Positions 1-29,472 of a DNA stretch of 29,472 nucleotides are shown here, in pieces; positions within the stretch are counted from its first letter, which is position 1, and every line of letters starts with the position of its first letter. The notes under the pieces were generated by a model. That model saw only the letters and a list, made by a program, of their open reading frames with translations, was not told the DNA's origin and did not search any database. The DNA is from an uncultured bacterium. GTDB lineage: Bacteria; Joyebacterota; Joyebacteria; Joyebacterales; Joyebacteraceae. The position numbers and the translations under genes are program-made. The stretch spans positions 1 through 29,472 of the forward strand of contig CAZFRO010000029.1 in the NCBI GenBank assembly GCA_964521425.1, read 5' to 3'.

Positions 1-204
1 ACATGAAGAGCGTGTGACCCGCCTACCCATTTTACAGAACTGATGTTGCTTTGCCCGAGAACGGTAACAGCCCTCATGGAACACCTCCTCTGGAAGAGCC
101 TCCATCGTGCATTGGTATCTGCTCTTATTGGACACCGCAGGCGCCTGGGTGTTTCACTTGATGTTCCGGCGCCCTTGTGCGGCACATCTCGCAGAGTGGC
201 CCTT

Positions 205-231
205 TTGCACTCCTCCCGAGGATGGTAGTAT
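205..231 (+). promoter_or_regulatory. Putative sigma70-like promoter for pepF: TTGCAC (205-210), 15-nt spacer, TAGTAT (226-231)
   Basis: Hexamer-like motifs about 40 nt upstream of the ATG at 270. The spacer is short, and the region has lower GC than the coding sequence. Confidence 0.2.
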
Positions 232-269
232 CTATGGAGCCATAACATCAAGAGCCTGGGAGGGTCAGA

Positions 270-2084
270 ATGCAGAATGTGAGCGAGAAGCTTCCCCGCT
301 GGGACATGTCCAACATCTATACGAGCCTTGAGGCAGACGACCTTGCGACCGGAAAGAAGGAGTATGAGGGGCTTCTTGGAAAGCTGGAGTCGTTTATCGC
401 GGACAGGGGGATCAAGCGGCTCGAGACCGCGCCGGAGGACCTTGACACAGCGGCCGCAACACTCGAGGCCTTGATCAACCTCCTGAACGAGACCATGGTC
501 CTTGGAAGAAGGCTGGGAGCGTTCATCGATGGCTTCACCACGACGAACACCTACGACAAGATCGCTGCGAAGAAGGAGAGCGAACTCCGACTGCTGGGCG
601 TGAGACTCTCGAACTCGTTCGTCCTCTTCGAGGCATGGATCGGCTCGATCGCTCCAGCCCTTGATGCCCTCTGCGATCGATCACCCGTGGTCAAGGAGCA
701 CCGGCAGGCGCTCGTGGATATCGCGGAGCAGAGCAAGTACAGGATGACGCCGGAGATGGAGAACCTCGCATCCGAGCTCCTGGTCTTCTCCGGTGGGGAG
801 AGCCTCAGCATGCTTCAGGGCACGGTCACGAGCCAGCTCAAGATGCCGTTCGAGAAGGATGGGAAGACCGAGATGTTGCCGATGACGGCTATTCGCAACC
901 TCTCAAACAGCCCGGACGAGGATGTTCGTCGGCGCGCCTACGAGACAGAGCTTGAAGGCTGGGCGACCATACGAGAGCCGGTTGCTTTCGCCTTAAACGG
1001 TGTCAAAGGCACGGCTTTGACGCTCGCGAAGCGACGTGGACGAGAGAGCGTACTCGACAAGTCTCTCGATGACAATATGATCGACAAGGAGACGCTCGAT
1101 GCGCTCCTGACATCGATGAAGGCCTCCCTCCCCATCTTCAGGAAGTACTTCAAGTGCAAGGCGAAGAAGTTGGGTAAGGAGAGTCTGCCCTGGTGGGATC
1201 TCTTCGCTCCTGTCGGGTCGGTTGAACTCTCATACACGTGGCCGGAGGTGCAAGACTACATTGTCGAGCAGTTCGGGACATTCTCGAGTGAGCTTGCCGA
1301 CTACGCGAAGAACGCCTTCGAGAAGAACTGGATTGATGCTGAGCCGCGCGACGGAAAGGTTGGCGGCGCCTTCTGCATGCGCGTTCCAGGCGTAGACGAA
1401 TCGCGTATCCTCGCCAACTTCGACGGCAGCTTCGATCAGATGAGCACACTGGCACACGAGCTGGGACACGGATTCCACAACCATTGCCAGATCGGCCTCC
1501 CTATGATGCGCCAGGGCTCACCGATGACTCTGGCTGAGACGGCATCGATCTTCTGTCAGACGATAGTCATCAATGCCGCGCTGGACGCATCTCCACCGGA
1601 GGCGCAGCTGGGCATCCTTGAGAACCAGATCATGGACGCCGCCCAGGTCATCGTGGACATCTACTCGCGCTATATCTTTGAGACGGAGGTGGTCTCGCGG
1701 AGGGCTGAATCCACTGTCTCCGCGGACGACTTCTGCGAGATCATGCTCGATGCGCAGCGCCAGGCCTACGGAGATGGGCTTGACGGACACCATCTACACG
1801 AGTACATGTGGCTCTTGAAGCCGCACTACTACAGTCACCACTACAATTACTACAACTTCCCCTACGCATTCGGCCTCCTGTTCGGGCTTGGCGTGTATGC
1901 GATCTACGTGAAGGAGGGTGAGGCGTTCCTCCCGCGCTACAAGGAGCTCCTCAGGAGCACGGGCGAGGGGAAGGCGGCCGATCTGGCGGCACGCTACGGG
2001 ATCGACATCCGCTCCCGCGGCTTCTGGGACGCCAGTATTGATGTCATGGCGAAGCAGATCGAGAGGTATTGCGAGCTAGACTAG
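270..2084 (+). CDS. pepF: M3B family oligoendopeptidase F
   Basis: 604-aa ORF. The zinc motif HELGHGFH (HEXXH) is present at the expected position. An RBS GGGAGGG lies 6 nt upstream of the ATG. The length and N-terminus are typical of PepF. Confidence 0.88.
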   Translation: MQNVSEKLPRWDMSNIYTSLEADDLATGKKEYEGLLGKLESFIADRGIKRLETAPEDLDTAAATLEALINLLNETMVLGRRLGAFIDGFTTTNTYDKIAAKKESELRLLGVRLSNSFVLFEAWIGSIAPALDALCDRSPVVKEHRQALVDIAEQSKYRMTPEMENLASELLVFSGGESLSMLQGTVTSQLKMPFEKDGKTEMLPMTAIRNLSNSPDEDVRRRAYETELEGWATIREPVAFALNGVKGTALTLAKRRGRESVLDKSLDDNMIDKETLDALLTSMKASLPIFRKYFKCKAKKLGKESLPWWDLFAPVGSVELSYTWPEVQDYIVEQFGTFSSELADYAKNAFEKNWIDAEPRDGKVGGAFCMRVPGVDESRILANFDGSFDQMSTLAHELGHGFHNHCQIGLPMMRQGSPMTLAETASIFCQTIVINAALDASPPEAQLGILENQIMDAAQVIVDIYSRYIFETEVVSRRAESTVSADDFCEIMLDAQRQAYGDGLDGHHLHEYMWLLKPHYYSHHYNYYNFPYAFGLLFGLGVYAIYVKEGEAFLPRYKELLRSTGEGKAADLAARYGIDIRSRGFWDASIDVMAKQIERYCELD

Positions 2085-2108
2085 CTTGCGGTCGGCACGG
2101 GGCCCATC

Positions 2109-2573
2109 ATGAATCAGTGCGATTCGCCAGGAGATGGATCGCTGCGTCGGTGGTGGCGTGGTATCGCGGCATCCGCGGCGCTGCTTCTTGTAGTCGGTTT
2201 GCTTGTGGGGTGCAGCCCCGGTGTGTGCCACATGTACCTGGGTCAGGAGCGCCCCGACTCCGAGACTGCAACGGTTGTGGCGGGAGTGCCGGGTCTCGGG
2301 ATCCTCGCGGTGGACGAGAACAAGACGCCGTCGCGTGGCGGCAATCTGGTGCCGGAGGTGAGGGTTCTTCCGGGCAAACACTCAGTCCTTGTCATGCGCG
2401 TTGTCCCTGCGACCGTTGGCCGCTCAGGCTACCGCACAAATGCCGAACTGCTGCTGGATGCCGTGGCAGGACATCGATACTCGATTCACAGCGAGAGAGG
2501 TCGTGCGGGAGTGTCCTTCTGGATAGAGGATGAAACGACCGGGCGAATAGTGACCATCTCATCTCCATTGTGA
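2109..2573 (+). CDS. Small lipoprotein of unknown function
   Basis: 154-aa ORF. It has a hydrophobic N-terminus ending in a lipobox-like LVGC. There are no recognisable catalytic motifs. The start is 25 nt after the pepF stop. Confidence 0.5.
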   Translation: MNQCDSPGDGSLRRWWRGIAASAALLLVVGLLVGCSPGVCHMYLGQERPDSETATVVAGVPGLGILAVDENKTPSRGGNLVPEVRVLPGKHSVLVMRVVPATVGRSGYRTNAELLLDAVAGHRYSIHSERGRAGVSFWIEDETTGRIVTISSPL

Positions 2574-2628
2574 CGCGGGAGCTTCAGGTGGCTCGGGCGG
2601 ATCGGGGTGGACCAGCATTGGGGTTCGG

Positions 2629-3378
2629 TCAGATCTGATCCTTCTCTGCTACGACGACAATCCACATGCTCTCTTCGTCGTACGGAGCGCGCGCGAAATC
2701 ACCGTAGATCGCCTTCCGGGAGAGCCCGGCGTAGTCGAGCGCATCATCTATGACAACAGGAGTGATGATGGCGACGTCTATCTCCTCCCTGTCCGTGTCG
2801 CATCGGGTCCTGCCTGGAATGTGTTCCTTGTAGAGGATATTGAAAGACGTTGTCTCGTCGCCATCGAAGTAGGTCTGCGCAACAAAGCGTATGACGATCC
2901 GCCCGCCCGGAAGCTCGCGTTCCTCCGGAGGGACGTTGACTGTACGGCGGAGGCTCCGCGGTGACATGATGTCGAAGGCGAATGTCCCACCCTCCACCAT
3001 CTGATCGGATGTCGAGCGGAATATGCCTCTCAGATCGTCGGCGCTGTCTCCCTGAATGCTCGATGAGGCCCCATACACGAAACCGAACCTGCGACCGAGA
3101 TCGAACGACAGCATGTCCGCCACGATCAGCCTGCTCCTCCCTGATATCTCAGGGTAGTAGTTTCGCCGCTTCTTCTTCGCTTCCTTGATCGTCTCAGGCG
3201 AGCGGTCGATTCCCCAGACGTCGCGGCCTTGCTTCGCTATCTCGAAGAGCAGCTCCCCCGTGCCGACGCCAAGTTCAAGTACGTCACCGGTCGTCTCCCG
3301 TGCGAGATCCAGGTAGAACTGGAGACCGGCGCCGGTGTCAAAGCAATCGCCATACTGGGGGTTCGTGCTGTAGCTCAT
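2629..3378 (-). CDS. Class I SAM-dependent methyltransferase
   Basis: Motif I VLELGVGTGELL, then an acidic motif II (IVAD). The ORF track starts it at 3387, but GGAGG sits 9 nt upstream of the ATG at 3378, so 3378 is preferred. Confidence 0.78.
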   Translation of the reverse strand: MSYSTNPQYGDCFDTGAGLQFYLDLARETTGDVLELGVGTGELLFEIAKQGRDVWGIDRSPETIKEAKKKRRNYYPEISGRSRLIVADMLSFDLGRRFGFVYGASSSIQGDSADDLRGIFRSTSDQMVEGGTFAFDIMSPRSLRRTVNVPPEERELPGGRIVIRFVAQTYFDGDETTSFNILYKEHIPGRTRCDTDREEIDVAIITPVVIDDALDYAGLSRKAIYGDFARAPYDEESMWIVVVAEKDQI

Positions 3379-3480
3379 TCCAGTCATCCTCCGCGATGAA
3401 CGATCTTCTCAAAACGCCGTGTTCAGGATAACATGACCTGCGCAACAGGGATAGTTCACTGAGTAGAATGGGAGGAGCAG

Positions 3481-3900
3481 GTGACTGTCGCCACCGACAC
3501 CATAAGATGTCAGACAGAGGGAGACGGAGACACCATCGATCTCACGGGCGGTCTCGCACAGGCTATCACGGCTTCCGGGCTCAGGACCGGCGTTGCGACG
3601 CTCTTTGTCGCGGGATCGACGGCAGGGATAACGACAATCGAGTTTGAGTCCGGGGTCATAGAGGATCTTAAGGAGGTGCTTGATACGCTGGCCCCAAGCG
3701 ACAGGGACTGGCGGCATCACAGGAGATGGGGAGATCACAACGGCCACAGTCACATCCGCTCCGCCCTGGTGGGACCGAGTCTCTCTGTACCATTTGTGAA
3801 TGGTGAATCGGTTTTAGGAACATGGCAGCAGGTCGTTCTTCTCGACTTCGACGAACGCCCACGGTCGCGCGAGGTGGTCGTTCAGCTCATCGGAGAGTAG
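3481..3900 (+). CDS. YjbQ/UPF0047 family protein (annotated secondary thiamine-phosphate synthase)
   Basis: 139 aa with a GTG start and GGGAGGAG RBS. The conserved C-terminal block HHRRWGDHNGHSHIRSALVGPSLSVPF...GTWQQVVLLDFD is typical of the YjbQ family. Confidence 0.78.
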   Translation: MTVATDTIRCQTEGDGDTIDLTGGLAQAITASGLRTGVATLFVAGSTAGITTIEFESGVIEDLKEVLDTLAPSDRDWRHHRRWGDHNGHSHIRSALVGPSLSVPFVNGESVLGTWQQVVLLDFDERPRSREVVVQLIGE

Positions 3901-3981
3901 TATCATAGGACTATTGCGTCGTTGGGGGTGCCGGCAGTAGGATGGATTTTGAGTGGACGGCGCCTCAGGGGAGCTCTCACA

Positions 3982-4821
3982 ATGCGTGTCGTCGTTACAG
4001 GCGGAAGCGGACTCCTTGGCCGGCGGGTCGTGAGCAGGCTCGCAGGCGAGCATGATGTCGTGAACCTCGATATCCGCTCCTCGCGAGATAATGTGGGCGA
4101 GTACGTTCGCTGCGATATTCTGGACAGGTCCGGCGTAGCGCGTGCCTTGAGAGGCGCCACTGCTGTCGTCCACGCCGCCGCTCTCCCCGGCCCCTCTTTC
4201 GGAACACCACAAGAACTCCGTACTGTAAATACCGATGGAACTGCTGAGGTCGCGCGCGCAGCGCTCGAGGCCGGCGCAGAGCGTTTCATCCATATCTCAA
4301 GCGAAGCCGTTCTCGGCTTCGTGTTCGGCAATGGAGAAGAAAGGCCCAGGTATCTGCCGATCGACGAAGGTCATCCCACCTCTCCATCCGAGCCCTACGG
4401 CAACAGTAAGTTCGTTGCTGAGACGCTCCTTGAACATCAGATTGGGAGTGCGCTGCCACTCGTCATCCTTCGCCCTCCCTGGATCTGGGTGCCAAGTGAG
4501 TATGACCGCTACCGCGCACTGGTGGAAAGCCCTGATCAGTGGGTGGGGGGACTCTGGGCATATGTGCATGGAGATGATGTCGCAGAGGCGATCGCTCGGC
4601 TGCTCGCAGCCGAGCTACCCACAGGAACTCACACAGCATATGTGTGCGCACCAGACAATGGAACCATCTATCCCACAGCTGAACTGGTCGAGAAGTGGTA
4701 TCCTGATATCACGCTTCCGGGTGAGTTCCCTGAATACGGTAGCCTCATATCATCCGACACGCTCTTTGCACTCACGGGCTTCCGCCCGGCGATGCGATGG
4801 AGGGAGTTCCTCACGGCATGA
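3982..4821 (+). CDS. NAD-dependent epimerase/dehydratase (extended SDR)
   Basis: Rossmann motif VVVTGGSGLLGRRV directly after the ATG at 3982, with RBS AGGGGAG 9 nt upstream. The catalytic YGNSK (YxxxK) is present. The track's TTG start at 3922 was rejected. The stop overlaps the next start as ATGA. Confidence 0.8.
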   Translation: MRVVVTGGSGLLGRRVVSRLAGEHDVVNLDIRSSRDNVGEYVRCDILDRSGVARALRGATAVVHAAALPGPSFGTPQELRTVNTDGTAEVARAALEAGAERFIHISSEAVLGFVFGNGEERPRYLPIDEGHPTSPSEPYGNSKFVAETLLEHQIGSALPLVILRPPWIWVPSEYDRYRALVESPDQWVGGLWAYVHGDDVAEAIARLLAAELPTGTHTAYVCAPDNGTIYPTAELVEKWYPDITLPGEFPEYGSLISSDTLFALTGFRPAMRWREFLTA

Positions 4822-5786
4822 GAATCGTCCTCGACATGGACACGGGTGTAGATGATGCGGTCGCGATGGTGCTCGCCATGAACTCCCCGGAGTTCGAGAT
4901 CGAGGCCATAACGACCGTCGCCGGAAACGCACCTGTGGTTCAATGCACACGGAACTCACTCCTTATCACCGAACTCCTGAGACCGTGGGACCCTCCCCCT
5001 GTTGCGCACGGCGCATGTGAGCCGCTCGTGCAGTCTCTCATCATCGCTCCGGAGGTCCACGGCCACGACGGTCTGGGCGGGCTCCTGGACTCGCTTCCAA
5101 CGCCGCATCATGCCGCGGATACGAGACCTGCCGTCGAACTTATCGCAGCCATCCCGCACGACGGTCCGGACGACGTGGCGCTTGTCGCCTCGGGTCCCCT
5201 GACGAATCTGGCCGTGGCGCTCAGGACCGACCCGACTGCAATGGCGGCCTACAGGCACATTGTCATAATGGGAGGCGCCTTCGATGTGCCCGGGAACACC
5301 GGACCGGTGGCCGAGTTCAATTTCTACGTCGACCCCGACGCGGCATCGGAGGTTCTGAACTCAGGACTCGACATCACGATCATCCCCCTCGACGTTACGA
5401 TGAGCACGGCTCTCACACGAGACGCACTTGAGTCACTGGTGAGGAGCGGGGGGCAGACTGATATCCCAGCTCTGGCGAGGCCGGGACGGAACCTGGCGGC
5501 GATTCTCTATCGCGCCCTCGACTACTATATGGACTTCCAGGAGGACGAGTCGGGACTGAATGGCGGCTTTATGCACGATGCGCTCGCCGTTTCAGCCGCG
5601 CTCTTCCCTTCCATTATCACGACGAGGCCGGCATCCATTGAGGTCATAACGAGTGGGCCTGCGCGCGGACGCTCACTCGTTCATCCGGCTGTCAATGGGC
5701 GGACGGTGAACATCGCCGTCGGTCTCGACGAGAGCATGTTTCACGAGATTCTCGAGGAGAGGGTTCTTGTGCCTGTCTGGGGATGA
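4818..5786 (+). CDS. Inosine-uridine preferring nucleoside hydrolase family protein
   Basis: The N-terminal MRIVLDMDTGVDDAVAM matches the DxDxxxDD calcium/ribose-binding fingerprint. GGAGGGA lies 11 nt upstream of the ATG at 4818. The ATG at 4797 has no RBS and was rejected. Confidence 0.85.
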   Translation: MRIVLDMDTGVDDAVAMVLAMNSPEFEIEAITTVAGNAPVVQCTRNSLLITELLRPWDPPPVAHGACEPLVQSLIIAPEVHGHDGLGGLLDSLPTPHHAADTRPAVELIAAIPHDGPDDVALVASGPLTNLAVALRTDPTAMAAYRHIVIMGGAFDVPGNTGPVAEFNFYVDPDAASEVLNSGLDITIIPLDVTMSTALTRDALESLVRSGGQTDIPALARPGRNLAAILYRALDYYMDFQEDESGLNGGFMHDALAVSAALFPSIITTRPASIEVITSGPARGRSLVHPAVNGRTVNIAVGLDESMFHEILEERVLVPVWG

Positions 5787-5852
5787 ATCCTCCCGCCCGC
5801 TAAGTCGTCGGACCGGTTGTTGAAATCCCGTCCGTGAATGGGGAGTTACGTA

Positions 5853-6818
5853 ATGCAGAAGCGTCCTCAGAAAATCGGCCTGGTACTCGGGAGCGGCTCC
5901 GCTCGTGGCTGGGCTCACGTCGGAGTGATACGCGCTCTTGAGGAGAGAGGCATACGCGCCGACTGCGTTGCCGGGACCAGCATCGGCGCTCTGGTCGGCT
6001 CTGCCTATGCCGGGCGAAAGATGGACGTGCTGGAGGGAGAGATCCTCAAGCTGGACTGGAGGCGCGTGCTGTACTTCTTCTCCGATCCCTCGTTCCATCG
6101 ATCTGGACTCGTTGACGGGAAGAGAATCGCAGACTTCCTCCGAAGCCGGGCCTCGGGTCTGAACATGGAGTCGCTTCCGACGCCGATCCGCGTGGTCGCC
6201 ACAGATCTGAATACCGGTTGTGAGGTCTGCTTGAAAAGCGGCGACATCATCGACGCTCTCAGGGCAAGCTTCGCCATACCCGGCGTCTTCACACCGGTCG
6301 AGATAGATGGTGCGATCCTCGTCGACGGTGGTCTGGTCAATCCCCTGCCCGTCAGCGTCGCGAGGCAGATGGAGGCGGACTTCGTGATAGCCGTGGATGT
6401 CGGGCGCACATCCATGACTCCGACAACTCCTCCCCTCATGCAGACAGACGAGATGGGCAAGGACAGCAAGGATGAGGAGTCGAGTTCCTCGGTAGGGCTA
6501 CAGCTGCTCAACTCCCTGAGCGATCTCATCGGTACTATCGATGTAGCACCCCTCACACACCTCCGACAGAGATCACACAAGGTGTCTCTCCCGCACGTTT
6601 TTGAAGTGCTCGTGGCTTCGATCAACATCATGGAGATGGAGATCACCGAGATGAGACTCAGGACCGAACCCGCCGATCTCTTGATCCGTCCATCGCTCGG
6701 ACATATCGGGTTCTTCGAGTTCAACAAGGCAGAGGAAGCCATCGCCGAGGGGTATCGCGCCGCTACAGAGGCGCTCAACGGTCTAGCAGACGGTGGCGCC
6801 TTCCTCGCGCAGAGCTAG
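5853..6818 (+). CDS. Patatin-like phospholipase (RssA-like)
   Basis: Oxyanion motif GSGSARG, nucleophile elbow GTSIGA (GxSxG) and the catalytic Asp in VDGGL are all present. GGGGAG lies 7 nt upstream of the ATG at 5853. Confidence 0.85.
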   Translation: MQKRPQKIGLVLGSGSARGWAHVGVIRALEERGIRADCVAGTSIGALVGSAYAGRKMDVLEGEILKLDWRRVLYFFSDPSFHRSGLVDGKRIADFLRSRASGLNMESLPTPIRVVATDLNTGCEVCLKSGDIIDALRASFAIPGVFTPVEIDGAILVDGGLVNPLPVSVARQMEADFVIAVDVGRTSMTPTTPPLMQTDEMGKDSKDEESSSSVGLQLLNSLSDLIGTIDVAPLTHLRQRSHKVSLPHVFEVLVASINIMEMEITEMRLRTEPADLLIRPSLGHIGFFEFNKAEEAIAEGYRAATEALNGLADGGAFLAQS

Positions 6819-6994
6819 CTCAAAGCGCGACACCTCGCGATAGACGGATCCCTAGATGTGGCTGGAGTAGGTTGGGTTGGGTGAGTCCTTGCAGTCTACC
6901 TGCCAGACCGAGGGCGCTCCGGACGGGCCTCTGCGTGTGCGGTACCCAACCCGCGGATATCAGCCTGAGTCACCGTCGAAGAAGCCCCTTCCTC

Positions 6995-7031
6995 CGAAAC
7001 AAAGGGGCCCCGTGCAGTCGCACGGGGCCCC
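6995..7031 (-). terminator. Rho-independent terminator after the FG-GAP protein gene
   Basis: A perfect 12-bp GC-rich stem (ggggccccgtgc / gcacggggcccc, 7004-7031) with a 4-nt loop. On the minus strand it is followed by TTTGTTTC (6995-7003). Confidence 0.65.
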
Positions 7032-7062
7032 AAAGATCCGGCTTGACACCGGCTGTTCCATA

Positions 7063-7998
7063 TCACCGGTACTTCGCTTTGATCACACCCCAGCTTGTGC
7101 GCTCGACCGGGGTTGCGCCCCCGTTCAGGAATAGGAGGTTCTCGTCCCCTATGCCGACTGCCAAGATCATGTCGGGGTCACCGTCCGCGTCAATGTCCAA
7201 GAGATCTATACCCCAGGCTCCATAGATGGTCCGAACAGATATCCCCTGCAGCATGTCCGGATTCTCAACGAACTCAAACTCTTGGGCCGTCCCCACGTTC
7301 TCAAAACACTCCGGCCATGTATCGTACGAGACACGTACAAGGTCCAGGTCTCCGTCGGAGTCGAGGTCGCCTAGGCCCATTGTCGGGTATGAGCCTGTGG
7401 CCATTGCAATACCGTCCACCCACGCAACAAACTCGTAGGAGGGTGAGGTCGCTGTGCCCACATTCCGGGCGTAGCGTATCCTTCCGGTCCAGCTGCCCAA
7501 CATGCGGTCCAGATCTCCATCACCATCCATGTCAGCAAGCCGCGGACTACCGTGGGCGCCGCCGAACGGCACGCCATCGAAGACCCACAGATCTTCCACC
7601 CACACAGGGTTCTGCGGCGTCCCCCTGTTCCAGTAGAAGCGGACGAAGTCGTCGTACCAACAGGTGATTACGAGATCGAGGTCGCCGTCAGCGTCAAGGT
7701 CCCCCAGTCCACCGTTTCGCTGAATGCAAGATGGCACATCCTCGTATGGTGAGGGACCAAGTTGCCAAGCAGGCTCCGTGGGTGTGCCCACATTCCAGAA
7801 TTGGTTGATGGGAACTGCATCGAACAGCGAGACATCGATATCACCGTCTCCGTCAAGATCGCCAGCTGCCATCCTGCAGCTGTATCCCTGTGGAGCCAAC
7901 TCGTGCGCCGGCGTCCAGTAGATCGTGGCAGCTGAGGTGGCACACGCAACCATCAGGATCAGACCGGCCACCACCAACACATTCACTATCGCCTTCAT
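7063..7998 (-). CDS. Secreted FG-GAP/VCBS repeat protein
   Basis: Signal peptide MKAIVNVLVVAGLILMVACATSAA. There are repeated D-x-D-G-D-G-D-x-D and GDLDADGDLDLV calcium-binding, beta-propeller-like motifs. AAGGGG RBS lies 7 nt before the ATG at 7998. The track start at 8013 is a GTG. Confidence 0.7.
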   Translation of the reverse strand: MKAIVNVLVVAGLILMVACATSAATIYWTPAHELAPQGYSCRMAAGDLDGDGDIDVSLFDAVPINQFWNVGTPTEPAWQLGPSPYEDVPSCIQRNGGLGDLDADGDLDLVITCWYDDFVRFYWNRGTPQNPVWVEDLWVFDGVPFGGAHGSPRLADMDGDGDLDRMLGSWTGRIRYARNVGTATSPSYEFVAWVDGIAMATGSYPTMGLGDLDSDGDLDLVRVSYDTWPECFENVGTAQEFEFVENPDMLQGISVRTIYGAWGIDLLDIDADGDPDMILAVGIGDENLLFLNGGATPVERTSWGVIKAKYR

Positions 7999-8061
7999 AT
8001 CATCCCCTTCCACTCTGAAGGGTCGGGACAGAGGCGCCCCATTCTCGGCGCGACGCCGGCC

Positions 8062-8664
8062 TTACCGATCGCCATCATCATGCTCTACATCCATCGCCCT
8101 CGGCGTGTACCAGACAGTCAATGCAGCAACGCCGGCCCGCAGGCCACCGGCAAACTCCGGCAACATGCTGCCTTCCTCGCCAGCCGATGGAGCCAGCACG
8201 AACCCGCGGTTGGCTGCCGCGTCATCCGCCCAGATCGCCACCATCTCGGTCACATCCAGGCGAACGAGCGACGAGTCTCCGGATGCCACGCCCCACATCG
8301 CGTGAAGACCGCGGTCGAAGGGCTCTGCACCACTGCCATCGAACCCTGTCCAGTCGACGAGGCCCGCCTCCCAGTCCTCGGTCACGAAAAACGCGTTCAG
8401 GGTCAGACCACCCACCTCGGCATCACACTCAACCGTCGCACTGAACTCAACAACGGCAAGCTCGATCTCCGCTTCCTCGAGATACTCCGGCAGGTCGAAC
8501 TTCGCCAGGAACCCCATGGGAGTCTCGGTACCGGCATCCATCACAGAGCCAGTGGCGCTTGACTCAAGCTCGACCCTGGCGGCGAGACTGGCACCCGTTG
8601 CGCCTACGAGCAGCACCAGGGCCATCATGGGGATTACGTAGCACCGACCGTACCATCCGTTCAT
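8062..8664 (-). CDS. Secreted hypothetical protein
   Basis: 200 aa. A strong AGGAGG RBS sits 7 nt upstream and overlaps the end of the giant peptidase gene. N-terminal signal peptide MMALVLLVGATGASLAA. No recognisable catalytic motif. Confidence 0.55.
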   Translation of the reverse strand: MNGWYGRCYVIPMMALVLLVGATGASLAARVELESSATGSVMDAGTETPMGFLAKFDLPEYLEEAEIELAVVEFSATVECDAEVGGLTLNAFFVTEDWEAGLVDWTGFDGSGAEPFDRGLHAMWGVASGDSSLVRLDVTEMVAIWADDAAANRGFVLAPSAGEEGSMLPEFAGGLRAGVAALTVWYTPRAMDVEHDDGDR

Positions 8665-8674
8665 CGGGCGCCTC

Positions 8675-11600
8675 CTACTTCAATAGTACCACTTTCTTGA
8701 CCGATGTTGAACCCTGCGATATCAGACGGCAGAAGTAGACGCCGGAAGAGACCCTGTGCTGGGCATCATCCCGGCCGTCCCAGACCACATCATGCCAGCC
8801 GGGCTCCATAGTGCCATCCACCAGAGTCGTTATGCGCCTACCCGCGACATCGTAGATAGACAGAGTGACGGCCTGCCGGGCCGGGAGACCGAACCGCAAC
8901 GAGGTCACTGGATTGAATGGGTTCGGCGAGTTCTGGATGAGGCAGAACGGGATCTCCGCCTCGACCCCATCATCGTCACCGGATCCCTCACGTCCGAACG
9001 GATCGACCACAAGAAACGGCTCCCAGTCCACAAGCCCCGAGAACAGCCGCTCGTCTGGCTCCGCCGTACCCCACCAGTTATCTTCCGCCATGACGGTCGT
9101 GGGGCAGGATGTGTCAGCGCGCACCCCGTAGCGAAGCCAGGTCCCATCCACGCTGTTGTTGCCGCCGTCTCCCGGTGCCATCCCAAGGTCTGGTATCTGA
9201 GATGCTGTCGCCGACTCGATCCAGAAGGCGTCACTTGTCCCATCGATCTCGTTGTCTCTCGGGACCGCACTGGAGAGATAGAAGTACATGGCCTTCGACA
9301 CGGCATGGTACTCCTCGACGAAGATCACATTGCCGCTGACATGCACCTCGCTACCCTGGCCCTGGTTCTTGCACGTGATCCCCCTGGTTCGCGCATTCGT
9401 GATGGTGTTGCCGCTGATGAGCATCGTGTTCTTCATCTTGTCGAAGGTCCCGTCAACCGATATCCCGCAGAATGGTCCGCCAAAAGGAGAGTACTGGAAG
9501 GAGATCGTGTTGCCGATGATGTCCGACTCGTAGTCTGAGACCATCTTGATCCCGTAGCTTCCGCAATCGGTGATTGTGTTCGTGTCCACTGTCGCACTGC
9601 ACCGTTCCAGATAGATGCCTGTATGGGCGTCAGCGATGTCATTCCTGCGGATTATGACAGGAGCCGTGCCCTGCTGGTCCGTGCACTTGATCCCCGTTAC
9701 TTCGCACTCCGCGATCTCGCAGTCCTGGATCAGAATGCCGTCAGGCCGGTTGGCGGAGATACCTATGGTGGCGTCCCTGACGATACACCCCTCGAACTCA
9801 CCGTGGCTGTAAGGGAGCAGTTCGATCCCGTACCAGTCGCCTCCGGAGGTTCGGGAGGCCCCAGCCGACATGAAGCGTATCGGCGCCAAGGCAGTGTCAG
9901 CCAACGCGGCCATGTCGCCCTGAATGATGAGCTCGGTCGCATCAGGATCGGCGCCCGATGTCTGATCATCGTCACCCGCTACGACACGCACGGTGGTCCC
10001 CGGTTGGACGAGGATGCTGGAGGAGAGATCGATCGTCACATCCCCGGTGAGGAGATAGTCGCCCCACCAGGAGACCGTTGAACCTGTCGGATAGGCGCCG
10101 GTGATCGCCGTCTCGTAGGTGCCGGTGTGCCGGGCGTCGCGCTGGAAGGCCGACCATCTGGAGCCTAGCCCCATGTCCTCTTCCCACTCAAGACAGTGCA
10201 GCATGCCTTCTCCGTCCGCGAACCATATCTCAAGGTAGCCGTCCTGATCGGCGTCGACGACCGCGGGCGTGGACGCAGGACTTCCCCAGAAGAACAACGG
10301 TCGGTCTATGTCAGAGAAGCGCCCGAGGCTCATCCCCGCTGCCGCAGTGTAGATGTCGATGTGCGTCATGTCGCGTCTGACAGACTCCATCCCGTCAATC
10401 CAGTGCTCCTGCCAAGAGCTGACAATGATCTCCGGCGCCCCGTCGCCGTTGAGATCGCCGACCACGGGTGATGCGAGAGGCCGGTACTCAAGCGCGACTG
10501 AATCGACACACTCAAACTCCCCTTCAGACCACTTGAAGAGGTACAGCGTGCCGCACACGGCCGACGGGTCGGCATCGGTCCCGGCAGACACCACGATGAT
10601 CTCAGGTGGCCGGCTACCGTCTATCTCAGCAAGAGCGATCCCAGTCACGTATCCTGCGACAGGTTGCACCGCGCTCTCCACACCATCTGCACTGAATGCG
10701 GCCAGTGACTGCTCTCCACACACAACCTCAGGGCCGGACGATCCCGCGTCGAGCTCGACAGCCACCGGGCTGCAGGGTGTGCAGCCTGTGCCGCCCTCCA
10801 GTTCGGCAGCCCATAGCAGGCTTCCGTCGTGCCCTGACACGGCCTTGAGCGTGTCGGATTCCCCATAGTTGATGGCCCAGACCGCGTCCGGAAGACCATC
10901 GAGATCAAGATCGACGCACGTAGCGCTGGACTCCCGAGCACTGAGCACCGCGTCTTCCACACGGTCCGTCGACCACGCCTCGTCACCATTCGAGTCGATG
11001 GCCACGAGCGACTCGCCGGGATATTGCTGTTGACCAAACGGAATCATGGACCTCACGATGACCTCGAGACTGCCGGCATCTCCCGCAATGAAGTCTCCGA
11101 TCACCGGCGCTGAATCAAGGCCCTTCACGTGGCACGGCGATGTCCAGAAGCTTCCCCCACTCGCTCCGTCTATCGCATCCGCGTAGTTCCCATAGCAGAT
11201 GACGATCTCAGGTGCACCGTCGGCATCGAGATCCGCCACGGCAGGCGGCCCCTGGAGTGCGGCCTGATTGGGTGCTTCGAAGCACCACAGGCTCTCGCCG
11301 GCGGCCGAGTAGGCGACAACCTTCCCGGGTATGCGAACACTCGCCACGATCTCCTTGGGGAGTGACCCGTCGACGTCGGCAACGGTGATTGAGAGACCCT
11401 CCGTCCCCCATAGGCTGTGTGGGAAACCCGTTTGCTCGAACACCACGCCGAGCGGTAGCTCCGCCGTGTTGTTGTCCGCGAGCAGCTCGTCGGTTTCGGG
11501 GGGAGGCGTGACCGTGACGCGAAGCAACCTGTGGCCAATGTCATCGTCCCAAGGCTGCCACTCCGTCTCGGCCAGTTCCATCCCCCAAGCAGGCGGAGTC

Positions 11601-13348
11601 ACATACAGCGTATCGAAAGGAGTACAGCCTGTCGTGTCTCGCTCGCAGATCTCGAAGACCACGCTGACAGAGTCATCGGGCGTGTAGTTGCTCCGGTTCT
11701 CAACCTCGACCTCAATCGTTAGCGTACCCCCAACAGATGGAGACGATGGGCTGAGGGAGATACCTAGAGGTGTCACGACATAGTCCGGCGCGCTCGAGTA
11801 CCCATCACCGCCCGTGTCCGTCAGCATGATGTCGATGGCGGGGTCGCCGAGGAGGTTATACATGAGGACGAGACTCTGGCCCCCGATCCTGGAGAGGTAC
11901 TTCATCTTGGCGAAGGTAATGAAGTCACCGATGCGGTGGTGGTTGTCCTCGAATATCCCCTGCCACATGTACAGCCCGAGACTACTCCAAGCGGGTGAGG
12001 ACAGCTCGCTCGAGCCAAAGAAACTCAGGGCCCCCGTGGGCTGCCCTTCGATCTCCTTTTGGTGCATCAGCGCTTCGCCGAAGCAATCATAGGTGGGTGG
12101 TATCACATCCACGTTGTAATGGTCATACGCCCCGGTCAAACAGGAGTAGTTGATCCAGAATGGCCACTGGCCAGCGTCGTTCTCCAAGTCGGCCACGCGC
12201 GGCCAGTCAAAGGTCTTGCACATATGCGTGTGTCCGTGCGCGCAGATCTCCAGGAGGTGGACACCGCTGTTGATGCGGTCAAGGTGGATGTCGCTGACGG
12301 CATTCTGCTGGACGGAGCAGATACCACCCTGCTCGTCTGCGTGGGCTTCCTCCGCCGGATACCAGTTCGGCGGGAGGATCTCCTGGACGGAGTCAAACGC
12401 TTCGTGAGTCGCCGCGGGCCAACCGGGGTCCTCCGTCTCACAGAACCCCGATGTCAGGAGCATCTTTGATCTCCACTCATCAGAGGAACTCGCATTGGTC
12501 TCATAGCTGACGAACTTCTGCACCTCGCGCCGAAGCTCGGTCGTGTCGCTGGCGCACAACCGCCCGATCATGAGATCCGGATACCAGTCAGTGTTGCCGT
12601 AGACACATGCGTACCAATGGTCTGTTGTGATACCACCGCCTCCATCCTCCACTTCGTGTGCCGGAAGCAGCGTGTTCAAACCCCCGTGCGCCTCATCCCG
12701 CGCGTCGCCGACCAACAATACGTATCCCAGCCTCCCATCGAGCATGTGCTCGGCGGTGCCTTCTTCGTAGAGATAGAGGTCCTGGATGAAGTGATGGATG
12801 GCCGTATCGCTGATCGCTCCTTGTCCATGGTGCTCTGCGACCGCGGTTCTCGGCACGACCGCAACGTTGTAGCCGTTGTACCTGGCTCTGTGCTCAGCGA
12901 GTTGCAGGATGCGTGGCGAGACCATCAGCTCATCCTCGACAATCATCAGATAGTCCGTGAGGCTGTCAGCGCAGGAGACAACCGTGCTGTGGACGCCCCA
13001 TCTGCCGTCACCGGCGGGGCCTCTGAAACCACCGCCCACACCTGCATACCCGAGCAGAAGCTCCTCCGCGATTCTCCCAAACGGACCCAGCTCCTCAGAC
13101 ATTCCTCCACTACCACCGGTCAGATCTAGAGTGACGAGCAGCTCGGGGTAGACGCAGATCTCCGACGTCGAAGCATCGAAGCTCACCGGGTAGCTGGTGA
13201 GCTTCGCAACACCCTGTCCTCTGAAGATCCCCGAGGCTCCAGTGCTGATCCGCGGAGATGGATAGCCGCCAGAACGAGAGTAGGCTTGCTCGTTCAGAGC
13301 GAACTCGTAGTCGATGTATGGCCAACCCTCCTCCGTATACCTGATCAC
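8675..13348 (-). CDS. Giant C25 (gingipain-like) cysteine peptidase with FG-GAP repeats, parallel beta-helix repeats and a T9SS C-terminal sorting domain
   Basis: The catalytic domain matches RgpB blocks: YVLLVGDA...DHWYACVYGNTDWYPDLMIGRL...ELRREVQKFVSYE, the His region AHGHTH, and the Cys region NYSCLTGAYD...CFGEALM. The middle holds VGDLNGDGAPEII and VADLDADGAPEIVI repeats, and PbH1-like repeats (IYLERCSATVDTNTITDC...). The C-terminus NPFNPVT...LSIYDVAGRRI...GVYFCRL...VLLK is typical of the T9SS type A sorting domain. The start is a GTG. There is no signal peptide in this frame. Confidence 0.85.
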   Translation of the reverse strand: MIRYTEEGWPYIDYEFALNEQAYSRSGGYPSPRISTGASGIFRGQGVAKLTSYPVSFDASTSEICVYPELLVTLDLTGGSGGMSEELGPFGRIAEELLLGYAGVGGGFRGPAGDGRWGVHSTVVSCADSLTDYLMIVEDELMVSPRILQLAEHRARYNGYNVAVVPRTAVAEHHGQGAISDTAIHHFIQDLYLYEEGTAEHMLDGRLGYVLLVGDARDEAHGGLNTLLPAHEVEDGGGGITTDHWYACVYGNTDWYPDLMIGRLCASDTTELRREVQKFVSYETNASSSDEWRSKMLLTSGFCETEDPGWPAATHEAFDSVQEILPPNWYPAEEAHADEQGGICSVQQNAVSDIHLDRINSGVHLLEICAHGHTHMCKTFDWPRVADLENDAGQWPFWINYSCLTGAYDHYNVDVIPPTYDCFGEALMHQKEIEGQPTGALSFFGSSELSSPAWSSLGLYMWQGIFEDNHHRIGDFITFAKMKYLSRIGGQSLVLMYNLLGDPAIDIMLTDTGGDGYSSAPDYVVTPLGISLSPSSPSVGGTLTIEVEVENRSNYTPDDSVSVVFEICERDTTGCTPFDTLYVTPPAWGMELAETEWQPWDDDIGHRLLRVTVTPPPETDELLADNNTAELPLGVVFEQTGFPHSLWGTEGLSITVADVDGSLPKEIVASVRIPGKVVAYSAAGESLWCFEAPNQAALQGPPAVADLDADGAPEIVICYGNYADAIDGASGGSFWTSPCHVKGLDSAPVIGDFIAGDAGSLEVIVRSMIPFGQQQYPGESLVAIDSNGDEAWSTDRVEDAVLSARESSATCVDLDLDGLPDAVWAINYGESDTLKAVSGHDGSLLWAAELEGGTGCTPCSPVAVELDAGSSGPEVVCGEQSLAAFSADGVESAVQPVAGYVTGIALAEIDGSRPPEIIVVSAGTDADPSAVCGTLYLFKWSEGEFECVDSVALEYRPLASPVVGDLNGDGAPEIIVSSWQEHWIDGMESVRRDMTHIDIYTAAAGMSLGRFSDIDRPLFFWGSPASTPAVVDADQDGYLEIWFADGEGMLHCLEWEEDMGLGSRWSAFQRDARHTGTYETAITGAYPTGSTVSWWGDYLLTGDVTIDLSSSILVQPGTTVRVVAGDDDQTSGADPDATELIIQGDMAALADTALAPIRFMSAGASRTSGGDWYGIELLPYSHGEFEGCIVRDATIGISANRPDGILIQDCEIAECEVTGIKCTDQQGTAPVIIRRNDIADAHTGIYLERCSATVDTNTITDCGSYGIKMVSDYESDIIGNTISFQYSPFGGPFCGISVDGTFDKMKNTMLISGNTITNARTRGITCKNQGQGSEVHVSGNVIFVEEYHAVSKAMYFYLSSAVPRDNEIDGTSDAFWIESATASQIPDLGMAPGDGGNNSVDGTWLRYGVRADTSCPTTVMAEDNWWGTAEPDERLFSGLVDWEPFLVVDPFGREGSGDDDGVEAEIPFCLIQNSPNPFNPVTSLRFGLPARQAVTLSIYDVAGRRITTLVDGTMEPGWHDVVWDGRDDAQHRVSSGVYFCRLISQGSTSVKKVVLLK

Positions 13349-13812
13349 CTCGACCTCGACGGGATAGACGACGCCGTCGCTGACACGCTGATCTCACACC
13401 CTCGCGGCACGGCGAGTAACTGGCGAACGGCTGGGAGGGCGGGATCTCCAGTCACGGTAGAATGGAAATACTCGGGGAAGCTCAAGTGCTTGTAGTCGGT
13501 GCCGTCATGCTCGATGGTCTCGCAGAGCATGCCGGGGGTGCTGATGATCAGTCGGATCCGGCTCGAACTGGAGGAGATGATCTGCACCCTCGGAGCGGTT
13601 GGAGTCGCGGTCACACCATCGAACGAGATCCAGCCATCGGGCAGTCCTCCCTCGGCGATGACGGCCGCGGGGATCAGCATCAGGAGGAGCACGCACGCCA
13701 GGAGCTGCGGAAGGCCATGGTGAACAGTGGAAGACACGGACGGACGAGTGGTGGAGTCGGCATTCAAGGCAGCCCTCCTGTTGTCTGGGTGGGGAAAGAG
13801 CGCGGAGTGCAT
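13345..13812 (-). CDS. N-terminal fragment of the C25 peptidase (signal peptide plus propeptide) in a different frame
   Basis: Hydrophobic signal LLACVLLLMLIPAAVIAEG, followed by beta-rich propeptide-like sequence. It stops at 13345 and overlaps the GTG of the catalytic ORF. The two ORFs are related by a -1 shift, so this is a frameshifted or pseudogenised N-terminus. Confidence 0.5.
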   Translation of the reverse strand: MHSALFPHPDNRRAALNADSTTRPSVSSTVHHGLPQLLACVLLLMLIPAAVIAEGGLPDGWISFDGVTATPTAPRVQIISSSSSRIRLIISTPGMLCETIEHDGTDYKHLSFPEYFHSTVTGDPALPAVRQLLAVPRGCEISVSATASSIPSRSR

Positions 13813-13964
13813 GTTCCGACTAATCGCATTGTGTCCAGTATAGTCCCCATATGCCCAGCGGAGTCAAGCGGGATCTGGGGGAATGCCCCCCTGCCGCCGA
13901 CACCACGCTCCCCTTGAAATCGGCGACTGGCAGCGCCGTCCCTGATCCTATCCGCCACGCCCCG

Positions 13965-14000
13965 CACAGAAAAGAGCGGGCCCCATCGTGGGGCCCGCTC
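13965..14000 (-). terminator. Rho-independent terminator ending the hydrogenase-Mrp operon
   Basis: A perfect 11-bp stem gagcgggcccc / ggggcccgctc (13974-14000) with a 5-nt loop. On the minus strand it is followed by TTTTCTGTG (13973-13965). It lies 29 nt after the stop of the last operon gene. Confidence 0.65.
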
Positions 14001-14028
14001 TCGATATTCTCACATGCTTCTGTCGAGA

Positions 14029-14634
14029 CTAGCCCTGCCAGTCCTCCGTGATGTACACCTCGCGCCTGCACGATGGGCACATGACCCTGTATGAGTCACC
14101 CCTGCCGAGCGGCTTCTCGCCGCGCACAGGTGGATCGGTGGTCGCGTCGAGTTCCATGTTGAGCGCCGTCACGAGCACCGGGTTGGCCACCGCTAGTGAA
14201 CCGGTCTTACGCGCGATCCATATGAGGTGTTCCCGTGTCGTGATGACTCCACCGCAGGACTCACAATGGACGAGTTCCTTCTCGACCTTGGTTACGGCCT
14301 GGTCTCTGTCGAAGACGGCCAGCTCGTATTTCTCGTTCGAGAGGATGATGCCCTTCGTGGTCGTGCAGTAGGCCTCGCACTGCCCACAGAAGATGCAGTT
14401 ATCGAAATGGTGGACCAGTGTTCGCGTGCCATTCTCGTCCAGCACATCGATCGTATTCGCCGGACACACCTCCGCACACGCCCCACACCCGATACAGTCA
14501 TCCTCATGGAACTCCGGCTGGCCGCGGAAGGCGTCCGCCGGCTTCAAGGGAGTGAACGGGAACGTACTGGTGTACGGCCCCTTGATCACAGCAGTGATCG
14601 CTTCCTTGAGCTCCCGCACCTTTGGTGTCTTCAT
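14029..14634 (-). CDS. 2x[4Fe-4S] ferredoxin subunit (NuoI/HycF/MbhN-like) with an extra C-terminal CxxC...CxxC
   Basis: Two cluster motifs, CIGCGACAEVCP and CIFCGQCEAYC. A C-terminal HCESCGG...CPSCRRE forms a 4-Cys pair. GGGAG RBS. It is the last gene of the operon. Confidence 0.78.
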   Translation of the reverse strand: MKTPKVRELKEAITAVIKGPYTSTFPFTPLKPADAFRGQPEFHEDDCIGCGACAEVCPANTIDVLDENGTRTLVHHFDNCIFCGQCEAYCTTTKGIILSNEKYELAVFDRDQAVTKVEKELVHCESCGGVITTREHLIWIARKTGSLAVANPVLVTALNMELDATTDPPVRGEKPLGRGDSYRVMCPSCRREVYITEDWQG

Positions 14635-14661
14635 TGCTGCTCCCGTTTTCGTCGAGCGAAC

Positions 14662-15000
14662 CTACCGACCCGTGTCTTCCTTGTACCTGTCGACGACCGT
14701 GCCCTCCCAGAGCCTTACACCGGCGATGTGCGCGCCGCGGGCAAGGGCGTGGCTTCCGGTCGGTGACGTCCACAGCACGAAGACCGCGGCCAGGAGCGCC
14801 TTGATCCCCATTGCGTTCCATCCTGAGTGCACAAGCACGCCGATGAGGATGAGTAGCGTGCCAAGTGTGACGCACTTCGTCGCGGCCTGAAGCCTGTTGT
14901 AGACATCGGGAAGTCGAATCAACCCAAGCGCGCCGACAAGATCGAACGCGACGCCGATGGAGATAAGGATGATGGGTACGAGTCCTATCTGACTACTCAT
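14662..15000 (-). CDS. mrpG: Na+/H+ antiporter subunit G (MrpG/MnhG)
   Basis: The hallmark RLPDVYNRLQAATKCVTLG is present, with three TM helices. It overlaps mrpF by 8 nt. Confidence 0.82.
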   Translation of the reverse strand: MSSQIGLVPIILISIGVAFDLVGALGLIRLPDVYNRLQAATKCVTLGTLLILIGVLVHSGWNAMGIKALLAAVFVLWTSPTGSHALARGAHIAGVRLWEGTVVDRYKEDTGR

Positions 15001-15247
15001 CGAATCCCCTCCCCTCCAGGTACTTCGCCAGAGCCAGTGTTCCGATGAATGCCAGTAGAGCCCAGGCGATGGCGATGTTGAGATAGAAGTCCTGACCGGT
15101 CACGATTCCAAAGACGCCGCAGATCCCCACCACCATCACGCCGATCGTGTCTATCGCAACCGCCCTGTCAGGGGGCGTCGGTCCCCTTGCCACCCTGTAG
15201 AGGCACATGAAGCACCCCATGATCAGCAGAAACAGGATTACGGTCAT
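14993..15247 (-). CDS. mrpF: Na+/H+ antiporter subunit F (MrpF/MnhF)
   Basis: 84 aa. Motif GPTPPDRAVAIDT with two or three TM helices. Its start shares one nucleotide with the mrpE stop. Confidence 0.78.
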   Translation of the reverse strand: MTVILFLLIMGCFMCLYRVARGPTPPDRAVAIDTIGVMVVGICGVFGIVTGQDFYLNIAIAWALLAFIGTLALAKYLEGRGFDE

Positions 15248-15750
15248 CAGTCGAACACCCTCCTCAAAGTGACCTCAAAGCGACCCGCGATGTCCCTGGT
15301 GATCGCCTCAGCGTCCTCGATGTTCTCATGGACGTTGATCCAGTGAACATAGAGCCAGTCATCGATGATATCTATGGTCAGTGTGCCAGGCGTGAGCGTG
15401 ATCGAGTTCGCGAGAAACGCCTTGCCTTCGTCACTCTTCAGTATCGTCTTGACCTTGACGATTCCCGGTCTGATGGGCAGGTTCGGATGCAGCACCCGGT
15501 AGAGAACGTCGAAGTTCGCCACGATAATCCAGAGCATGAGCGAGAGCAGATGCATGATCGCCCAGAACCACCGCACCGGACTGAAGAGTCTCTCCGCGTT
15601 CTTCGGCAGAAGCCCCGACAGGCCCAGCGCAAACAGTACCGCCAGTACCGCCCCGACAACCACCCCCTGCCAGTCGAGAGACCAGGTCAGGAGTAGCCAC
15701 AGGGCAAAGTAGATTGTGAGATCCAGGAGCCTTCGCTTCAGTGTGTCCAT
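15247..15750 (-). CDS. mrpE: Na+/H+ antiporter subunit E (MrpE/MnhE)
   Basis: MrpE-like TM N-terminus and conserved C-terminal region. The ATG at 15750 has AAGGAG 9 nt upstream and lies just after the mrpD stop (15767-15769). The track start at 15801 would overlap mrpD by 35 nt. Confidence 0.75.
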   Translation of the reverse strand: MDTLKRRLLDLTIYFALWLLLTWSLDWQGVVVGAVLAVLFALGLSGLLPKNAERLFSPVRWFWAIMHLLSLMLWIIVANFDVLYRVLHPNLPIRPGIVKVKTILKSDEGKAFLANSITLTPGTLTIDIIDDWLYVHWINVHENIEDAEAITRDIAGRFEVTLRRVFD

Positions 15751-15766
15751 CAGTGCTCCTTGCCCC

Positions 15767-17299
15767 CTATCCGAGGACCAGCTGGATGTACTCTGCACCA
15801 TTCATAAGAGCGTCGCGGGCGGGTTCCAGAACGCGCGGTCCCACCACGGGGTACAGAAGCCCCATTCCGACGCAGGCTATCGCCAGGAGGATGAGAGGCA
15901 CATACATGAGGGCGGGAACCTCCCTCGCCTTCTCAACAAGATTCGACACGGTCCCGTAGATGATCTCCCGCTGGACCTTGATGTAGTAGACCAGCGTCAC
16001 AAATGCGAAGATGATGGCCACGATCGCGATCCCCGTATGCCCCGCCTTGATCGTTGCAATCAGGATCAGGAGCTTGCTCCAGAATCCGCTGAACGGGGGA
16101 ACTCCGGCGATGGAGAGCGCCGCCATGTTCGTCGTGAAGGACGTGACTGGCATCGTCTCTCTCAGGCCACCCAGCTGCTTCATGTCCCTGGTTCCGGTCG
16201 CGTGCTGGATAGCGCCCGATGAGAGGAACAGAAGAGACTTGAACGCGACATGGTTGAACAGGTGGAAGAGGCCGCCCAGTATCGCGAGGCCCGCGATCGA
16301 AAGCTGACCACCGGTGGCGAGCACACGTGCACCCACACCGATTCCCAGCATCACATACCCGATCTGTCCGATCGAGCTGTACGCCAGAAGCCGCTTGTAG
16401 TCCCACTGTCCGATCGCCAGAAGACCGCCGACAATGATCGACAGAATCGAGAACGCTATCATGGCGTTCGCGAATATGATCGATCCGGCAGAGCCGGTTG
16501 AGATGCCGTAGACATTGAAGAAGATACGACAGATGGCGTAGATGCCGAGGCTCTTGATGACCACACCTGAGAGCATCGCAGAGATCGGCGCCGGCGCAGA
16601 TGGATGTGCATCCGGGAGCCATGCGTGGAACGGCACGAGCGCCGCCTTCAGCCCGAAGCCCATCAGGAAGAAGGCACCGGCAAGAAGCAGCGCGGGGTTC
16701 ATCTCCCCACCGAACCTCATTGCGATCTCCTGCGCGACATCCGCCATGTTGAGAGAGCCGGTCACCGCATAGACGGTCCCGATCCCGAACAGCAGCATCA
16801 CGGATGCCACGCTACCCAGGATGAGGTACTTGAAACCCGCCTCGAGTTCCTCTGCTCCCACGCCGAATGCGACAAGCGCGTACGACGCGATCGATGCGAC
16901 CTCCAGGAATACGTAGAGATTGAAGAGGTCTCCCGACACAACCACCCCATTCATCCCGGCCACCATCAACATGAAGAGCGAGTAGTACTTGGTGAGACCC
17001 GTATACATCTGCATGTACTTGAGCGAGAAGAGAATGCAGAGGAATCCGACGACGTTGATCGCTATGAGCAACAACGTCGAAAGACCATCGCTCACGAGAG
17101 CGATTCCCACCGGCGGCGCCCAGCCGCCCATGTGATACACGGCCGCCGGCCTGGTCACCTGCAGGACCGCCATGATCGCCAGTATCAGCGAAAACAGTGG
17201 GGCGAGGGTCTGCCCGCTCTTCTTCCACCAGACCCCGAGAAGGGGAATGAGGAAAGCTGCTCCGAGCGGGATCGCGACATAGAGTGGTAAAGGGTTCAT
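15767..17299 (-). CDS. mrpD: Antiporter-like subunit MrpD (NuoM/N family)
   Basis: 510 aa, polytopic. It has the conserved NuoL/M/N proton-pumping core, including the PFHAWLPDAH block. GAGGGG RBS. Confidence 0.85.
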   Translation of the reverse strand: MNPLPLYVAIPLGAAFLIPLLGVWWKKSGQTLAPLFSLILAIMAVLQVTRPAAVYHMGGWAPPVGIALVSDGLSTLLLIAINVVGFLCILFSLKYMQMYTGLTKYYSLFMLMVAGMNGVVVSGDLFNLYVFLEVASIASYALVAFGVGAEELEAGFKYLILGSVASVMLLFGIGTVYAVTGSLNMADVAQEIAMRFGGEMNPALLLAGAFFLMGFGLKAALVPFHAWLPDAHPSAPAPISAMLSGVVIKSLGIYAICRIFFNVYGISTGSAGSIIFANAMIAFSILSIIVGGLLAIGQWDYKRLLAYSSIGQIGYVMLGIGVGARVLATGGQLSIAGLAILGGLFHLFNHVAFKSLLFLSSGAIQHATGTRDMKQLGGLRETMPVTSFTTNMAALSIAGVPPFSGFWSKLLILIATIKAGHTGIAIVAIIFAFVTLVYYIKVQREIIYGTVSNLVEKAREVPALMYVPLILLAIACVGMGLLYPVVGPRVLEPARDALMNGAEYIQLVLG

Positions 17300-17302
17300 T
17301 GG

Positions 17303-17650
17303 CTATCCCCTCAGCTTGCTGATCACGGACATGTCAAAGGTGCCGTGCTTCTCGTAGAGCCGAATGCACATTGCCACCATGAGAGACAGGACACCCAGGC
17401 CGATGACGATAGACGTCAGAACCAGAGCCTGTGTAAGGGGGTCCACAAAACGCTCAAGGGTGGCAACCGGCATGTTCGGCTCGATGATCGGCGCCACACC
17501 GCCGTTCTTGTACCCGACGATGATGAGATACAGATTCACGGCGTAGTCCATGATGACTATCCCGAGAATCTTCTTCACGATGTTCTTCTTGGCCACGAGA
17601 CAGTAGAGCCCCATTGTCAGAAGAACTATGCACATGAAATAGACGGTCAT
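17303..17650 (-). CDS. mrpC: MrpC/MnhC (NuoK-like) subunit
   Basis: 115 aa with three TM helices. It overlaps mrpB by 4 nt. Confidence 0.78.
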   Translation of the reverse strand: MTVYFMCIVLLTMGLYCLVAKKNIVKKILGIVIMDYAVNLYLIIVGYKNGGVAPIIEPNMPVATLERFVDPLTQALVLTSIVIGLGVLSLMVAMCIRLYEKHGTFDMSVISKLRG

Positions 17651-18102
17651 GCCAGTTCATCCTCGATCATGGCCCTGAAGGAACGCCTACGGAAGACCGC
17701 CAGCGCCGAGAAAACCAGGAAGAGCGAGCTACCGACCTTGAACGCGATAGCAATGTTGAGCGGCAGGATCATCCCCGAACTTAAGAGCCGGAACGCTTCC
17801 CCCCTGCCGAAGGTGTTCATGAAGAAGAAACCGACGGTCACACCGAACCAGCCGATGAGCAGGAACATGAGAGCTCCTGCGCTGTCGAGAATGTGGGCCG
17901 TCTTCTCCGGCATCTTGGAGAAGGCCACTTCCTTCCCGTGTGCAAGCATCAGAAGGATGAAGGCGCATGCGATGATCACGCCTCCGGCGAATCCGCCGCC
18001 GGGTGTCAGGTGGCCATACAGCACGATATACGTGCCGAAGACTATGATGAAACCAACAACGAAGTCCGTGATCGTCTTGACTATGAGAGTCATACCGTTC
18101 AT
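17647..18102 (-). CDS. mrpB: MrpB/MnhB subunit
   Basis: The hallmark HLTPGGGFAGG is present, with four TM helices. It overlaps the upstream ORF by 4 nt. Confidence 0.8.
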   Translation of the reverse strand: MNGMTLIVKTITDFVVGFIIVFGTYIVLYGHLTPGGGFAGGVIIACAFILLMLAHGKEVAFSKMPEKTAHILDSAGALMFLLIGWFGVTVGFFFMNTFGRGEAFRLLSSGMILPLNIAIAFKVGSSLFLVFSALAVFRRRSFRAMIEDELA

Positions 18103-18656
18103 GCGGCGACCACCTCCTCTTCCTTCCTCTTCCCGTCTTTTCTCAGGAGCGCCAGGGCTCCGATAATCGACGTGAAGAGCACTGTCGCCTCGCCCATCGT
18201 GTCGTATGCCCGGAAGTCAAGGATCACCGACGATACGATGTTGGCGCAGTACGTCGCGGGAAGCCCGGTGTGTACGTACACCCTCGACACGCGCATGAGT
18301 GGCTCGCCAAACTCGGGGAAGCCCCTGCCCCCAAAGATCATCGCCCCAAACCCGAGGACCAGCCCGAAGAAGATCAGTGATGTCACGACCGCCAGAGTAT
18401 CTCGATGCGATTCGACCGCCGTGTTGTCGAGAAGGATCGTTCCCCTGATCAGGATGATCAGTACGAGAACCTCAACAACCAGCTGTGTGATCGCGATGTC
18501 GGGCGCTCCAAGAAAGAGGAACGCGACAGACAGCGCGAAGCCGACCGCAGCCACCGAGATCACAGCGGACAGGAGGTTCCTGGTCTCAATGGCCACGATC
18601 GATCCCACGATCATGAACACCAGGAGTGCATAGAGCTGAGGAGTGATGTTTTCCAT
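18099..18656 (-). CDS. MnhB-domain (DUF4040, MrpA C-terminal-like / MbhD-like) membrane protein
   Basis: GAPDIAITQLVVEVL matches the MnhB/DUF4040 signature that normally forms the C-terminus of MrpA. Here it is a separate ORF. Confidence 0.68.
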   Translation of the reverse strand: MENITPQLYALLVFMIVGSIVAIETRNLLSAVISVAAVGFALSVAFLFLGAPDIAITQLVVEVLVLIILIRGTILLDNTAVESHRDTLAVVTSLIFFGLVLGFGAMIFGGRGFPEFGEPLMRVSRVYVHTGLPATYCANIVSSVILDFRAYDTMGEATVLFTSIIGALALLRKDGKRKEEEVVAA

Positions 18657-18710
18657 TAACTCGTCTCCCGCCTGTCTCGAGCAACCTTGTGTGTCATCCC
18701 AAAATGCCCA

Positions 18711-20600
18711 CTACCTGCCGGCCATTTCCTTTAGCAGTGCCGTCAGTACCGCGAATACTATCGCACCGAGACCTATGACGCACCACGCGAGGTACGTCGA
18801 CAGGACGCCGCTGTGTAGAGACTTCAGCGCCTTGACGAAGACATCGCCGACCCGGCCGCCAACCACGTGGACGTCGAATACCTTCTGCTCGGCGTTCATG
18901 TAGAAGCCCTTGAACGGGATCATTTCCTTGATCGTGTTGTAGAAGCCCGTCCCGGTCACGTGCATCGCATCCATGCGCTCCGGCGGTCTCGTACCGCCGA
19001 TGAAGACATGGCCTACCCGCCTCTTCGTGAGTTTCCCCACCACTACCACGCCCAGCCCGACAATGATGCCCACGATGATAAGCCCGGTCGCACTTGCCGG
19101 ATCCCAATACCCGGCGCCGAGCGTGATCGCGCCTGCCGGCGTTGTGTCGACTGCCCCATGGACGATTGGATTGATGAACCTGTCCAGCGGGAACTTCGCC
19201 CAGACACCGAAGAGAACACAGAGGCCCGCGAATACGATCAACGGGATCCGAATGAACCAGGACGCCTCTCTCACGTGACTAAGTGCGCTCGGCTGCTGCC
19301 CAAGGAAGGCCGAGTAGAGAACCTTAACAAACGACGCGAGCGTCAGCGCACTTCCGAAGAGGGCGACGACAATGAAGATCCAGTACGCGCTGAAGCCTCT
19401 GCCACCCAGCTCGACAATGCCGGTGTAGATCATCCACTTCGAGACGAAGCCGTTGAACGGAGGCACACCGGAAATCGCGAACGCCGCGATTGCCATGGTG
19501 ATGAACGTGACAGGCATCGCCTTGGCGAGACCTCCCAGTTTTGAGATCTCCGTCGTTCCCGCCTGCTTCTCAATAGACCCGGCCCCAAGGAACAGACACG
19601 ACTTGTAGATGGCATGGTTGAGCATGTGGAAGATGCCGCCGGCGATGGCTATCGGGATTCCGGTGCCGATACCTAGCACCATGTACCCGACCTGGCTGAT
19701 CGCGTGGTACGAGAGCAGCACCTTGAGGTCGTGCTGGATGAGCGCCATCATAACGGCCGCGAATATCGTCACCGCACCTATGATCATAAGGACGAGCGAG
19801 AGACCTGGCCCTATGCTGAAGATGTCGAGACTGATTCTCGCAAGAAGATAGATTCCCAGAAGCTTGTCGATCGATGCCGGGAGCAGTGCCATCACCGGCG
19901 TCGGTGCGCCCTTGGCCGCAGCGGGAATCCACGTGTGAAACGGCATTGCGCCGGCCTTGGTGATCGCACCGATCATCAGAAGCAGATAGATGAACGTGGA
20001 CATCGGGGCGGCGACAAAGATCCTGAGATGGCTCATTGAGAGCGTGCCGTACTTGACCCAGATCAGAGCGACGGCAAGGAAGAGCGCGGCATCGGAGAAA
20101 CCGAGCATAAGGAAGCTCTTCGATGCACCATCGGAGGCCTCAGCACGCTTCTTGCCCAGGTTGATATACAGGTAGAGGATCGCGGTCAGCGCCTCCCAGA
20201 AGATAAGGAGGATGAGCAGACTGTTCGAGAGCACCGCACCGCAACTGGCCGCCACCGTCCAGAGCAGATAGGCGTAGTAACGCCTCCCATCGTGCTCCTT
20301 GTCGAGCCAGCCGATCGAGTAGATCCCCACACCTAACCCAAACAGACCCACAAACACGATGACAAAGGCACTGAAGTGGTTGAGCAGCAGGTCGAACTGA
20401 ACGTCAAGGCTGCCAAACACCACCCAGTCCTTCGTGAACGAGAGCGGCCACTGTCCGAACAGCTGGAGCGCAGCAACCAACGCCCACGCGGTGCCCGCAA
20501 TTGCGATCACCTCCCTGACGCCCTTGACCCGTTTCGGTACGAAGAGACAGAGCAGGCCGGCGACGGCAGGGATGATTATGGGAACCAGAATCTGTGGCAT
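18711..20600 (-). CDS. mrpA: MrpA/NuoL-like antiporter subunit (HyfB/MbhH-like)
   Basis: 629 aa, polytopic, with a NuoL-family core (GWLDKEHDG..., PTPVMALL..., HAISQVGYM...). It lacks the MrpB-like C-terminal fusion. Confidence 0.85.
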   Translation of the reverse strand: MPQILVPIIIPAVAGLLCLFVPKRVKGVREVIAIAGTAWALVAALQLFGQWPLSFTKDWVVFGSLDVQFDLLLNHFSAFVIVFVGLFGLGVGIYSIGWLDKEHDGRRYYAYLLWTVAASCGAVLSNSLLILLIFWEALTAILYLYINLGKKRAEASDGASKSFLMLGFSDAALFLAVALIWVKYGTLSMSHLRIFVAAPMSTFIYLLLMIGAITKAGAMPFHTWIPAAAKGAPTPVMALLPASIDKLLGIYLLARISLDIFSIGPGLSLVLMIIGAVTIFAAVMMALIQHDLKVLLSYHAISQVGYMVLGIGTGIPIAIAGGIFHMLNHAIYKSCLFLGAGSIEKQAGTTEISKLGGLAKAMPVTFITMAIAAFAISGVPPFNGFVSKWMIYTGIVELGGRGFSAYWIFIVVALFGSALTLASFVKVLYSAFLGQQPSALSHVREASWFIRIPLIVFAGLCVLFGVWAKFPLDRFINPIVHGAVDTTPAGAITLGAGYWDPASATGLIIVGIIVGLGVVVVGKLTKRRVGHVFIGGTRPPERMDAMHVTGTGFYNTIKEMIPFKGFYMNAEQKVFDVHVVGGRVGDVFVKALKSLHSGVLSTYLAWCVIGLGAIVFAVLTALLKEMAGR

Positions 20601-20618
20601 CTACTTTCCCCCGAGCCT

Positions 20619-21791
20619 CTAGAGATTCTTCTTAAGCCATTCGGTCTTCTGGTGACTCAGCTTGATAAGATCATGTCCGTTCGCGATTCTCTTGCCGCCT
20701 GGGTCGATCACAGCGATGCGCTCCGTGCAGCTGTAGCACGGGTCGATGATCGCGAAAATGACCGTGGCGTCTGAGATGCTCTCGCCCTTCACGCGCGGTC
20801 GATAGGACGGGATGTTCACGAAGGTTGGCGCCCTCATCTTATGCCGCTCGGGCATGTTCGTGCCGTTCGAGCGGATGAAGTGGAAGCACTCGCCGCGCGG
20901 GGCTTCAACGTGACCGATTCCCTCTCCCCGCGGGATCTCGCGAACCTCACTCCTGATCTCCCCGCCGGGCAGCTTCTTGATGCACTGCTGGACGATCTTG
21001 ACCGACTCCAATATCTCGAGAAGCCTCACCACAGCCACAGCCAGCATATCGCCATCGGGCTGGGTGATGACCTTCCAGTCAACCTCGTCATACGCGCCGT
21101 ACGGTTCGTCTCTGCGGACGTCGATGTCAACGCCTGAACCTCGCGCGGTCGGACCAAGAACGCCGTACGCGACCGCGTCCTCATTGGTCAGGATGCCGAC
21201 GCCCTTCAAGCGTCCCAATATGACCGGGTCGTTGAGAATGGCGCCGATGAGCATGTTGGTCTTCTCCACAAACTCATCCATTGCCTTCAGTACTGGTGGC
21301 CAGACATCATCAGGAACCTCGCGCCTGACACCACCTGGGCAATACCACGCGTAGTTGTTCCTGTTTCCGGTGATTGCCTCGAGCGCGTCGAGGATCGGCT
21401 CCCGGTACTTCCAGCCCCACATGAAGACGGTCCAGTAGCCGATGATGTGTCCGGCAAGTCCTACCCAGAGCATGTGGCTGTGCAGCCGCTCCAGCTCGTG
21501 GACGATGGTTCTCAGATAGCGCGCACGATCAGGAACGACGATCCCGCCGATATCTTCCATCGCAAGGGTCGCTGCCCAGCTGTGTGAAGCCGAGCAGATA
21601 CCGCAGATTCGCTCAACCAGGAACACGTCCTGATCGAACGTCTTCTCCTCGGCCAGAAGCTCCATCCCTCTGTGGATGCGCCCGAGATCCATGTCGGCGC
21701 CCACCACAGTCTCCCCCTCGACCTGCAGAGTGATATACTCCGGCTCCTCGAGGAGAGGATGGAATGGCCCAATGGGAATGGTTGTGCTCAT
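20619..21791 (-). CDS. Group 4 [NiFe]-hydrogenase large subunit (NuoD/HycE C-terminal/MbhL-like)
   Basis: N-terminal NiFe motif ERICGICSASHSW (RxCGxCxxxH) and C-terminal DPCYSCTER (DPCxxCxxR). A roughly 30-aa extension follows, consistent with maturation-protease processing. Confidence 0.9.
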   Translation of the reverse strand: MSTTIPIGPFHPLLEEPEYITLQVEGETVVGADMDLGRIHRGMELLAEEKTFDQDVFLVERICGICSASHSWAATLAMEDIGGIVVPDRARYLRTIVHELERLHSHMLWVGLAGHIIGYWTVFMWGWKYREPILDALEAITGNRNNYAWYCPGGVRREVPDDVWPPVLKAMDEFVEKTNMLIGAILNDPVILGRLKGVGILTNEDAVAYGVLGPTARGSGVDIDVRRDEPYGAYDEVDWKVITQPDGDMLAVAVVRLLEILESVKIVQQCIKKLPGGEIRSEVREIPRGEGIGHVEAPRGECFHFIRSNGTNMPERHKMRAPTFVNIPSYRPRVKGESISDATVIFAIIDPCYSCTERIAVIDPGGKRIANGHDLIKLSHQKTEWLKKNL

Positions 21792-22220
21792 TTATTCGTC
21801 TCTCCTCATTGCATGGAAGTCTGCCGGTCTGTCATGGGAGGAGAGTATCTTGCGCGGATCCGGATGGTCGACGAACTCAACGCCCAAGAAATCGAAAATC
21901 TCTCGCTCGATGAAATCTGCAGCCGGGTAGTACTTCGTAAGCGCTTCTATTTTTGGGAATGGCTTGTCGAGTGTTGTTCTGATGTTTACAACCGTGCCCT
22001 CACGATCAATTGCGAAGTGGTACAGGAGCTCCACCCCCGTTGACCGATCGCTCCCCGTCGCCGTCGTAAGCCTCCCCCCCTCCACCTCGTACATGTGCCG
22101 TGTCACAGCAATCCAGTCGTCATTCGAGACCGCGACATACGCACGCTTGTGGTTGTGTTCGTAGATCTCCACGCGGTCGCCGAACTTCGCCTTCAAGTTC
22201 TCAAGAACCTGTTTGCTCAT
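21792..22220 (-). CDS. NuoC-like subunit (30 kDa family; HycE N-terminal domain equivalent, MbhK-like)
   Basis: NuoC-fold sequence. The ATG at 22220 has GGGGAG 10 nt upstream; the track start at 22259 has no RBS. Its stop abuts the large-subunit ATG with no gap. Confidence 0.78.
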   Translation of the reverse strand: MSKQVLENLKAKFGDRVEIYEHNHKRAYVAVSNDDWIAVTRHMYEVEGGRLTTATGSDRSTGVELLYHFAIDREGTVVNIRTTLDKPFPKIEALTKYYPAADFIEREIFDFLGVEFVDHPDPRKILSSHDRPADFHAMRRDE

Positions 22221-22299
22221 CGTCTTGTCACTCCCCGAGCCCGGGCCTTTGGGCGGCAACCCCGCACCGCTTCCTTCACCACCGGCTCATCCTGTTCAG

Positions 22300-22713
22300 C
22301 TAGAGCGTCCCCAAGAGCTTCACGACCGCGCCGATGATTGCCTCGGGTCGCGGAGGGCACCCTGGGACATACGCGGCGACCGGAACATGCTTGTCGACAG
22401 GTCCCGCGAAGTTGTACCCGTCCTTGAAGATCCCGCCCGTGCACGCACACGCCCCGATAGCTATAACCACAGCCGGCTGGGGCGCCTGCTCGTATGCTTC
22501 GATCAGATCGGGCACGACCTTCCGCGGCACGCTGCCCGAGACCAGAAGCACATCGGCGTGCTTCAAGCTGCCGACGAGCTTCATCCCGAAGCGCTCCACG
22601 TCGTACTTCGGGCACAGACAATCGAGAACCTCGATGTCACAGTTGTTGCACGCGCCCGCGTTCAGATGGAACAGCCACAACGACTTCTTGAATCCCCACT
22701 TGGTTGCGTCCAT
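22300..22713 (-). CDS. [NiFe]-hydrogenase small subunit (NuoB/HycG/MbhJ-like)
   Basis: Proximal cluster Cys ligands GACNNCDIEV, GACACTGG and VPGCPPRPE. Confidence 0.85.
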   Translation of the reverse strand: MDATKWGFKKSLWLFHLNAGACNNCDIEVLDCLCPKYDVERFGMKLVGSLKHADVLLVSGSVPRKVVPDLIEAYEQAPQPAVVIAIGACACTGGIFKDGYNFAGPVDKHVPVAAYVPGCPPRPEAIIGAVVKLLGTL

Positions 22714-22735
22714 GTGCTCCCCGTCCGCTCGCGAC

Positions 22736-23674
22736 CTAGAATCCGAGGATCGCGAGAATCATGCCGACGACCGCTATCACGGTGACAGGTCCCCAGAAGA
22801 ATCTGACGGCCTGGTCGATCCTGACCCTCGGAGTTGTGTTCTTGATGAGAACAATGATCACAATGATTATCACGTACTTCACGATCGTGTAGAGAATGCC
22901 CCACCCCGAGAGAACCAGTCCACCCCAGAAGACCGTGATAAGGAAGATGGGCAGCGTGAAGAGCATCATGGCCTGCTGAAGCTTGATGACGGCAAGTGCC
23001 GCGCCCGAATACTCTATGTGCGTCCCGTCCATCAGCTCAGTTTCAGCCTCCGGGATGTCGAACGGCGGGAACGTGAGCTTCGCCTGAACAACCAGAATGC
23101 AGACGATGAATGCCAGAATGCAGGAGGCGTTGCCAAGAAGCACACCGTTGGCCGCCTGGTACTGGAGAATGCCGTCAAGTCTCAGTGTCATCGGGGACAC
23201 CTTGGTGACGGCCGTGAAGATCGCGATGACAAACGGAAGCTCGTACGCAAGGACGAGCTTCATTTCGCGGCTGGCGCCGATGCTGGCAAGCGGATTACTC
23301 GATGCGGAAGCGCCTAGAATGATCCCGAGCGAGGGAATCGTCAGAAGGTAGATGACACCGATGAGATCTCCGACGAAGCCCGTGCCGTGCATGTTGGTGA
23401 GCCAGAGCATCGTGGACACAACACCAACGGCGGCAAGTCCGGCCATTGGTGCGAATAGGAATCCCGCCCGCCTCGCTCCAGCCGGTATGATTATCTCCTT
23501 GCCCATCAACTTGAGGACGTCGGCGAACGGCTGGTACCACGGCGGGCCGACCCTCCACTGGACCAGCGCACTCACCTTGCGGTCAATCCACTGCGTCACG
23601 AGCCCTATCACCGCCGTGAAGAGCAGACCTGGGAAGATGAGAAAGCTCAGAACCAACCCGAGTGTTGAAGCCAT
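22736..23674 (-). CDS. NuoH-like membrane subunit (HycD/EchB/MbhM-like)
   Basis: 312 aa with eight TM helices. It carries the conserved NuoH-family charged loop regions. Confidence 0.82.
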   Translation of the reverse strand: MASTLGLVLSFLIFPGLLFTAVIGLVTQWIDRKVSALVQWRVGPPWYQPFADVLKLMGKEIIIPAGARRAGFLFAPMAGLAAVGVVSTMLWLTNMHGTGFVGDLIGVIYLLTIPSLGIILGASASSNPLASIGASREMKLVLAYELPFVIAIFTAVTKVSPMTLRLDGILQYQAANGVLLGNASCILAFIVCILVVQAKLTFPPFDIPEAETELMDGTHIEYSGAALAVIKLQQAMMLFTLPIFLITVFWGGLVLSGWGILYTIVKYVIIIVIIVLIKNTTPRVRIDQAVRFFWGPVTVIAVVGMILAILGF

Positions 23675-23728
23675 CCTGTTACCTCTCTCGTTGACTTGAA
23701 TGCAGAAGGGTCTCGTTCGACGGGCCCG

Positions 23729-24247
23729 TTACCTCGGCCTCCTCACCGTCTTCATCACACTACGGGCTCCGCGCATCGGAACGCCCTTCTGAGCTTCCAC
23801 GTCGCTGATGTCCTCGAAGGTCCGAGCCCCCGAGACGCACGTCCCGGCACACATCGAATCCTTCGCCTCGAGAGTTCGCCAGTTGCAGAGATCACACTTG
23901 TCGAGCGTGTGCCGCGTCTTCAGGAGATCGATCGCCCCGAAGGGACACGCCTGCGCGCACGACGTGCAACCACTGCACTTGATGTTGCTGCGAATGACCA
24001 GACCGTCATCGCGACGCTGAATCGCCTCCTGCGGGCACGCCGCTTCACAGAGCGGCTGCTCACAGTGTCGGCAGTTCATCTGCAGCACAATGTTCGTCAT
24101 GATAGGCGAAGCCTCAAGCTGGTTCTGCATGTTGTGCGAGTAGAAGCATGCCGCGAGGCAGCTCTTGCAGCTGATGCAGCGTCCGTAGTCGAGGACGTTT
24201 CTGTTGTTCATCCAGCTCTCCTGCTTTATCGCGCTCGCGCGGTCCAC
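23729..24247 (-). CDS. HycB-like poly-ferredoxin (four [4Fe-4S] motifs)
   Basis: Four Cys clusters: CISCKSCLAAC, CRHCEQPLCEAACP, CSGCTSCAQACP and CDLCN...C. Confidence 0.78.
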   Translation of the reverse strand: MDRASAIKQESWMNNRNVLDYGRCISCKSCLAACFYSHNMQNQLEASPIMTNIVLQMNCRHCEQPLCEAACPQEAIQRRDDGLVIRSNIKCSGCTSCAQACPFGAIDLLKTRHTLDKCDLCNWRTLEAKDSMCAGTCVSGARTFEDISDVEAQKGVPMRGARSVMKTVRRPR

Positions 24248-24270
24248 TGGTGGCGGCGCCGCGTCAGCCG

Positions 24271-25959
24271 TTAGTCCTCCGGCACAATCTTCACGTCGGA
24301 GGAGGTTACATCAAACCACTTGGTGCCGGCGTTCAGGGTCCAGACCATGAGCCCTCGCGCGTCAGGTACATATGAGGGAATGGCCACGAGCCCTGGTGGC
24401 ATCCTGTCCGTCACAGTTGTTATGAGGCGAGTCTCGCCTCTCCCTGTCGAGATGGCCACGGTCGAGCCCTGCTCGATGCCGGCCTCATCCGCCGCCTCTT
24501 CAGAAAGCCACATCTCGCAGTATGGATTCTGCGCCTGCGGGAAACTCATACGTCCCGTCAGCGTTCCGTCCCAGCGATGCAGCGGACTGATGCTCTCGAC
24601 AAGCTCGAGCCCACCACCGGGCGCGCTCGCAAGCTTGCCAAGCGCCGCGTTCACGTCCACGGCCAGCTCTGAGTGCGTGGCGGTTGCCCCGCCCGCCGGA
24701 ATCCCAATCCCCATCTCGGCCGCGATGTCCGCCATCATCATCCCGACAGACCTCGCGTCGCCCTGTGGCTTCGCGCACGTATCGAGCGATGTTGAGAAGC
24801 CAAACGACGGTGAGTAGCTTCCGTTGAATTCCGTCCAGACTGCCTGCGGCAGCCCGACATCGCTGTGCTTCGATGTGTCGTTCTCAAAGATCGCGGAAGC
24901 CGCGAGAAACTCAAGGCTCTCCAGATCCTCCGGACTAACTGCCCCCGGATAGAGCTGCACAAGATCCGGCCCTAACACCAGGAGTCCCTTGATTCTCTTG
25001 TCGGCAACACCAGACAGGATCTCCGCTGCGGTCCGGTTGGAACTGACGCGCTCGTAAGCGCCTATAGCATTCCCACCTCTAAAGAGAGGCGCGTACTTGC
25101 CGCCCGCGGCAGATGCGAGCTTCGCTGCGAGAAGACCCGTAAGATAACCGGATGTAGAGTCGCCGAGTCTCGAAGAGACGACGACAACGACCTTCTGGGA
25201 GTTGCGGAGCCCCGCAGCAATCCTCTCGATTCCAGCCTTCGACATTCCGCCCGCGGCTGCCGCCGCCTCAACATCCACGGAAGGTGAACCTTGTACGTTC
25301 ATGGCCTTGAGCAGAGCGGCCAGAATGAGGGGTTCGCTTCCGGCCGGCGGCTCGATGTGCAGATCGGCGAACCAGTCGGTGTTGGAACGGTAAGGATTGA
25401 TAGTGATGATCTGATTCGACCTGCTCTTGTGTCTTGCCTCAATGATGCGCTTCGACACGGTCGGGTGCCCCCAGAACACATCCCCGATCAGGACAAAGCA
25501 GTCCGCTTCGTCGAGATCCTCCGGGGTTGCATCGCCGGCTCCACCGCCCGTGAGCAAGCCGTAGTCGTTCCCGTCGTAGGCAACGCCTATGCTCGTGGTG
25601 CCAAGAACGTGTGTGGCGAAACCGACGGCCGCATCGTAGTCCTCGTTCGAGAGCTCTGTCCCGACGATGACACCGAGCGCATCGGCTCCATGGTTCGTCT
25701 TTATCTCGTCCATCTTCCCGGCCATCTTCGTCACCGCGACAGACCACGGCACTCTCCGCCGGTTGACGGTAGCCGCGAGGAATCGCTTCGGGTGAAGAAG
25801 GATTTCGAGGTTGTAGTGTCCTCTGGCGCAGAGCGACCCGCGGGACAGAGGCGACTCCTCATCGAAGTCTACCCTCACGGGCACTCCTTGGTCGACCTCC
25901 ACCGCGAACCCGCACTGGAGGGAGCAGATGAGACAAGACGCCTTCCTGATCTCTGGCAT
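24271..25959 (-). CDS. Molybdopterin-oxidoreductase family subunit, FdhF-like but non-canonical
   Basis: N-terminal 4Fe-4S ligands C9, C12, C16 and C44 align with FdhF C8, C11, C15 and C42. A C-terminal MGD-cap-like domain is present. The region aligning to FdhF CCARVU(Sec140)HGP reads GVAYDGNDYG, so no Sec or Cys is there. There is no in-frame TGA. RBS CAGGGGAAG. Confidence 0.7.
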   Translation of the reverse strand: MPEIRKASCLICSLQCGFAVEVDQGVPVRVDFDEESPLSRGSLCARGHYNLEILLHPKRFLAATVNRRRVPWSVAVTKMAGKMDEIKTNHGADALGVIVGTELSNEDYDAAVGFATHVLGTTSIGVAYDGNDYGLLTGGGAGDATPEDLDEADCFVLIGDVFWGHPTVSKRIIEARHKSRSNQIITINPYRSNTDWFADLHIEPPAGSEPLILAALLKAMNVQGSPSVDVEAAAAAGGMSKAGIERIAAGLRNSQKVVVVVSSRLGDSTSGYLTGLLAAKLASAAGGKYAPLFRGGNAIGAYERVSSNRTAAEILSGVADKRIKGLLVLGPDLVQLYPGAVSPEDLESLEFLAASAIFENDTSKHSDVGLPQAVWTEFNGSYSPSFGFSTSLDTCAKPQGDARSVGMMMADIAAEMGIGIPAGGATATHSELAVDVNAALGKLASAPGGGLELVESISPLHRWDGTLTGRMSFPQAQNPYCEMWLSEEAADEAGIEQGSTVAISTGRGETRLITTVTDRMPPGLVAIPSYVPDARGLMVWTLNAGTKWFDVTSSDVKIVPED

Positions 25960-25984
25960 GTCGACTTCCCCTGAGACTGATCAG

Positions 25985-26830
25985 TTAGAATGGATCCTCG
26001 AACGAGGCGACCTGTGCCGCCGTCATGACGGGTCCGTCCTTGCAGATGTAGAGCTCGCCCATCATGCAGTGCCCGCACTTACCTAGCCCACAGCTCATGT
26101 TGCGCTCCATCGAGTGGTAGATGTTCTCCGGCTTGAAGCCCTTCTCGAGAAGCGCGATGTTCACGAACTTAAGCATGATCGGGGGCCCACAAACACAGGC
26201 GACGGCCGTCTCCGCGCTGAACGGCAACCCTTCGACATCGACGGTGGTGAGAAGAGGCAGATCGTCAAGAAGCACCGTTACTACACCCACCTTGCCGGTC
26301 CAGTTCTCTGCCGGCTCGTCGATCGTCAGCAACACCTCAGTGTTCTTCATCTTCTCCCACTCGCGGAGAAGGTCCTTGAAGATAACGTCTTCGGGCGTCC
26401 TCGCTCCGTAGCGGATCGACACCTTCTTGTAGCGATCGATGTCGTCGAAGAGTGCCAAGATGAGCGACCGAAGCGGGGCCAGTCCAACGCCGCCGCCCAT
26501 TATCAGAATCTCTTTGCCGTCGAAGTCGGCCATGTTGTAGCCGTTGCCGTACGGCCCACGGATCCCGACGGTGTCTCCCACCTTCATCTTTGTGAGCGCG
26601 TGCGTCACCGTGCCGACGTCCATGATCGTGATCTCCATCGTCTCTGTGACGTTGGGGTTCGACGACGGCGTGAATGGAGCCTCTCCAACTCCCGGCACCG
26701 TAAGCTCAACGAACTGACCCGCCGCAAAGGTAAGTGGCTCCTTTGGACGGAATCTGTAGGTTGTGATGTTCGGGGACTCCTGCTTGATATCCTCGATCAC
26801 ACTCTCTATTGGCCTGTAGATGTTCTTCAT
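25985..26830 (-). CDS. FAD/NAD(P)-binding [2Fe-2S] oxidoreductase subunit (HydG/AsrB/PyrK-like)
   Basis: FNR-like fold. The C-terminal CGLGKCGHCMMGELYIC is a 2Fe-2S motif. The start is reassigned to the ATG at 26830, which forms an ATGA overlap with the upstream stop. The track start at 26923 would overlap the upstream gene by 97 nt. Confidence 0.78.
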   Translation of the reverse strand: MKNIYRPIESVIEDIKQESPNITTYRFRPKEPLTFAAGQFVELTVPGVGEAPFTPSSNPNVTETMEITIMDVGTVTHALTKMKVGDTVGIRGPYGNGYNMADFDGKEILIMGGGVGLAPLRSLILALFDDIDRYKKVSIRYGARTPEDVIFKDLLREWEKMKNTEVLLTIDEPAENWTGKVGVVTVLLDDLPLLTTVDVEGLPFSAETAVACVCGPPIMLKFVNIALLEKGFKPENIYHSMERNMSCGLGKCGHCMMGELYICKDGPVMTAAQVASFEDPF

Positions 26831-27894
26831 GCCTTTGCCATCTCCGTGACGACGTGCTTGATAGATTCCCTCATATCGATCCGGCCCATGCAGACATCGA
26901 TGCATCTGCCGCAGCCGGTGCACGAGACCGCGCCGTACCTGTCACGTGAATACTCCAACTTGCAGCGAATACGATTCTCCAGGCGCTGTGGCAGGTTCGG
27001 CCTCGAGTTGCCGCCTCCACCGGTCCTGGCATAGCCGATTGACAGACAGGTGTCCCAGTTCCGTGTTCGCTCGTAGCCGCCCTCCGCCCTCTGGTCCACA
27101 AGCAGGAAACACGTACACGACGGACAGGTGCGATTGCAGGCTCCGCAGCCGACGCAGTTCTGCGTGACGTATGCCCACGCGGCCTCGTCGCTACCCAGCT
27201 CGTGTTTGTCGTGGGCGACGTCGACTGCGTACTGAGCGTTCTGACGCTCGACGGCCGCCGTCACCGAGGCTCGGCTTCTGCTCCGCTCATCCTTGTGATT
27301 CGAGTCGACCGGAGTGAAGAGGTCGTCGCTCCCATCGAGGAGCTTCTCCCCCTTGTCCGAGCCGGTCGTGAGGATGTACCCGGACTCAAGCGGAGAGATG
27401 TTGAGATCGAATCCTTCGTCGACATACGGCTTCCCACCCATCATCGTGCAGAAACAGGTCTCCTTCGACGCGGTACAGTCGACGGAGACGAGGACGGTGT
27501 TCTGCCGCTTCTCAATGTAGAACGGGTCGTCGTATTCCTCTGTGAAGTGCTTCGTGCTCCAGTAGACCTTGTCGAATTTCTCGAGACCATCAAGGTCACA
27601 GGCCCGCGGTCCTACGACGATCGTCGCCGGCGCCTCCACGCTCGCCTCGGGATCGCTGCTCGGATACTTCGCGACCACCTCGCGCGCGTAGAAGAGGAAC
27701 GTCTTGGGGGACTGTGCTGGGCACGCCCCGTGGAGCTCAAGTTTGTCGGGGACCTCTTCCTTCACCAGCTCGTAGTCGGGTGTCTCCGAGTTGTTCATGA
27801 TGTCGAACGTGACCGGGACGTAGACCCTCTGGTTCTTGGCCCAGCGCCCGATGAGCTTGAGGAGGTTCTCTCGTCCGATGAAGACTTCTTTCAT
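26827..27894 (-). CDS. Iron-sulfur subunit (HydB/AsrA-like)
   Basis: Motifs CVGCGACNRTCPSC and CTGCGRCIDVC plus additional Cys. The start is reassigned to the ATG at 27894 (MKEVFIG...), which has GAGAGGG upstream. The upstream 45 codons of the track ORF (GTG at 28029) use AT-rich codons (AAA, GAA, CAA, AGA) that are atypical for this genome. Confidence 0.72.
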   Translation of the reverse strand: MKEVFIGRENLLKLIGRWAKNQRVYVPVTFDIMNNSETPDYELVKEEVPDKLELHGACPAQSPKTFLFYAREVVAKYPSSDPEASVEAPATIVVGPRACDLDGLEKFDKVYWSTKHFTEEYDDPFYIEKRQNTVLVSVDCTASKETCFCTMMGGKPYVDEGFDLNISPLESGYILTTGSDKGEKLLDGSDDLFTPVDSNHKDERSRSRASVTAAVERQNAQYAVDVAHDKHELGSDEAAWAYVTQNCVGCGACNRTCPSCTCFLLVDQRAEGGYERTRNWDTCLSIGYARTGGGGNSRPNLPQRLENRIRCKLEYSRDRYGAVSCTGCGRCIDVCMGRIDMRESIKHVVTEMAKA

Positions 27895-28224
27895 CCTGGC
27901 AAGCCCTCTCGCTTGGAGTTCTTTCGTTTTATCCGGCCGGCTCGTACGAGCCGTACGACCTTCCTGAGCGTAAATAAACCCCACATCGCTATTCGCTAGG
28001 AAAGCGATCCCGGGGTCTTTGTGTGCCACAGAGGTGGCTGGAACGCACCAGTCGTTGCCAGCAAGTAACAGTCAGTCCTTTCAACTGATTGTTGCTCGCG
28101 GGGCGAAGCCTGTGCGCTCTCCGCCCGCGCCACGGAACAAAAACGGGCCCGTATCGAGCCCTTATAGCCCAAGAGAGTCTAGCGGCCGGTGCGCGAACTG
28201 TCAAGCGCAAAAGGGGATAATCAG
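27895..28224 (-). promoter_or_regulatory. Leader/promoter region of the hydrogenase-Mrp operon, containing a 16-bp perfect palindrome and an upstream inverted repeat
   Basis: CGGCTCGTACGAGCCG (27938-27953) is a perfect palindrome 44 nt upstream of the ATG, with the direct repeat TCGTACG x2. ATCGCT-N12-AGCGAT lies at 27985-28008. An AT-rich patch taaataaa lies at 27971-27978 in an otherwise GC-rich context. Confidence 0.4.
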
Positions 28225-29229
28225 CTACCGCTTTGTCTCCATGAACCTGAGGTCCAGCTCGCCCTCACCGGCATCGTCATTGAGGATGTACTTCTTCACC
28301 GTGGAGAGCACGGTGTCCATCGTCTCGAGCCAGAGCCGGGTGCGGATGGTGCTCCGTCCGCTCCGGTACTCGGCGACGAGTGCGCGGAAGCGGTCCGCCT
28401 CACCCTGCGCTCTGTGAACGAACTCTGTGCTGTCGCCGCGTGCGGCGATGATCAGCGCCGCGCCCTCACCACGGGCCATCGGCACGACTCGGTTGGCGTA
28501 GCCGTTGGCCTCCTGGATAATGCGGTTCTTGTCCTCACGCGCACTGGCCACATCCCTGAACGAGTCAGCCACATCGCGCGGAGGATTGACCTCCTGGATA
28601 TGAGCCGCCACGAGTTCGATCCCTGTGCCGTAGGAGTCGAGTATCTCCTGCGCGCCCGCCTTGACGTAGCGCTCGATCTCGAGCTTCGCGGTGGTCAGTA
28701 CGTCATCAACGCTCGTGACCGCCACCTTCTCCGTCAGGACCGCCTCGCAGGCTTTCCGCACGAGCCAGTGCGGCTCCTCAACTCCGAACAGGAACGCCGC
28801 CGGATCCTTCACGACATACTGAATGAGAAGCTGTCCCTCTATGATATTCGCATCTCCGGTGACAAACTGCGTCTCCCGCGAGGTAGCGGCGAGCCCTCGG
28901 ACCCGATCGATGATCTTGTAGCCGATGCTCATTCTCTTGATGGACGTCACCTGGGGGGTCGCAACTCTGCCCACGGGCCACGGAGGCCGGTAGTGGATGC
29001 CTGGCTCTATGTTGGCGGAGACGAGCCGGCCGAAGCGTGTAACGACGCCCCGCTCGTCGGGCTCCACGACATATATGCCCGACAATAGATACATCGTCAG
29101 GAGGCCCAGCACGAAGAGCCGCGCGAGCCGCTTCACGCGAGGCAGACCGGCCTTCATGTCGGTCCCGACGCTCGCCTCATCGGCCCAGATGGCCCTCTTG
29201 TCGCTGCCCATGTCCTGCCCGTGGCTCAC
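28225..29229 (-). CDS. hflK: HflK-like SPFH/band-7 protein
   Basis: An N-terminal TM helix, then an SPFH domain. The C-terminus RAQGEADRFRALVAEYRSGRSTIRTRLWLETMDTVL resembles the HflK C-terminal region. The start is GTG 29229 or ATG 29211. Confidence 0.8.
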   Translation of the reverse strand: MSHGQDMGSDKRAIWADEASVGTDMKAGLPRVKRLARLFVLGLLTMYLLSGIYVVEPDERGVVTRFGRLVSANIEPGIHYRPPWPVGRVATPQVTSIKRMSIGYKIIDRVRGLAATSRETQFVTGDANIIEGQLLIQYVVKDPAAFLFGVEEPHWLVRKACEAVLTEKVAVTSVDDVLTTAKLEIERYVKAGAQEILDSYGTGIELVAAHIQEVNPPRDVADSFRDVASAREDKNRIIQEANGYANRVVPMARGEGAALIIAARGDSTEFVHRAQGEADRFRALVAEYRSGRSTIRTRLWLETMDTVLSTVKKYILNDDAGEGELDLRFMETKR

Positions 29230-29232
29230 CTG

Positions 29233-29472
29233 CTAGTTTCCCTTCCCGTCGAGGTACTTCAGGAGCTCGGAGTCGGAGGACAGGACGATCGTGGTCTGCT
29301 CGTCCATGAACGTCTTATACGACTCGAGGGTCCTCAAGAACTCGTAGAACTCCGGGTCGACGCTGTGCGCCGAGCTGTAGATACCCATCGCCCTGGCATC
29401 GCCGCGACCGCGAATGGCCTCCGCCTCGTGGTATGCGGTCGCGAGTATCTCCTGTCGCTCCCTGTCGGCAGC
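29233..29472 (-). CDS. hflC: HflC-like SPFH protein, C-terminal part (partial at the window edge)
   Basis: Hand translation of the minus strand gives ...EAEAIRGRGDARAMGIYSSAHSVDPEFYEFLRTLESYKTFMDEQTTIVLSSDSELLKYLDGKGN*. This resembles the HflC C-terminus (DPEFYAF.RSLEAY). Its stop lies 3 nt before the hflK start. Confidence 0.7.
   Translation of the reverse strand, partial: AADRERQEILATAYHEAEAIRGRGDARAMGIYSSAHSVDPEFYEFLRTLESYKTFMDEQTTIVLSSDSELLKYLDGKGN

Follow-up and report, generated by a model that had tools for sequence, protein, structure and literature searches.

By analyzing the window, that is the whole 29,472-nucleotide stretch of DNA, we found 17 co-directional genes on the minus strand (14029..27894), with a sigma-70-like promoter, conserved in related loci, ahead of them and a strong intrinsic terminator behind them (Table 1). 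A Pfam search placed all 17 products above the gathering score of the family that an earlier note on this sequence had named for each of them. Four ORFs were trimmed to later start codons, following how these genes are called on identical public contigs, which gives 355 aa for the HydB-like product (from 27894 instead of 28029), 281 aa for the HydG-like one (26830), 142 aa for the NuoC-like one (22220) and 167 aa for MnhE (15750). Intergenic distances then lie between -8 and +79 nt; neighbouring genes overlap at five junctions, and at three of these the overlap is 4 nt. The letters hunA to hunP are inferred from the module groupings in the available text of Glass et al. (10.1101/536078).

Table 1. 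Features of the operon in the order of transcription (positions in the window)
Feature	Position	Strand	Evidence
Sigma-70-like promoter	28176..28204	-	TTGACA-17-TAGACT, 10/12 matches
Promoter-proximal hairpin + T-tract, terminator-like	28136..28161	-	z = -1.5, weak alone
Leader inverted repeat	28067..28093	-	AACAATCAGT-N7-ACTGACTGTT; conserved in L005, L007, L008, L018
hunA, AsrA/HydB-like Fe-S subunit, 355 aa	26827..27894	-	Pfam Fer4_22 82.9 bits
hunB, AsrB/HydG-like FAD/NAD(P)-binding [2Fe-2S] subunit, 281 aa	25985..26830	-	Pfam FAD_binding_6, NAD_binding_1, DHODB_Fe-S_bind above cut-off
FdhF-fold molybdopterin-like (Mo-like) subunit without Cys/Sec ligand, 562 aa	24271..25959	-	Pfam Molybdop_Fe4S4, Molybdopterin, Molydop_binding
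hunC, HycB/CooF-like polyferredoxin	23729..24247	-	Pfam Fer4_11 62.8 bits; 16 Cys, four [4Fe-4S] motifs
hunD, NuoH/MbhM-like membrane subunit	22736..23674	-	Pfam NADHdh 209.9 bits
hunE, NuoB-like hydrogenase small subunit	22300..22713	-	Pfam Oxidored_q6 107 bits; CxxC...C...C(PP)
hunF, NuoC-like subunit	21792..22220	-	Pfam Complex1_30kDa 74 bits
hunG, [NiFe] large subunit	20619..21791	-	L1 RICGICSASH, L2 DPCYSCTER, 32-aa C-terminal extension
hunH, MrpA N-terminal part, NuoL-like antiporter subunit, 629 aa	18711..20600	-	Pfam Proton_antipo_M 199 bits
hunI, MrpA C-terminal part, fused MbhD + MbhE	18099..18656	-	Pfam MbhD, MbhE
hunJ, MrpB/MnhB	17647..18102	-	Pfam MnhB 86.8 bits
hunK, MrpC/NuoK-like	17303..17650	-	Pfam Oxidored_q2 81.6 bits
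hunL, MrpD/MbhH-like antiporter subunit	15767..17299	-	Pfam Proton_antipo_M 216 bits; NCBIfam PRK08376 410 bits
hunM, MrpE	15247..15750	-	Pfam MNHE 124.8 bits
hunN, MrpF	14993..15247	-	Pfam MrpF_PhaF 73.9 bits
hunO, MrpG	14662..15000	-	Pfam PhaG_MnhG_YufB 94.3 bits
hunP, HycF/NuoI-like 2x[4Fe-4S], two extra CxxC pairs	14029..14634	-	NCBIfam NF009053 106.7 bits
Intrinsic terminator	13965..14002	-	14-bp perfect stem, then UUUUCUGUG; -29.9 kcal/mol, z = -4.4

Both promoter hexamers are kept in five related loci (L005, L007, L008, L016 and L018) despite diverged surrounding DNA. The promoter-proximal hairpin, present in three of these (L005, L007 and L008) with a stem change from T.G to T-A, may act as an attenuator or else end transcription of the Band_7 gene upstream. 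The leader is about 275 nt long, with a whole-leader fold at z = -3.5, and a search of Rfam returned no match to its inverted repeat. Every locus long enough to show it, more than 50 in all and from several phyla, has the same gene order, so that the arrangement is not due to chance; the 16- or 17-gene order was found in Omnitrophota, Planctomycetota, Margulisiibacteriota and about 50 metagenomic loci. Together, the placement of all ORFs, the signals at both ends and the recurrent order bear out the earlier reading of one minus-strand operon of 17 genes, joining a group-4 [NiFe] hydrogenase, a full Mrp set and a HydB/HydG-like FAD/NAD(P) module. No evidence came to light for transcription of the Mrp genes apart from the hydrogenase genes.

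The two Ni-Fe motifs of HunG align with the same motifs of Pyrococcus furiosus MbhL. Both CxxC motifs are intact, as the earlier note had stated, in contrast to the quinone-reducing NuoD of complex I, where the Ni-Fe ligands are gone. The small subunit HunE carries Cys22, 25, 89/91 and 119. No hyp or hycI gene was found within the window; of 28 relatives, about 18 have hycI 3' of the operon. At the sequence level, this position of hycI and the C-terminal extension of HunG would fit an active Ni-Fe enzyme that undergoes maturation. Among solved large subunits, the closest is that of P. furiosus Mbh (6CFW; HydDB 4d), at 263 bits; MbhL ends at L2, without the extension.

All seven Mrp modules are encoded, so that the claim of a complete Mrp set holds, with MrpA split over two genes. 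The hunH product matches the NuoL model end to end, and that of hunI corresponds to about residues 600-770 of the MrpA models; the latter gene, which had been labelled a MnhB-domain ORF, is actually the C-terminal part of MrpA. Mbh shares the MbhD/E, MnhB, MnhC and MrpD-, E-, F- and G-like membrane modules, but has one large antiporter-like subunit where the window operon has two.

The best solved homologues of HunA and HunB, over their full length, are the beta (9nez_B, 140 bits) and gamma (9nez_C, 173 bits) subunits of P. furiosus sulfhydrogenase I (9NEZ; 3b), in which this module sits on a soluble group-3 hydrogenase dimer. HunA holds two CxxCxxCxxxC motifs and 7 further Cys, and the GGxGxxP and 2Fe-2S Cys motifs of HunB are found in 50 of 50 relatives. 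Both proteins miss the NCBIfam equivalog cut-offs by far (HydB 140 vs 750, HydG 178 vs 650) and, as judged from their sequences, are homologues rather than orthologues of the sulfhydrogenase subunits. Presence was counted in the 51 related loci with both flanking genes: the HydB/HydG-like genes occur in all 51, and apparent absences elsewhere all fall at contig ends. We also observed rex directly upstream of hunA in nine loci, about a quarter of those sampled; for comparison, 33 loci extend 1.5 kb or more upstream of hunA, a length that two of the nine narrowly miss. In L014, one of the nine, rex is preceded by a perfect Rex box, and a second box, with one mismatch, lies about 40 bp before hunA.

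The architecture had been called unusual, but the same operon appears in three publications (10.1101/536078, PMC6349859 and 10.1101/765248). Glass et al. describe a 16-gene 'hun' operon of AsrA-like, AsrB-like, polyferredoxin, NuoH/B/C/D-like, MrpA-like to MrpG and NuoI-like genes, with a 4Fe-4S molybdopterin-domain gene as an optional insert between hunB and hunC, in Atribacteria, Firmicutes, Omnitrophica, Elusimicrobia, Bacteroidetes MAGs and cultured Kosmotoga (10.1101/536078). In the available text they assign HunG to HydDB group 4g, report its signature as CGIC-CYCC and propose reduced ferredoxin as donor; the L2 motif is CYCC in 57 of 86 relatives of the window large subunit, whereas the window has CYSC. 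HydDB labels 4g 'ferredoxin-coupled (putative)'. Group-4 hydrogenases with Mrp-like subunits, cooF-like, asrA-like and asrB-like genes and an FdhH/NapA-like molybdopterin protein, unclassifiable and with a single 4Fe-4S domain, were also reported in Saganbacteria RX5A, as 'enigmatic' (PMC6349859), and in Elusimicrobia, as 'Mbh-Mrp-oxidoreductase type' (10.1101/765248), their function being left open in both; they differ from the window only in host. No biochemical test of any hun-type member was found in the literature searched. The window operon is of this already described kind: it has the 16 hun genes, in an order compatible with the published module groupings, and the optional gene as well. 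Its host phylum, Eisenbacteria, is absent from the list in the available text of Glass et al.

With high confidence, we regard the locus as a hun-type operon that belongs to a member of Candidatus Eisenbacteria and encodes one membrane complex. The host had been taken as FCB-type from a nearby T9SS cargo protein; the neighbouring protein does have a T9SS sorting domain, but Candidatus Eisenbacteria lies outside the FCB group in NCBI taxonomy. From gene content, motifs and synteny, the complex would assemble from a group-4 [NiFe] hydrogenase core (NuoB/C/D/H/I-like), a membrane arm of Mrp modules with the two large antiporter-like subunits, and a cytoplasmic electron-input arm, the latter predicted to act as an NAD(P)(H) diaphorase, with sulfhydrogenase I beta and gamma as its homologues. 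The electron path would lead from NAD(P)H to the FAD and [2Fe-2S] cluster of HunB, the [4Fe-4S] clusters of HunA, the single [4Fe-4S] of the Mo-like subunit, the four polyferredoxin clusters, the two HycF-like clusters, the proximal cluster of the small subunit and finally the Ni-Fe site. As the step from NAD(P)H to H2 lies near equilibrium or is uphill, the role of the Mrp-type arm would be to couple it, reversibly, to Na+ or H+ movement: the complex would either evolve H2 from NAD(P)H at the expense of ion influx or pump ions while H2 reduces NAD(P)+.

We favour such an ion-coupled NAD(P)H:H+ oxidoreductase, to which we give about an even chance, over the ferredoxin model of the literature, because the dinucleotide motif is kept in every relative and rex lies upstream in nine loci. 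Published models, which take reduced ferredoxin as donor, speak against this preference, as do the low equivalog scores of HunA and HunB, the occurrence of rex in no more than about a quarter of the sampled loci, and the window itself, in which no rex gene, Rex box, hyp or hycI was found. A ferredoxin-driven, Mbh-type machine, in which reduced ferredoxin feeds HunA, HunB and HunC to make H2, the Mrp arm exports Na+ or H+ for ATP synthesis and the NAD(P)-binding domain plays a side role or is a vestige, seems to us rather unlikely. It agrees with what has been proposed for the hun operon (10.1101/536078) and for 4g enzymes and with the ferredoxin dependence of MbhL, and the polyferredoxin and HycF-like subunits could take electrons straight from ferredoxin. 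However, a universally kept FAD/NAD(P) subunit with an intact GGxGxxP is hard to explain if unused. Mbh accepts ferredoxin directly and works without HydB/HydG, polyferredoxin or Mo-like subunits, the solved homologues of HunA and HunB form an NADPH diaphorase, and Rex control in the nine loci points to the NADH/NAD+ balance.

The Mo-like subunit would bear on two further readings. The earlier note had suggested a formate-type input. In a complex of the FHL or Fdh-Mfh-Mnh kind, the Mo subunit would oxidise formate and hand electrons through the polyferredoxin to the hydrogenase. In line with this, the family profile best matches cytoplasmic formate dehydrogenases (F420-FDH 193 bits, HDCR FdhF 188 bits, FdhH 135 bits), the AF2 model (pLDDT 80, pTM 0.87) superposes on FdhF in FHL (7z0t_A, TM 0.82), and the gene adjoins that of a HycB-like protein, as in FHL. 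Yet Ala127-Tyr128 stand where Fdh enzymes have Cys/Sec-His, with no Cys or Sec in residues 104-150, and in an alignment of 83 Eisenbacteria-type sequences longer than 530 aa A127 is invariant. The CARxC/UH motif was not found across the family, including about 100 distant clusters, whereas canonical Fdh in the same search have it; the score against NCBIfam Fdh-alpha is 125 bits for a cut-off of 666. Moreover, the gene is missing in 40 of the 51 related loci and truncated in five more (379-485 aa, without domain IV). Since the family lacks the ligand motif, formate input is unlikely, and a formate-respiring complex appears to us very improbable. We likewise consider it improbable, if less so, that the subunit is a catalytic site for another substrate, with a non-Cys ligand such as Asp132 or no protein ligand, and that in Eisenbacteria the complex links the conversion of that substrate to H2 and/or NAD(P)H. 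Nar-type enzymes, which are Asp-ligated, and arsenite oxidase, which has no protein ligand, offer analogies. Full-length forms (555-620 aa) keep domain IV, GDxxxxxP, NP...TxWFA and the invariant Asp132, and the Eisenbacteria subunit has a predicted full four-domain FdhF fold; but sister operons do with the truncated form or none, no substrate-specific residues were identified, and the rest of the operon gives no hint of a substrate.

By analogy with NuoG and its degenerate molybdopterin domain, the FdhF-derived subunit would most likely act as a scaffold or relay electrons through its Fe-S cluster, although its complete fold, pterin-site-like motifs and invariant Asp leave room for a cofactor and catalysis. 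The C-terminal domain of NuoG is an Fdh-derived, cofactor-less molybdopterin fold in the electron-input arm of a complex with the same core (NuoG has TM 0.65-0.74 to the model); in contrast, complex I has its NADH site in NuoE/F, which share no homology with HydB/HydG. E. coli FHL-1 (7Z0S/7Z0T; group 4a) shares the FdhF-fold subunit beside a HycB-like polyferredoxin, the HycF-like subunit, the large-subunit extension and, with relatives of the window, hycI after the operon, but its FdhF has Sec140-His141, and it lacks Mrp E/F/G and NAD(P) modules. Of the proposed resemblance to the fdh-mfh-mnh clusters of Thermococcales, the modular likeness stands when compared by description: Thermococcus onnurineus Fdh2-Mfh2-Mnh2 (4b) is also a single cluster that combines a group-4 hydrogenase with an Mrp-type module and an oxidoreductase. 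The likeness goes no further, as this archaeal system has a genuine formate dehydrogenase, no AsrA/AsrB-like module and a different gene order. HydDB describes 4b enzymes as formate- or CO-respiring and Mrp-linked.

The ORF map of the window contains 17 consecutive minus-strand ORFs between 14029 and 28029, and the 17-gene operon claimed in the earlier note is real and well delimited, with the proposed families matched above Pfam cut-off and a promoter and a terminator at its ends (see table). Once four gene starts had been shortened according to gene calls on identical public contigs, the intergenic gaps ranged from -8 to +79 nt, with five overlapping junctions, three of them by 4 nt. The unit starts with a promoter-like TTGACA-17-TAGACT, conserved in five related loci, and ends with a 14-bp hairpin followed by a U-tract (-29.9 kcal/mol, z = -4.4).

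Features of the window and of related metagenomic loci with the same operon type (L-numbered); positions are those of the respective stretch
Feature	Coordinates	Strand	Family or description
Operon promoter	28204..28176	-	TTGACA-17-TAGACT
Operon leader	27895..28170	-	precedes hunA
Leader hairpin	28161..28136		terminator-like, with U-tract
Leader inverted repeat	28093..28067		AACAATCAGT-N7-ACTGACTGTT
Gene 1		-	Fer4_22 (AsrA/HydB-like)
Gene 2		-	FAD_binding_6 + NAD_binding_1 + DHODB_Fe-S_bind (AsrB/HydG-like)
Gene 3	24271..25959	-	Molybdop_Fe4S4 + Molybdopterin + Molydop_binding
Gene 4		-	Fer4_11
Gene 5		-	NADHdh (NuoH)
Gene 6		-	Oxidored_q6 (NuoB)
Gene 7		-	Complex1_30kDa (NuoC)
Gene 8		-	NiFeSe_Hases + Complex1_49kDa (large subunit)
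Gene 9		-	Proton_antipo_M (629 aa)
Gene 10	18099..18656	-	MbhD + MbhE
Gene 11		-	MnhB
Gene 12		-	Oxidored_q2
Gene 13		-	Proton_antipo_M (510 aa)
Gene 14		-	MNHE
Gene 15		-	MrpF_PhaF
Gene 16		-	PhaG_MnhG_YufB
Gene 17	14029..14634	-	2x[4Fe-4S] HycF/NuoI-like protein
Operon terminator	13965..14002		hairpin + U-tract
Three Band_7/SPFH genes	28225..29229	-	directly upstream of operon
Promoter-like element	13838..13866 (near)		TTGACT-17-TATACT
155-aa ORF	13345..13812	-	no family match
1557-aa protein gene	8675..13348	-	T9SS cargo
200-aa ORF	8062..8664	-	DNRLRE-domain match, sub-threshold
FG-GAP-repeat gene	7063..8013	-	FG-GAP repeats
L001, Band_7/SPFH genes	1..3567		directly upstream of operon
L014, rex	2948..3705		directly upstream of hunA
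L025, L032, L063, L068, L073, L081, L089, L090, rex			directly upstream of hunA
L014, ~220-aa ORF	7507..8184		between hunC and hunD
L098, 218-aa ORF	4100..4756		same position, no Pfam match
L013, kinase and regulator genes	1..3465		precede operon
L097, kinase and regulator genes	65..2813		precede operon

The large subunit carries both Ni-Fe ligand motifs of group 4, L1 (RxCGxCxxxH) and L2 (DPCxxCxxR/H), with RICGICSASH and DPCYSCTER, which align with the same motifs of MbhL. No variation was seen at C63, C66, C352 or C355 among 10 relatives, and 86 related loci also have these four residues. Among solved structures, the large subunit comes closest to P. furiosus MbhL (263 bits), then to E. coli HycE (241 bits), and complex I NuoD chains score below both. 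The alternative considered in the earlier note, a complex-I NuoD devoid of the NiFe site, does not fit these data, as all four cysteines are in place and the NCBIfam NuoD model reaches 311 bits against a cut-off of 360. The NuoB-like small subunit supplies four cysteines for the proximal cluster (Cys22, 25, 89/91 and 119), and NuoC-, NuoH- and NuoI-like partners are found above Pfam cut-off. By motifs and subunit set, the large subunit and its partners fit a predicted group 4 [NiFe]-hydrogenase. The large subunit also ends in a C-terminal extension of 32 aa (31-49 aa in all relatives), and about 18 of 28 relatives have a hycI gene after the operon; hence a matured Ni-Fe enzyme is expected. Neither hyp nor hycI maturation genes are encoded within the window; the protease is expected elsewhere in the genome. 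We also noticed that the HycF/NuoI-like subunit, whose family model spans residues 18-142 only, has, besides its two [4Fe-4S] motifs, a C-terminal extension bearing two extra CxxC pairs (Cys124/127 and Cys186/189), which may form a zinc-ribbon or an additional metal site.

All seven Mrp families are present (MrpA in two ORFs, MnhB, MnhC, MrpD, MNHE, MrpF and MnhG), in line with the complete MrpABCDEFG set announced earlier. The label "MnhB-domain ORF" for gene 10 has to be replaced: MrpA is split into a 629-aa NuoL-like ORF and a 185-aa MbhD+MbhE ORF, and gene 10 is the latter, C-terminal part.

In P. furiosus sulfhydrogenase I, the beta and gamma subunits constitute the NADPH diaphorase, and the first two gene products of the operon are full-length homologues of them (9nez_B, 140 bits; 9nez_C, 173 bits). 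As in the HydB/HydG diaphorase, a Fer4_22 Fe-S subunit is paired with a FAD_binding_6/NAD_binding_1/2Fe-2S subunit. Both miss the NCBIfam equivalog cut-offs for HydB (140 vs 750 bits) and HydG (178 vs 650 bits); the module is related to the sulfhydrogenase subunits by homology but is a different enzyme. All of the 50 relatives have the GGxGxxP dinucleotide motif and the [2Fe-2S] Cys motif in their gamma-like subunit.

Rex is a sensor of the NADH/NAD+ ratio, and we found rex directly upstream of hunA, the first operon gene, in nine loci (Rex model 263 bits, cut-off 126), to be set against 33 loci with at least 1.5 kb upstream of hunA, two of the nine being slightly shorter. In L014, a perfect Rex box (TTGTGAAAGATTTCACAA) precedes rex and a one-mismatch box lies about 40 bp before hunA. 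A box with 2-3 mismatches occupies a conserved position about 40-55 bp before rex in seven of the other eight loci, and none was found before rex in L025. The window has no rex gene, and its leader has no Rex box at 3 or fewer mismatches, so that the evidence for Rex control, predicted boxes and gene adjacency, belongs to the relatives. Given what Rex senses, its presence next to hun operons would tie their expression to the pyridine-nucleotide pool. In two other loci (L013 and L097), genes for a histidine kinase and a sigma-54-dependent response regulator precede the operon; in L013 they come after the 3' end of another [NiFe] large-subunit gene, a fragment matching only generic NiFe(Se) large-subunit models. 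This arrangement hints that some relatives are under two-component control, possibly in response to H2.

The third gene product, a 562-aa FdhF-fold molybdopterin-like protein (hereafter the Mo-like subunit), does not support the formate-type input previously proposed. In alignments to HDCR FdhF and F420-FDH, the position of the Fdh "hCARxC/U-H" motif is a deletion followed by Val-Ala127-Tyr128, so that Ala-Tyr occupies the Cys/Sec-His site, and no Cys occurs between residues 44 and 154. A127 is invariant in 83 Eisenbacteria-type sequences longer than 530 aa and in five distant forms, and the N-terminal [4Fe-4S] motif (C9, C12, C16 and C44) is kept wherever the family N-terminus is complete. 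The TIGR01591 model, whose cut-off is 666 bits, gives 125. When 1.84 billion representatives were searched exhaustively with HMMER, 70 clusters came out at E <= 1e-30; the best ~100 matches (446-620 aa, 24-34% identity, most aligned over most of their length) come from distant clusters that have lost the Cys/Sec motif and kept the Asp equivalent to D132, and canonical Fdh sequences with "CARLCHAP" rank lower in the same list. Three distant relatives checked on their contigs again belong to operons of this type, with a HydG-like gene on one side and a Fer4_11 gene on the other; a fourth (P0224) is on a 2-kb contig, too short for gene context. These distant forms were reached through the large-subunit alignment and the exhaustive search, a genome-contig scan with the single protein having returned only close Eisenbacteria relatives.

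Against the PDB, the family profile scores 193 bits with F420-FDH, 188 with HDCR FdhF, 135 with FdhH and 56-71 with NuoG, which marks it as a descendant of cytoplasmic formate dehydrogenases. The AF2 model (pLDDT 80, pTM 0.87) has a complete four-domain FdhF fold, with TM 0.75-0.82 to FdhH/FdhF (0.82 for FdhF in FHL) and 0.65-0.74 to NuoG; Foldseek matches both FdhF and NuoG, so that states with and without cofactor are not told apart. As a Cys-less, operon-linked and Fdh-derived family, the Mo-like subunit is a dedicated, old subunit class of this hydrogenase family and not a formate dehydrogenase.

The large subunit is identical residue for residue on 23 metagenomic contigs. Its homologues form one group at 77-85% identity and a second, large one at about 60%, with members from Omnitrophota, Planctomycetota and Margulisiibacteriota; three such contigs show the same gene order. 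By scanning JGI metagenomes with the large-subunit alignment, at least 578 stretches were confirmed and 80 loci kept, and the 17 window proteins were mapped onto all loci by tblastn. Every locus long enough has the order HydB-HydG-[Mo-like]-Fer4_11-NuoH-B-C-LSU-MrpA-MbhDE-MnhB-MnhC-MrpD-MnhE-F-G-HycF on one strand (LSU, large subunit), HydB or HydG being apparently absent only at contig ends. The Mo-like gene is optional: among the 51 loci holding HydG and Fer4_11, 40 leave no room for it (15-282 bp between matches), six have a full-length Eisenbacteria-type gene and five have distant forms of 379-485 aa without domain IV.

Four loci (L031, L041, L070 and L095), all bearing a Mo-like gene, have a reduced membrane arm resembling that of Hyf: MbhD/E, MnhB, MnhE, MrpF and MnhG genes are absent and two antiporter-like subunits are kept, with a NuoK-like gene in all of them except L070, where it was undetected. 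An ORF of about 220 aa lies between hunC (Fer4_11) and hunD in L014, L031, L041, L070 and L074 (62-67% identical mutually; helical-repeat/TPR-like by eye; no Pfam match) and is confined, in the loci sampled, to operons with a distant or truncated Mo-like gene. In L098 the corresponding position holds a 218-aa ORF. We rejected the idea that the 225-aa ORF following the truncated Mo-like gene of L014 is the missing domain IV, as it is TPR-like by eye and BLAST shows no similarity between it and the window protein.

The earlier note had called the electron-input module unusual, but the same operon has already been described. The preprint by Glass et al. (10.1101/536078) names a 16-gene "hun" operon with HunAB (AsrA/B-like), HunC, a Ni-Fe module (HunEFGP) and membrane modules (HunDHILK and HunIJKLMNO), types HunG as HydDB 4g with a CGIC-CYCC signature, and lists as hosts Atribacteria, Firmicutes, Omnitrophica, Elusimicrobia and Bacteroidetes MAGs together with the cultured Kosmotoga. 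The window agrees with 16 co-linear hunA-P genes plus an optional molybdopterin-domain gene between hunB and hunC, the letter-by-letter mapping being drawn from the text of that preprint. The HunG pair CGIC-CYCC compares with CGIC-CYSC in the window; of 86 sampled large subunits, 57 have DPCYCCTER, a link between the sampled family and HunG, and the other 29, the window's among them, have DPCYSCTER. The same gene set was called "enigmatic" in Saganbacteria RX5A by Matheus Carnevali et al. (PMC6349859), and Méheust et al. (10.1101/765248) left open the function of their "Mbh-Mrp-oxidoreductase type". Possibly comparable Mrp-linked Mbh clusters of Omnitrophota, Cloacimonadota and Auribacterota were typed 4g and assumed to be ferredoxin-driven. 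The literature searched yielded no functional follow-up on Hun. The window operon is therefore a complete Eisenbacteria member of the Hun/Mbh-Mrp-oxidoreductase family, in its Mo-like-gene variant; the member is new and the architecture known.

On the donor that feeds these complexes, our reading differs from published ones. Under standard conditions H2 formation from NAD(P)H is uphill, whereas at low H2 it is close to equilibrium; given these energetics, an NAD(P)(H) arm and a Mrp-type arm, the complex is best read as a putative reversible, ion-coupled NAD(P)H:H+ oxidoreductase. Judged by the Cys patterns, electrons would have a plausible wire from FAD through the [2Fe-2S] cluster, at least two HydB clusters, one cluster of the Mo-like subunit, four of the polyferredoxin (Fer4_11), two of HycF and one of NuoB to Ni-Fe. 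High NADH would derepress Rex-controlled operons and favour the H2-evolving direction, its cost being met by ion influx. The main rival is the published ferredoxin-driven complex, a label that metagenome papers routinely give to group 4g, and the polyferredoxin could indeed take electrons from ferredoxin directly. We consider NAD(P)H the better-supported donor.

Joining these lines, we suggest tentatively, with somewhat less than even confidence, that Hun complexes are NAD(P)H:H+ oxidoreductases coupled to the ion-motive force, amounting to a complex I with protons for quinone, by which anaerobes would use reverse electron transport to shed NAD(P)H as H2, or would conserve energy when NAD(P)+ is reduced with H2; that the Cys-less FdhF-derived subunit is an independent parallel to, or a relic of, NuoG gaining its dead molybdopterin domain; and that formate hydrogenlyase and complex I have in these complexes a living intermediate. 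To our knowledge, group 4g is the only large class of energy-converting hydrogenases lacking biochemical characterisation. If the conserved AsrA/AsrB-like arm couples to NAD(P)H, the metabolism reconstructed for Omnitrophota, Atribacterota, Elusimicrobiota, Eisenbacteria and other lineages would have to be revised, and the question of how fermenters and syntrophs move electrons from NADH to H2 would be answered directly. With its FdhF fold and no Cys ligand, the Mo-like subunit offers a concrete case of catalytic molybdoenzymes turning into structural Fe-S subunits, as in complex I. The window itself is of modest value, adding a further phylum and a 17-gene example that is clean and complete.

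As for the host, proteins of five MAGs, four labelled Candidatus Eisenbacteria and one simply "bacterium", match the Mo-like subunit at 85-94% identity. The FCB-type host proposed earlier is not borne out by NCBI taxonomy, which places Candidatus Eisenbacteria under "Bacteria candidate phyla" and not in the FCB group, but the T9SS cargo neighbour cited for it stands: in the 1557-aa protein, TIGR04183 recognises a T9SS type A sorting tail (29 bits, cut-off 23). This protein also has Peptidase_C25, NosD/beta-helix and FlgD_ig domains and a weak PorU-sortase-like match. Its gene is preceded, with a 4-nt overlap, by the 155-aa ORF, itself behind a promoter-like element, and is followed downstream by genes for an FG-GAP-repeat protein and a 200-aa ORF (DNRLRE-domain match of 28.6 bits, cut-off 34), which may be part of a cell-surface gene cluster.

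Finally, the operon leader of about 275 nt has features of its own. Directly after the promoter comes a terminator-like hairpin, and further on an inverted repeat that is conserved where the remaining leader sequence of the loci has diverged. Rfam gave nothing credible in the whole window (gathering scores) or in the leader (E up to 10). The leader fold beats shuffles (z = -3.5), with the MFE structure pairing the 5' hairpin region with a distal segment, and the element could be an attenuator, a riboregulator or an operator. Upstream, the first of the three Band_7/SPFH genes is fused to a Cation_efflux domain on a longer public contig, and the last one stops 20 nt short of the -35 box of the hun promoter.

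Follow-up and report, generated by a model that had tools for sequence, protein, structure and literature searches.

The window, meaning the whole stretch of DNA analysed (29,472 nucleotides), contains a long operon on its minus strand. From sequence similarity, the operon is predicted to encode a group 4 [NiFe] hydrogenase of the Mrp-Mbh type, preceded by genes for an NAD(P)H-type flavoprotein module and for an α-like subunit of the Mo/W-bisPGD superfamily. The features are as follows, in the direction of reading.

26827..28029 (-): HydB/AsrA-like iron-sulfur subunit, 400 aa, with a Fer4_22 match and matches to the NCBIfam models sulfhyd_HydB, ShyB and AsrA, all below the cut-offs
25985..26830 (-): HydG/AsrB-like FAD/NAD(P)H/[2Fe-2S] subunit, 281 aa (Pfam FAD_binding_6, NAD_binding_1, DHODB_Fe-S_bind)
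24271..25959 (-): α-like subunit with the Mo-bisPGD fold, 562 aa, FS0 kept, Cys/Sec ligand absent
25819..25935 (-): in the α-like subunit, FS0 [4Fe-4S] motif C9-x2-C12-x3-C16...C44-A-R46-G47, with Arg in place of FdhF Lys44
25558..25590 (-): in the α-like subunit, shortened metal-ligand loop, residues 124-134 (IGVAYDGNDYG), with no Cys or Sec and holding the family-invariant Asp132
24274..24609 (-): in the α-like subunit, truncated domain IV (Molydop_binding-like β-barrel), residues ~451-562, without an equivalent of FdhF 690-715
23729..24247 (-): four-cluster ferredoxin of the Mo-enzyme β-subunit type (HycB/CooF-like), 172 aa, Fer4_11
22736..23674 (-): NuoH/MbhM-like membrane subunit (PF00146, E 7e-62)
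22300..22713 (-): NuoB/MbhJ-like hydrogenase small subunit (PF01058)
21792..22259 (-): NuoC/MbhK-like subunit (PF00329)
20619..21791 (-): group 4 [NiFe]-hydrogenase large subunit, both Ni-Fe binding motifs intact
18711..20600 (-): antiporter-like subunit (NuoL/MbhH-like), Proton_antipo_M
14662..18656 (-): Mrp-type membrane module of seven genes, identified by Pfam matches with the exception of the MrpF-like gene
18099-18656 (-): in this module, MbhD/E (Pfam)
17647-18102 (-): MnhB (Pfam)
17303-17650 (-): NuoK-like (Pfam)
15767-17299 (-): second antiporter-like subunit (Pfam)
15247-15801 (-): MnhE (Pfam)
14993-15247 (-): MrpF-like, assigned by position only, from synteny with the homologous locus L001
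14662-15000 (-): MnhG (Pfam)
14029..14634 (-): 2x[4Fe-4S] ferredoxin in the NuoI/MbhN/HycF position, with Fer4 family matches; final gene of the operon

The hydrogenase large subunit has RICGICSASH at residue 61 and DPCYSCTER at residue 350. Its nearest PDB chain is MbhL of P. furiosus (6cfw_L, E 3.8e-77), with HycE next. A ferredoxin is found at the same NuoI/MbhN/HycF position in the homologous loci L001, L004 and L007. The ORF at 13345-13812, where L004 has a HycI protease, was considered for that role and rejected, as it shows no similarity to HycI and has no Pfam match.

The first-pass annotation had placed a HydBG-like module next to the α-like gene, and the NCBIfam and PDB matches show that this module is real. 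The only PDB match of the HydB-like subunit is the β subunit of P. furiosus sulfhydrogenase I (9nez_B, E 8.9e-40), while the best match of the HydG-like subunit is the γ subunit of the same enzyme (9nez_C, E 8.4e-50), with its Cys cluster and GxGxAP loop aligned. The start codon of the HydG-like gene, at 26830, overlaps the stop codon of the gene upstream (ATGA, read from the sequence). On the other side of the α-like gene, the PDB matches of the four-cluster ferredoxin are HDCR HycB3/4, EbdB, PsrB, FdnH, NarH and FHL HycB. Each of the eight loci inspected (25-64% identity to the query; the gene contexts of distant members were looked up directly) has the order HydB-like, HydG-like, α-like, four-cluster ferredoxin, NuoH, NuoB, NuoC, and the NiFe large subunit and antiporter genes come next wherever the contig reaches that far. 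Neither the window nor the annotated flanks contain genes of the moa, moe, mob, fdhD or fdhE type.

The α-like reading frame runs from ATG to TAA over 562 codons. The terminal TAA is the sole stop, and a scan of the frame found no TGA, TAA or TAG ahead of it, which rules out selenocysteine recoding. Cysteines are found at positions 9, 12, 16, 44, 154, 395 and 481, and the Pfam matches are Molybdop_Fe4S4 (6-53), Molybdopterin (69-412) and Molydop_binding (469-533), the last spanning only profile positions 17-82 of 110. The AlphaFold2 (AF2) model has a pLDDT of 92.5 and shows a four-domain Mo-bisPGD fold; Foldseek matches it to NapA, FdhH and NuoG with TM scores of 0.74-0.84 (0.81 for FdhH, 1fdi). 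Its PDB matches also include 9bov_A and 8oh5_C. The cysteines of the FS0 quartet (C9, C12, C16 and C44) are invariant in 64 close homologues. The quartet and the FdhF-like architecture described in the first-pass annotation are both present. The description as FdhF-like holds for fold and architecture, but not for family membership: the FDH model TIGR01591 (Fdh-alpha) gives 125.2 bits and does not reach its cut-off of 666.25, and the family forms a clade of its own. The NuoG model TIGR01973 likewise falls below its cut-off (52 bits vs 470), as does the NCBIfam model named QrcB, which matches residues 6-420 with E 2.4e-15. The protein was said to be about 150 aa shorter than FdhF, and the difference from E. 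coli FdhF is 153 aa (562 vs 715); 149 absent residues map to FdhF 242-261, 346-377, 495-513, 528-551, 560-569 and 690-715. The start of the truncated domain IV has a conserved H-x-x-D-G-T-x-T-G-R motif.

The absence of a Cys or Sec ligand had been proposed from an alignment by eye of what corresponds to residues 121-139. Single-sequence HMMER alignment against three solved FDHs pairs the FDH Cys/Sec with A127 and His141 with Y128, and introduces a deletion of four residues; profile HMM and MAFFT alignments place the Cys/Sec opposite N131. Whichever register is taken, there is no Cys or Sec among residues 121-137, and no alignment by any of these methods puts a conserved Cys or Sec at the ligand position. 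The FdhF His141 position is occupied by Y128 or D132 depending on register, so the catalytic His is absent. In agreement with a shortened loop, the secondary structure of the AF2 model has the loop between strand 124-126 and helix 132-139 about three residues shorter than in FdhF. The column of FdhF Arg333 holds Phe, with an Arg (Arg294) one residue later (PLFRGGNAIG vs PVRGQNNVQG), and this Arg is not conserved in the wider family. A127, D132 and R46 are 100% conserved in the 64 close homologues, which come from independent assemblies, and the loop is therefore no assembly artefact. Loop Cys residues do occur in a few distant members of the family (SCSF, ACSF, SCAF), sporadically and at differing positions.

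D132 is present in 64/64 sequences of the close family, while the 56 family representatives have 54 Asp and 2 Glu here, in a family that has nonetheless diverged to ~25% identity. Together with D160 and D332 it makes up a set of invariant acidic residues specific to the family. In the profile alignment it lies one residue past the Sec/Cys column, and in the MAFFT alignment it shares a column with the ligand Asp of NarG. The AF2 model makes it the N-cap residue of helix 132-139, a position where FDHs have a conserved Ser/Thr. Since arsenite oxidase holds Mo-bisPGD without any protein ligand, the absence of a ligand alone proves nothing.

A search of the literature gave no list of the FdhH residues that contact MGD. 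Empirically invariant columns were therefore used instead, with NuoG as a negative control. Of the 'NuoG-like' control sequences, E. coli NuoG is the one experimentally established as cofactor-less, the other four being classed by sequence. In the first set (88 columns on which 14 or more of 16 FDH/Nas enzymes agree), the α-like subunit keeps 25 of the 47 columns kept by NuoG-like proteins and only 8 of the 41 lost by them (Fisher p=0.0018). The second set consists of 41 columns invariant in at least nine of ten sequences from six Mo/W lineages (FDH, Nas, Nap, DmsA, TorA, NarG). Here the close family retains 20/26 of the NuoG-kept columns vs 4/15 of the NuoG-lost (p=0.003), and the wider family 21/26 vs 1/15 (p=7e-6). 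The universally conserved FdhF D429 is Ala in the α-like subunit, and other invariant FdhF positions are also changed (T271 to Gly, G298 to Arg, D478 to Val). FdhF D202, the first Rossmann-type acid, is mostly kept in the wider family and is Asn in the close family. Four of the deletions relative to FdhF (242-261, 346-377, 528-551 and the C-terminal tail) coincide with those of E. coli NuoG, the shared stretches being FdhF 241-261, 346-379, 528-538 and the tail. The shared pattern of loss could reflect common ancestry with NuoG instead of function.

Two further substitutions were considered as signs of cofactor loss and dropped. One is the replacement of FdhF Lys44 by Arg (R46, present in 64/64 of the close family and 48/56 family representatives): the Lys of FDH/Nas-type enzymes is not conserved across the wider superfamily, and column 44 lies outside the set invariant in at least nine of ten sequences. 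The NuoG-like group also has Arg here. The other is N176D, as TorA also has Asp there.

The family comprises ~88 close homologues, mostly from Candidatus Eisenbacteria, and ~70 further clusters at 50% identity; a second homologue search with a broad alignment returned the close family again and no new members. HMM-based pipelines label the homologues 'anaerobic selenocysteine-containing dehydrogenase' or 'formate dehydrogenase major subunit'. The separateness of the clade is all that is taken from the tree, an unrooted neighbour-joining tree of Poisson distances. In every locus comparison, the α-like subunit is the fastest-evolving subunit of the operon, with an identity of 64% vs 72-84% for the other subunits, or 28-30% vs 33-62%. 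The gene is under purifying selection: among four Eisenbacteria loci its dN/dS is 0.085-0.12, where its neighbours have 0.03-0.09, and the value against the more distant L001 is 0.21. The dN/dS of 0.085-0.12, together with the same features in 64 independent homologues, rules out a pseudogene or an assembly artefact.

One sub-clade has no domain IV: in two orthologues from other lineages (P0129 and P0137) the whole domain is absent. These are complete genes of ~470 aa in the same operon, they keep both FS0 and D132, and the hydrogenase motifs in their operons are intact.

The α-like subunit is thus most likely a degenerate α subunit, or 'pseudo-enzyme', of the Mo/W-bisPGD superfamily. What remains is the four-domain fold, FS0 and the canonical partner, a four-cluster β-type ferredoxin; what has been lost is the metal ligand, the catalytic His/Arg pair of the FDHs and most of the residues that true enzymes need for two pterin guanine dinucleotides. 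Because of these losses, the subunit is most likely free of Mo/W cofactor and inactive on formate. We propose, with a probability of roughly 0.6, that it serves an NAD(P)H-linked, ion-translocating hydrogenase as an adaptor that carries FS0 but no Mo/W cofactor. The first-pass annotation had listed a NuoG-like scaffold without cofactor among its alternatives, and this is the one favoured by the pattern of loss, the deletions, the evolutionary rate, the domain-IV-less orthologues and the gene order. There are precedents in NuoG, whose cluster N7 is off the electron path (PMC10068793, PMC9474812), in QrcB, known here by its NCBIfam name, and in NfnA/StnC, which is annotated as FDH and has no formate activity (PMC12018979, PMC7483475).

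For the subunit contacts, electron path, nucleotide specificity and direction of catalysis, we infer the following scheme. The α-like subunit would be a structural adaptor that docks the sulfhydrogenase-type β/γ (HydB/HydG-like) module onto the ferredoxin wire of the hydrogenase, with FS0 possibly serving as an electron relay. Electrons would pass from NAD(P)H to FAD and the [2Fe-2S] cluster of the HydG-like subunit, then to the [4Fe-4S] clusters of the HydB-like subunit, and onward by way of FS0 to the four clusters of the HycB-like ferredoxin; FS0 may lie on this path or be a side cluster like N7 of NuoG. From the HycB-like ferredoxin they would reach the [NiFe] site through the MbhN-like 2x[4Fe-4S] protein and the MbhJ-like cluster. 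Since the transfer from NAD(P)H to H2 is uphill under standard conditions, the Mrp-type module would have a coupling role: the ion gradient could drive H2 evolution or, in reverse, energy could be conserved from the reduction of NAD(P)+ by H2.

It is worth adding that some features count against an adaptor. A truncated domain IV with its H-x-x-D-G-T-x-T-G-R motif is still present, D132 is invariant and sits no more than one residue away from the ligand column, and D202 is mostly kept in the wider family.

The alternative that survives best is a working but non-canonical Mo/W-bisPGD enzyme, with the metal bound by Asp132 as it is by Asp222 in NarG, or free of a protein ligand as in arsenite oxidase. 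Turnover of a candidate substrate would then feed the hydrogenase, in the manner of FdhF in formate hydrogenlyase, with the HydBG-like module as a second input or output. A NarG-like, Asp-ligated centre had also been suggested in the first-pass annotation, and the invariant D132 is its candidate ligand: in the MAFFT alignment it falls in the column of the NarG ligand Asp, and in the profile alignment one residue after that of Sec/Cys. An active enzyme would also fit the full four-domain fold, modelled with high confidence, the retained α/β pairing with a four-cluster ferredoxin, the purifying selection, and the Arg at the position bridging FS0 and the pterin (FdhF Lys44), where NarG and DmsA also have Arg. 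However, D132 is also kept in the domain-IV-less orthologues, which can hardly hold bis-MGD, and its N-cap position is one that FDHs fill with Ser/Thr. FS0 here has four Cys ligands, whereas that of NarG is His-Cys3. Of the 15 superfamily-invariant positions lost by cofactor-less NuoG-like proteins, 11 are gone in the close family and 14 in the wider family, the universal Asp429 being among them. Fastest evolution within the operon is not what one expects of a catalytic subunit, and no chaperone or Moco genes were found nearby. We consider a working Mo/W enzyme unlikely.

A variant of the cofactor-less reading is that the vestigial pocket binds a small ligand, such as a guanine nucleotide, which would serve in structure or sensing. 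Among the top 16 Foldseek PDB matches, the highest identity (21%) is that of M. smegmatis NuoG (8e9g_G), with 7bkb_D, at rank 17, tied with it. The M. smegmatis protein has GTP-like density in its former MGD site, ~10 Å from N7, and no formate activity (PMC10068793). The invariant D132, D160 and D332 could bind a Mg-nucleotide, and the D202 acid is mostly kept in the wider family; against this, the close family, the query included, has Asn at D202 and Ala at D429. A bound nucleotide is improbable on this evidence.

Finally, an ordinary Cys/Sec-dependent FDH whose ligand is missing through an alignment or sequencing artefact would suit the pipeline names of the homologues and the loop Cys of a few distant members, but that Cys is sporadic and varies in position, the loop is identical in kind across 64 independent homologues, and for the query protein the sequence itself refutes the idea (no Cys in residues 121-137, no in-frame TGA, 125 bits vs the Fdh-alpha cut-off of 666), which leaves it scarcely credible.

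If the subunit is indeed a cofactor-less adaptor, the family names 'selenocysteine-containing dehydrogenase' and 'formate dehydrogenase' mislead metabolic reconstruction for Eisenbacteria and, probably, for further candidate phyla. From these labels, formate-dependent H2 production would be wrongly inferred; from the Mbh-like large subunit, a ferredoxin-only group 4 enzyme would be inferred instead. The operon predicts an NAD(P)H-linked, ion-translocating hydrogenase, and the literature searched contained no characterised enzyme of this type. It would also add a second, widespread example of an FDH-type α subunit on a complex-I-like core that has decayed to an FS0-bearing adaptor beside a flavoprotein module, which bears on the debated scenario leading from FHL to complex I (PMC9474812). 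The graded series within one family, from full-length through truncated to domain-IV-less forms, could serve for studying the change from molybdoenzyme to scaffold. A bolder reading, which we regard as doubtful, is that the complex is a living, independently evolved counterpart of the proposed step from an FHL-type hydrogenase to complex I, in which the FDH became a NuoG-like adaptor and an NAD(P)H dehydrogenase was gained. It would then be an NAD(P)H:H+ / H2:NAD(P)+ oxidoreductase coupled to the ion motive force. In the boldest form of this reading, Asp132 would mark a new site (for an Asp-bound Mo/W, another metal or a nucleotide), through which the subunit itself would take part in catalysis or sensing.

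Several known systems can be compared with this operon. An operon of this kind appeared in the literature in 2019, when a group 4 [NiFe] hydrogenase called 'enigmatic' was described from Saganbacteria RX5A, in an account that took the subunit to be molybdopterin-containing (Matheus Carnevali et al., PMC6349859, Suppl. Note 5); the likeness is by published description. The missing metal ligand, the NuoG-like degeneration and the domain-IV-less forms are not reported in that account of the operon. Similar Mrp-linked enzymes of Omnitrophota and Cloacimonadota have been reported as group 4g, of 'unknown function' (PMC8542988, PMC5037454).

The β and γ subunits of P. furiosus sulfhydrogenase I (group 3b) are the best solved relatives of the two upstream genes, with the FAD, NAD(P)H and [2Fe-2S] motifs aligned. 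In contrast to sulfhydrogenase I, the HydBG-like genes here adjoin the α-like subunit of a membrane-bound group 4 enzyme, not a group 3b α/δ pair, and score far under the NCBIfam equivalog cut-offs. QrcB and NfnA/StnC are also degenerate α-type modules that act as scaffolds or electron-transfer parts, but QrcB and StnC belong to other complexes (a quinone reductase and a bifurcating transhydrogenase) with other domain fusions, and the scores are below the family cut-offs.

As in FdhF-HycB of E. coli FHL (group 4a) and in the formate-respiring hydrogenases of the Fdh-Mfh-Mnh type (group 4b), an FS0-bearing α subunit and a four-cluster ferredoxin are joined to a group 4 [NiFe] hydrogenase, and for FHL the likeness extends to HycB as a PDB match of the ferredoxin and to the fold of FdhH (TM 0.81). 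Both systems differ from this operon in that it has an added HydBG-like NAD(P)H module. The large subunit here is closest to MbhL and not to HycE, and the α-like subunit differs from FdhF in its missing Sec/Cys, His141 and Arg333 and in being 153 aa shorter.

The proposed adaptor role would resemble that of NuoG/Nqo3/NDUFS1 in respiratory complex I, the C-terminal domain of which also has a Mo-bisPGD fold without a metal ligand. In NuoG the equivalent of FS0 survives as cluster N7, and FdhF Lys44 is likewise replaced by Arg; NuoG has lost the same superfamily-invariant positions and the same segments, and it too lies between a flavoprotein module that oxidises NAD(P)H and a core of the NuoB/C/D/H/I type. 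Unlike NuoG, the α-like subunit begins at FS0, with no N-terminal [2Fe-2S]/[4Fe-4S] domain (N1b/N4/N5); its flavoprotein partner is of the HydB/HydG (AsrA/AsrB) type and not NuoE/F; a separate four-cluster β-type ferredoxin is retained; the core is a true [NiFe] hydrogenase; and the loop holds an invariant Asp that sets the family apart from NuoG-like proteins.

The open reading frame at 24271-25959 (minus strand) encodes a protein of 562 aa with an FdhF-like fold, here called the alpha-like subunit. It runs uninterrupted from ATG to TAA over 562 codons, and since the terminal TAA is its only stop, selenocysteine recoding is excluded; the first-pass annotation had likewise reported no in-frame TGA. 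Pfam identifies the trio of domains typical of a Mo/W-bis(pyranopterin guanine dinucleotide) (Mo-bisPGD) enzyme, Molybdop_Fe4S4, Molybdopterin and Molydop_binding, all with modest scores, the last covering only profile positions 17-82 of 110. The seven cysteines are at residues 9, 12, 16, 44, 154, 395 and 481. The first four, which form the N-terminal [4Fe-4S] site (FS0), are invariant in 64 aligned close homologues, which together with the three domains bears out the FdhF-like architecture and Cys quartet recognised earlier. The estimated shortfall of about 150 aa is in fact 153 aa relative to E. coli FdhF (715 aa, from NC_000913), with no counterparts of FdhF residues 242-261, 346-377, 495-513, 528-551, 560-569 and 690-715. 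In four of the six cases E. coli NuoG has a deletion at the same place. It is worth adding that in 3 of 56 representatives of the wider family (P0112 from locus L006, P0116 and P0145) Asp takes the place of the third FS0 Cys (C-x2-C-x3-D, as in CPFCCLQDGL); on sequence, these could have an Asp-ligated cluster or have lost it.

In single-sequence HMMER comparison with three solved formate dehydrogenases (FDH), namely Thermoanaerobacter HDCR FdhF (7qv7_S), Methanospirillum Fdh (7bkb_D) and the F420-dependent 9t1s_L, in which Sec is printed as X, the metal ligand aligns with A127 and the catalytic His with Y128, directly after a four-residue deletion. With the family profile HMM and in three MAFFT alignments, the ligand pairs with N131 instead. 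Judged from these alignments, the difference in register is one of gap placement only. Residues 121-137 contain no Cys or Sec whichever register is used (HMMER, profile HMM or MAFFT), and the absence of a Cys/Sec Mo ligand, originally read by eye, therefore stands with proper alignments. In the AlphaFold2 (AF2) model, strand 124-126 and helix 132-139 are joined by a loop of five residues, compared to eight in FdhF. A127, D132, R46 and R294 are also invariant in the 64 close homologues, with Y128 kept in 61 and D129 in 63. Outside the alpha-like family, some full-length (637-697 aa) FDH-like representatives also have no Cys at the ligand position, reading RLTH (P0139, P0171), NLYD (P0200) or RAQR (P0244), and there are therefore further ligand-less lineages in the Mo-bisPGD superfamily.

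The state of the pterin and metal site was judged from invariant columns (named by FdhF residue numbers), with NuoG as the negative control. In Test A, the reference set consisted of 8 FDH (E. coli FdhF among them) and 8 Nas, all of which carry a Cys/Sec ligand; 88 columns are shared by 14 or more of these 16 enzymes. The alpha-like protein retains 25 of the 47 columns that are kept in a NuoG-like set (E. coli NuoG and four NuoG-type representatives), versus 8 of the 41 that are lost there (Fisher p=0.0018). Its losses include D134, R138, U140, R204, Q335, K451, R460, D478, R581, H655, D670 and K679. The stricter Test B added E. coli NapA, DmsA, TorA and NarG; here the U140 column holds the true ligands DmsA S205, TorA S191 and NapA C179, which validates the alignment. 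Among 41 columns invariant in at least 9 of 10 sequences from six lineages, the close and wider families retain 20/26 and 21/26 of those kept in NuoG-like proteins, versus 4/15 (p=0.003) and 1/15 (p=7e-6) of those lost in them. At Asp429, which the true enzymes all share (10/10), the window protein has Ala. Two substitutions were dropped as arguments for cofactor loss: K44R, because the wider superfamily does not conserve Lys44 (Arg occupies this position in NarG and DmsA), and N176D, TorA having Asp there too.

A search of 5.8 billion proteins found 88 homologues of about 560 aa at 57-91% identity, the next matches being ordinary molybdoenzymes at no more than 25%. Where a source is named it is 'Candidatus Eisenbacteria', 'Armatimonadetes' or 'bacterium', and pipeline labels include 'anaerobic selenocysteine-containing dehydrogenase' and 'formate dehydrogenase major subunit'. 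Among GTDB species genomes there are five relatives at 85-94% identity, four of them from Candidatus Eisenbacteria MAGs. When 1.84 billion cluster representatives were searched exhaustively with HMMER, 70 clusters had E <1e-30, most of them short Mo-oxidoreductase-like proteins (460-620 aa) with 25-34% identity over their full length, ahead of the standard FDH, Nas and NuoG-like proteins in the ranking. In a neighbour-joining tree (300 bootstraps), which is unrooted and has few outgroups, the close and wider families form one clade (300/300) apart from FDH and Nas (300/300), and we read from it no more than that the family stands apart and does not branch within FDH.

The alpha-like gene lies within a 14-kb minus-strand operon, composed as follows.

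26827-28029, minus: HydB/AsrA-like FeS protein
25985-26830, minus: HydG/AsrB-like FAD/NAD(P)H/[2Fe-2S] protein, with an ATGA overlap with the preceding gene
24271-25959, minus: alpha-like gene
23729-24247, minus: four-cluster ferredoxin
22736-23674, minus: NuoH-like
22300-22713, minus: NuoB-like
21792-22259, minus: NuoC-like
20619-21791, minus: [NiFe] large subunit
14662-20600, minus: two antiporter-like subunits, MbhD/E, MnhB, NuoK-like, MnhE, MrpF-like and MnhG
14029-14634, minus: MbhN/NuoI-like 2x[4Fe-4S] protein

The ATGA at 26827-26830 combines the HydB-like stop codon with the likely HydG-like ATG. A longer HydG-like frame opens with GTG at 26923 but is unlikely to mark the true start; homologues measure 263-283 aa. 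The best solved relatives of the HydB-like and HydG-like proteins are sulfhydrogenase I beta (9nez_B, 8.9e-40) and gamma (9nez_C, 8.4e-50), and in the latter comparison the [2Fe-2S] Cys and the GxGxAP nucleotide loop are aligned. The [NiFe] large subunit carries both Ni-Fe motifs (RICGICSASH and DPCYSCTER) and is nearest to P. furiosus MbhL (6cfw_L, 3.8e-77), followed by HycE. The ferredoxin is of the type paired with Mo-enzyme alpha subunits (HycB3/4, EbdB, PsrB, FdnH, NarH, HycB).

The same gene order was found in all eight loci inspected, including L001 from the close family (64% identity), L004, L005, L006 and L007 from the wider family (25-33%), and the short-form loci L019 and L020; L006, on a short contig, has only part of it. 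Neither the window nor the annotated flanks of these loci contain genes for Moco biosynthesis, FdhD/FdhE or chaperones. A histidine kinase and/or sigma-54-type response regulator is directly upstream of the HydB-like gene in L005 (5223-7600) and L020 (294-1424), which hints from gene position at dedicated regulation there. In the window, HflK (28225-29229) is upstream of the operon, with no kinase or regulator. At the other end, a 155-aa ORF (13345-13812, minus) adjoins the last operon gene, where L004 has the maturation protease HycI; it was rejected as HycI, having no Pfam match and no similarity to the L004 protein. Beyond it is a 1557-aa protein (8675-13348, minus) with Peptidase_C25 (gingipain-like), FG-GAP repeats, a right-handed beta-helix/NosD region, FlgD-Ig and a weak match to Por_Secre_tail (T9SS sorting), a combination that would fit an FCB-group (Eisenbacteria) origin; a second FG-GAP protein is at 7063-8013.

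The alpha-like protein is the least conserved operon protein in every pairwise comparison of loci: 64% identity to L001 (other subunits 72-84%), 28-30% to L004, L005 and L007 (33-62%), and 85-91% to the four Eisenbacteria loci L009-L012 (84-99%). Purifying selection on it is clear all the same, with dN/dS of 0.085-0.12 for the Eisenbacteria loci, versus 0.03-0.09 for HydG-like, ferredoxin, NuoH, NuoB and [NiFe] large subunit, and of 0.21 against the more distant L001 (neighbours 0.11-0.17). A sub-clade of about 20 representative clusters has shortened proteins of about 470 aa (446-485 aa) in which domain IV (Molydop_binding) is missing altogether. The two checked in their contigs, P0129 (L019 4315-5745) and P0137 (L020 3357-4769), are complete genes within contigs of 19-32 kb. 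Both stop right after an HF(A/S)DGxxT motif and have no domain IV; both keep the FS0 Cys and the invariant Asp, and the ferredoxin gene and remaining operon come directly after them, with intact Ni-Fe motifs. In true enzymes it is domain IV that caps the two pterin dinucleotides, and its absence here means that the function conserved among these orthologues cannot depend on bis-MGD.

We therefore consider the alpha-like subunit to be a cofactor-less, FS0-bearing adaptor, with a probability of about 60%. Of the three suggestions in the first-pass annotation, the NuoG-like scaffold is thus favoured, by both column tests, the shared deletions, the rate of change and the short forms; that it bridges the NAD(P)H module and the hydrogenase is what we infer. 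The NarG-type alternative turns on Asp132 (codon 25564-25566, minus), the most conserved residue of the family beyond Cys and Gly: it is Asp in 64/64 close homologues, and Asp in 54 and Glu in 2 of the 56 representatives, in a family whose members are otherwise down to about 25% identity. This Asp sits one residue past the Sec column in the profile alignment, and shares a column with the NarG ligand Asp in the MAFFT alignment. In the AF2 model it occupies the N-cap position of helix 132-139, where FDH and Nas have a conserved Ser/Thr. It could be a helix N-cap, or a ligand to a metal or nucleotide. In the full-length forms it may ligate Mo/W, but its retention in orthologues without domain IV favours a role unrelated to bis-MGD. 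We regard a non-canonical (Asp-ligated or unligated) Mo/W enzyme as unlikely. Less likely still is a vestigial pocket holding a nucleotide or other ligand, for which M. smegmatis NuoG, at 21% identity to the AF2 model (joint highest with 7bkb_D), is the precedent: it has a GTP-like nucleotide in its vestigial MGD site, about 10 Å from cluster N7, and no formate activity (PMC10068793). An ordinary FDH is scarcely credible for a protein with neither Cys nor Sec in this loop.

For the adaptor, the established elements are the subunit inventory with its cofactor-binding motifs, the conserved order HydB-like, HydG-like, alpha-like, ferredoxin, an alpha/beta-type pairing inherited from molybdoenzymes, and an Mbh-type [NiFe] core with Mrp-type membrane subunits. 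The FS0 face would bind the four-cluster ferredoxin, as FdhF binds HycB and FdnG binds FdnH (PMC9474812), and the subunit would act as a docking platform for the HydB/HydG-like module. Electrons could then pass from NAD(P)H through FAD, [2Fe-2S], the HydB-like clusters and the ferredoxin wire to the [NiFe] site, with FS0 being either a link in this chain or, like N7 in NuoG, an off-path stabilising cluster. The standard potentials are near -320 mV for NAD(P)H and near -414 mV for H+/H2, so that H2 production from NAD(P)H needs a low H2 partial pressure or ion-gradient energy via the Mrp module; running in reverse, the complex could conserve energy.

The gene set matches that of the 'enigmatic' group 4 [NiFe] hydrogenase of Saganbacteria RX5A, described in the main text and Supplementary Note 5 of PMC6349859 as having Mrp-like subunits, a molybdopterin oxidoreductase and cooF-like, asrA-like and asrB-like genes, with relatives in Zixibacteria and Omnitrophica. 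In that account, phylogeny could not place the oxidoreductase as an FDH, the enzyme was assumed to contain molybdopterin, an Mbh-like function was proposed, and a missing ligand is not mentioned. We found no other description of this gene combination in the literature searched. Comparable Mrp-linked enzymes from Omnitrophota and Cloacimonadota are reported as group 4g with 'unknown function' (PMC8542988, PMC5037454). Cofactor-less Mo-bisPGD relatives are already known in NuoG, QrcB (by its NCBIfam name) and NfnA/StnC (PMC10068793, PMC12018979, PMC7483475). We therefore rate the alpha-like proteins as degenerate alpha subunits that form a family of their own, widespread and belonging to an NAD(P)H-linked Mrp-Mbh hydrogenase yet to be characterised. 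The family bears on the proposal of an FHL-type complex before complex I (PMC9474812).

What the first reader, a model, noticed from the sequence alone, without database searches (positions are those of the whole stretch)
25985..27894. HydB/HydG (AsrA/AsrB)-like NAD(P)H module as the first two genes of a membrane hydrogenase operon
A 4Fe-4S subunit and an FNR-like FAD/NAD(P) [2Fe-2S] subunit are normally partners of cytoplasmic sulfhydrogenase or of anaerobic sulfite reductase. Here they sit at the head of a membrane-bound, Mrp-linked hydrogenase operon. That implies NAD(P)H-linked H2 metabolism coupled to ion translocation, which is an uncommon wiring. The two genes overlap as ATGA, so they are translationally coupled.
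Basis: partly seen in the sequence, partly recalled or inferred. Interest (0 to 1): 0.55.

Follow-up and report, generated by a model that had tools for sequence, protein, structure and literature searches.

The report
NAD(P)H module on membrane hydrogenase
Two genes resembling the NAD(P)H-handling half of a soluble hydrogenase do head a 17-gene operon for an ion-pumping membrane [NiFe] hydrogenase; this arrangement recurs in many uncultivated anaerobic bacterial phyla, has been noted once in print as "enigmatic", and has never been tested biochemically.

Summary
Window 27894..26827 and 26830..25985 (minus strand) encode a 355-aa HydB/AsrA-like poly-[4Fe-4S] protein and a 281-aa HydG/AsrB-like FAD/NAD(P)/[2Fe-2S] protein. 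They share an ATGA overlap. They are the first genes of a tightly packed 17-gene operon, downstream of a conserved promoter and leader.

One is a non-canonical molybdopterin-oxidoreductase-like protein in which the Mo-ligand Cys/Sec-His pair is replaced by invariant Ala-Tyr. The other is a HycB/CooF-like four-cluster ferredoxin.

The core is a true group 4 [NiFe] hydrogenase with a full Mrp module.

Among the 80 closest HydB-like genes in species-representative genomes, 51 of the 53 with enough flanking DNA show the same order: hydB, hydG, (MopB), hycB, nuoH, nuoB, nuoC, nuoD, nuoL, mrp. These come from more than 15 phyla. The NADH sensor gene rex sits directly upstream in 21 of 66.

The wiring is therefore functional and widespread rather than rare. 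It matches the "enigmatic" Saganbacteria hydrogenase of Matheus Carnevali et al. 2019.

Most likely function: a reversible NAD(P)H:H+ oxidoreductase coupled to the ion gradient. Novelty: new member of a genomically noted but uncharacterised kind. Interest 0.5.

The parts
27895..28209 (-). Promoter and about 300-nt conserved leader. It contains TTGACA-N17-TAGACT at 28204..28176, hairpin 1 at 28161..28145, a nearly invariant hairpin at about 28098..28054, and a GC-rich hairpin with a U-rich tail at about 28006..27969. The RBS GAGAGGG lies 8-14 nt before the ATG.
   Evidence: The promoter scan found it. It is conserved in 5-9 Eisenbacteria relatives. RNAalifold predicted 44 pairs, 11 of them with compensatory changes. 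No Rfam family matched.
26827..27894 (-). hydB/asrA-like poly-[4Fe-4S] subunit, 355 aa.
   Evidence: Pfam Fer4_22 and NCBIfam HydB/ShyB/AsrA matches, all below the equivalog cut-offs. 9nez_B at 6.8e-40. Fifteen Cys are invariant in alignment A1.
25985..26830 (-). hydG/asrB-like FAD/NAD(P)-binding [2Fe-2S] subunit, 281 aa. It shares an ATGA overlap with hydB-like.
   Evidence: FAD_binding_6, NAD_binding_1 and DHODB_Fe-S_bind domains. AsrB 218 bits and HydG 178 bits. 9nez_C at 8.4e-50. Cofactor motifs are conserved in 76 homologues.
24271..25959 (-). Non-canonical MopB (formate-dehydrogenase-like) subunit, 562 aa. The N-terminal [4Fe-4S] Cys motif is retained. The Mo-ligand Cys/Sec-His pair is replaced by Ala127-Tyr128.
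   Evidence: Pfam Molybdop_Fe4S4, Molybdopterin and Molydop_binding domains; TIGR01591 scores 125 bits against a cut-off of 666. Single-sequence and profile alignments to solved FDHs cover the catalytic region. Family alignments support the substitutions.
23729..24247 (-). HycB/CooF/DmsB-like ferredoxin with four Cys motifs. The likely start is ATG 24211, giving 160 aa as in relatives.
   Evidence: Pfam Fer4_11 at 3.7e-17. The sequence was read. Relatives are 160 aa.
22736..23674 (-). NuoH/HycD-like membrane subunit.
   Evidence: Pfam NADHdh at 7.2e-62.
22300..22713 (-). NuoB/HycG-like hydrogenase small subunit, with CxxC...C...CPP.
   Evidence: Pfam Oxidored_q6 at 6.4e-31. The sequence was read.
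21792..22259 (-). NuoC-like subunit.
   Evidence: Pfam Complex1_30kDa at 2e-20.
20619..21791 (-). Group 4 [NiFe] hydrogenase large subunit. It carries RICGICSASH and DPCYSCTER motifs plus a 32-aa C-terminal extension.
   Evidence: Pfam Complex1_49kDa and NiFeSe_Hases. Best solved relatives are MbhL 6cfw_L at 3.8e-77 and HycE 7z0s_E at 2.5e-70. The motifs are present in 54 of 54 relatives.
18711..20600 (-). NuoL/HyfB/MrpA-like antiporter subunit, 629 aa.
   Evidence: Pfam Proton_antipo_M at 1.4e-58.
18099..18656 (-). MbhD/MbhE-like subunit (MrpA C-terminal / MrpB type).
   Evidence: Pfam MbhD and MbhE.
17647..18102 (-). MnhB-like subunit.
   Evidence: Pfam MnhB at 1.9e-24.
17303..17650 (-). NuoK/MrpC-like subunit.
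   Evidence: Pfam Oxidored_q2 at 3.4e-23.
15767..17299 (-). MrpD/NuoN-like antiporter subunit, 510 aa.
   Evidence: Pfam Proton_antipo_M at 8.8e-64.
15247..15801 (-). MrpE-like subunit.
   Evidence: Pfam MNHE at 2.9e-36.
14993..15247 (-). MrpF-like subunit.
   Evidence: Pfam MrpF_PhaF at 1.4e-20.
14662..15000 (-). MrpG-like subunit.
   Evidence: Pfam PhaG_MnhG_YufB at 5.2e-27.
14029..14634 (-). HycF/NuoI-like 2x[4Fe-4S] subunit with an extra C-terminal CxxC...CxxC segment. It is the last gene of the operon.
   Evidence: NCBIfam 'formate hydrogenlyase complex iron-sulfur subunit' at 1.1e-30. Pfam Fer4 families.

Best explanation
The operon encodes one membrane complex: a group 4 [NiFe] hydrogenase of formate-hydrogenlyase/Mbh architecture. 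Its cytoplasmic electron-entry or electron-exit module is a sulfhydrogenase-type beta-gamma pair rather than ferredoxin alone or a formate dehydrogenase.

**Proposed electron path (inferred)**
1. NAD(P)H binds the HydG-like subunit.
2. Electrons pass to its FAD.
3. They pass to its [2Fe-2S] cluster.
4. They pass through the [4Fe-4S] clusters of the HydB-like subunit.
5. They may pass through the single [4Fe-4S] cluster of the MopB-like subunit.
6. They pass through the four clusters of the HycB-like subunit.
7. They pass through the HycF/NuoI-like subunit.
8. They pass through the NuoB-like small subunit.
9. They reach the [NiFe] site.

**Energetics (inferred).** NAD(P)H/H2 lies close to equilibrium, with NAD(P)H to H2 slightly uphill at standard state. 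The membrane arm comprises NuoH-like, two antiporter-like subunits and MrpB-G. It most likely couples the reaction to the Na+/H+ gradient in either direction. The gradient would be spent to dispose of NADH as H2 during fermentation. That direction is suggested by rex upstream in other phyla. Alternatively, ions would be pumped when H2 reduces NAD(P)+.

**Shown versus inferred.** Shown here: gene identities, cofactor motifs, operon structure and conservation of synteny. Inferred: assembly into one complex, NAD(P)H as substrate, direction, and the coupling ion.
For: - **Homology to the NADPH-handling subunits.** Both proteins match the NADPH-handling beta and gamma subunits of solved sulfhydrogenase I over their full length (9nez_B at 6.8e-40, 9nez_C at 8.4e-50). 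All Cys ligands are invariant.
- **Cofactor motifs in HydG-likes.** GEAPFTPSS (FAD), GGGVGLAPLRS (NAD(P)) and CGxGKCGHC..C ([2Fe-2S]) are conserved in 76 HydG-likes.
- **Operon structure.** There are 17 co-directional genes with overlaps or gaps of at most about 80 nt. They follow one conserved promoter and leader.
- **Synteny.**
  - HydG-like is adjacent to HydB-like in 70 of 70 loci.
  - NuoH+NuoB+NuoD follow downstream on the same strand in 51 of 53 loci.
  - Mrp-specific subunits are present in 38 of 45 loci.
  - These loci span more than 15 phyla. Contexts L001-L007 agree.
- **A true hydrogenase.** The [NiFe] Cys motifs are present in 54 of 54 relatives, so these are hydrogenases and not Mbx/Ehr.
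- **Distinct clade.** The group-4-linked HydB-likes form a clade separate from SHI beta and from a true hydBGDA operon, L060.
- **rex.** rex lies directly upstream on the same strand in 21 of 66 loci, and also in L004-L007.
- **Published proposals of the same role.** AsrAB-like genes in Saganbacteria were proposed to play a role similar to NuoEF (PMC6349859). An archaeal analogue has a SudA-like NADPH module in place of FdhA (PMC3035292).
Against: - There is no biochemical evidence for any member of this family.
- Neither protein reaches any NCBIfam equivalog cut-off. Substrate specificity is therefore extrapolated from family-level homology.
- Published MAG studies call Cloacimonadota, Omnitrophota and Auribacterota Mbh-Mrp hydrogenases 'group 4g' and assume ferredoxin as donor. 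The HycB-like or HycF-like subunits could accept ferredoxin directly, as MbhN does.
- NAD(P)H to H2 is endergonic at standard conditions, so an H2-evolving role needs low pH2 or gradient input.
- The window itself has no rex gene and no Rex box.
- The role of the MopB-like subunit is unresolved. It keeps many MGD-type motifs.
Confidence: 0.6

Rival explanations
1. This is a ferredoxin-coupled Mbh-type hydrogenase, the default reading for HydDB 'group 4g'. Ferredoxin would donate at the HycB-like or HycF-like subunits. The HydBG-like pair would be only a side branch. For example, it could let the complex act as a ferredoxin:NAD(P)+ oxidoreductase, balancing Fd, NAD(P)H and H2.
For: - The closest solved large subunit is MbhL of the ferredoxin-dependent P. 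furiosus Mbh (6cfw_L at 3.8e-77).
- The literature assigns related Mrp-linked clusters to 4g and assumes ferredoxin.
- The polyferredoxin-like HycB subunit offers surface clusters.
Against: - The HydBG-like pair is the invariant head of the operon, in 70 of 70 and 51 of 53 loci. It is translationally coupled and under purifying selection for its FAD and NAD(P) motifs.
- P. furiosus Mbh needs no such module.
- The frequent rex linkage points to NADH.
Confidence: 0.15
2. This is a substrate:proton lyase centred on the MopB-like subunit. It would be a formate-hydrogenlyase-type (group 4b-like) complex that oxidises formate or an unknown substrate at a Mo/W centre. HydBG would act as a second acceptor making NAD(P)H.
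For: - The operon order Fdh-like, HycB-like, hydrogenase, Mrp mirrors Fdh-Mfh-Mnh/FHL. HycF-like and HycE-like features are present.
- In the Eisenbacteria MopB family (57-91% identity) many MGD-type motifs are invariant (GxxxxGHP, NP.R, E..G.Y).
- From my own knowledge, not tested here: arsenite oxidase works with Ala at the ligand position.
Against: - The Cys/Sec-His catalytic pair is replaced by invariant Ala127-Tyr128. No Cys occurs in that segment in 25 family members.
- TIGR01591 scores 125 bits against a cut-off of 666.
- The subunit is absent from 39 of 59 related operons. In Margulisiibacteriota it is truncated to 379-498 aa, and the L004 copy has no Molydop_binding hit on record.
- There is no formate-channel gene in the window.
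Confidence: 0.15
3. The first four genes (HydB-like, HydG-like, MopB-like, HycB-like) form a separate soluble NAD(P)-dependent oxidoreductase. It would merely be co-transcribed with the membrane hydrogenase.
For: - Stand-alone hydBG-like pairs exist, followed by unrelated genes, in L049 and L077.
Against: - Stand-alone pairs are only 2 of 53 loci.
- In two thirds of operons there is no MopB. HydBG would then have no catalytic partner other than the hydrogenase.
- In FHL, HycB is the connector to the hydrogenase (established knowledge; structure 7z0s).
Confidence: 0.07
4. This is a sulfur, polysulfide or sulfite reductase function. The beta-gamma pair would act as the 'sulfur reductase' half, as once proposed for sulfhydrogenase, or as AsrAB of anaerobic sulfite reductase.
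For: - The best NCBIfam hit of the second protein is AsrB (218 bits).
- Source databases name relatives 'sulfhydrogenase subunit beta (sulfur reductase)'.
Against: - No AsrC or siroheme gene was found among the window ORFs I scanned with Pfam or NCBIfam, or in the related loci.
- The AsrA and AsrB cut-offs are not reached (113 against 323; 218 against 288.6).
Confidence: 0.03

Closest known systems
'Enigmatic' Mrp-Mbh-type group 4 [NiFe] hydrogenase region of Saganbacteria RX5A (Matheus Carnevali et al. 2019, PMC6349859, main text and Supplementary Note 5)
   Same: - Same gene set: asrA-like, asrB-like, an unclassifiable molybdopterin oxidoreductase with a single [4Fe-4S] domain, cooF-like, hydrogenase subunits and Mrp antiporter-like subunits.
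- A WOR-1/Saganbacteria genome locus, L011, has the same order. Identities to the window are HydB 37%, HydG 46%, MopB 28% and NuoD 58%.
   Different: - The window is from Ca. Eisenbacteria. Its proteins form their own tight clade, 68-97% identical within the clade and at most 42% identical outside it.
- It has a lineage-specific conserved leader.
- It has no rex gene.
- Neither the Saganbacteria region nor this one has been characterised.
P. furiosus soluble sulfhydrogenase I (group 3b; HydB, HydG, HydD, HydA; PDB 9nez)
   Same: - The beta and gamma subunits are the closest solved relatives of the two proteins.
- The Cys ligands match, and so do the FAD/NAD(P)/[2Fe-2S] motifs.
   Different: - The partner here is a membrane group 4 hydrogenase with an Mrp module, not the cytoplasmic delta-alpha dimer.
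- NCBIfam equivalog cut-offs are missed by a wide margin (141 against 750; 178 against 650).
- A true hydBGDA operon, L060, and SHI beta fall outside the clade.
Formate hydrogenlyase: E. coli FHL-1 (group 4a, 7z0s) and Thermococcus Fdh-Mfh-Mnh (group 4b)
   Same: - The order MopB subunit, HycB-like, HycD/G/E/F-like core is shared.
- The large subunit has a HycE-like C-terminal extension after DPCYSCTER.
- A full Mrp module is present, as in group 4b.
   Different: - The MopB subunit lacks the catalytic Cys/Sec-His pair.
- There is no formate channel gene.
- An NAD(P)H-type flavoprotein pair has been added at the front.
'Dehydrogenase-linked MBX' operons of Desulfurococcaceae (T. aggregans Tagg_0050-0059, S. 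marinus; PMC3035292)
   Same: - An FHL-like membrane complex in which the formate dehydrogenase catalytic subunit is replaced by an NAD(P)H-binding flavoprotein.
- It was proposed to oxidise NADPH with protons or sulfur as acceptor.
   Different: - The flavoprotein there is SudA/GltD-like, not HydBG/AsrAB-like.
- Those operons are archaeal.
- They were not compared by sequence here.
Respiratory complex I N-module (NuoE, NuoF, NuoG)
   Same: - The logic is shared. An NADH-oxidising flavoprotein plus a MopB-derived Fe-S subunit feeds the NuoI/NuoB/NuoD-type chain on an Mrp-derived membrane arm.
   Different: - The flavoprotein fold differs: FNR/PyrK-like with FAD, against NuoF with FMN.
- The acceptor is H+ at a [NiFe] site, not quinone.
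- The MopB-like protein is much closer to FDHs (8e-38) than to NuoG (2e-10).

Membership tests
Group 3b sulfhydrogenase beta/gamma (HydB/HydG, ShyB/ShyC) | Full-length homology to the beta and gamma subunits, with conserved Fe-S Cys ligands and FAD/NAD(P) motifs. | tested here: met
   9nez_B at 6.8e-40 over residues 6-347. 9nez_C at 8.4e-50 over residues 23-276. Invariant Cys. Conserved motifs.
Group 3b sulfhydrogenase beta/gamma (HydB/HydG, ShyB/ShyC) | Score at or above the NCBIfam equivalog cut-offs. | tested here: not met
   Bits against cut-off: HydB 141 / 750; ShyB 139.6 / 690; HydG 178 / 650; ShyC 175.5 / 600.
Group 3b sulfhydrogenase beta/gamma (HydB/HydG, ShyB/ShyC) | Encoded with the cytoplasmic 3b small and large subunits (hydD, hydA). 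| tested here: not met
   The downstream genes are MopB-like, HycB-like and NuoH/B/C/D-like. The large subunit is of the Complex1_49kDa type and closest to MbhL and HycE. Contrast L060, which is hydB, hydG, a 239-aa gene and a 426-aa gene.
Anaerobic sulfite reductase AsrABC | AsrA and AsrB equivalog scores. | tested here: not met
   AsrA 113.4 against 323. AsrB 218 against 288.6.
Anaerobic sulfite reductase AsrABC | Adjacent asrC (siroheme/[4Fe-4S] catalytic subunit). | tested here: not met
   None of the window ORFs I scanned gave a sulfite-reductase catalytic-subunit domain. Only window ORFs were scanned with Pfam.
PyrK (dihydroorotate dehydrogenase B electron-transfer subunit) | Equivalog score and an adjacent pyrD. 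| tested here: not met
   NF000796 scores 162.5 against 224. There is no pyrD in the operon.
Group 4 membrane-bound [NiFe] hydrogenase, Mrp-linked | Large subunit with N-terminal and C-terminal CxxC Ni-Fe ligands. | tested here: met
   RICGICSASH and DPCYSCTER are present. The C-terminal motif is in 54 of 54 relatives and the N-terminal motif in 51 of 54.
Group 4 membrane-bound [NiFe] hydrogenase, Mrp-linked | NuoB-like, NuoC-like, NuoH-like and NuoI-like subunits, plus antiporter-like and MrpB-G-type subunits, in one operon. | tested here: met
   Pfam and NCBIfam hits for all of them.
Group 4 membrane-bound [NiFe] hydrogenase, Mrp-linked | HydDB subgroup assignment (4b, 4d or 4g). | not testable with these tools
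   No HydDB classifier is available. Published MAG studies classify Cloacimonadota, Omnitrophota and Auribacterota Mbh-Mrp hydrogenases as 4g. I did not show that those are the same clusters as my loci.
Group 4 membrane-bound [NiFe] hydrogenase, Mrp-linked | H2 evolution or uptake coupled to ion translocation. | not testable with these tools
   This needs membranes or vesicles.
Formate hydrogenlyase / formate-respiring group 4a/4b | Catalytic FdhH/FdhA with a Sec/Cys Mo(W) ligand followed by His. | tested here: not met
   Ala127-Tyr128 align to C/U-H in 7qv7_S, 7bkb_D, 9t1s_L and 9wxb_B. Ala127 is invariant and Tyr128 is conserved in at least 90% of 20 clade members. No Cys is conserved at this position in the 25 MopB-likes examined across phyla. 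TIGR01591 scores 125 against 666.
Formate hydrogenlyase / formate-respiring group 4a/4b | HycB-like connector, HycF-like subunit, and a HycE-type C-terminal extension. | tested here: met
   Fer4_11 four-cluster protein. PRK12387 'formate hydrogenlyase complex iron-sulfur subunit' at 1.1e-30. HycE 7z0s_E at 2.5e-70. Thirty-two residues follow DPCYSCTER.
AsrAB-like/MopB/CooF-like Mrp-Mbh hydrogenase cluster (Saganbacteria type, PMC6349859) | Gene content and order: asrA-like, asrB-like, unclassifiable MopB with one [4Fe-4S] domain, cooF-like, group 4 hydrogenase, Mrp. | tested here: met
   The window operon matches the published description. It also matches the WOR-1 locus L011.

The most novel reading that the evidence does not exclude
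The complex is a widespread, uncharacterised functional analogue of complex I for anaerobes, made of:
- an FNR-type flavoprotein module;
- an FDH-derived subunit;
- an FHL-type [NiFe] core;
- an Mrp arm.

It would let fermenters re-oxidise NADH to H2 by spending the Na+/H+ gradient. That would be a chemiosmotic alternative to flavin-based electron confurcation. Run in reverse, it would conserve energy from H2:NAD(P)+ reduction.

In addition, the MopB-like subunit has Ala at the ligand position. It may still hold a Mo/W cofactor and add a second, unknown substrate.

In Eisenbacteria the operon would be gated by a new leader RNA.
Probability: 0.3. Interest if true: 0.75.

Novelty: new member of a known kind. 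Interest (0 to 1): 0.5.

Why it matters
Metabolic reconstructions of many uncultivated anaerobic phyla routinely label this hydrogenase 'ferredoxin-coupled Mbh, group 4g'. Examples are Omnitrophota, Planctomycetota, Cloacimonadota, Latescibacterota and Margulisiibacteriota.

If the conserved HydBG-like module makes it NAD(P)H-linked, those energy and redox budgets need revising. They would contain a gradient-coupled NADH:H2 step. That changes how these organisms are thought to dispose of glycolytic NADH or to take up H2.

The complex is also a third independent example of an NAD(P)H flavoprotein grafted onto a group 4 hydrogenase or complex I scaffold. The other two are complex I NuoEFG and the SudA-linked archaeal complexes. 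In about a third of the operons, including this one, the graft comes together with an FDH-derived subunit, as in complex I. This bears on how complex I was assembled in evolution.

Tried and rejected
- **Formate hydrogenlyase reading.** Rejected as the main explanation. The catalytic Cys/Sec-His pair is absent, and the MopB subunit is missing from 39 of 59 related operons.
- **'Dead scaffold' reading of MopB.** I first thought MopB was a dead scaffold. I softened this after alignment A5 showed many MGD-type motifs invariant within the Eisenbacteria clade.
- **Rex box.** A search of the window with TTGTGAANNNNTTCACAA at up to 3 mismatches gave 0 hits.
- **Rfam.** Rfam on the leader and on the whole window found no family. 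The only hit was a meaningless Prion_pknot match at E = 7.
- **Metagenome scan for the leader motif.** The 16-base pattern was too unspecific.
- **Link to Wood-Ljungdahl genes.** One Aerophobetes locus, L003, suggested it. It does not generalise: L003 is the only locus with the acs cluster, and only two others show a single isolated hit, out of 87 loci.
- **Literature.** Searches for a biochemical characterisation found none. I used terms for an NADH-dependent membrane [NiFe] hydrogenase, HydBG, asrA/asrB with a group 4 hydrogenase, group 4g with NADH, and Eisenbacteria. Most subscription-journal papers are not in the library.
- **NADH versus NADPH.** I did not attempt to call specificity from the beta2-loop sequence (YGARTPED). 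I know of no reliable rule for this subfamily.
- **Call errors.** Alignment A3 contains a mis-oriented L157 row and was replaced by A4.

Full report
**Observation**

All relevant genes are on the minus strand.
- The ORF list and the sequence show a 355-aa gene (ATG 27894, stop 26829-26827) and a 281-aa gene (ATG 26830, stop 25987-25985).
- A GAGAGGG Shine-Dalgarno-like run lies 8-14 nt before the first ATG.

**Identity of the two proteins**

Protein 1:
- It carries Pfam Fer4_22 (2.5e-23).
- It matches NCBIfam HydB (4.2e-41), ShyB (1.2e-40) and AsrA (1.3e-32) over its whole length.
- Its only strong solved relative is the beta subunit of P. furiosus sulfhydrogenase I (9nez_B, 6.8e-40, residues 6-347).

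Protein 2:
- It has FAD_binding_6, NAD_binding_1 and the PyrK-type [2Fe-2S] domain.
- It matches AsrB (1.2e-64), 'cytochrome-c3 hydrogenase gamma' (3.3e-62), HydG (1.9e-52), ShyC and PyrK.
- Its best solved relative is SHI gamma (9nez_C, 8.4e-50).

No equivalog cut-off is reached (for example HydB 141 bits against 750, and AsrB 218 against 288.6). These are family-level relatives, not orthologues, of the 3b or Asr subunits.

Conservation across relatives:
- In an alignment of 18 diverse relatives, 15 Cys of protein 1 are invariant.
- In 76 HydG-likes the FAD motif GEAPFTPSS, the nucleotide motif GGGVGLAPLRS and the CGxGKCGHC..C cluster motif are conserved.

**The operon**

Downstream on the same strand, with overlaps or gaps of at most about 80 nt, come:
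1. A 562-aa MopB (formate-dehydrogenase-like) protein.
2. A four-cluster HycB/CooF-like ferredoxin.
3. NuoH-like, NuoB-like and NuoC-like subunits.
4. A [NiFe] large subunit with RICGICSASH and DPCYSCTER plus a 32-residue tail.
5. A 629-aa NuoL-like antiporter subunit.
6. MbhD/E-like, MnhB-like and NuoK/MrpC-like subunits.
7. A 510-aa MrpD-like subunit, then MrpE, MrpF and MrpG.
8. A HycF/NuoI-like subunit.

The closest solved large subunits are MbhL (6cfw_L, 3.8e-77) and HycE (7z0s_E, 2.5e-70).

They matter, because they give the operon the layout of a formate-hydrogenlyase / Fdh-Mfh-Mnh complex with an extra flavoprotein pair in front.

Upstream is a Band_7 gene, followed by a 330-nt spacer.

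**Is the link real or accidental?**

The closest homologues of protein 1 form a tight clade of about 35 clusters (68-97% identity) from Ca. Eisenbacteria. Identity then drops to 42% or less.

Contexts fetched for distant relatives show the same order:
- Two Eisenbacteria loci have an identical layout, including the upstream Band_7 and gyrBA genes.
- An Aerophobetes locus lacks the MopB gene.
- A Margulisiibacteriota locus has a shorter 488-aa MopB and rex upstream.
- A Latescibacteria locus has no MopB and has rex upstream.

I then scanned one genome per GTDB species with a profile of the family and kept the 80 best loci. I mapped all 17 window proteins onto them by tblastn. The results:
- The HydG-like gene follows HydB-like in 70 of 70 loci with enough DNA.
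- NuoH+NuoB+NuoD follow on the same strand in 51 of 53 loci.
- Mrp-specific subunits are present in 38 of 45 loci.
- A MopB-like gene lies between HydG and HycB in 20 of 59 loci.

The two exceptions, L049 and L077, are stand-alone pairs followed by unrelated genes.

The titles of these loci name:
- Eisenbacteria, WOR-1/Saganbacteria, Margulisiibacteriota, Latescibacterota and Omnitrophota;
- Auribacterota, Planctomycetota, Calditrichota, Krumholzibacteria and Elusimicrobia;
- Cloacimonadota, Ignavibacteria, Marinimicrobia, Thermotogae, Dehalococcoidia, Actinomycetota and others.

Caveat: these are the 80 most similar of at least 476 relatives. The result therefore says that this subfamily is dedicated to group 4 hydrogenases. 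It does not say that all HydB/AsrA-like proteins are.

A rough NJ tree places SHI beta and a genuine hydBGDA operon from a Thermoprotei archaeon (L060) outside the group-4-linked clade.

The large subunits keep their Ni-Fe Cys motifs (54 of 54 C-terminal, 51 of 54 N-terminal). These are hydrogenases, not Mbx/Ehr-type relatives.

An exhaustive phmmer search finds 486 50%-identity clusters at E <= 1e-30 and 1666 at E <= 1e-10 for the wider superfamily.

**The MopB-like subunit**

- It keeps the N-terminal CxxCxxxC...C [4Fe-4S] motif.
- Single-sequence and profile alignments to four solved formate dehydrogenases place Ala127-Tyr128 where those enzymes have the Mo/W ligand Cys/Sec followed by His.
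- Ala127 is invariant and Tyr128 is conserved in at least 90% of 20 clade members.
- No Cys is conserved at this position in the 25 MopB-likes examined from different phyla.
- Outside the Eisenbacteria clade (57-91% identity, about 560 aa), identity falls to 25% or less against true FDHs.
- In Margulisiibacteriota the protein is only 379-498 aa, and the L004 copy has no Molydop_binding hit on record.

It is therefore not a canonical formate dehydrogenase, and it is dispensable for the family.

I do not call it inactive. Within the clade several MGD-type motifs are invariant (G..F.GHP, NP.R, E..G.Y). From my own knowledge, arsenite oxidase functions with Ala at the ligand position. MopB-containing operons are scattered and basal in the HydB tree. 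That pattern fits ancestral presence with repeated loss, but the tree is unbootstrapped NJ.

**Regulatory context**

rex:
- rex, the NADH/NAD+ sensor, lies directly upstream on the same strand in 21 of 66 genome loci with enough upstream DNA.
- It also does in L004-L007.
- The window has neither rex nor a Rex box.

The leader. The 300 nt before the ATG are strikingly conserved among Eisenbacteria whose proteins are only 68-80% identical. They contain:
- A TTGACA-N17-TAGACT promoter.
- A first hairpin.
- A nearly invariant hairpin: CCGCGAGCAACAAUCAGUUGAAAGGACUGACUGUUACUUGCUGG.
- A GC-rich hairpin with compensatory changes and a U-rich tail.

RNAalifold predicts 44 pairs in this leader, 11 of them with double changes. 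Rfam has no match. This looks like an attenuator or riboswitch-like leader. I did not resolve what it senses.

**Mechanism**

The best-supported reading is a single complex.
- The HydG-like flavoprotein would exchange hydride with NAD(P)(H).
- Electrons would pass through HydB-like, optionally the MopB [4Fe-4S] cluster, then HycB-like, HycF-like and NuoB-like subunits to the [NiFe] site.
- NAD(P)H to H2 is about 90 mV uphill at standard state and near equilibrium at low H2 (established thermodynamics).
- The Mrp-type arm would therefore plausibly either spend the ion gradient to make H2 from NADH, or pump ions during H2-driven NAD(P)+ reduction.
- The rex linkage favours an NADH-disposal role in fermenters.

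Assembly, substrate, direction and coupling ion are all inferences.

**Comparison with what is known**

- Matheus Carnevali et al. 2019 described this gene set in Saganbacteria: asrA-like, asrB-like, an unclassifiable molybdopterin protein with one [4Fe-4S] domain, cooF-like, hydrogenase and Mrp. They called it an 'enigmatic' group 4 hydrogenase with relatives in Zixibacteria and Omnitrophica. They suggested the AsrAB-like proteins play a role like NuoEF.
- The T. aggregans genome paper proposed NADPH-linked FHL-like complexes in which fdhA is replaced by a sudA-like gene.
- HydDB lists group 4g as 'ferredoxin-coupled (putative), undetermined role'.
- MAG studies of Cloacimonadota, Omnitrophota and Auribacterota assume ferredoxin for their 4g Mbh-Mrp clusters and do not mention a HydBG-like module.
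- A paper on the lineage that includes one of my loci (Ca. Effluviviacota/Eisenbacteria) notes only 'group 4 hydrogenases and mrp'.
- I found no biochemical study.

**Verdict**

- Two corrections apply: two genes were overlooked, and the wiring is common in genomes rather than rare.
- It is a new (Eisenbacteria) member of a kind that has been noticed genomically but never characterised.
- Interest is moderate, at 0.5. The finding is not unprecedented. It points at a widespread enzyme whose commonly assumed electron donor is probably wrong or incomplete, and it comes with an unassigned MopB variant and an undescribed leader element.

Noticed in passing
window 27895..28209 (minus strand): A conserved leader of about 300 nt lies in front of the operon. 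It holds a TTGACA-N17-TAGACT promoter, hairpin 1, a nearly invariant hairpin (CCGCGAGCAACAAUCAGUUGAAAGGACUGACUGUUACUUGCUGG) and a GC-rich hairpin with compensatory changes and a U-rich tail. It is conserved in 9 distinct Eisenbacteria leaders, and no Rfam family matches. It is a candidate attenuator or riboswitch-like element.
   Followed up: partly
window 24271..25959 (minus strand): The MopB-family protein has invariant Ala127-Tyr128 where formate dehydrogenases have the Cys/Sec-His pair. An Asp a few residues later (D132) is conserved across phyla. Several MGD-type motifs are still invariant within the clade. Whether it binds Mo or W is open.
   Followed up: partly
L019, L022, L024-L026, L028, L032, L033, L035-L038, L042-L045, L053, L056, L057, L064, L078; also L004-L007: A rex gene (redox-sensing repressor) sits 20-300 nt upstream of the hydB-like gene on the same strand. 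This holds in 21 of 66 genome loci, mostly Planctomycetota, Omnitrophota and Latescibacterota, but not in Eisenbacteria.
   Followed up: yes
window 14029..14634 (minus strand): The HycF/NuoI-like subunit has a C-terminal extension with CESCGG...CPSCRR. These four extra Cys look like a zinc ribbon or an additional cluster.
   Followed up: no
window 20619..21791 (minus strand): The large subunit ends with DPCYSCTER followed by 32 residues. That is a HycE-type tail, which normally needs a HycI-type endopeptidase. No hyp or hycI maturation genes are in the 29-kb window.
   Followed up: no
window 8675..13348 and 13345..13812 (minus strand): Directly downstream of the operon is a 1557-aa secreted protein. 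It has Peptidase_C25 (gingipain-like), FG-GAP, beta-helix/NosD-like and FlgD_ig domains, plus a weak Por_Secre_tail (T9SS sorting) hit below Pfam's cut-off. It is preceded by an overlapping 155-aa ORF with no Pfam hit. This is consistent with an FCB-group organism.
   Followed up: partly
L003 1..2834: In the Aerophobetes locus the operon directly follows CODH/ACS genes. The CdhC/AcsB gene there carries an intein with a LAGLIDADG endonuclease domain, according to precomputed Pfam. The adjacency to Wood-Ljungdahl genes does not generalise.
   Followed up: partly
L049 9812..11746; L077 9842..11731: Two relatives have stand-alone hydB/hydG-like pairs with no hydrogenase downstream. They are followed by PAS-histidine kinase and LuxR genes, or by transporters. 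Their partner is unknown.
   Followed up: partly
window 27900..27915: The RBS of the hydB-like gene sits in the loop of a small conserved inverted repeat, CAAGC-GAGAGG-GCTTG. This could occlude or present the Shine-Dalgarno sequence.
   Followed up: no
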